A stretch of DNA of 43,724 nucleotides, filler included, from Catajapyx aquilonaris (GCA_000934665.2; 2 parts of 2 records of this genome joined end to end with filler, not necessarily neighbours in it), one strand, 5' to 3'; shown: positions 1 through 43,724, counted from the first letter of the whole stretch. Numbers and translations: made by a program. Notes: a model not told the origin generated them from the letters alone.

Positions 1-127
1 CTTAACCATTTACCCTCTCTAGAGAAGGTAAATGGTTAAGAGTGTGGTGGCGCCAATTCGCTCTTTTGCCGCCAGTGGATCGTGGCACCGTTAATATCCA
101 GCTACATTGTGTGTCTATATGTGACAG

Positions 128-375
128 GTTCCCGGTACATCCTGGCTGAACTTCACCCTGAAACTGAGTACGACGTGACCGTTTCGGCGCGCAACGCTGC
201 AGGGATGGGTGACCCTTCACCTGTGATGGCAGTGCGTACTGACCCATTGCAGGCCAACCCCGTGACAGACTTGGGCGACGGTGGTCACTGGTCAGCACCT
301 TCGCCATTGCTCACCTTCCTTCTCCTCATGCCCAGCACCGTGCTATTCCTCCACCGCATTGTTGCGGACTGTTGA
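128..375 (+). CDS. Terminal exon of a fibronectin type III domain protein with a hydrophobic C-terminus (probable GPI-anchored Ig/FN3 adhesion molecule, NCAM/fasciclin-2-like)
   Basis: Acceptor ...gtgacag ends at 127. Translation YILAELHPETEYDVTVSARNAAGMGDPS...VRT is the C-terminal half of an FN3 domain (L.P.TEY.V.V.A.N..G.G). A spacer and hydrophobic tail (LLTFLLLMPSTVLFL) follow, with TGA at 373-375. AATAAA occurs near 1019-1029. Confidence 0.8.
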
Positions 376-3215
376 ACAATCACGGAGGGTGTTACCCTAC
401 AATTTATTTATGAGTAAATTTGCCGTTTCAGGTACAGTCATACGCATTAAACCGACCCGAATTAAAGAATCACTTTTGCGTACGACTGTACCCGCGGCCC
501 CACGTTTTTTTTAAAAGTATGACTATACCAGTATGGAACCGCTGGCGCCATCTGTCGGGTGGGAAAAGTTGAGCAGTTTGGTCCACAGATGGCGATGGGA
601 GTGATGTGGGCGCCAAATTTTCGGTTTTTTTGAGTTTTTTTAAAAAATATCAGTTACGCTGTTTTTATTTTTGGGTTAATGTTTCACAGGTGTATACTGG
701 TAAACACTCATCGCGGATGTGTGATATAAGCCAAAGAAATTTTTTTGTGGGGGGAAGATATAGAAAGTGGCGAATTTTGACGCTTTTAGAAACAATTGTT
801 GATTATTGAATTTTAAGTAGCTGGTTATTCCTTCTATCCATAGTTGTACATTTAACTCATTGAAGACAAAAAAAAAATGGGGGGATAAACTAACTGTAGA
901 CAAAAACCGGCTGTAAATAATAGCTAAAGTATGTATGAGGATGTGTATAGGGGGACACACTGTCTGCTTTAAATATTTGGGGGAGAGAAAAAATAATTGT
1001 GCACGAATGAGTATTTAAAATAAAATAAAAAGTGTTCAAAGTCGTCATCTCGCCGAAAAAAATTAACAAAGAGCTTGTTGTTGATTGTGATGTCTGAATA
1101 TTTGCGCGCGAATTTTATTATTCAAGATGTTTGGTGGTTTCAATGTTGAAAGCGTTTCATTGGACTCGTTTGAAAAACGACTTTGTACATTCCAGACGAG
1201 ATAATGTATGTGGAAGTGTATATTAATATTAATAATTATAATAATTGTGCATGTACAGGAATGTATATGCAAATGAACAATATTAGAGCAAAAAAAAAAT
1301 TTGCACCCCACAGTAAACCGTCACCTCCGCTGTACATATTTACTCTTTCGTGTTGACAAATTTGTTGGGTTATACCTGGAGGATGATGTGGTGTTTTCTC
1401 CTGTCTTCTATATGGGCCGTGGCTTCTAGTCAAGCAGCAAGACACAGAGAGACGAAGAGAGATTAAAAATAACTGTATAACTTCATTTATATAGAATAGC
1501 TGTTCTTTCCCTCTTCTGCTCTCTTGTCTTGCACCCTGTCCACCCAAGATCCTTTAAGAAAAAGAAAAGAGTTATAAAAAAAATGGCGAACGTGAACCGG
1601 AGGCGTCGTTGGAGCCATCTCACGACATGCTGTAACGACGCCTCTGGATGCAACCTCTTTGTACGTGTGGCGCATGCTCAGTGCAGACTGTTTCTTTTTT
1701 TTTTAGCCCTAAACAATTTTAGGCGACGTGATTGTTGCTGAATGGTGGGAATGATGGGAGTGTCGCTTTGTTCTAGGGAGGGGAGGGGGGGGGGGGGAAT
1801 AATTATGATAATAAGTGAACGGGGTTGACACGAAAATAAAAAGCTTTTACTTGCTACTTTGCACTTCTTTCATGCCTCTATTTACTAGCAGGAGACCCGT
1901 TCTTCGTACTGTGATTGATAAATAAAAACATGTGCCACAATTGCTGCTGATGAGACACCAAACATGAGGTGGTGGTATGTAATTTTACAAATAAATGTGG
2001 TTTAATTGATATTTAACTAAATTATAAAAATTAGCACGACCACCACCTTATAAATAAATAGTGTTATATCTGTGGAAGGAAAATGATGGAAAAAATATTT
2101 ATTCATAAAAAAGCTGTTTATTGGGCAGCACAGGCTACAGAAGACGCAAGTGACTAGAAAAAATAAACATGAGAAAAAAAGATGCGGACAGGAGTTATGG
2201 AGGAATTGTCGTTGCCATTTTTTTTTATGTCACCCAGCCCCATTGGCTATGTTGAAATTGAGCAAAGTTAAAAACATACCCTCGTTTCCAAAAAATAATC
2301 CTCCATATGTCCTTCCGGCACAAGGAACACCAAACTGGGCCAATGTCCAGCTGATATTTTTATAAAGGATTTGTCACAACCCATCTGCATTATATATAAA
2401 TAAGGCCGTTGCATTGTCCGGACAGTGGAAGTCACGTGATAACATCATTCGAGGTTTTTTTTTAAAATTAAAAAAAAGAAAAAAAACAGTCAACAAGGTA
2501 TGAAATATGAAATAAAACTTAACATTAGCATAGTAGCGACAGAATAGTCGAATGACAACACACTTAGTATATCATTCACATAGATCACCCTTTTGAGTTC
2601 ATGTTTTTTTTGAAAATACACCCCAAAAAAAAAACTGTACACAAGTATTTTTATTGCACGCTGATGCGACCTGAGAGTATGATCTCTACAGGTTAGGTTA
2701 AATATAAAACATCGACTTAACCACTAATCTATGATTAGTCCACCTCTAAAACTACACCTAATCTAGGATTGTACGTTTTGAGGGAATTTTTATTTTTTAA
2801 TCTTGTAAAAGTATCCATAACAAACTCCTACACAACAGAAATCCCAAGAAGAACGCTCCTACACAACAACAAATAACAGGTATCAGAAACTAGTAAATAA
2901 TAATGAATACTTATAGACCTTAAAAAAAAGATAATATGCTGCGATTATTAATCCCGCTGGAAAACACTTGTGCATTTTGTTTAATTTTTTTTAAACTTCA
3001 TTTACCTTTCATTTGTACTCAGTTCAGATGATTGATATTGGGAAGACAATAATGAGGAAGACGAGAATAGTTCCCTTGACCAATCTTCACTTAGCAATTG
3101 CACTGCTGAGTATTCTTATATATACAATCGCCATCTTCGCACAGTGATTGGTCACATCGTGTGCAACTTATGCCTCGAATTGGCCTTTTTACTTCAACTC
3201 CTTAAAAAATCTAAC

Positions 3216-3237
3216 TTAAGAGGACTCTCTTTCCTCG

Positions 3238-3275
<38 letters not shown>

Positions 3276-3502
3276 GTCATCCTGAGGGAGATGCATAGGA
3301 CGCGAGTTGAGACCCGGCCATGGCAGATCAGACACCGGAATCTTCTTGTTAGATCCGGTCATCTTATCCGCACCATCATCTTTTGGAACCATCGCCAACC
3401 CCTGGGTGCTCTGGTGGCATGATGCGCAGAACCCACGCGCAAGTTGTTTCTGCGCAGCCAGGAACACCTTCCCGCAACGCAGACACTCTTCTTGAGGATC
3501 AC
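3216..3502 (-). CDS. Last exon of C2H2 zinc-finger gene (CxxC...CxxC motif and poly-Glu tail)
   Basis: Acceptor ttttttgtgtgaacttag, phase 1, in frame with the upstream exon. Encodes GDPQEECLRCGKVF...CASC...EEEEEEEEEEEEDEERESS*. Confidence 0.8.
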
Positions 3503-3621
3503 CTAAGTTCACACAAAAAAATAGCAATAAGTCACCAGTTTTTTTTTCTCAATAAGCTGTTACTTTTTGCTAATAAGCAGCTTATTGCACAGTTTTCCCC
3601 AGGAGACTTATCTAGCCTTAC

Positions 3622-3705
3622 CTTCGTGTGTTTTCATGTGTGCGCGAAGGTTGCAGGCCAACGCAAAACGTTTGTGACACAGCTCACAGGCATGGGGCTT
3701 GTCTC
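3622..3705 (-). CDS. Internal exon of C2H2 zinc-finger gene (third finger seen)
   Basis: Acceptor ttgtttttgcag and donor gtaagg. The 84 nt encode GDKPHACELCHKRFALACNLRAHMKTHE. Phases match both neighbouring exons. Confidence 0.92.
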
Positions 3706-4849
3706 CTGCAAAAACAAAGAATTTCGTCAAAAAAGTGTTGCATCAAAAGCAGCTTTTTTAATAGCTATAAGTCATAACTTTCTCCACATTTTTAAGTCTC
3801 CTATTAAAGTAGCGTACAAGGATAAGTGTGCAATAATCGCCTTATGGTTTTTTCCTTAATGCTTTTCTCATGCAATAGTTTCGAAACCCCCCAAACCGGG
3901 TGTCTCTAAAAGTACACAAGAAACTTCGGTTGTATCCTATATGGAAATAAGGTCATGGGAGTGGACACGTAATTGGTAGTGCCTTGTGTGTGATATCCTC
4001 CCAACCCTACCAACTACCAAACCACCCAACATTTTGTGGTGGTTGCAATCTGTCCCACTTCCTCCTTAAGACGTTAGGACCCCTGAAGACGTTATAAGAA
4101 AAACCGTTGGGAGCACCTTCGACCACCATCTGACCACTTCTGTCGTACTTCCGCTTTTTATCTTTTTCCTTCTGTATTTTTTTTACACATGCTATAATAC
4201 CAGCCGTTGGTATAAACCACAGCTGTCTATATATTTATCGTAAATCATATTTACTAAGGATCCACGCGTCGGATCGAAATTAAGACTGGGCTTGAGAAAA
4301 CTTGCTTCTTTTTTTATGGGCTTTGATGGTGCACTTTGCGGTGCAGAGGCGCCATTTGGCAGCAGGAGGGCCTACCAGTCTCATGTTTTTTTTTGTGGTT
4401 CTTGTGGCTTCTTTTTGTGATAAAACCTATGACCGGAGCCCGACCAAATCCTAATTTACGCGCCCACAAATGGGGATTTTCTGGCATAAACGACCGTTTT
4501 AGTCGCACCTTTATGGGGGTCACGGACCATGTTTTTTTAAAGGTTAGAAACAGGTAAAAATGGAAGCCAATTATATCGAGCTGTAATTTATGTGATTCCT
4601 ATGCGCAAGGGATTTGCCAATTAGTTACTTTTGCAGTACCTGGACAAAACAGTGATGTAAACTACCGAGGGTAACTGTAACAACCCGCGACACTGTACGG
4701 CGGAACCAGGTTACCCATTACAGTTAGGACATTAATTGCGCAGGTTTTTCGTACCTATCCGCATAAATTCGCCATGCCCTTCAATCTAGGACCACAAGGT
4801 GGACATTGTTAAGGCGACAAACCAGTTTGGACATTTTGTGTCGGGGGGT

Positions 4850-5338
4850 GATACAAAATGGCGCCTAAAATCACAAACATGTGTGATTGGCTATGTCACC
4901 TTCTAACTCCTCCCATCCCGATAATTCGGACAGCTTGTCCCGGGTTATTCGGACAGCTTGTCCCGGGTTATTCGGCCAGCGATTTCGTCCCGGGTTATTC
5001 GGCCAGCGATTTCGTCCCGGGTTGTTCGGCCAGCGATTTCGTCCCGGGTTGTTCGGCCAGCGATTTCGTCCCGGGTTGTTCGGCCAGCGATTTCGTCCCG
5101 GGTTATTCGGACAGCGAATTCGTCCCGGGTTGTTCGGACAGCTTCTAATTCGTCTAGGGTTATCCGGACAGCTTCTAATTCGTCCAGGGTTATCCGGACA
5201 GCTTCTAATTCGTCCAGGGTTATTCGGACAGCGATTTCGTCCCGGGTTATCCGGACAGCGATTTCGTCCCGGGTTAAAGGGACAGCTTTCATCCCGCTTT
5301 CAGGACATACAGCCGAATGGGCGGCGCCATTTTGTATC
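4850..5338. mobile_element. Probable non-autonomous DNA element: 27-30 bp minisatellite between inverted repeats
   Basis: Unit ttcgtcccgggttgttcggccagcgat repeats at ~4920-5280. GATACAAAATGGCGCC (4850-4865) and its exact reverse complement (5323-5338) flank it. Confidence 0.6.
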
Positions 5339-6254
5339 CACTATGGTGTCCTTTATTTTTTTGTCGTACACCGGTACCTGATTTCCCTATTGGATTCGCT
5401 TCCCGCACGGAATATCCGAAAATGGGCTGTCACGCTCGAATGACAAGACATTTTTTTTTGTAGTTCACCCTGTCAATTTGCTGCTCTTCCCAGGTTTCAT
5501 GTTGCGTGCCAGATATCAAAGAAGATAGCGCTCTAAAAAAAATATATTTGGCCGAATTTTCAAGATGGGCACTACCTTTTGGACTCTAACCCTGTCCCGT
5601 CGCTTTGCTTTACGATCACTCTCGTCGCAGTTAATTGAGACGCTGCAACTCTTGGAGACTGGCTAACGAGATGTCCTCTCCAGCCAAGTTGATTCTAGAA
5701 AAAAAAAAGGTACGCCGAAGACATGGAAAAAGATAGTGGTAGGGTGGCCTGAGTTCTTCGGCTAATTTGGAAGCTCTTTCGGAGGAGGCGCCCTGTTGAG
5801 AAAGAGTGACCATCGTTCCGGTTTGGATGGCTGCTATATTTCATCATCAGGTTGCTACGGGGTTTTTTCATGTAAAAAAAAATTCGGTCGGCACTTTTTC
5901 GGTGACGCGTGCCTTGGTAGCCACACAAAATTTTTGCAGGGTTTACATCCAGTGTTGCCATAATGGGTGTCCCCAATAAAGGAGTGAGCCTTGAGGCGAT
6001 TTTGGAGCGATTGATTATTCGTTGGTTAAGAAGTCGAATGGAACCCTGCTGAGCTGATCCTGTCTTGGAAACCGAGGGGGCTTCATCATGGTGGGATGAT
6101 CGTATGTTGCCCGCCTTGCGTGAGACCGGCATCTGTATAATAATGACCCCCTTATTTACGCACCAGATCCGGCCCGCGATCAGAAAATCAACCCCGGTAT
6201 TTTAGGCATGAATGGAGCCCCAGGTACACGCCATTGTGGCCTAAACCACTGATG

Positions 6255-7110
6255 ATGTCGATAGATGTCGATGCGTCTACATGAAAATACGGTATATCAA
6301 TAGGTACCGTTCGATATATCGACTCATCGGGAGGTAATGTTCACTATATCGACTTATCGATGTGTATCGCTCGAATTTTCGATTTTAAAATCGACTTATC
6401 GATAGGTACTAATGCTCAATTTATCGACTTATCGATATGCATTGTTCGATATATCGATTTTAACCGTAATGTTCGATATAGACGCCTATTCCAATGTATT
6501 GTTCGAATTATCGATGTGTATTGTTCGAATTATTGCTTTTGGAATCAACTTATCATTATGTGATGTTCAATACATCGACTTATCGATATGTAATGCTTTA
6601 TAATAGATTCATCGAATGCACTGCTCAATATATCGATTTTAAAATTGACCTATTTGATACATGTTCGATATAGACGGATCGTAATTTATTGTTCGACTTA
6701 TCGCTTTTGGAATCAACTTATCGATGTGTATTGTTGGATTTTATCACTTTTGGAATCTACGTATCGATATGTAATGTTCTATACAGGGTGTTTCAACTTT
6801 TTTGTCTGAACAGTTATCGGAAATATTGCACTAAGCTGCTACTTTGTAAGCAGTATGTGCCACTTCAACCTATAAGGTTCGCAGGAAATATTCCCCATTC
6901 CTCCAACAAACCGGTTGCAAGTCACTGCTTACAAAGTAGCAGCTTATAGTGCAATATTTCCGATAACTGTTCAGACAAAAAGTTGAAACACCTTGTATTG
7001 GACGTATCCACATATAATGTTCTACATATCGCCTCATCGAATGCACTGTTCGATATATCAATTTTACATTCGCCTTATTGCTACTAGATATATCGAATTC
7101 TTAATCGACT
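6255..7110. repeat. Degenerate ATCGAT/TCGATATA-rich tandem array
   Basis: Many variants of ttcgatatatcgacttatcgat, interrupted by a MITE. Confidence 0.75.
6784..6995. mobile_element. Tc1/mariner-type MITE
   Basis: TA|CAGGGTGTTTCAACTTTTT ... AAAAAGTTGAAACACCTTG|TA, with ~70-bp inverted arms and a TA duplication. Confidence 0.88.
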
Positions 7111-8179
7111 TGTCCTTTGCCACATATTGTCCTTCTTCAAAGTGTCCGCTCCTGGTCCAGTACCGGACATGCCAACGTCAACAATTCCAGTACTAGCAAC
7201 CTGCATTATCAAGCACGCCCTGCTATATCACTTCCTCCTCAAAAAACTTGAGGTACAAAAAAAAAATCCAGGTGCGGGCCAACTTGCGTTAAAGAATGTA
7301 CTCCGGACCAATCAGGTATAGCAAGCACCCCCTGAGTGCTTTGAACAGGTAGCAAACAGGTGCAGGTAAGGTAGGGCAACACCCCCACCCATCTCTCTTT
7401 CCCCCTGCTTCTCCACCCTACCCACCACCACCAGCCACCCTAGAAAAGCCGACCCTGCACCTGCTTCTTCTCGGGTAGTTGTAACCCCCTTGAGCCAGGG
7501 CAAACCCCCCCTACGATGAAAGAAATAATGATAATCCTAAGCCGGCTCACGCATGCAACAGAGTAGCTGTAGGGGGGGTGGCCCAGCCTTTCATATTTCA
7601 CCTGGGTACCCGCAGGATTACCTGGGGCTTGTCAACGGGTAGACCCAACCGCAACGACACCCGTGTGAACCCGCTCCCTGGCACCCTCCCAATTACCTGA
7701 TTGTATTTTATGAGGGCCAGGCACTGCGTATCTGGGCTCTAAATCTCCTCCCCAGATGAGGTCCAGCATCTCAAGTAAGGTACGCTTTTTGTATCAGCGG
7801 GAATCCGATTTCCCTGATGTGGTATGCATCCTTGGATGGCCTTATAATGGAGGCGTTTTTGTCCTTGGAAGGAGCACTTGTGAAGTACCGCCTTCTTCCC
7901 CACTGCTTGTTCCCAATGTCGGGCTGCTGCCCCCCTTTATCTGCCCCAATGGCCGCCCCACCCCATAGATTACGCTCCAGATAAACTAGATTTCTGTGGA
8001 TGCTGCTTCCAATTTGAACGGGTCTTACTGTTGTGCCCTGGGCCAGGTTGTGCCTTGTGCCACTTGGGCCAATATCACCACGGATAATAGGTTGTTCCTT
8101 CTGTACAGTCAACGGGCCTTGTCAGGAAAATCACCATTTTCATATCAAAAATAGCATAACCATAGCGTAGAGTATTTAC

Positions 8180-9030
8180 CCAAAATATCGATAATAAAGT
8201 ATTGGGCTATATATCGAAATTATCGATAATGGGTATTAGGCTACGTATCGAAATTATAGCCTAATACCCATTATCGATAATTTCGATATATAGCCTAATA
8301 CCCATTATCGATAATGGGTATTAGGCTATAATATCGAAATTATCGATAATGGGTATTAGGCTACATATCGAAATTATCGATAATGGGTATTAGAATATAT
8401 TATAATTATCGGTAAGACCTACTAGAATAATATATCGAAATTGTCGATAACTAAGTTATACATGTCGGGAGTACAGATATGATTATAAAATATAGAGTAT
8501 ATCGAAAACATCGGTAATAAAATACAGAATATGTCGATAAGACGTATCAGAACACATCGGAATTATCGATAAGACGGATTACAACATATCGAAATTATCG
8601 ATAAATAAGTATTGAACATGTCTGAAGTATCGATAAATTAGTATTGAACAGGTCTGAAATATCGATAAATTAGTATTGAACATGTCTGAAATGTCGATAT
8701 TATTAAAATATTGAATCTAATTCTCGGTATCGTCAATAATACGTATCGGAACATATCGGAATTACTGATAAGATGTATCAGAATATATCGGAATTATCGA
8801 GATGTATTAGAATATATCGGAATTATCGATAAGATCTATTATAATATATCGAAATTATCGAAAATTTAGTATGGTATGTCGGATATATCGATACAATTAA
8901 AATATGCAGTATATCTCTCTCTCGAAAATATTGGTAATAAAATACAAAAATATATCAAATGCCGATAATAAAATTTAAAATTGCGATATATCGATGTCTG
9001 GCCTTGAAATGTATCGGTAATTCGATATTC
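8180..9030. repeat. ATCGAT-rich tandem array with an internal inversion
   Basis: Repeats of atatcgaaattatcgataa. The unit gggtattaggct flips to agcctaataccc at ~8258-8310. Confidence 0.75.
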
Positions 9031-9050
9031 TAAGCCTGTTCGTGCCCGAT

Positions 9051-9107
9051 TGTCACGTTTGAGTCCTAGTGCCATTAGATGGGCCGGATAGTGTTTGCAG
9101 AGAGAGA

Positions 9108-9157
<50 letters not shown>

Positions 9158-9579
9158 ACCCTTCCCTGATAGACAATCTGTGGCCAGGTGTTGGTGACCA
9201 CACCTGTGCAAAGGCGACAAGGCACGTACAGCATCAGGACAAACAAAAGGAGGCGCGTCCTTGCCGCAAGGTCGCGAGTGGGTCTTTTTCGCAGTGCTGG
9301 CTCCTGGCCCGGATTGCACACCAAACAAACAAGGCCCATGTCAGGAGGCATGGAATTTGAGTCCAGGTCGGCCTTGCCTTATAAAGGGAGCCCACTGTGG
9401 GGCCATTCATTACTCTCACTCTCCCAGAATCCCCCAGCCAAAACAATCCCCAAGCAGGCTGGCAATGCCTGGTGGAAGTGTACAGCCGCCTACGACCAGA
9501 TTGATAGGCATTTGCCATCGGACACCTCCCTAAGACACCACCCTGGATTCGGCCTCATTTGCATACGAGGCACGTCACA
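9051..9579 (-). mobile_element. Probable LTR containing a (GA)n microsatellite, possibly the 5' LTR of a decayed element extending toward 7110-8120
   Basis: TGTCACG...CGTCACA termini and an internal TATA-like CTTATAAAGG. On the minus strand it is followed by tcgggcacgaacagg, loosely like a tRNA-Lys primer-binding site. No TSD found. Confidence 0.45.
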
Positions 9580-9715
9580 TCTCAGGTACAGTCCACCACA
9601 AAAAGGTGCGGGGTCACCAACCAGTTGTGCAAAAACTCACATAATTACAATTAAACACTACGTGAAATTAAATTTGACAAAATATCAAATGTGATTAAAT
9701 TTGACAAAATATCAA

Positions 9716-10001
9716 GGAAGGAGTAGGGAAAAGAGACATCACAAAAGTCGGGAGGGTGAGTAGTGGACAGGGGCTGTGGCTGTGTCGCAAACGTAAGATT
9801 TTTTGGATTTGAATCTTTTTATTATTTAGGAAGAGGTATGCTGTACGAACCTAACCTTCCTTCCTTGCGGATACAGACCTATCTTCAGCGGATACACGCC
9901 TATCCTTCAGCCTGCCTGCTCCGTTTTTGCGACACAGCCACTGCCCCCAGCCACCACCAACCCTCTCGACGTTTGTGGTGGCGCGTTAACCTACTCTAGC
10001 C
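9716..10001. mobile_element. MITE with imperfect ~75-bp TIRs and 8-bp TSD (MULE- or hAT-type)
   Basis: AATATCAA at 9708-9715 and 10002-10009. Ends GGAAGGAGTAGG...GTGGCTGTGTCGCAAA and TTTGCGACACAGCCAC...CCTACTCTAGCC. Confidence 0.75.
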
Positions 10002-11263
10002 AATATCAAATGTGATTAAATAATAAAAATACATTATAAAATAAATAATAAGCAATGGAGACGAAGCCCCACCGGAGAACGTAGCGAGTCTATAATATTT
10101 AAATCCTACCGATTGGCCTATTTGGGCTACGCTTCAGATTGGCCCCCCGTTATGCACCTGCGCAGGCAGCGCCTCTGGTGGACATAACAAGTTTGAAATG
10201 AAATTGGCAAAAATTGATGATCGCGTACAGTAGTATTTGTTTGTAACTGGTCCGCAACTTTTTGCTGTGGACTGTACCAGGGCGCGCCGCTGTTTCCATC
10301 AGTTATTGGAAGGACGGATAATTAATCTATTTGTGGGCATTAGTTGATTACCGAGAGGGTGGACTGGTCAGCACTTGAGGGCACCTGGTGACCTAGCCCG
10401 TTTGTCACCGGAATGTGTACACCTGTCCGCGTGCTCCTGGCAACCCTGCCTTTACCTGCACCCAAACCCGCCCACAGTGGCCAGGTGGATGGATAATTAA
10501 GGAGGGCAACACCTGCAAGTAAACCCATGACGTCACTGGCAATTACGCGCTCAAAAATAATTAAACAAAAACGATGTTGCACCTTGGGAAAAATAGAAAG
10601 TAGTGAAATATCCGCGGCAGATCACACACTAATTGATAAGCCTCGCGTGAGAACCTTGGACTTAAGTCCGATTCCCGTTTTCTGCCTCAAAAAGTCAGAC
10701 CCCCACGATAATTATCTGGTAGCCTAAGCTCCCTTATGTCGAAAGCAAAAGGGGGCAACTCCCGAGTTAAGGGATCGTAAATTCCCTGTTTGCGTGCAGC
10801 TTCCAACACAACCGAAGGAATTTTTTTGAGACGTTTTACAAAAAAAAACTGGTAATTGCACCCAAGTCTTAAGATCCATTTGGGCGTACACAACCGGGTG
10901 AATTATGGCAATGAATCCAGATCCACCGCTATATGGCCATATGCATATCGCACGCAGGAGGCTGAGGGCGGGGCGGATATTTCCCACGGGAGCCTCCAAT
11001 ATGACCTTTGACCCCTATCCGTGACTTACGGAGGCTGTTGCTATCCCTCACGAAAAATCCGCTCTCAAAGTGGGCCGAACATGAGCCTGCCCGCCCATCT
11101 TATTTATTTACCTTCCACACCCTGTTTTTTTTTCGGAAGGTGTCAGAAGGATCACACCGACTGACCGCCCATATGATTATTCAACACGTAATAACGGTCA
11201 CGATCACATCTGGAGACGGGAAAACGTCTTCAAGACGGTATATTCGGAATAGGCAGTCGGTAG

Positions 11264-11500
11264 CCTCCGAACGGGCGTTTCCCGCATGTTCTATCCTCCG
11301 AACGGGCGTTTCCCGCATGTTCTATCCTCCGAACGGGCGTTTCCCGCATGTTCTATCCTCCGAACGGACGTTATTCGCATGTGCTAGCCTCCGAACGGGC
11401 GTTATCTGCATGGGCTAGCCTCCGAACGGCCGTTATCCGCATGGGCTAGCCTCCGAACGGCCGTTATCCGCATGGGCTAGCCTCCGAACGGGTGTCATCT
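11264..11500. repeat. 31-bp minisatellite
   Basis: Unit cctccgaacgggcgtttcccgcatgttctat, about 7-8 diverging copies. Confidence 0.9.
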
Positions 11501-12487
11501 GCAGTTGCTAGCTTCCAAATAGATGTGGCGTTCTCCCGTGACCACGAGAGCTATGCTGGTGGTAGCTTTGTTTACTGTCAGGGTTTCCTTTATATCTTTT
11601 TATAGCCAGATAGCCATAGTTGCTTTGGCTTCTTCCTAATAAACCATACCAAACGGATGTTCTAGCCTCCGAACGGGTGTCATCCTCATTCTGTAGTCTC
11701 CAGGGTTTCGCATTCTGTGCCCTCCAAATGGGTGTAATCGACAGTCGGTACCTTTCCAAATGGGTATTATTAAAGGTACTACCGTGCACAGAAGTCGACC
11801 AATCAATTTTGTGTCCCCCTAGGAGCACTTAGTGGCGTCCAAGTGGTTTGTTATGGCGTATCTGGCCCTAGCAGAGGGGCAGCTAGGTAGTGATTAGAAG
11901 TAGGGGGCAATAAAAATGGCACCGGTTCAGGTGTGGGAAACTGGTCTGCTGCACGGTAGCAATTTTGAGTGTGTGGAGAGAGGGGGGAAGGGGTCCTTTT
12001 TTTCTCCTTCTTATGGGTGTGTGTGCGTATATATGGGAGGGGGGGGGGGGATCCAGGGTTTTAGATGGCTACCGGACTGGTAGCCATACATACCCTGCGG
12101 CGAGTCTGGTCGGATCGGATACAACCTATCCCCCTCCAAGTCCAGAAAAAGATGAGTTTTTGGACGCTGAGGAATGAGGCAACTTCAAGATTCCACTTTC
12201 CCCCCCAAGCTTTTGAGAGATACGGTTTTTTTGTAAATGAACAAGGGGGAGAGGGGGGGAGAGAATTCGTGCTCCATCTGCTGTACCTGCAGGGTATTGG
12301 TGTACATTGCTCGAAACCAGATCTCTGGGTTCAAAGACGGGGCAAGTATGTGGCATACTATGGGAAAAATACTTCAGTTACTCGAATCGCGCTTAACGTA
12401 CCAAATAACAGCTAAACATACTGGTTTAGATTGTCGTGGGCGAACCCGCACTTCGTCTGGCGGGAAATGCAGGTTCCACCATACACT

Positions 12488-13160
12488 CTGTCAAAATCGC
12501 GCTTAACGTACCAAGTCACGAGTAGAATAACTGCTTTGTCAAAATCGCGCTTAACGTAGCAAGGCACGAGTAAAATAACTGATTTGTCAAATTCGCGCTT
12601 AACGCGCCAAGTCACAAGTAGAATAACTGATTTGTCAAATTCACGCTTAACGCGCCAAGTCACGAGTAGAATAACTGCTTTGTCAAAATCATGCTTAACG
12701 TACCAAGTAACGAGTAAAATAACTGCTTTGTCAAAATCGCGCTTAACGTAGCAATTCACGCGTCGAATAACTGATTTGTCAAATTCGCGCTTAACGCGCC
12801 AAGTCACGAGTAGAATAACTGCTTTGTCAAAATCATGCTTAACGTCCCAAGTCACGAGTAGAATAACTGCTTTGTCAAAATCGCGCTTAACGTAGCAATT
12901 TACGCGTCGAATAACTGATTTGTCAAATTCGCGCTTAACGCGCCAAGTCACGAGTAGAATAACTGATTTGTCAAATTCGCGCTTAACGCGCCAAGGCACG
13001 AGTAGAATAACTGCTTTGCCAAAATCGCGCTTAACGTACCAAGTCACGAGCAGAATACGGTAACTGATTTGTCAAAATCGCGCTTAATGTACCAAGTCAC
13101 GAGTAAAATAACTGCTACTTTGAACCGCTATTTTTGTCAAAATCGCTCTTAACGTGCCAA
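12488..13160. repeat. 48-bp minisatellite
   Basis: Unit tgtcaaaatcgcgcttaacgtaccaagtcacgagtagaataactgctt, about 13-14 copies with no unique spacers. Confidence 0.92.
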
Positions 13161-13827
13161 ATACGTTAAAATGAATGAATCGGCCCCGTTTTTTCTGTCG
13201 AATTTACTAAAAAAATGGTTGAATGGAGATGCGCCATGGCATGTTAAGTACAGAAATTGTTAGTGTTTAAAAACCCAGGAGTGGTGAGGGGTAGGGGGTG
13301 GCCCCGCCCTGACAGCTCCTGAAGAAAACTGGCAGGCTTACCACCTCAACCAACACACTATACAAGGGCGTTGCCTACCCACCCATCCCATCGCCTCCCC
13401 ACCTAAACAACCCCCCCCCCTCCCTCCCAACCCTACACCAAAAACTTGCTACCTTTGGGCTCTGCCTCGTTTTCTCGTGTAAATCACTCCTCAGCTTTAA
13501 TTTAGGAGCCGTAAATCCAGACAACGGCCGCCGAAACGTAAAACGCCGCACTTAGCTCTTTTTATATCTCCCGCGCTTTATTTCTCACTCTATATTCTTT
13601 CCGGAGACTGGCATTTCACTCGAGGGGTCGCATAGTTACAACCCTGTCCTGTAACTGCCTGATATTTTTTGAGAGCTACTGCCACCCTTTGCCTCCAGGC
13701 TGACACTAAGAAGATTAGGACATATACGTACGATAATTAAAATGCAATTTAATTTTTTTAAATTCCATATTTGAAAGTTGTAAGTGGTTGTAAATAATTT
13801 GTCAATATCGGTAATTAATTTTGTTTA

Positions 13828-14375
13828 TCTTACATATAATAAAACAGAAACTCTGTTTGTATATTCGGGCTTCCTAACCCACTTTCAGACTACTGAGAGC
13901 GATGAAACTTGGCACACTGATGGGTTACGTGCCACTGATCGAGAAAAAAAGTCTGAAAACTGCACTTTTTTGAGTCTGAATACTCAAAATTTAGGATTTT
14001 TCTAGTCTATATATTTTTTACATAATAAATCAGAAAGTTTCTGTTTGTCCGGGCTACCTAACCTACTTTCAGACTATTGAGAGTGATGAAACTTGGCACA
14101 CTGATAGTTTAGGTGCCTCTGATATGATGAGAAGTCTGAAAACTGCACTTTTTTTGAGTCTAAATACCCTAAATTTAAGATTTTGATAGTATGTACCTTT
14201 TACATAATAAAGCAACAAGTGTATATGTGTGATCGGGCTACCTAACCCACTTCCAGACTACTGGGAGTCATGAAACTTGGCACAATGATGGCATACATGC
14301 CTCTGAGTGAAGGAAAAGTCCGAAAACTATGCTTTTTTGAGTCTGAATACTCAAAATTTATGATTTTTCTAGTAT
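13828..14375 (+). mobile_element. Three ~180-bp tandem units resembling non-autonomous Helitron 5' regions
   Basis: Starts A|TCTTACATATAATAAAAC. Each unit has cctaacc...cagacta...atgaaacttggcaca. Units 1 and 3 end in CTAGT. Confidence 0.5.
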
Positions 14376-15222
14376 ATGTAAAAAAGAGCAAAGTTTATGG
14401 GCATAAAATGGGTATGAATTAGACAAACAAATACAGTAAGAGCTCCAACCTAGTCATTACATACGTAATTCTCATACGTACAAATAGAAGTAATTACTGT
14501 TATTATTTTTATCAGCTAATTTTTCATTGATGCGTCGTTACTGCTGGTACAGTATACTGTAAATATTTTTTGTAGCATGTTTCCACATATGTTTGTCCCG
14601 TACAGTGCGGCTGTAAATTGCGCAAATATTGCTTAGACTGTACCTTTAAGAGTTACGGTGTGCATATCTGCATACATCATAAATCTGGTTAAAGTCACGC
14701 AATAAACTCACTTTAATCCAAGGTCTCTCTGGTAAAACGTTTTTTGCCGATAGAATTTCAGAATTTGCTGCTGCAATACCATATCACGTGCATGACAGGA
14801 TTAAAGTGAGGGAAATATTTTTTTTTCCTGCCCATGTCTGTCACGCTATCTATCCCCTATCAGTTTCCTTATTGCAATTTATTATTCATCATCAGGAAGA
14901 ATGTTTGCTACGTACCGCAAAACACGGCTTCCATCACGCTCGCGGTAATTGTTCAAAAACGGGTGGGTCGTAATTTTAATAACTATTGACATAAAAAAAA
15001 ATCTAACTTACCACCTTTTCATGGCCAATATTAGCAACCGATTAGTATGAGAATCTGACAACGCAGCAGTGTTCGCCACGTTGCAAATTTTTAATTTACT
15101 AGCTACCTTTTCGTGGCCAATTTTAATCCTGATTAATATCAAAATATGGCAACGCTGCAATGTTGTCTTATACACACACACCTGCCATTTTAAATCCGAA
15201 CAAACAGTGGTACATAACTCAC

Positions 15223-15388
15223 CAGTGTGGAGAAATAGGTGATTCTTGAGGTTAGTGTGCTTGCTAAACCCTCGACTACAGATGTGACATTTGAATGGCC
15301 ACGATCCGTTGTGAACATACATGTGAGACTTGAGGTCACCAGGCGTTGGAAACGATTTGGAGCATAGTTGACACTTGTGAGGTTTTTC
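15223..15388 (-). CDS. Internal exon of C2H2 zinc-finger gene (two fingers)
   Basis: Acceptor tcgtccacag and donor gtgagt. Encodes EKPHKCQLCSKSFPTPGDLKSHMYVHNGSWPFKCHICSRGFSKHTNLKNHLFLHTG. Its phase-1 end joins exon 3622-3705 to make the HTGDKPH linker across an ~11.5 kb intron. Confidence 0.92.
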
Positions 15389-18300
15389 CTGTGGACGACA
15401 CAAAAAAAATGTTCATTAGCATACATAATTACACTGGGTGATAAATTGGTCATTGCTGATTATTTTTTAACAGCGATAAATAAATGCTCGTTGGCTAAAT
15501 ATTGTGACATCCCCATAAGTGACATCAGTGAAAGATGATCTATTAGGGCGGCGGGTCAGATGTTGTTAGCGATTACAATTACCATCAATTAAGTCCCTGA
15601 TTGGAGGAGACAAGCAGCAATATTTTATTGAAGCCTAATAAAATACTCGAGCCATGGCGTGACGCTTAAAAAAATCATCGTTGTCTTCTAAGAAAAAAAA
15701 CCGGTTGACATTTCAGTTCTGAATGGGTCCTGACAGCCACCCTAGACCGTCTTAATCCTCTAAAATATAATTAATAAGCAAGATCGACTCAAAGACTTTT
15801 AGATAGGTTTTGAATCCCTGCTCGTTAGCCAGGAGTAAACAAATCCTCAGGGATCCTTGTCTAAGAAGATTTTTCGTTTTTCGGTGGCATGATGGCTGCT
15901 GGGGTGAAGGTGGTGGTTTCTTAAAGAAAGAAAAAAAATTTTAAGGAGAGGTATAGAGAAGGGGGTGGATGTCACGAGATTCCAAACTGGTTTGCTTCTT
16001 CACTTTTTTGTTATCGAAGAAGGCCGGGGTTTTTATTCATTTATTACTATTATATTCGGTTGTCGCGACGTTCGAATTTGTCAGGAGGGATGGGCTGGGA
16101 CAAGTATTCAGCAGTGGTCCATAGGGGCTATCGTGTCGGAATTTAAATTGAGAATATATATATATTTTTTTAAAAGTGTTAATTGCAGCCAGGTAAGAGG
16201 TCACGGCTGTGATGCTATCGGGGAGTCATTATAGCACTAGCGGTATTTTAATTAAGGTTGAAATATCAGGGTTGCCAAAATATTAACTGCACATGAGATT
16301 GTAGATTATAGCAGATACAGCTTATTAACATATTTGTAGCGTTTTGTGAGCAAGATTGATCTCGCCTCTGTTGCTTTCCTCCCAAATAGTTGTGTGTAAC
16401 GTATAGTAAATGACAAGTAATATTAACTGCCCATTTTTCAGAAAAAACTTTTCTAGAATTCCTAGATATTTTCTGCATATTTGAAATATTGTTCGTTCTT
16501 TTTTACTTAAAATTGTTTCCCAACTGACTTACTTTTAAGACATATATTTCAGTCAGTTCAAGTCCTTTTTAGTAATCGCAGAATATTCAGAAAATCGCCC
16601 AATAAAATTTATTTGGCGATTTCCTAAATATTTTGCGATTACTGAATAGGACGATTTAAATATAGCCCTATACTGACTTTTTTAGAAATATTTTTCTGAC
16701 AATTCAAGTACAAATCGTCATTTTCAGTAATCGCAGCAGAATATTCAGGAAATCGCCCAACTGTTAACCGGACTTTCACCCATTCAGACACCCACACAGT
16801 CATCGACACATTTGGCGATACCCCCAAAAAAATCTGGACACATATCGATGTTCCCCACAGAGAAAATACGAAGCGCAATTAATTAATGTGAACGACTCTT
16901 TCCTGTCGGTCTCTGTCTAACCACCGGTTATTCCAGATCTTCTGGGATTTAGCTACTTCTTTTTTTTCTTTTCTTTTAACATTTACGTATTCCCCTGTGT
17001 TTCTCTGAGCGTGCGATTGGATGTTATTGCCAAGAGGTCACTTGCGGTCGCTGGCGCCTGAGGGCACTCTCGGCGCCGTCCATTCACTCTTTTTCTAAGC
17101 GCCAGAAGCTACCTAAATTCCAAACGAGCCCATCTAATAACCACTCATCTGTTTCCCATCGCATACACACGTAATGCGCGAAATTCACACACTCCGCCAA
17201 AATGGCCGATTTTTGCTCACCAAATTGAAAACAGGAAGAATCTTCCAGCTAGGGAACATTCTCACATATGGACACAGATCCCTTTCAGATAGTAAGTTGA
17301 GTATATACTGGTAAGCAGTCCCTGTAGGGGGATTAGTTTGGACCAGTATAGGGATGGCAGGATTGCGTGCACACAGGTGGGTCCCCTCACCTGCCTGCCT
17401 CCCCTCTCCGCTATCCCCAAATTTCAGGGTCAGGAACAGGTATTTGGACGGCAGGAGCAAAAAGAAGAGTCCGAATCCGGATTTTTGGTAGCTGGAAGAT
17501 TAGTCTGGAGGCATGGGTATGGGGGGTGCCCATCACGGTAGCCGTTTCCAGAGGGGGGTTTATACAGGATGGAAAGAGAGAGAAAAAAAATGATGTATGA
17601 TAGATATGGCTCCTACCAGTGTTGCATGGTGTACCAAAAAATTTTAAGGAGACATATCAAAACTAGTTCGTCCTACCAGCCACCAGAGGCGCTGGTTTCC
17701 CTCATTGCGCAGTCGCACAGCGCAATGAGGGAAGACAGCATATAGATTGGGAAATGATCGACACTGATAATAAAATGAAATTGGCCCATCCCCTGCCTAT
17801 ATCAGGGGGGAAGGGGAGGTTCCTAAGTGAGGGCGCTGTATGATAGTCATTTCAGACATTTTTTAAAACACCGGGCCTTTTTTCATGGCCCTGGGAAGAG
17901 TAGGGCCATGTCGGATGAAAACATTTATATGTATTATGTAGTCTGAATTCAACAAAAACCAGCATTAACCCCCAAACTCATTGTAAGTCTATGCTGTTCG
18001 TACAGTGATGATTTCATGCTTCACTAATCATAGGTGTTCATCTGGCTGGAGCACTTTCATTAGTACTAAACGTCAGCTAGAAAACGCACGCGCACGAAAC
18101 CGGACGCATTTGACAGGCTGACTACAAACACTTGACAGACCTTCATTTTTGCACGAAACCCGCTTTCCTTGGCTATCCACCTCTCTTACGCATTTTTTTA
18201 TCTAATTCAGAAAATTATAATCACCCGCCCAAATCTGACGCATCTATAAAACAATTTTGGAGCGTAATGCAATTGGGCTCTCAAAAAACGTGACACAACC

Positions 18301-21282
18301 CTTGTAAGACTCATTTGGGATTCACATGGCGAGTCTCAGAAGCCGAATTGGATAGTGTGGGTGGTTTGAGGAGGGTTTATAATCTTATACCCCCCCCCCT
18401 CTCTTTTTAGCTACTGGTCTTTCCAAACCCCCATTATATGATGGAGCGGCTAACTATTAGAGGCGTGGAATGTGAGTCCATATCGAGACCAGCCCTACTA
18501 GAATTGTTGGGAGCCACATGATGCAATTGAGCCTCCGTGTGAATAACCTTATGTGTGTGTGTGTGTGTTGTTTCCCAAGGCGACCTTCTGACTTCCAAAC
18601 GGGTTTTAATTCCCATAGCCTTCCTCGAAGCCAATAGGTATGTTGCCTGGGGAACCCTTTTTTGGTTAATTATTGCTCGGTTTTGCCCCCGAGGAGCTCT
18701 AAATTCACGTGGCCAAATGGGCTCAACCTTTGTCCTTTTGCATCCATGGGAGAGGCTTTGGAAGGCGTCTTACAGTATGGGACAAAAAGGTGCGGACGCA
18801 TGCAACTTGTTAGGACGCTAGAGGGCACATGTATCGCCTGAGGGGTGTTCCATTAATCTTCTGGTAAAGGAATATCAGCTTAACTCCGATATATAAAAGA
18901 AAGAAATAGCAATATGTCGGAGATTCAACTGGTACTGATTGGTGTGGCTCAAATTGCTCAATTTGATTGGTTTTCATTGGCACAAATAATAAAAAAATTT
19001 AAAAAGAAGTATTGTGACAATGCCCCCCAAAAGAGCTCTGCCCTATCACGGGGTAACATAAATAAAATAAAAAATAAATAAGTATTAAATAAGTATTATA
19101 TTACCCTGTAATAGGGCAGAGATTTGGGGGTCATTGTCACAATACTGAACGAAGTACCCACTATATAAATTCCACCCAATGTATTTCAAAAATGAATCAA
19201 ATATTATTGGATTAATTTTTGAAATACATTGGGTGGAATTTTCATGCCACAGAATTTGGGCCACTTTGTCGTAAATATTGGCCAAAATTGCTGCAATAAT
19301 TTACTTCTCGTAGATGTTCGTAGAATCTACGAGCCTGTCGTTGCTTCCATCTATCGGCCTCCGACAGTCCCCAATTTGTCATACAGACACGGTTGGAAGT
19401 GTCCATCACGATATACAGCCTTTTTCCGTAAGTCTGCTAGGTTCAGGGGCTGCAAAGCAACATCTGTCTGGCTTATCTCCCCAAAAAGCCGCCACAATTT
19501 TTTATGGGTTCTTCCTCCACCTTTTATTTTTTTCCCCTTACGTTCATCCATAAAGCAGATGACTTGGGAGCGACAGAAGAGAAAATCCTCTCTGGTGATT
19601 TTTCCCTAGATAAGCCACTTTTTGAATCTGAGAAGTTTTAAAAAAAAGAGAAGAAGCCGCCATCTTAAGAACGAAACAAGTCCGGTCCAATTAGGCTTAA
19701 TGGCTGAGGAGGAGAAGAAAAGTTATTTATAGCGCCATCTAAAAACGGGGCGATGAGGAGGGCTATCGCGTGTTGTCAAGTTTCATTATTTAGAAGCGTA
19801 ATTTTTAAGTTATAATCTTGGAATTTATTAGGGCTCCTGAACCACGCAGGTGCTTGCTGAGATCTACTCTACCTGAAGTAGAAACGGATATCTAGTGACA
19901 TGTGAACACGGAAATGTCCTTTCTAACAATTTTTCAATAAATTTTCAAACAATTTTTCAGAAATTTTAAAGTATAAAGTGCAAACTATAGCTGGAAAATT
20001 TGTGCATAAAATATTCGGGATAGTGCTGATAAATATCTAGTTGGAAATATGGCATAAAAGTTGATATCTAAAGAATTTAGTGCGTACCCATACCACTACA
20101 CGAGGGTAGATCCATAAAGATAGACATCTATCCATTAAAAAACTACCTGGATTGAGCAATATAAGAGTGGATACCCATGAAAATTTTACGGACATCCAGT
20201 ATACAGGTTAACCAGTAGGTTCAATCAACGCCTGATGATTTAATTTAGAACCTCACGCAATTACCGCTTTTAAGCTAAAAGCACGTCTCTAGGCCAGTAA
20301 TCCCCCAGGTATCTACCCAGCCAGTCCTCTAATCTTCCCCCAGTCTCTCATCTACTTTTTTTTTTTTTTTCTAATAAGGTAGCCTGCTCCCGAAAACGTG
20401 GGTATCTAGGACAGGCCAGTATCAGACCTCTCCATCTCGAGCACAGGCAACAAGAAAGGACCCCCCACCCATGCATCAGCCCCGTGGGTACCTACCTGCT
20501 AATCAAAAAATTTCATGAGAGACCCTCGTATTGTAATCTAATCATATGCCGCCATTTTGAATCCATGAGCGCCATATTGAATTGTTGACGTCATGCGCAG
20601 CGAGCGCCATCTTCTGACGTCATCACTTCCTGTCTTGGCGCCATCTTGAGGCACCCTAGAGTGACCCAGCCCCATAAAACCTGATGCTGGTCCTCCCCAT
20701 AAGATTCCAACGGTGCCCTGGCTACCGACGACCTTGCCGGGGCCAGCCACCAAGGCAAGCGCCGCCCTCAGGAGCTCCTGGTAAACCCCACCATCCTCCT
20801 AGATGCCCCCGAGCCCTAGAGGCGCTCTTTCAGCCTCCGAAAAAGCCCCCGCCCGGATCTCGCGTGACTGCTTCTCACTGCCCACACTCTCGGCCCTCCC
20901 ACTTTTTGGACGCCCCTGTCCAGCTTAATTGCTCCTCTCTATGGAATGCATCCCTACCAATTAACCCAGCCAGGGATTCGAACCGCGTGCCTACCTCAAT
21001 TCTATATTCTATATATTAATATATTAATATTTTGCAACATGTGATCCCATATATGACTACATGTTATGAAATTGCGGGGTTGTTAGGTGCCGAACTTTAT
21101 GATCCAAAAACTTTATGACCAAAAACAACTTGGCCGCGGTATTTTACAACACCTTGCCACACCAGCCTCCGTTAGGTGATGTCAACCCCTCCAAAAAACC
21201 ACGGTTTTTCGGTATGTGTAGGTGTGTCTCTCACACGTGAGCATGTAGTATATATGGGTGTCGAGCGAGCATGCGCGCGCAC

Positions 21283-21383
21283 CTGTTGCGGCCTGGCTGG
21301 GTCCCCGGAATTGATGGGGCTCAGATAGGCCGCTGACATAGGACATGCAGATAAAGTCACCCCCTTCGGCTCGACCTGTGCCC
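21283..21383 (-). CDS. Candidate upstream exon of the zinc-finger gene
   Basis: Polypyrimidine tract plus tgcag acceptor, and CAG|gtgcgc donor. Encodes GAQVEPKGVTLSACPMSAAYLSPINSGDPARPQQ ending in phase 0, compatible with the phase-0 start EKPH at 15388. No homology support. Confidence 0.45.
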
Positions 21384-21932
21384 CTGCACATGGGAACAAA
21401 AAAAAAACCCATACCTGGTCAAGAATTAAATGTGCTGGGAGGACACTCCTGCTCAAAGAAATAAATGTTTCATGTCTGATGGTAAAGTGGTCCAGGGTTG
21501 CTTCGGTTACATACGAACTGTGGCAATTTCCCATAATCCCCTGTGGGAAAGAAACGCCCCCGTTTCCAAAACCAAATGACGCGAGTTCAGATTTTCTGCT
21601 CTGATTAGACTGGGGTATGAACAATAATTATTTCACGATAATATTGCGTCTACTCTTTTGTATATGAGCGATCATAAACGCCGACCGATTATGGAACCAG
21701 TTGTTAAGAAACTCGGTGCAATATTGCCCCCTCATTGCTCTCATTCCAATTTGGATTGTACTGTATACAGTACAGTACAGCTTCAAGTGACTGTCGAGTC
21801 AAGTGACTGTCGCGTCAAGTGACTGTCGCGTGTAGGGTATATACAGTCACATGAAGTTGAAATTAGCCTCCTATAGAGAGGGAGGATCGTTTCTCTTGGA
21901 GGCTAATTTCAGCTTCAGGTATACAGTGTTTC

Positions 21933-22032
21933 NNNNNNNNNNNNNNNNNNNNNNNNNNNNNNNNNNNNNNNNNNNNTTAATTAATTAANNNNNNNNNNNN
22001 NNNNNNNNNNNNNNNNNNNNNNNNNNNNNNNN
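21933..22032. other. Assembly gap with a probably artificial six-frame-stop linker
   Basis: Exactly 44 N + TTAATTAATTAA + 44 N = 100 bp. Confidence 0.9.
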
Positions 22033-22033
22033 C

Positions 22034-22150
22034 ATTCCCTGTCATTTCAAAAAAGCACGTCCTGAATGAAACGCTAAACGTTTTTCACATGCACAGGATA
22101 TTGAATGTTCATCACATGAAAGTACTTGTAGGCCAGGTACTGCCTTCACG
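22034..22150 (-). mobile_element. Fragment of an EnSpm-like accessory ORF, second copy of 25309-25420
   Basis: FHVMNIQYPVHVKNV*RFIQDVLF, with a near-identical nucleotide copy at 25309-25420. Confidence 0.55.
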
Positions 22151-22849
22151 ACGCAATAGTCATGTGCGTCCAAATGAAAAGGTGACGAGAGTCCTTGAAG
22201 GAAACATAGCTGTTCCATATAGGACCCGTTCCAGGTTGAAGAAATCGCAGTGAGCCAGCACTGATCCCACTATCGTGGAAGCTGGGATATGCCTTTCCCT
22301 GGGCTATGAGAGCTACCAGTTTGTCACAAGGTTCTGCGTCCGATGCAAACCTTTGCCACGCTTTGACCTTTTAGATATTTCTTGAGGGGGCCGATTAATT
22401 TATTATTACATGCAATTCACTTTGGATATTTCGGTGTGAATTCCATTTTAACTATTTATTTGTGTGTATACAGCTGTAGATACTGAACTCGCTGCGCCCC
22501 AATTGTGTGCCTTCGGCGCTACGCGTCCCCGCCAGGGCCTACCCACCACCGCAAGAGAGCTGGCAACAATTACCTGGAGTATGTCGTCAACGGAGTGACC
22601 AATGATGAATGGCAACCAAAAACAATGTGAGTGCGGTCGTAATTGACAAAAAGCAACTGCAACAATCAACCCACCAACTCACCAACGAATCAACCAACAA
22701 CAATGAGTACTGTGGTGGTGAAATGGACAAAAAGCCTTGCAAAAAGCACAGCTCTCTCCGACAACCACCATGCGAGAAATGAAGCATGTCGGAGGGAAAG
22801 GACTGCCTAACACTGAGGATGATGCAACAGACCACCCTCCCTGTCTCCA

Positions 22850-23400
22850 CTAATAAATGGCACAGCACAAGTTAATGAACCAACCTCAATTCCCACGTCT
22901 GCCAGAACTTCGAGTTCTGCAATGAGTGGTGCCAGTATTTTGTTCCGGCCAAAGTACTGCAGATCCACATTGCGACACAGTATACTCAAATGAGTTGCAA
23001 TTTATAGATGATCGATTATGTGTGCAAATTACCCAAGATGTCGTAAATTGCAGCAATTTTGTGCTTTTTTTCTGTGACTTCCAATTGGGTTCACAATCTC
23101 AATATCATCGAAGTAGAACAGCAAGAACAAGGCCCTCTTCTCACCAGTCAATAAAATATTCCCCTTAAAATGTCTACCATCTGAAAAGTCCTGGATTAGG
23201 CAACTTTCATTTCCATTAGGAGTCGCCAACTGTGCCCTCACATCTTCCATGTTTAAGAATTGCTAGGAGATTGTGGTATAAAGGAACGTACTGGAATGTT
23301 CGCAATTTTCTTAACTGATTCATTCGCAAGGTTACTGTTTGAGGCTCTACGAATCCCAGGTAATTTTTGTAGTATGCATACCGCCTATGATTACGTTTAA
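22850..23400 (-). pseudogene. EnSpm/CACTA(Plavaka)-like transposase fragment
   Basis: TFQYVPL...IQDFSDGRHFK...LFYFDDIEIVNPIGSHRKK/HKIAAIY..LGNL...ILAPLIAELEVLADVGI, with frameshifts and stops. Confidence 0.75.
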
Positions 23401-23904
23401 ATTACTTGTATCCTAATAGTAGCAGAGAAGTAAGTTGTGCGTGAACTTCATGTTATTGGCTGCAGTCTCTCATTTATTATATGTACACTATTGGTTCCAT
23501 ATCCCATGACGCATCACTCTTGCATAAATAGAATCATTATATGCAAATAATTGGGTCCGCGGGATGAAAACTGTAATCGTATACAAAATCTAGGCGTCGC
23601 CCACCCTTCACGACCCTCCCTACCCTTGTTGTGACCTTAGCATTTCGTTTGGGGTTGCGGCCTTATGTTTGGGCTTTTCCTTCCTCTCAACCCTCCTCGT
23701 GAGGGAGTACAATTCGTCTCTCAGCATTTCCCCCCCTCTGNCCCCCCCCCCCCCTCTGCGACCACCACCTCAACCTCCTCACTGGAATTTATACATTCGT
23801 TTAGTCTGGTGTTGACAATAGAGCGAGTCCATTTTCCAAGGAAGTCCTGCAGTTCACTATCACTGAATTGAGGCTGCAGGCCTGCCTCTTCACTTCCTCG
23901 GTTG

Positions 23905-24330
23905 AATGCATGCAATGTATGCAACAGGAAATACACCATATTTGCAGACCCATGGGTATAGACCGGTGACGTCAGCATAATCTCTCTCTCCTTCTACTGG
24001 CTGACGTTCCCATATAACTTGCAGGTCAACATTCCCCCTCTGTTTAATATTGCCTCCCTTTGAATGGTGCGTTGATATCTAATATCCATGGTGGAACATG
24101 GGTCTTCATCAAGTAGAATCCTCCGTTTGGAGGAGCATGTCGGACAGCTGTGAAAATAGCATCCATAAAACTCATAAATATGCGTGACATCACCTAATCT
24201 ACAGTACCCGCCGACTTTGTATCTCCCTCCACTTCAACCGCATTTCCTTGGTACATTAATTGTACTTTTTCACCGGGATTTGCTATGCTAGTAATCAAAG
24301 CGAGTCGTTTGTCCTGCATAAGCTTTAGCG
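23905..24330 (-). pseudogene. Maverick/Polinton protein-primed DNA polymerase B fragment, internally deleted (copy A)
   Basis: GRYKVGGYC...IYEFYGCYFHSCPTC...VIWE fused almost directly to YADVTGLYPWVCKYGVFPV (PolB motif A). Confidence 0.8.
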
Positions 24331-24339
24331 CTATCTCCA

Positions 24340-24870
24340 CCCGGCCAGCTTCGGCAGATGGACCCTGGTTTGGGCAGGTCGGAAGGAGGTCCAGGAAGTC
24401 AGACTCGTCCTCGGCGTGTCCGTCAAGTGGCGAGGCATCCCTCCCCCTCTTCATTCGCCACCACACCCTCCTCGAACTCATCCAGCTCCCTGTCAATCTC
24501 CCGGAGCAGGTTGTCACCCTCCGGCAAGGCCGCACCACCCGACTACCTGAGGAGGTACTCCACCCCGAGTGCCTCCCCGGTACCTGCTCAGTGGCTGGTA
24601 ATTTCCATAGAGGGTTATGTTCAGATGGGCCCGGGCCAGCCGGTTGGCTACCTGCTGCAGCCGCGTGGCTGCCAGCCAGCCTTCGCTGCGGCCCTGCCCC
24701 GGTTCAATTGGGACAGGCCGTTCAGCAAGTAAAAGAGAGATTGTTAGAATCCAGTCCAGCAGTTCCCCGATGGCAGCGGTGGTCCGCTCGACACCCCGGG
24801 TGCTCCTCCGGCAGTGCCTGCCCAGCTCCTTCCAGGGCAGCTTACCCCGGATGGCAGCCTTGTCCGTATT
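24340..24870 (-). pseudogene. C-terminal pieces of a DUF6729-family (putative transposase-associated) ORF
   Basis: KELGRHCRRSTRGVERTTAAIGELL, LNGLSQLNRGRAAA and TGEALGVEYLL, in shifting frames. These match motifs I recall from DUF6729 proteins (HCRRRTRG, LEGL.RWN.DRA, YTGELIGVEYL). Confidence 0.65.
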
Positions 24871-25308
24871 GAAAGCAAAAGCATTACTGTTTGTCATAGT
24901 CGGTAAACAATGCAATTTTGCACAATACCTTGCAGCAATGTGAAGTCAATTGGACCTTATCTTTGCACAGGTGTATAACAGTTTAAATCTGTTTCCATAT
25001 CTCTCACAACATTTTCACATACACTTGCCGGTAAGCCGGTCACATCACGCTCATTAAGTCTATGAAGCCCTACGTGTGTTTCGTTTACGCCTGAATGAAT
25101 CCTAATTACAGGTCTTTGAAAATTATACATCTTGGTGAATGTTTATGAACAAGTCCCTTCCATACAAGGTATCTTTTCGCCATCTGTTATCTGATTAAAC
25201 CTCGCAAATGAACCGCTAATTTTTGAACAGCCCGAAATGACTGGCCACACCTGAAGTGTTTCATACTGACAGTGTATCGGTTGATCAGAGGTCAAAAGAA
25301 ATTAACAA

Positions 25309-25990
25309 TCATTCCCTGTCATTTCAAAAAGCACGTCCTTAATGAAACGCTAAACGTTTTTCACATGCACAGGTTGAATGTTCATCACATGAAAGTACTT
25401 GTCGGCCAGGTACCGCCGTCACGAGGCTCGTCACTGCCACAGTGTCACACACTATAAATACATGATCTGAGTTGCACTTATTTCCCATTGCCAAAATAAA
25501 AGGCTGTGTGATGCTGCCATCACTCATGGCCCTTTCGTTTCGGACAAATGCTATACTGCTTTAACGTACATAGCCAGTACCACTGGAGCCTTTAACAGTT
25601 GGGAAAGTCTTCACCAACTCTTTGGCCAACTGTAACTTGTGACATTTGGTGGGAAAGCACCCATGTCGTTCGGTCAGCGCTTTCACAAAAACATCCCTAA
25701 TTTGCCCTTTTTTTTAAAAAAAAAAAATGTAAGTGATTTGTCCCTTATCCGCCTTTCGCTTCTTCAGTAGGTCAGGGCAGAAAAGGCTGCATGGCCACAT
25801 TGGTTTTAGTCGATTTTCTGGGGCCTCCTCCCTATCATCTCGGCCCCTGTGTTTACCCTGGAGAAATGTATCGATACTAGTGAGAAATTTTGTTTTCAAC
25901 ATCGGTGTGTACGGCTCTAATTGTCTCTGGCTACTATACTTCAAACCCCCCGACATCCCATGCAGTCTTCCTGGGCTGACTACTGTATTT
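25309..25990 (-). pseudogene. EnSpm-like accessory ORF fragment with a retained intron boundary
   Basis: KLQLAKELVKTFP...ITQPFILAMGN...VFIVCD...FHVMNIQ. T-rich acceptor at ~25710-25730. Confidence 0.5.
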
Positions 25991-26159
25991 GCAATACTTA
26001 TTATTAGTCCCCTTTTACAAAATGTTACAGTGGATTGGAGTCATTTCGTGTCAAATCAACACAATTGTCGGACTGACCAACTCGGATTTTGATGATTTTT
26101 GGCATACTTGCAGGTTTCATGGACATATGAAATCGTATCAGTTTTTAGCGGTCTTAATC

Positions 26160-26545
26160 CAGCGATGGGATAATCTTTGGATTGCATCAGCTCGATGCTG
26201 GTGGTTGATGTCTGCCAGGCCAGCAGATCATTAAACCTCATTCCTCGAATTGGCTCTTTCATCTTGGGGATAAGGTCGAAATCGCATGGGCTGAGAGGTA
26301 TGGCCCCCCACTATACTCAGTGTGTGCTCTAGGACCTCCCATCTCCACTTTTTTAACAAGTCACCCACGATCCCCGCCATATGGCACCGAGCATTGTCTT
26401 GCAGAACGATAGCAGATTCAAGCAAGCGGTGACGTTTGCGTCGGATGGCCGGTCGCAAGTGATGCTGTAGGAACGTGGCATAGTAATCCTTATTAACCGT
26501 CCAGCCGCGGGGAACACGTGACATACCAAAGGCATCATTGTCGAG
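26160..26545 (-). pseudogene. mariner DD34D transposase catalytic-domain fragment
   Basis: VPRGWTVNKDYYATFLQHHLRPAIRRKR...IVLQDNARCH...WEVLEH...LSPCDFDLIPKMKEPIRGMRF. No TIRs seen. Confidence 0.88.
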
Positions 26546-26564
26546 ACATCCATGACAGCTGACT

Positions 26565-26700
26565 CTTAGATTTGAAGATCCCGGATGTCCTCTTGGGCAA
26601 ACTTGTTCTTAATCTGCGTAAATAGGACGTCAAGAACTTCGTAATAAATTTTCCGCATCATCTGTTTCTATGACATGCTGTAGGATGTGATGTCTTCGGA
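26565..26700 (-). pseudogene. Short hAT (ZMYM1-like) transposase fragment
   Basis: RKIYYEVLDVLFTQIKNKFAQEDI resembles the hAT YY..LD....+..RF motif. Confidence 0.45.
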
Positions 26701-28004
26701 TTCCTATCTCCGCAGAACTCCGGGTGAAAAAGTGCTGACAACTCCGGTGATGTCCGTAGGGGTTTGGTGGCGCTGGTTCCTGAGCGCTCTGTTAATATGC
26801 CCTGAATGCTCAAAGACCCAACTCTACTGCAGCACTCCCATACGCATCCCCCAGGCCATAGCCCAGTGTCCCGCCCCGAAGCTAGGCATTTATGTCCGAC
26901 CTGCGGCCCAGTGCGAAACACTGATCCCACAATTTGGCAGTCGTCGTCACTTTTGTACTCCCGTACCTTAGGCACAGGCGGCCTGTCCAGACTGCATGCG
27001 TCAATGATGAACCACTTATTCCATGCTCTTGGGTGTGTGAGCGTTCCCTGTCAGATGGTGTGACACTTTGAGCCGGGTACTCCCTGCTGAAGAAATAAAG
27101 TTTATCATTTGTGATAAGTATTACATACTGTACATACGCGCTCCCTCATCTTGTTGTGGAAACAAATCTATCCCAGTAGAATTACTGCTGCAGGTTCTTT
27201 CTGAAAAGTGATAATGTGTAATCAGCTCATTTTAAACTATCTTTTTAGCCATTTGCCTTTTTACATTCACATATTATACGTGTCCACTGTTGCAGTAACT
27301 TTCTTCTCGGCACAGGTAACAGGATCCCCCAAGTTACTTTCATGTACGAAAGGGACCAACTCAAATCCTTCAACTCCATCCCCAGAGAGGTACTGTCTTT
27401 CTGCCCCTACTAGGCTTCACTGCTTCATTTTCTGGCAGATATGGGTGCCCCTTTCCCTCCAGCAATGGCGCACAACCTGCGTAAAAATAGAAGAAAAAAA
27501 AATCCTGAATATGGGGCAGTGCAGTTGGTCCAATCCTTGTGAAGGTTCCGCCTTGAAAATAGAACACGTTTTTCTCTGTGCTTGTCCATAAGGTTTTCCA
27601 GTAAATGTCTTGATGAACAGGGACGTCATGGCCAAGATGCATTTCCAACCAGGCAGTTTCTACCTCAGATAAATCAAATATCTGAGATACTTGTGCTGGT
27701 ACTTACTTCTTGGGACGTAGTCGTTCTTCCCCACTCCGTAACCGCCACACTAAACCCCAAGTAAAACGACTAGGTTAGGCCTAATTGTTTATTATACTGT
27801 GAATACAGCCCCACCAAAATCCTGTGCGTAACCTACTTACATAGAACTGGAGAGAGCCAGTGACCCGACACGCGCTTGATGGTGGTGGGCCTGAGACTGG
27901 TGGGGAGAGGCAGGTGGATGTCCCCCAGGTGCCCCCTACCCTCCCTGACCCCTCGAACACTCTGGTGCTGCCCCTTCAGCGGCTGCCAGTGTAAGTCACA
28001 GGCA

Positions 28005-29390
28005 GGGCCGCGACATACTGTAGCTACGTACTTGCATAGGTTTGTGCTTTATATGACCTTATGACTGTTGGGTTTTGAACCTTGAGGTTTTTTGTTATGC
28101 TCCTCTAAACCTGCCTGACCCGAAGGGCATTTTTGCTCCCGAACACTGCGAAAATTTGTGGATTTTATTTTAAATAAATTTTACATCTTGTGTTGTTGAA
28201 AGGGGTGCTTCGATGGCTTCCTTTGTTTCGTGAGTGAGAATTACAGGCACTGTCCTTCCTTTCTTTCCTGTACTCTAGTTGATGATCCAATGGAGTCGGA
28301 CATTTTTTCAGTTACTGGGAACATCATATTGGTCCAGTCTGGTGCAGAATTGTAACTCGTAATATTCATGAGAGCAAGTTCTCCTTTTATTGAATAAAAT
28401 GATACGCGCCAGACTGACTGTTGACGATTTGTGCCAGTCTCCGTAAGTTGGCTGATCTGAAACTTTCTTGCATTGAAGTTTGAAGATGCCTGTTGATAAT
28501 CATAAGGTCTGACTGGAGTCGTCTAGTGGTAGAGTTGGGGCTTGGTTTTTTTTAAAGTATTAATTACCGCAAGAGCAGGAGCAGATATCCTTTCTGTTTA
28601 TTGTAGGATATGAAGGTGTAAGTAATTTTCACGCACTGCCTCAGTTTTTAAAATCCTGTGAGGTCAGTGCTCTGCCTCGTAAAATTGCTGCGCATTTCTT
28701 AACGTGAATCCCAATCTTGAGGGCGCATGCCACGTTTTCTTCTGTCCAATAATGAGGTTTCCAACTTGCAGGTGCCTGGCACTCTGCACGACACCCTCGA
28801 TATACAGGGTGTAAATCCTAAGCGTGTCACCAGAACAGATGGTGGTAGAGGGCTCAGGTGTGAGCATTTTTGCATAAGGAACTAGGGGTCGGAAACGCAC
28901 CCTCACCGAGTTACGCCCCTTTCAAGTTTGCGGCAGGCGGTGTACAAGAGCGGCGGAGTGACTCGGTGAGGATGCGTTTCCGACCCCTAGTTTCTTATGC
29001 AAAAATGATCACACCTGCGCCCTCTACCACTATCTTTTCTGGTGACACGCTTAGGATTTACACCCTGTATTCTGGCCTAAGGAACATTTTCAAACAACCC
29101 TGGGGCTTCCCTGTTAATATCCTCAGTTGTTGTACTGTTCGTGCCACAATCCTCTGTGGCCTTCGCAAGACGGGATCTGAACTCGTCTTGCACTTTATTG
29201 TCTTATTATTCAGTAGCTTGTTAGTGCCATCTTTGGAACACGTCTAAATAATGCAGATAAACTCGTAGGACTCTGTGTGCCTGTATCTTTGTTCTAAAAT
29301 GCTCTGCCTTTCTTTAGTGAGTTTCGTAGAAATTTTTCACTAAATCCTCAATCTCCATGGCACGCTCATCTACTTGTCGTTGTCTAGGCG
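28005..29390 (-). pseudogene. Degraded tyrosine-recombinase-fold ORF of a Crypton-like element, interrupted by a MITE
   Basis: PSRLGFTLRN, LARIILFNKRR, GKKGRTVPVILT and STNLCKYVATVC occur in the order I recall for this family (IILFNRRR.GE, RGK.GR.VPVLLT, TST.LRK..AT). Confidence 0.6.
28805..29067. mobile_element. Tc1/mariner-type MITE (near-perfect hairpin)
   Basis: TA|CAGGGTGTAAATCCTAAGCGTGTCACCAGAA ... TTCTGGTGACACGCTTAGGATTTACACCCTG|TA, with ~105-bp arms. Confidence 0.92.
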
Positions 29391-29484
29391 CTGGCGCCGT
29401 GCTAACGTTGTTCCTCGCTACCAACTCCTTGATAACAACTTTCCTTTTATCCAGGTCTTCAGGCAGAGGTTTCTCTGCTTTCTG

Positions 29485-30018
29485 CTGACCACGGCACGGT
29501 CACAGGCATATTTGTGTGTGAGGACTGCTGGGAACCGGACCCTGAGGTCCTCGGGCACCTGGGCCATCACCCGGTCGTCCCAGGCCCTCAGTGTCAGGTT
29601 GCAGGAGTCGCATCTGTGGTAGTCCCCGACCAGATAATAGGTATCCCTAATGTCGAGGACTACCCTGACGTGGTTGTAGAGCCCCTTCAGCTGCAACTCT
29701 CTCCGACACGGAGAGCACTGCAGGGGCAGGTCCCACATCCTCTTTGGTGCCCACAAGAACAGCCGCCGCCTGAAGTACGCTGCTGGGATGGGAATGCCGA
29801 CGACTCGGGGCTCCGGCGGGTGGTACCAGTTGACAAGGTTGTCCACCAATTTCCCCTTGCCTCGGTAGAGGAGAGCCCCATAATACTCCCGGTCCTCCTC
29901 AGGCATTCCCTTGTCCCAGCCTTCTGGCACGAACTCGGCGGCGGACTGCCTTGGAGGAGGCGCCATCAGGACACCCGGGCCCGAGACAGACCCAGTGTGA
30001 CGTGGAGGAGGAGGAGGA
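29485..30018 (-). pseudogene. DUF6729 domain fragment (copy 1)
   Basis: WYHPPEP...YFRRRLFLWAPKRMW..LQC..C...GLYNHVRVVLDIRDTYYLVGDYHRC..C...FPAVLTHKYACD. Truncated at both ends. Confidence 0.8.
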
Positions 30019-30199
30019 GTAGCCATCACAGGAGTCCGAGTATTAATTATTTACCGACAAATTTTGCTCCCTCGTTGACATTGGAGCAAAATTCCGCTAG
30101 GAAAACTATCTCAGCTAGTTTTGTCCTATAACTGGAGCGTAGGCCTTCTTTGCTGTGGCGAGCAATGATAGCTTTTCCCTGAACACATCCCTCCCAAGA

Positions 30200-30660
30200 A
30201 TCTTCCACTGCATTGTCTGCCATGGTACAGCTTATTTCTTCATGGTGTGTGACATCATTAATTGCTGCACTTTCTAGGTTGATCCCATTTAGGTTCTTGT
30301 GGTATCTATACAAGAAAAGATCTGGAAACGGGGGCAACCTAATTTGGCCAAAAAATGCGGCTTTTGAGAAAGCCACGATGACCTTCTAGGGCTCTGTTAT
30401 TGACTCTTCTTTCATTCACTCTATAATACTGCAGCATGACAGCTGTAGAGAGTGGTAATTTGTTGGCTATAATTTGTCCGACTTGTTCAGGTACGCCAGG
30501 CGCATGGAACGGGTTCGGTTCTCCTCCATTCCTGCAATCAAAGCTTTCTATGTAGCTCGCTGCCTTGTCCTGGATTTCTTGTGAGATGGTCTGAAAGCAG
30601 CTGTTGCTGTCACCCTCATCATAAGATTCTTTCGGGAGCCTCAAATCACCATCCAATGTA
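30200..30660 (-). pseudogene. Possible NOF/Foldback (MULE-related) transposase fragment
   Basis: NPFHAPGV...KLPLSTAVML...RRVNNRALEGHRGFLK resembles the NP..P...LP.WS...R.TNA.VE.+F..LK region. Confidence 0.4.
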
Positions 30661-31064
30661 TGTCGACTTCTCTATATCCCATGACGCATCACTCGTGCAT
30701 AAATATAATTATTATATTCAAATAATTGGGCCCGCGGGATGAAAACTAATCGTATACAAAATCTAGGCGTCGCCCACCCTTCACGACCCTCCCTACCCTT
30801 GTTGTGACCTTAGCATTTCGTTTGGGGTTGCGGCCTTATGTTTGGGCTTTTCCTTCCTCTCAGCCCTCCACGTGAGGGAGTACAATTCGTCTCTCAGCAT
30901 TTCCCCCCCTCTGCGAACACCACCTCCTCCTCACAATGCTTCTGGAATTCATAAATTCGTTAAGTCTGGTTTTGACAATAGAGCGAGTCCATTTTCCAAG
31001 GAAGACCTGCAGTTCACTATCACTGAATTGAGGCTGCAGGCCTGCCTCTTCACTTCCTCGGTTG

Positions 31065-31500
31065 AATGCATGCAATGTATGCAACAGGAAATACACCATA
31101 TTTGCAGACCCACGGGTACAGACCGGTGACGTCAGCAAAATCGCTCTCTCCTACTGGCTGACGTTCCCATATAACTTGCAGTTCAACATTCCCCCTCTGT
31201 TTAATAATTGCCTCCCTTTGAATGGAGCGTTGATATCTAATATTCATGGTGGAAAATGGGTTTTCATCAAAGAGAATCCTCCGATTGGAGGAGCATGTCG
31301 GACAGCCGTGAAAATAGCATCCATGAAACTCATAGATATGCGTGACGTCACCCAATCTACAGTACCCGCAGACTTAGTATCTCCCTCCACTTCAACCTCA
31401 TTTCCTTGGTACATTAATTGTACTTTTTCACCGGGATTTGTTGTGCTGTTAATCAAAGAGGAATTTGTCCTGCCTAACCGAATGATCTTCTCAATGCAAC
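31065..31500 (-). pseudogene. Maverick/Polinton pPolB fragment (copy B)
   Basis: IYEFHGCYFHGCPTC...LQVIWERQPVGESDFADVTGLYPWVCKYGVFPV, with the same internal deletion as copy A. Confidence 0.8.
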
Positions 31501-32309
31501 CCCTTTTAGCGCTATCTCCGATTACTTATCTCTCCTGTATTCGCCTGCCATGGCAGGAGCTGGCATGACCAGCAGGGCTGGTGGGGCGACCCGTTGTCAT
31601 GTGCCTGATAGGTAGCTCACTGTGGCTACTGCGACCATCACGGCTATAGCTGTAATCCCCCTGCCCATCCGGCGAGTCCAACTGTCCTCTGAAATATGGC
31701 CAGGTGAGCCAGGATGAAATGCCATGGTGATAGTTACCCATCAGTTACTCCAGACTACAGCCCTTAAGTGACCTGAGTAAAGCCAAAAATTAACTTCAGG
31801 GCAAATGCAAACAATTGAACTACACAATACATGCTAGGCTGTACTTATGTCTGCCTCATGAATGAAAAAAATTGCACATGCAAAATGTTTCTACAGTTCG
31901 TGAAGATTTTATCCCATACCATTGTCACAAGTGGCTCTGTGACTTTACTACAAGTCAAATGCCTGTCCAGGTTTGCAAATGGTATGTCTCATCTAACGCT
32001 TTTTGGACATCCCTCCGGTCACATTCCCGTACCTGATCCATTAATTCGCTCTGCATTGTTTCTGTTTCGTCAAGGATGTATAGTAGCGCATTAAAAATTT
32101 CCTGAGACCATTCTAGGGAATATCTGCGGTTTTTAGTGCTACTGCATCTAGAGCCTGTTGAAGTACACCCTCTAATTTGGCCATGGGCTGCTTGAACCGG
32201 AGTTCTGCCTCCATGGTTAGCTGCGATGAGATACAGAATAAATGAGTCATGTTATATGTCCACTCATGGCATTTTTGTGTAATGCTCAAGAAATGTCTAA
32301 TTTCTTATT

Positions 32310-32468
32310 TCCCTCTCCATTGTTTTGTTTCGCCGACAAAACATTTCTCTGCGGGCTTCATTCACTGACTCCAACTGGCTTCTGGTACGTGATTACCGTG
32401 AAGCGTTCGAGATTTCGGAAGCTGTGCCTCTGAATATCCACTGGCATGAACGGATTCCTGGCAATGTT
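32310..32468 (-). pseudogene. Academ-like XPG/PIN nuclease fragment, 3' part (after the LINE insertion)
   Basis: NPFMPVDIQRHSFRNLERFTVITY/SQLESVNEARREMFCRRNKTME continues the frame from 37248+ once the LINE is removed. Confidence 0.7.
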
Positions 32469-32779
32469 TTTTTATTTATTTATTTATTTATTATACCCCG
32501 ATGGGTTTAAAAAACCTTTGGGGGGAGACGACTGGTTACATTGTGAATATAATTACTAACATTGTTACTGGTTTGGTTTTTAGCATATTACATATTTACA
32601 GCTTTACATCTAAAGGGGGAAATACCTTAACATATTTGATAATTTGGGAAATATATCCGAGGTTGACAAAAATCACTAAAGACGTTATGCTGAAACTATA
32701 CACTTGCTCACATGCCTCAGAAAATTTTGGAGGTTGTAGAAGTTGTGTCCATCGATATTATTTGTCATTGCGACCGTAT

Positions 32780-35700
32780 TTAAGTTTGGTGCTGGCGGAA
32801 AAGAATGTAAAAAAATTGCTCGCGGAGTTGAAAGATTGGACAGTCATACATTATGTGATAAAGATCAAAGGGTGCGTCGTCGGTGCAATATGTGCAGTTT
32901 GTTTCTGGCGTTAGTGGAATGTATGATCGACCAGAATTTAAATAAATAGACCTGTTTTTAATATTTATTATTAATCGTTTGATTTGTAACGGCAAGTTTG
33001 CTACTAAATATGACGTATTGTTTACCCCGTTTGAATAAATCTCTTTATACTCCTTGTACCGAGTGGTGAGATGTTGTTTCTCCAAGTCAGCTGTATGAAG
33101 GCTCTGTGCTAGTTTTGTGAGGCACACCCGTTGGTCTACTTCCTCCAACTCATCTACCGCTGTGCCCGCTTTTCGTAGATGGTTTTGTACATGATTTATC
33201 CATATAAGTCTTTTGGGTTTTGTTGAATGTAGCGCCGCGGTTCGTAGGTAGGAATGATGCAAGAGTGGCTGCGTTTGCGTACACCTCAATTTCCTAATGT
33301 ATCCCAAAAGGATTTTTGTCAGTCTAACCTGGATAGACTCTATTTCCAATTCTAGTCTGAGGAAATAACCCGCAGTAGTTTTTGGCAGAGCAAATAGTTT
33401 CTTAATGAATAGATTGTATACTACTTCTAGCTCATCGTAATAACCGGGTGCCCAGACTGGGGAGGCATATGCCATAACAGGGAAGATTTTCGCATGGAAT
33501 ATTTTTATCGCTATGGCTTGGTCGCGTAACTTTAACCCCACTAACACCGGCCATATAGCGTGGACCGTTGTCTTCGCTTTGTCCGCAAAGTACCAGGCTG
33601 TTCTGCGGAAATTGCCGTTATTATAAAAGGGGACCCCCAGATATGTGTAGTGCGAGACCTGCTCAATTACGGCTCCATCCATTTGGAAAACACGAGCGTT
33701 TTTTCTACCCGACCTTGTGAAGACCATAATCTTCGTCTTTTCTTTGTTTATTTGTAAACACCGCATTTTGAAATACTCAGCTAGGCATTGCATACTTCGC
33801 TCAAAATAAAGCTGATTATCCGCCATCAAAACTAAATCATCTGCATACGCCAGCAGGTGTACGTCTGGCATGTCTGGGGCCACAGTTAAGCCTGGAGGGC
33901 CTTGCCTCCTTAAAAATTCATCCACGTCGGCAATAAAAAGATTAAACAGTACCGGCGAAAGAGGTTCGCCTTGCATGACTCCACATCCAACAGTTATCTC
34001 TCCTGGCTTGCCATCTTGGGGTACCGGTCTCACCTTTGAGTAAATATTAATAAGTATATTTATAAAGTGTGTTGGAAGGCCCAATGTGAACAGACGCTTC
34101 CACAAGTTTGAATGCTGTATGCTGTCAAGGCTTTTGATAAGTCGACAAATAGTGAAAACAATTTTCCTCTCGGTTTGGTTATTTGTTGCTGGATGAGGGC
34201 ATTAAGAATAAAAATCTGATCTTGGCAGCCTCTACCTTTTCTGAAGGCAGCCTGCGTTTCAGGGAAGATGTTCCTACTTTCCGCCCAATGTGAGAGACGT
34301 TTCACCAAAATTGATGTGTATAATTTGAACACGTTATTGAATAATGTAATCGGGCGGTAATTTTCAGGGCATGTCGGGTCACCTTTCTTGAAGATTGGAA
34401 TAACTATGGCTCGTGGCCAACTAGTTGGAATAATGGCAGCGCTGAGACAGAAATTCATCTGGTTTAATATATAGTCAAACAGCGGCTGTGAGTTAATCTT
34501 CAAAAAATTATTTGATATGAAATCAGGACCCACCGATTTATTCCTGTCTAATCTGCCAATTGCCGATGCTAGTTCGTCCTGAGTAATAGGTGATGTTAAA
34601 AGGTCATCTATTTTCGAGTGATACCCTGTCTGGCTCATCATGTCCATTGGATGAGGCGGCCGGTCACCAAATACTTTTTTCAGATGATGCCACCAAACGT
34701 TTGGGGGAAGGGAATTAATCTTACTTCGTTTTGTCCCTCCGTTTACCAGCTGCCAAAAAGTTTTTGCGTCCTTTGTCTGGGTCAGGGTATTGCGTCTGCT
34801 TCTCTCATATGCCTTTGCCTTTTGCCGTTTTCATATTTTTATGAGTTCGATTAGCTGCTCTGTAGTCCTCCAGATTAAATTGAGTAGGGTTTTTTCTCCA
34901 AGCTTCTAACTTTTTCATCACTGTTCGTTTTGACTCTCTAATTTCCTCGTCGAACCATTTGGCCCTATTTACTTTCGTGTGGCTACCCGTATCCGACTTA
35001 GGGGTATACAACAGCCCTTCTTCCAGTAGCAAATTTGTCGTTAAATTAGCAAAAGTTGACGACCACCTGTCTACTAATAGTTGTTCATCCTCATTATCCT
35101 CTGCTTCAAGATGTATTGGTAAAATCCATTCATCTATTTGCGGAGCTAAGTGATCCAGAGTGGTATCCATCCAAACCAGTTTTTTGTATGTTTGCGGTGG
35201 TGGGGCAAAATGGGTCAGATAGGGGAACATGACATGCAAGGTTATTGGGAAATGGTCTGATCCTAGCACATTTAGCACCTCGAAATTCAGAGCCATGTGA
35301 GCAAAAGCGTTGGACAAACACATAATATCTATAACTGAACAGCCCTGATGAGATACAAAAGTAACGTCACCCTTGCTATCAGACCGAGACGTACCATTAA
35401 CAACTATCAGAGCATTCTCATTACAGAAGTTCCAGAATAATTTACCTCTCATGTTTATAATTTTATCTTCTGATTTACGATCCACAGAGCAAAATTCTAA
35501 TGGTGCTTCCGTTATGAACATTGATTGCACCGTCTCGTTGCCCAATCTAGCGTTGAAATCGCCCATTATTATCAATGGTCCGTCTCCGTCGTAATTTTGT
35601 GACAATAGAAAATTTATCACTTGTAGTTGCTCTTCCAACGGCATAGTCGGTGCACAATACCCCAAAAATAAATGAACCGTGGTGTAGCTGACTTGAATAG

Positions 35701-36025
35701 TAACATAAATATACCAGTCTGAATCATTAACCAGTGTTGAAGCCCACTTTTTACTCACCAAGAGTAAAATCCCACCAGAAGGGCGGCCCACTTTATATAA
35801 TTTCACTGCCGGCACTTGGAATATCACGTAATTTACTTCAACACTCTTAATTGACACCTTATTTACTTTCCAAGTTTCTAGTAATCCTATGGCGAGTGTG
35901 GGTGGGGACAATGTTCGTACGTCTTCAAGTCTTTCTAATATTGGCCCTCCCGCAACATTCCAACACGTTACCGTTAGCGAACTGTTTCGCACATATTCTT
36001 CACCATTGTTAATAACTTCTCTCAC
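32780..36025 (-). pseudogene. LINE ORF2 (AP endonuclease, reverse transcriptase, C-terminal CCHC) with two frameshifts
   Basis: WNVAG, LLETW, IMGDFNAR, GSDHFPI; PIFKKGD, NYRPITL, FVDLSKA, GVMQGEPLSPVLFNLFI, YADD; CTYC...H...C. Frameshifts at ~34830 and ~34125, both next to short homopolymers. Confidence 0.92.
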
Positions 36026-36137
36026 CTCACCGGAAACGTCCTCTGATGTGTCAGCCGGATTTTGTTCCTTTCTCGACTCATGTTACGACTTGCCAGTTGT
36101 TGACCTCCTCACTTCTTGTGAGCCTTGAAACCTGAAC

Positions 36138-37091
36138 TTATCCAGCTTTCGGCCGACATCGGGTTGAGGGGGCCAGCAAGCCCGCCATCGGTATTGCCGG
36201 ATCACCATACTCACTGGGGACTGATACCACAGGGGGTGGGGGATTCAACACTTCACTAGACACCTCTGTTTCACCTCCTTCGTTTGATACCGGGCTTCCT
36301 AATTGTGCGTTAAGTCGTTTCCCAGGGCCAGCAAAATCTTCTGGCGAACTGATGGGCCGTTTTGTGGACTGTGCTCCCATTTGTTTGTTGCCTGTTGTAA
36401 TTTCTTGAGAGCCGCGTCGGGACCGTTCGACCCGCTGCACATCCGTCCCCTCCGCATTGAGCTCATAGAGTGTGCCATCCACCATCAATTTGTCCATCTT
36501 GAATGTTGCCAAATGGTTTCTCTGTTTCGCGTCCTTTAAAAAAGGAAGGAGCGCTTGCCTTTTTATACGGGTGGCGATTGCATAATCTTCGGATAGACCC
36601 AACTGCGTGTTCTTCAGATTTTTTGCGTTTGACAGTAGAATGTCCTTGTCACGTTGCCGCAAAAGAGCCGCTATTATTGGTCGGCGACCCTCTTTTGACC
36701 CAACACGGTGAACGCGTTGGAACTCTATCGCAGCTGGTGATGGGTGAAGGTCAAATTCCGTCACCTTTGCACGCAGTAACTTCTCGGTGTCGGCCCATCT
36801 TTCCTTACCATTTTCCGGCACTCCGTATAGCACGATGTTTAGCCTCCTGGATCGATTTTCGAGTTCTTCCAGCTGGCCTCCGAGATTGCTGACCTTGTCC
36901 TGCAGCTTGGTATTCTCTTGTTGCAGGAAACTAGCGGAGGCCCTCAGGTCCTCCATTTCACCACGCAGGCCAAGGTGCGACTCCTCCCAGGATGACCGTA
37001 AATCCGTGGCAACCTGGTCCATGTTAGCTATCAGGTCTGCTTTGAGACTTTCCAGAAGTGACCGTATGGCGTCCAACGACACTTCGCCCAT
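36138..37091 (-). CDS. LINE ORF1 (coiled coil plus L1-type RRM/CTD)
   Basis: Intact 317-aa ORF. Heptad region, then LENRSRRLNIVLYGVPE, FQRVHRVG...RPIIA and LSEDY. Confidence 0.9.
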   Translation of the reverse strand: MGEVSLDAIRSLLESLKADLIANMDQVATDLRSSWEESHLGLRGEMEDLRASASFLQQENTKLQDKVSNLGGQLEELENRSRRLNIVLYGVPENGKERWADTEKLLRAKVTEFDLHPSPAAIEFQRVHRVGSKEGRRPIIAALLRQRDKDILLSNAKNLKNTQLGLSEDYAIATRIKRQALLPFLKDAKQRNHLATFKMDKLMVDGTLYELNAEGTDVQRVERSRRGSQEITTGNKQMGAQSTKRPISSPEDFAGPGKRLNAQLGSPVSNEGGETEVSSEVLNPPPPVVSVPSEYGDPAIPMAGLLAPSTRCRPKAG

Positions 37092-37247
37092 GGTAACTCG
37101 GTGTAGTCCAACGCACTATTACGGTGATTTGACTCACGATAAGTCCTTTTTTCCCCTTGCGTTGGAAAAAGAGGGAAGGGGGGGGCTCTGACTATTACGG
37201 AGCTCCGCACAAGCACGACCGATCTCACTCGCTCTCACCAGTCGTCT

Positions 37248-37545
37248 GATTCCTGGCAGTGTTGGTGAAGGCTGCTGTAATTTCCGGACATGCTTTCCAG
37301 GCCATCCATCCTGATTTTTCCCCTTTGCCAGGGAATGCTGAAACGGTGTCACAACCAGTGAAGCTGTGGATTTATTCTTTCCCAATGTCTGTGCAATACC
37401 ATTAACGTGAATGTAGGAAAAGTTCCTCCCTTTACTGAATGCCACCCAGATGTTGGCCTTGGGACACAACGCTTTCAGTTGGTAAAACTTTCCTATCAGA
37501 ATGGCTATAGAACATCTGTATCCACAGTGCGAATGAAAGAGTTTC
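37248..37545 (-). pseudogene. Academ-like XPG/PIN nuclease fragment, 5' part
   Basis: IRTVDTDV...IWVAFSKG...TGCDTVSAFPGKGEKSGWMAWKACPEITAAF. Confidence 0.75.
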
Positions 37546-37664
37546 AAGCGAGTGCAACATGGTGGCACTTTTGCACCTCAAAGAGATGGCAAGCAACCAG
37601 TGAGGATGCCAACTTCCTGAGACCTTTCAGTCTTTCAAGAGTCCTAAGCATAGTGCTCTGACTT

Positions 37665-37740
37665 GTCCCACTCTAAACCAAGCTCCCGTGCTGTCCATCG
37701 CCGAGTGTCCGGCATGCAACATCCAACAACTCCAAGCGCA
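37665..37740 (-). pseudogene. Very short mariner N-terminal HTH-like fragment
   Basis: DTRRWTARELGLE resembles the mariner DRR.T.RE+A.E motif. Too short to be certain. Confidence 0.35.
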
Positions 37741-38339
37741 CCAGTCTCGGGCCGTCTTAGGGCGATGGTGCGGTTGGGGTGGTCACATTCTCCATTTGTT
37801 TCCCCGGCCCGTCGCGATATAGGCAACGTCTATATGCCGGATCGAATTGTAATCGCCGGATCTTTAATCAGCTCGTGTAGATTTATTGCAAGCAAGAAAG
37901 GAGCCAATCTGGGCATGCTCTGGTATGGGCCGCGACACTTGTACTTTCAAGGAGGGAACTCGAATACTTGGATAGTGGGTGGAAGTTGCTTCCCTCCCAC
38001 ATTTCCTCGTTTGCGCCGGGCTTTATGGCCAACTGGCCAGCTAATGGGGTAAAATAAATAAAAATATTGAAAATTATTGCACCTGGTTGAAGGGTAATTC
38101 TAAAATGCCCTCGGAATCATTACGGTACACCCTACATATACCTAAATAAGTAGCACCATCCCCTGCTGTTCTGCACCTTTGGTCGCCATTTCTGCTGGAA
38201 AAAAAGAGGATTTCCTTCATACTTTGACTGTCCCACATGTAATATTGGAAATATTTTAAAATTTGTGCATGAAATTCATATAGGTTATCCAGAAATATTC
38301 AAGGAACGAGAATTTGAATTTTTTTTTATTATTCCAATT

Positions 38340-39197
38340 TTGAGTGGGTGTTCCAAAAATGGAACACTAGGCAAAAACCAGTCCAAAGCCTAGTGTTCCA
38401 TTTTTGGAATGCCACATAAGCACCTGCAGCAGGTGTCACCTGCTCCTGAGATAAGAGACACAATTTTATACACTGTATACAATGTAGCAGTGGTTTTCGG
38501 TTGAATATCACACTGAATAAGAGCTATTCAGTGTGGTAATCAACAGAACACTTCACATGTAATGCAACATCACACTTTCCACACCGAAATGTGGTGTTCT
38601 TGTGACTCTCAGCACACCGTGTTTGTTTTCCCTGTTTTACAATCCCATGGTTGATGCCATGGTAGCTGGAATCAATGTTCTTCTTCTGTGATGGTCTTCC
38701 TCTGCGGCCTGGTGCTCCAGCATGACAATAGGTTTCCAGATAGTGGCACGCCACCCTTCGGCGAAACTCCAAAAAATCCATGGGCTTCGTCTCATAGGTT
38801 TTATGGAGCTGGCCATGGATTTTGCAACATCCGTTCGAAGCAAAAGAAAAGAGGGCTGGAGTACCACTTTTTCCCCCGGATCGAAGCCCGATACTTGTCA
38901 ATGTTTTCGTCAGCCCTATCTACTCCTCCCATGTAGTGGTTGTACACTTTTATCATGTTTGGCTGCTGAACTTGGATCTTCTTCAGTTTCTGGGAATAGC
39001 GATTCACAATACCCAGGGGATGGATACCAGCACCAGATGAGGCAACAGTGACAACACTATTGTCATGCCATCTGCACACAATATTCCCCTTGCCATCAAT
39101 TCGATGATCGAATGTGCCTCTGTCTTTTTTCTTTAAAGCTACATCTGATTCCAATGGTGCGTTGTCAATGCGATTCTTTCTCACAGTACCAGTTGCC
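38340..39197 (-). mobile_element. piggyBac transposon 3' part, PGBD3-like (C-terminal DDD region, Cys-rich domain, subterminal palindromes)
   Basis: GTVRKNR...RWHDNSVVTVAS...YNHYMGGVDRAD...RGKKWY, a frameshift, then CAESHKNTTFRCGKCDVALHVKCSVDYHTE*. Palindromes GTTCCAAAAATGGAAC (38350-38365) and GTTCCATTTTTGGAAT (38395-38410). No TTAA-bounded terminus seen. Confidence 0.9.
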
Positions 39198-39399
39198 TAA
39201 TATCATAATATATTCGGGCGCCCTTCCACATAAAGGGGGGAGAGAGAGCCGAGCGTGGAGAGGGATGTCAAAGCCATAGCACATTACGACATTGTTAAAT
39301 ATAAAATTGTACGCCCATCCGTAGCGGCACCCCCCTATAATAGGGGGACACGTCCTGATCTTGGGAGCATATCCTACGGACACAGGCAGGTGCCGTAGC

Positions 39400-39545
39400 A
39401 TCCGTTTTTGGATCGTACATGAGTGCCTCAAATCGCTCTAAGGGACTCGTTGACTCTTCTGAGACATGGGTAAGAGGATGGGATATTGCACTGAATGCAG
39501 AGGTCATTTCTGGGCGAGCCGTCCATATTCTTTTCCTAAGCAATT
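39400..39545 (-). pseudogene. Second, divergent Academ-like nuclease fragment
   Basis: WTARPEMTSAFSAISHP...EESTSPLERFEALMYD, the same region as the 37248/32468 junction but a different sequence. Confidence 0.6.
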
Positions 39546-40729
39546 GCAGAAAGATAACTCATCACATCAAGTGAAGCAGTGGAAGCCGCGCAGGATACTG
39601 TACTTCAGGTTTCCATCTGAAAGTATCCCCTCTACAAAGTGAAAGTGGTATATTTAATAACTGAAATGATACATATAGGTCTGTTACATGCAGGTTGTGG
39701 TGTATCCTGGAAGGTAGATTTTTATTTACAAATTAATTGAAAGTAAGTGATTAAGTGAAATTACTTACACGTCACATTTTGAAACCCACTTTTATTTCTT
39801 TCACATGATCATGTAGAGAACTCAGGAAGAGAGTTTCTTCTACTTTAACCAAGGGAGTAATAGCATGGGAGAAATACACTATTCATTTCAAGGTGCATGG
39901 GAAATACTGTACGTCATCTTCATCAGCTGCAACCCATGTCCTATATAGGGGCTATTAGGATTGGCAATTCATCCTCACACCCATAATACTTGTAACTAGC
40001 CGTGACAGGATAGGAGCGAGAATAATTCGTGCTCAGAGTGTGGTTTGTAGTGGCATATTGCTAATTCAGACTTTGCTTGATATACCTTCCCTTGATGACT
40101 CATCTTGTGATTCTTGATCTTATTCTCTGTGTATCTGGAAAGAGAGATTTCTCGACGAATTCAGACTTTCTGTTTATAAGAGCATTACTGCCCGCCTCTA
40201 CACACAATACACACTACGCATAGATACGTTCCTTCACTAACAACTGGTTTTTAGCACTGGTACATTGTTAGTCACATCTGATTACGGGGAATCAGTAAAT
40301 ACAAAATCTTCATGCATGAAGTCACTGTAATGTAAACTCATCCTTCTCTGGGTACCCCGTGCATTAACGTGGGAGCAACCAAGGTTGTGTTAATTCATGT
40401 TTACTCACTGGCCCCTCTGCCGCTGGAGGTTGCGGTGGAGCCTGTGACTGCAATGGAAGAAGGTAAATTTGATTAATGTTAAGTTACATGAATGGCCACA
40501 AAAGTATCACATCTGCAAGCCGCAGCTGACACTGCATGGGACGTTGCTATAAGTGGAGAATTTTTAATTTGGGCCCCTCTGAATATTTTCCTGTTCCTTA
40601 TTTTGCCTGCCGGCGCGCATTGGTCTCCTGCCGCATCGCACCTTCCCATATCAGATTATTTAAATTAAGTAATGAGAGATAACTGGGAATGAGTGTACGG
40701 GTATGTCAGGTATGGCCTGACATGACAAT

Positions 40730-40962
40730 TATCCACCCACAACAGATACAATTTTCAATTGCTTTTGACCTTCTCACGATATTACAGATAACACGACATT
40801 TCGTATCTTATGGTATGACAGTACATGACAATGCTTTATATCCAGGCAGTGTAGTTATGGTAGGTTATACAATGCAAACGTCAATTTCTGTGATTTAAAA
40901 AATGTCACCTCCAAATTCCTCAATTTCACTTATTCTGACTTCGTTTCATCGTAGTACAGGAT
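40730..40962. repeat. ~230-bp direct repeat, copy 1 (copy 2 at 41972-42209)
   Basis: Colinear, moderately diverged match, e.g. taacacgacatttcgtatcttatggtatg and gtttcatcgtagtacaggat. Confidence 0.85.
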
Positions 40963-40964
40963 CA

Positions 40965-41135
40965 GAGTCCGTGGATATGAGTGCCCAGAACCCAATAGTG
41001 GTAAATTTAGGGATAGAGGAACTGGTAGGGAGGACGTTTGCCACTCGTACAGGGACGATGCCAGGGTTAGAACCATCGGTAGGGTCGACCAGACATCGAG
41101 CAAGGAGAAAATTGAACTTGTCGGCATTCTCCAAA
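40965..41135 (-). pseudogene. Gypsy-type pol fragment (region after the protease)
   Basis: FLLARCLVDP...IVPVRVANV...IPKFTTIG resembles LVAR.LV...VPVRV.N...L.K.T.+G. Confidence 0.55.
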
Positions 41136-41136
41136 C

Positions 41137-41900
41137 ATGGTTGCCGAGGGCCGTGGGGCTGTTGCCCAAGGTCCGCTGCTGGAGAAGGCTGACCACGCCA
41201 CGGTCACAGGCATATTTGTGTGTGAGGACTGCTGGGAACCGGACCCTGAGGTCCTCGGGCACCTGGGCCATCACCCGGTCGTCCCAGGCCCTCAGCGTCA
41301 GGTTGCAGGAGTCGCATCTGTGGTAGTCCCCGACCAGATAATAGGTATCCCTAATGTCGAGGACTACCCTGACGTGGTTGTAGAGCCCCTTCAGCTGCAA
41401 CTCTCTCCGACACGGAGGGCACTGCAGGGGCAGGTCCCACATCCTCTTTGGTGCCCACAAGAACAGCCGCCGCCTGAAGTACGCCGCTGGGATGGGAATG
41501 CCGACGACTCGGGGCTCCGGCGGGTGGTACCAGTTGACAAGGTTGTCCACCAATTTCCCCTTGCCTCGGTAGAGGAGAGCCCCATAATACTCCCGGTCCT
41601 CCTCAGGCATTCCCTTGTCCCAGCCTTCTGGCACGAACTCGGCGGCGGACTGCCTTGGAGGAGGCGCCATCAGGACACCCGGGCCCGAGACAGACCCAGT
41701 GTGACGTGGAGGAGGATGAGGAGCGGCAGCAGCATCCATCTGGCACGGAGGCACCCCCACGTGCCAGGTGTTTTGGGCAGGCCCGGATCTTTTCCAGCTC
41801 CCTCCTCTGAGGCGTGTTCCTCCCTGGCCACTCGCCCTGGCCAAATCGGGCTCCATGGGCATAGGCCCTCAGACGGTCCCGCCACTGCTCTTATTGATTT
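41137..41900 (-). pseudogene. DUF6729 domain fragment (copy 2, longer)
   Basis: As copy 1, plus YACDRGVVSLLQQRTLGNSPTAL. About 5 substitutions versus copy 1 over ~535 bp by eye. Confidence 0.82.
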
Positions 41901-41971
41901 TAACTTTTGCTGGAACAGACGATACACTGACCATGTTAACTTTTTTCACAAATAAAAGTCCATCCACCATA

Positions 41972-42209
41972 TATCCACCCATAACAGAGAAAATTTTCAA
42001 TTGCTTTTGACCTTATCAACATATTACGGATAACACGACATTTCGTATCTTATGGTATGGCAGTACATGACAATGCTTTATATCCGGGCAGTGTAGATAA
42101 TTATGGTAGGTTATACAATTCAAACATCAAATTATGTGATTTAAAAAAAAGTCTCCTCCAAATTCCTCAGTTTAACTTATTCTGTCTTTGTTTCATCGTA
42201 GTACAGGAT
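41972..42209. repeat. ~230-bp direct repeat, copy 2
   Basis: Matches 40730-40962. Confidence 0.85.
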
Positions 42210-42917
42210 ATGCCTGTAACCTGTTCCTCTAAGTACAACTTTCATGATTGTGTTCGTTGTGCGTGCATAGTAGGTGATTGATCCAGGATAGTATGCGATA
42301 GGAGGATTTGCAGCATATGGGGCAATACAATTAATGTAACTGCATATGAATCGGAGGAGGGTCCCCTGTGTTGATGACGTGAGGAACCCTCTCCGAACGA
42401 ACGACCCAAATCAAGGGACGAGTTACTGTCAAACCCATCGTCCATTCTCCTTCATATCAACCACTAACCATTTGTTTATTGACTATGCCAAGTCCCCCAC
42501 AATATACACACCTGCTTGGAACAACGCTTGGAGAACGTATACTTACATAATTATCCTTTTTCGGTATGCTCATTTCGTAGCCTTGGGAAGGCCTCTATTA
42601 TGCTTTGAGCCATCCCTTTTCCTCCACTGATGGCTCATTAATCCTTTAACACAAGAAAACACTGTACAACCGTTGCAATGCAAGAAAATAAGCCAAACTA
42701 CAAGTAGATGTGTGTTTACACACCACTTGCAGACATGAACATAATTGACATATGAAAGTTTATATAAATATAACAAGTCACTACATGCGTACATACTAAA
42801 TTGCATGAGCAAGGAGATATTTTCCGAGCGTTCTCATAATCATCATTTTGTAAACATTGTTTATTCAGGTGTGTAGACTACTTACTCTCCAAGATCATTA
42901 AAACAATAACCTCCTAA

Positions 42918-42988
42918 AGGTGTATTCACAAAGCAGCTGAAAATGACTCAGCCTCTGAGTCATTTTGCGCTGCTTTGTGAATACACCT
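42918..42988. mobile_element. PIF/Harbinger-type mini-MITE
   Basis: TAA|AGGTGTATTCACAAAGCAGC...GCTGCTTTGTGAATACACCT|TAA, a 71-bp hairpin. Confidence 0.75.
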
Positions 42989-43459
42989 TAATGCACCACT
43001 CCTGAATCAAAAGGCAGGCAGGCAGCAATATCAGCAGACATTTGACCTAACTGCGGAGCTGTATTGGTGGTCACATAGACCAAGTCCCCAAAAAATGAAA
43101 AAGGAAGAAAGCAAAACTGGCAACAAAAGCAAATCCAGTATGTTCAAACTTGAAATATTTCTGACTACGTGTGTCATTACTGAACACAGTTAAATTTCCT
43201 AATGAAGCGAGCAGGAACTGCCACAGACAATGTCACAATAAATCAATTCAATTTATTTTATTTTATTTTATATACCCCGTGATGCAACCCTGGGCCGCTT
43301 TAGGGGGGTGGCAGACCACCATACAGTGTTCTAATTATTATTTTTCTTCGATCACCGGTGCAAGGAATACTAGGAAATTGGGTAAGGGGGGGGGGGGGAT
43401 TTGGGGAGGGGACGCATGTGCAGGTGCATTGTCCAACGGTGGGCCAGGTGCAGTTCCCG

Positions 43460-43724
43460 GGGGGTGATGAGCGCCTGATGGCCAAGTTGCTCCGGGAGAA
43501 GAAGAGGGCTCGCAACACTTTTAAGTACAAGTTGCGGGAGCATAAGGTGGAGAGTTGGCGTAAGTACTGTGAGCGTCACTCCGAGGAGGATCCTTTTTCT
43601 TTGCCATACCGGATCTTGAAGGGCGGTGTTGGGAGGAAGGTTGAGGTGTGGAATGGGGATGGAGTTGGTGGGCTGACACACGAGGAACATCGCGCGCAGT
43701 TGCGGGCGAAATACTTTCCCTCAG
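43460..43724 (+). mobile_element. Non-LTR retrotransposon ORF2 fragment (EN-RT linker, R1-like), runs off the window
   Basis: KKRARNTFKYKLREHKVESWRKYCE...DPFSLPYRIL...KYFP matches the K..SW+.+C...DP+..PY+ linker motif. Confidence 0.6.

Follow-up and report, generated by a model that had tools for sequence, protein, structure and literature searches.

In the available portion of PMC10643416, flam-like loci are defined by their enrichment in LTR/Gypsy elements and by the antisense bias of these elements, and they extend over tens to hundreds of kb, with a promoter and documented small RNAs. The unidirectional clusters of Anopheles gambiae were set by small-RNA mapping, with >75% or >90% of the piRNAs derived from one strand, and one-strand clusters are described in the same available text as common outside Drosophila, with no requirement for heterochromatin (PMC4662822). 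A stretch of DNA from Catajapyx aquilonaris (GCA_000934665.2; 43,724 nucleotides, filler included, hereafter the window) contains at 22033-43250 a candidate member of this known kind, the uni-strand piRNA cluster. As in flamenco-type loci, its transposon remnants run overwhelmingly one way (8/8 loci, few in number); the antisense enrichment of env-bearing LTR/Gypsy elements that marks such loci in PMC10643416 was not found. The features of the region are as follows.

22033-23495, minus strand: block with a possible CACTA/Plavaka-like remnant in ORF 23032-23262 (a lead, from the Atlas)
23496-24321, minus strand: repeat unit A with an internal Maverick-type pPolB piece (DNA repeat, tblastn)
24322-26058, no strand assigned: first block without a protein match, plus strand purine-poor like the verified minus-strand pieces (skew)
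26234-26608, minus strand: mariner-type transposase remnant, weak (Pfam, PDB)
27523-29189, minus strand: stop-ridden, near-complete gene from an unnamed eukaryotic family whose predicted fold resembles tyrosine recombinases (phmmer, tblastn, fold search)
28805-29067, no strand assigned: palindromic MITE within the recombinase-like gene (TIRs, TA duplications)
29484-30019, minus strand: DUF6729 piece 1, an internal stretch of coding sequence, 536 bp long (Pfam)
30671-31477, minus strand: repeat unit B, sharing its internal pPolB piece with unit A (homology, tblastn)
31478-32452, resuming at 37263-38526, no strand assigned: LINE-split sequence without a Pfam family (LINE target-site duplication)
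32468-37247, minus strand: full-length LINE, ~4.78 kb (Pfam, (TAAA)n tail, target-site duplication)
38527-39196, minus strand: 3′ half of a piggyBac transposase (Pfam)
40730-42209, minus strand: DUF6729 piece 2 with flanking direct repeats (Pfam, self-match)

Results

Pfam scans covered all 309 stop-to-stop ORFs of at least 55 aa on both strands (E ≤ 0.01) and, in a second pass, 237 ORFs of at least 40 aa (E ≤ 1). Transposon-type matches fell on six ORFs of the first set, all on the minus strand, and neither scan returned a transposon-type match on the plus strand. In total, eight transposon-derived coding loci from six families were verified in 22033-43250. Maverick-type pPolB and DUF6729 account for two pieces each, and the other four loci are a weak mariner remnant, a tyrosine-recombinase-like gene, a full-length LINE and a piggyBac 3′ half. 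The preliminary description had placed every assignable fragment on the minus strand, and this holds for 8/8 loci and 6/6 families, with 0/8 loci on the plus strand where an ordinary region of nested insertions would show balanced orientation. Its estimate of about 20 fragments from about ten element types, abutting each other, was not confirmed: only eight loci and six families could be verified, and these pieces span only ~11.3 of 21.2 kb, leaving 47% of the interval without assignment. The satellites that it reported in the left segment are present there, all 24 tandem-repeat rows lying left of 21832. Beyond the DNA repeats, tblastn of 387 ORFs of at least 50 aa against the window revealed no protein-level repeats, and Rfam returned 0 matches in the window at gathering thresholds. 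The four sequencing runs listed for 24400-34399 are all DNA runs from a single sample and study, and may be the source of the assembly itself.

A single orientation would arise by chance with a two-sided p of ~0.008 for the eight loci and ~0.03 for the six families, before correction for the 605 windows of the genome scanned. The eight loci include two that duplicate two others, locally or as members of one family, and are therefore incompletely independent. These figures bear on the explanation that the region is an ordinary repeat-rich one, co-oriented by chance, in which the signal is inflated by local direct duplications and a post hoc interval, an explanation that we place on the unlikely side. 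With only six independent families (p ~0.03) set against 605 windows, several such windows would be expected by chance, and both the pPolB units (90.5% identity) and the DUF6729 pieces (99.1%) are direct-orientation duplicates. The interval begins at an N run, its left limit coinciding with two 44-N runs, and stops immediately left of a plus-strand ORF in a block of opposite purine skew; thus, it was picked after the fact. Chance fits less well with the dispersed repeat pairs within the region, which are direct in 4/4 cases.

The composition of the plus strand also argues against chance. Its purine skew is negative in 16 successive 1-kb bins (23001-39000), whereas on the left 10 bins are positive and 12 negative, and this single sign over 16 kb includes five blocks without assignment between 24.3 and 32.5 kb, in which the skew is negative too (z −1.9 to −4.0). 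The block at 24322-26058 (skew −0.096, z −4.0) contains no Pfam family at E ≤ 1, and its longest ORF of either strand has no PDB match. Purine skew is ~0 at 22033-23495 and positive at 43251-43724. A PDB sequence search was blank or irrelevant for 43304-43723 and 24198-24869 on the plus strand, as it was for 24197-24703, 30050-30385 and 37137-37577 on the minus strand. A shortage of AATAAA, considered as a mark of a long plus-strand transcript, was rejected, as an excess was found instead, with 14 occurrences on the plus strand of 23742-38900 against 4.7 ± 2.1 expected. An undepleted plus-strand AATAAA is not what would be expected of a plus-strand transcript from which termination signals are strongly selected out, and on this point the chance explanation gains.

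An orientation filter could also operate with no piRNA production, should a plus-strand host transcription unit contain the region, as an intron, as part of a 3′ UTR or within a long non-coding RNA, and should ordinary selection there act against sense insertions. At 40-372 a plus-strand ORF resembling an fn3 exon (Pfam fn3, 7.6e-6) is consistent with such a unit, and the tendency of intronic LINEs and LTR elements to lie antisense is established in the available portions of PMC3088655, PMC3517506 and PMC1794541. However, no other plus-strand fn3 or exon-like Pfam match occurs among the 148 plus-strand ORFs of at least 40 aa in 1-21932 (E ≤ 0.5), nor rightward, and a C2H2 zinc-finger ORF on the minus strand intervenes at 15011-15412. 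The intronic bias is moreover partial and concerns LINEs and LTR elements, DNA transposons having been excluded from the analysis in the available text of PMC3088655. Taken together, a host unit of this kind is improbable, more so than chance.

The two pPolB units are 90.5% identical and in direct orientation. In unit A the piece corresponds to residues ~700-846 of ~1250, and tblastn of PF03175-bearing proteins places it at 24269-23917 on the minus strand. In unit B, ORF 31053-31373 has six significant protein matches (E 1.4e-12 to 7.1e-10), with PF03175 in 6/6, and tblastn places the piece at 31373-31077, again on the minus strand. Homology to the protein-primed DNA polymerase B of Maverick/Polinton elements is thus present in two places, over only ~140 internal residues.

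DUF6729 piece 1 (ORF 29421-30050) matches profile positions 1-155 of 229 (Pfam, 1.4e-47), and the second piece (40963-41971; ORF 40933-41868) matches positions 1-172 of 229 (5.8e-55). Direct repeats of 235 bp, 89.9% identical, border the second piece on either side (40730-40962 and 41972-42209), and in the Atlas this piece lies near DUF6729 clusters (0.93) and KDZ-transposase CxC clusters (0.86-0.88), which are leads only. A full-text literature search for DUF6729 found no paper. The 536-bp piece recurs at 41188-41723, 11.7 kb away, in direct orientation with 99.1% identity and sharp ends, an example of the local copying of a fragment. Tandem duplication of a unit running from pPolB to DUF6729 was considered and rejected, as the intervening sequences are dissimilar and the pair identities differ (90% vs 99%).

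Two elements carry the signs of their own insertion. The LINE is laid out as ORF1 (37115-36141), endonuclease and reverse transcriptase, and a (TAAA)n tail, with the endonuclease/reverse transcriptase region in three ORF pieces owing to two frame breaks. RVT_1 matches ORFs 32783-34201 and 34063-34830 (E 8.4e-21 and 3e-9), and Exo_endo_phos, together with Exo_endo_phos_2 (6.8e-11), matches ORF 34808-36082. Its 15-bp target-site duplication (37262-37248 and 32467-32453) is 14/15 identical, and because of this duplication 31478-32452 is taken to be continuous with 37263-38526, the two parts having purine skews of −0.091 and −0.023, respectively. The MITE is an inverted self-match at 28802-29070 (86.7%) flanked by TA duplications at 28803-28804 and 29068-29069, as read from the sequence. 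Each of the two is thus set into another element and bounded by its own termini and a target-site duplication, as is expected of nested insertion. The preliminary description, which saw no TIRs or target-site duplications in most pieces and attributed the mosaic to the capture of fragments instead of nested insertion, is contradicted by these two elements, the LINE with its tail and 15-bp duplication and the MITE with its TIRs and TA duplication.

The same two insertions weigh on the explanation that a single large composite element present in several copies (a Helitron, a Pack-type or a giant element) carries the whole mosaic as co-oriented cargo. Internal gene fragments of unrelated elements do stand side by side, and a 536-bp DUF6729 piece does recur at 99% identity 11.7 kb away. 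Nevertheless, the LINE and the MITE each arrived by an insertion of their own with a target-site duplication, a Helitron Rep/helicase or other carrier gene is absent from all Pfam scans, and the stretch has no look-alike among the other windows scanned, which is weak evidence. A composite element is very improbable.

For the gene at 27523-29189, an exhaustive phmmer search with the read-through identified 60 proteins at E ≤ 1e-3 (best 3.1e-9), a family for which a word-index search had given no match. The tblastn matches are all on the minus strand, at 28730-28146 (1.5e-13), 27696-27523 (6.5e-9) and 29189-29073 (1.5e-4). Sequence matches to Pfam and PDB were none, a family profile against PDB being blank or irrelevant, and a fold search with a family member ranked XerH, Cre, lambda Int and topoisomerase IB at the top (Z 8.2-8.7, Foldseek E ≥0.08). 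Based on this predicted fold, the gene may be that of a tyrosine recombinase (Crypton-like or similar).

The mariner remnant scores below the 24-bit Pfam cut-off for Transposase_1 (14.7 bits, E=0.028) and matches residues 211-274 of the Mos1 transposase in PDB over 62 residues (E=0.0015); its adjoining ORFs (26059-26310 and 26661-27050) have no PDB match. For piggyBac, ORF 38804-39196 matches DDE_Tnp_1_7 at profile positions 231-349 of 349 (3.3e-23), and ORF 38527-38919 looks like the cysteine-rich tail of a piggyBac transposase (Pfam C1_2, E=0.011). Other element types named in the preliminary description could not be recovered. The EnSpm-like ORF yielded 14 candidates in a word-index search for longer proteins, 0 of them at E ≤ 1e-3, and in the Atlas its top neighbor is an unnamed eukaryotic cluster (0.98), with a Plavaka cluster (48% of members) 15th at 0.89, so that Plavaka is a lead only. 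No Pfam family of hAT, NOF-like, Academ-like or Gypsy type was found among the 237 ORFs of at least 40 aa at E ≤ 1, a scan limited by incomplete Pfam coverage. Integrase, protease, RNase H and LTR-type reverse transcriptase are likewise missing from the Pfam scans, the only RVT_1 matches being those of the LINE.

Discussion

The region is a decayed, nested transposon graveyard made by ordinary events. The LINE retrotransposed into older repeat DNA, the MITE inserted into the recombinase-like gene, DNA-transposon and Maverick genes were cut down to internal pieces, and some pieces were duplicated locally in direct orientation. Tentatively, and with more doubt than conviction, we favor the interpretation that this graveyard has stood under the orientation filter of a plus-strand unit, most plausibly a putative uni-strand piRNA precursor. 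The plus strand would be transcribed as one long non-coding unit, insertions in the sense direction of the transcript would be lost, and antisense insertions would be retained as a source of antisense small RNAs that target DNA transposons, a Maverick and a LINE. The remnants are of mixed age: the LINE is young, with two frame breaks, the DUF6729 copies are 99% identical, the pPolB units are 90% identical and the recombinase-like gene is stop-ridden. Mixed ages in one shared orientation are as expected from a lasting orientation filter. Against a piRNA precursor stand the undepleted AATAAA, the absence of LTR/Gypsy elements, the few loci, an interval set post hoc and the 47% of its length without assignment.

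A broader proposition, somewhat more doubtful, is that the locus may belong to a group of uni-strand loci that serve as piRNA sources in an animal outside the drosophilids, composed mainly of DNA-transposon, Maverick and LINE remnants and not of endogenous retroviruses, and growing by antisense insertion and by the local copying of short internal fragments. Should small RNAs confirm the putative precursor, the flamenco-type design of one transcript antisense to many parasites would extend beyond insects and reach DNA transposons and Mavericks, beyond retroviruses, and there would be a sequence-only route to finding such loci. Should they not, the region would illustrate how readily a few remnants in one orientation, partly made up of local duplicates, can pass for a designed archive.

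Among known systems, the intronic antisense bias of transposable elements (PMC3088655, available portion) offers a likeness in that most of the insertions left by selection inside a transcription unit are antisense, without any small-RNA function being required. It is partial, however, whereas here 8/8 loci, mostly DNA-transposon genes, lie on one strand, and the enclosing gene is only hypothetical. The euchromatic clusters of Anopheles gambiae are defined by small-RNA mapping and the present locus by sequence layout only. Unlike flamenco, the locus is made up of a LINE, a Maverick piece and DNA transposons, with no LTR/Gypsy remnant found, and it occupies at most ~21 kb within the window. Like flamenco and the flam-like clusters of Drosophila, it contains nested insertions and truncated copies, and it packs remnants of several families and ages in one direction, an arrangement in which a single transcript would lie antisense to every one.

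Transposon remnants on one strand

The 22033-43250 region is a strand-biased transposon graveyard, derived from ordinary insertion, truncation, and local duplication. A Pfam scan of all stop-to-stop ORFs of at least 55 aa on both strands (n = 309, E <= 0.01) placed transposon-type families on six ORFs, all of which are on the minus strand and to the right of 29 kb. ORF counts are even between the strands, and thus the asymmetry in orientation is not an artefact of ORF number.

Transposon-type Pfam matches (E <= 0.01)
29421-30050, minus strand, DUF6729 (1.4e-47)
32783-34201, minus strand, RVT_1 (8.4e-21)
34063-34830, minus strand, RVT_1 (3e-9)
34808-36082, minus strand, Exo_endo_phos_2 (6.8e-11)
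38804-39196, minus strand, piggyBac DDE_Tnp_1_7 (3.3e-23; profile positions 231-349 of 349)
40933-41868, minus strand, DUF6729 (5.8e-55)

A second scan (E <= 1, ORFs of at least 40 aa), which excluded the two DUF6729 ORFs, LINE ORF1, the LINE interior, and four further ORFs, covered 22045-32757 (n = 138) and 36086-43724 (n = 99). The sole addition from the first interval was a weak match to mariner Transposase_1 at 26234-26608 (minus strand, E = 0.028, under the family cut-off), an ORF that also matches the Mos1 transposase in PDB (E = 0.0015); the 99 ORFs of the second interval yielded no additional family. Among 37 candidates, the minus-strand ORF at 31053-31373 matched six proteins (E = 1.4e-12 to 7.1e-10), all carrying PF03175 (organellar and viral type-B DNA polymerase), four of them ~1250 aa long and the others 954 and 302 aa. 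By tblastn, residues ~700-846 of the long polymerases align to the minus strand at two places, 31373-31077 and 24269-23917. pPolB is thus represented by small internal pieces within two 0.8-kb repeat units of 90.5% identity.

In total, eight loci from six families could be verified, to varying degrees, and all eight are on the minus strand; the verified pieces span ~11.3 of 21.2 kb. The preliminary description of about 20 one-strand fragments from about ten element types holds for the orientation of the verified loci, which are fewer than it counted, and the hAT, NOF-like, Academ-like, and Gypsy remnants it listed were not found in these Pfam scans, Pfam coverage of such families being incomplete. 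The piece described as EnSpm-like (ORF 23032-23262) had no protein match among 14 candidates, and Atlas provided leads only: an unnamed eukaryotic cluster (0.98) and, at rank 15, a cluster in which 48% of members carry Plavaka (0.89). DUF6729 was placed by Atlas in DUF6729 clusters (0.93) and also near KDZ-transposase cysteine-cluster families (0.86-0.88, leads only), through which DUF6729 and the "EnSpm-like" piece may come from related superfamilies.

A recombinase-like gene

A word-index search with the recombinase-like read-through returned no match among 80 candidates. When 27051-29402 (minus strand) was read through as a 784-aa query, an exhaustive phmmer search identified 60 proteins within a threshold of E <= 1e-3, the lowest E value being 3.1e-9, and every match fell on query residues ~193-439. 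Proteins of this family aligned by tblastn to three collinear minus-strand pieces, at 29189-29073, 28730-28146 (1.5e-13), and 27696-27523 (6.5e-9). Rather than the short fragment it had been labelled, the locus is, judged from these alignments, a near-complete gene of ~1.7 kb (27523-29189, minus strand).

The family is eukaryotic and without a Pfam model, its 60 representatives (P0007-P0066) ranging from 146 to 1409 aa. Pfam scans of 16 of the 60 found no domain in 14, BRCT domains in one, and a SET domain in one, both exceptions being long proteins. No relevant family was found for 18 members scanned at E <= 1, nor was there a relevant match of the family profile to PDB sequences. For a fold model of one member (18-sequence alignment, pLDDT 78.7), the top Foldseek ranks were XerH and Cre, with E values of only 0.08-0.4, and VIA-align ranked XerH (Z 8.7), Cre (8.4), lambda integrase (8.3), and topoisomerase IB (8.2; rmsd 3.3 over 114 residues) highest. 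A tyrosine-recombinase fold is likely, at a level under a firm threshold.

Insertion and duplication history

The LINE (32468-37247, minus strand) is a complete insertion. ORF1 lies at 37115-36141, and two frame breaks divide the endonuclease and reverse transcriptase into three ORF pieces. The element ends in a (TAAA)n tail near 32500-32468 and is flanked by a 15-bp target-site duplication (14/15 identical) at 37262-37248 and 32467-32453. An estimated ~0.015 chance matches to the 11-bp exact core of this duplication are expected in the space searched. The duplication indicates that the LINE split an older sequence, such that 31478-32452 continues at 37263-38526. A palindromic MITE flanked by TA duplications (263 bp, 28805-29067) likewise splits the recombinase-like gene. 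Fragment capture in place of nested insertion, as originally proposed, fails for the LINE and the MITE, which have their own target-site duplications; other pieces, those of DUF6729 among them, are true internal fragments.

The first DUF6729 piece (29484-30019, 536 bp) has sharp ends and is 99.1% identical to part of the second (40963-41971), which retains more of the gene on either side. The second, a 1-kb fragment, lies between direct repeats of 235 bp (89.9% identical) in a block at 40730-42209. This block may be either an insertion that produced a long duplication or a pair of adjoining copies of another element. Read on the minus strand, the two 235-bp repeats both start with the last part of an open frame, and these frames are similar. 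The duplicate pieces are in direct orientation, and local copying has thus shaped the layout, leaving fewer independent orientation events. A single composite element as the source of the whole region is very improbable.

Strength of the asymmetry

The two-sided probability of one-strand orientation by chance is ~0.008 by loci (8/8) and ~0.03 by families (6/6), values not to be over-read as the region limits were chosen after the pattern was seen. With 605 windows of the genome scanned, chance alone should yield a few 8/8 windows. The dispersed repeat pairs of the region are direct in 4/4 cases. Co-orientation through chance plus duplication is a possible reading, less likely than not.

Purines are under-represented on the plus strand in an unbroken run of 16 bins of 1 kb (23001-39000), compared to 10 positive and 12 negative bins in the left half. 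By block, skew is negative for verified minus-strand pieces, the GC-rich DUF6729 pieces excepted, and for five unassigned blocks at 24.3-32.5 kb (z -1.9 to -4.0), and near zero at 37248-38526, 39197-40729, and 42210-43250. The negative skew of the unassigned blocks suggests that more minus-sense remnants are present than could be named, or these blocks may belong to neighbouring elements. In the right part, plus-strand AATAAA is not depleted and occurs at ~3x expectation (14 observed vs 4.7 +/- 2.1 expected), which also counts against over-reading the asymmetry. Beyond the region, 43251-43724 (plus strand) has a skew of +0.135, opposite in sign to the region, and holds a 140-aa ORF running past the window end; by eye it resembles a LINE ORF2 linker region, with no Pfam or PDB match to back the resemblance.

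Window setting

The window DNA is animal-like. A plus-strand, exon-like ORF at 40-372 matches Pfam fn3 (7.6e-6), with no second plus-strand fn3 match elsewhere in the window. Of the fibronectin type III domain, this ORF carries the C-terminal half; a weaker DSCAM-type fn3 match was also seen. Placement of the region within a host transcription unit would offer a route to the same layout independent of piRNAs, as LINEs and LTR elements in introns have an antisense bias (PMC3088655); however, Pfam ORF scans found no plus-strand exon besides 40-372, and this placement is improbable.

A C2H2 zinc-finger ORF occupies 15011-15412 (minus strand), and a stretch resembling it, likewise on the minus strand, is found at a distance of 11 kb (3620-3727, tblastn 1.1e-5). 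The left half also contains several unrelated satellite arrays.

Satellite arrays in the left half
4937-5276, period 27 bp
8182-8861, period 32-34 bp
11261-11516, period 31 bp
12489-13116, period 48 bp
13836-14377, period 184 bp

ATCGAT is abundant in the array at 8.2-8.9 kb, which is also partly palindromic. CpG observed/expected is 0.88 in 1-21932 and 0.68 in 22033-43250. Two runs of 44 N (21933-21976 and 21989-22032, 12 bases between) fall right at the region's left boundary and may be a gap or masking, and thus the satellite-rich left and transposon-rich right halves may not be adjacent; a single N occurs at 23741.

Comparison with known systems

The region is a candidate uni-strand piRNA source locus, the most favoured of the readings from sequence and somewhat short of probable. 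For flam-like clusters, the defining features are LTR/Gypsy elements that are enriched and biased to antisense, together with a promoter and somatic piRNAs (PMC10643416); of these, the orientation feature alone is found here, and the Gypsy feature is not. Unidirectional piRNA clusters are common in Anopheles (PMC4662822).
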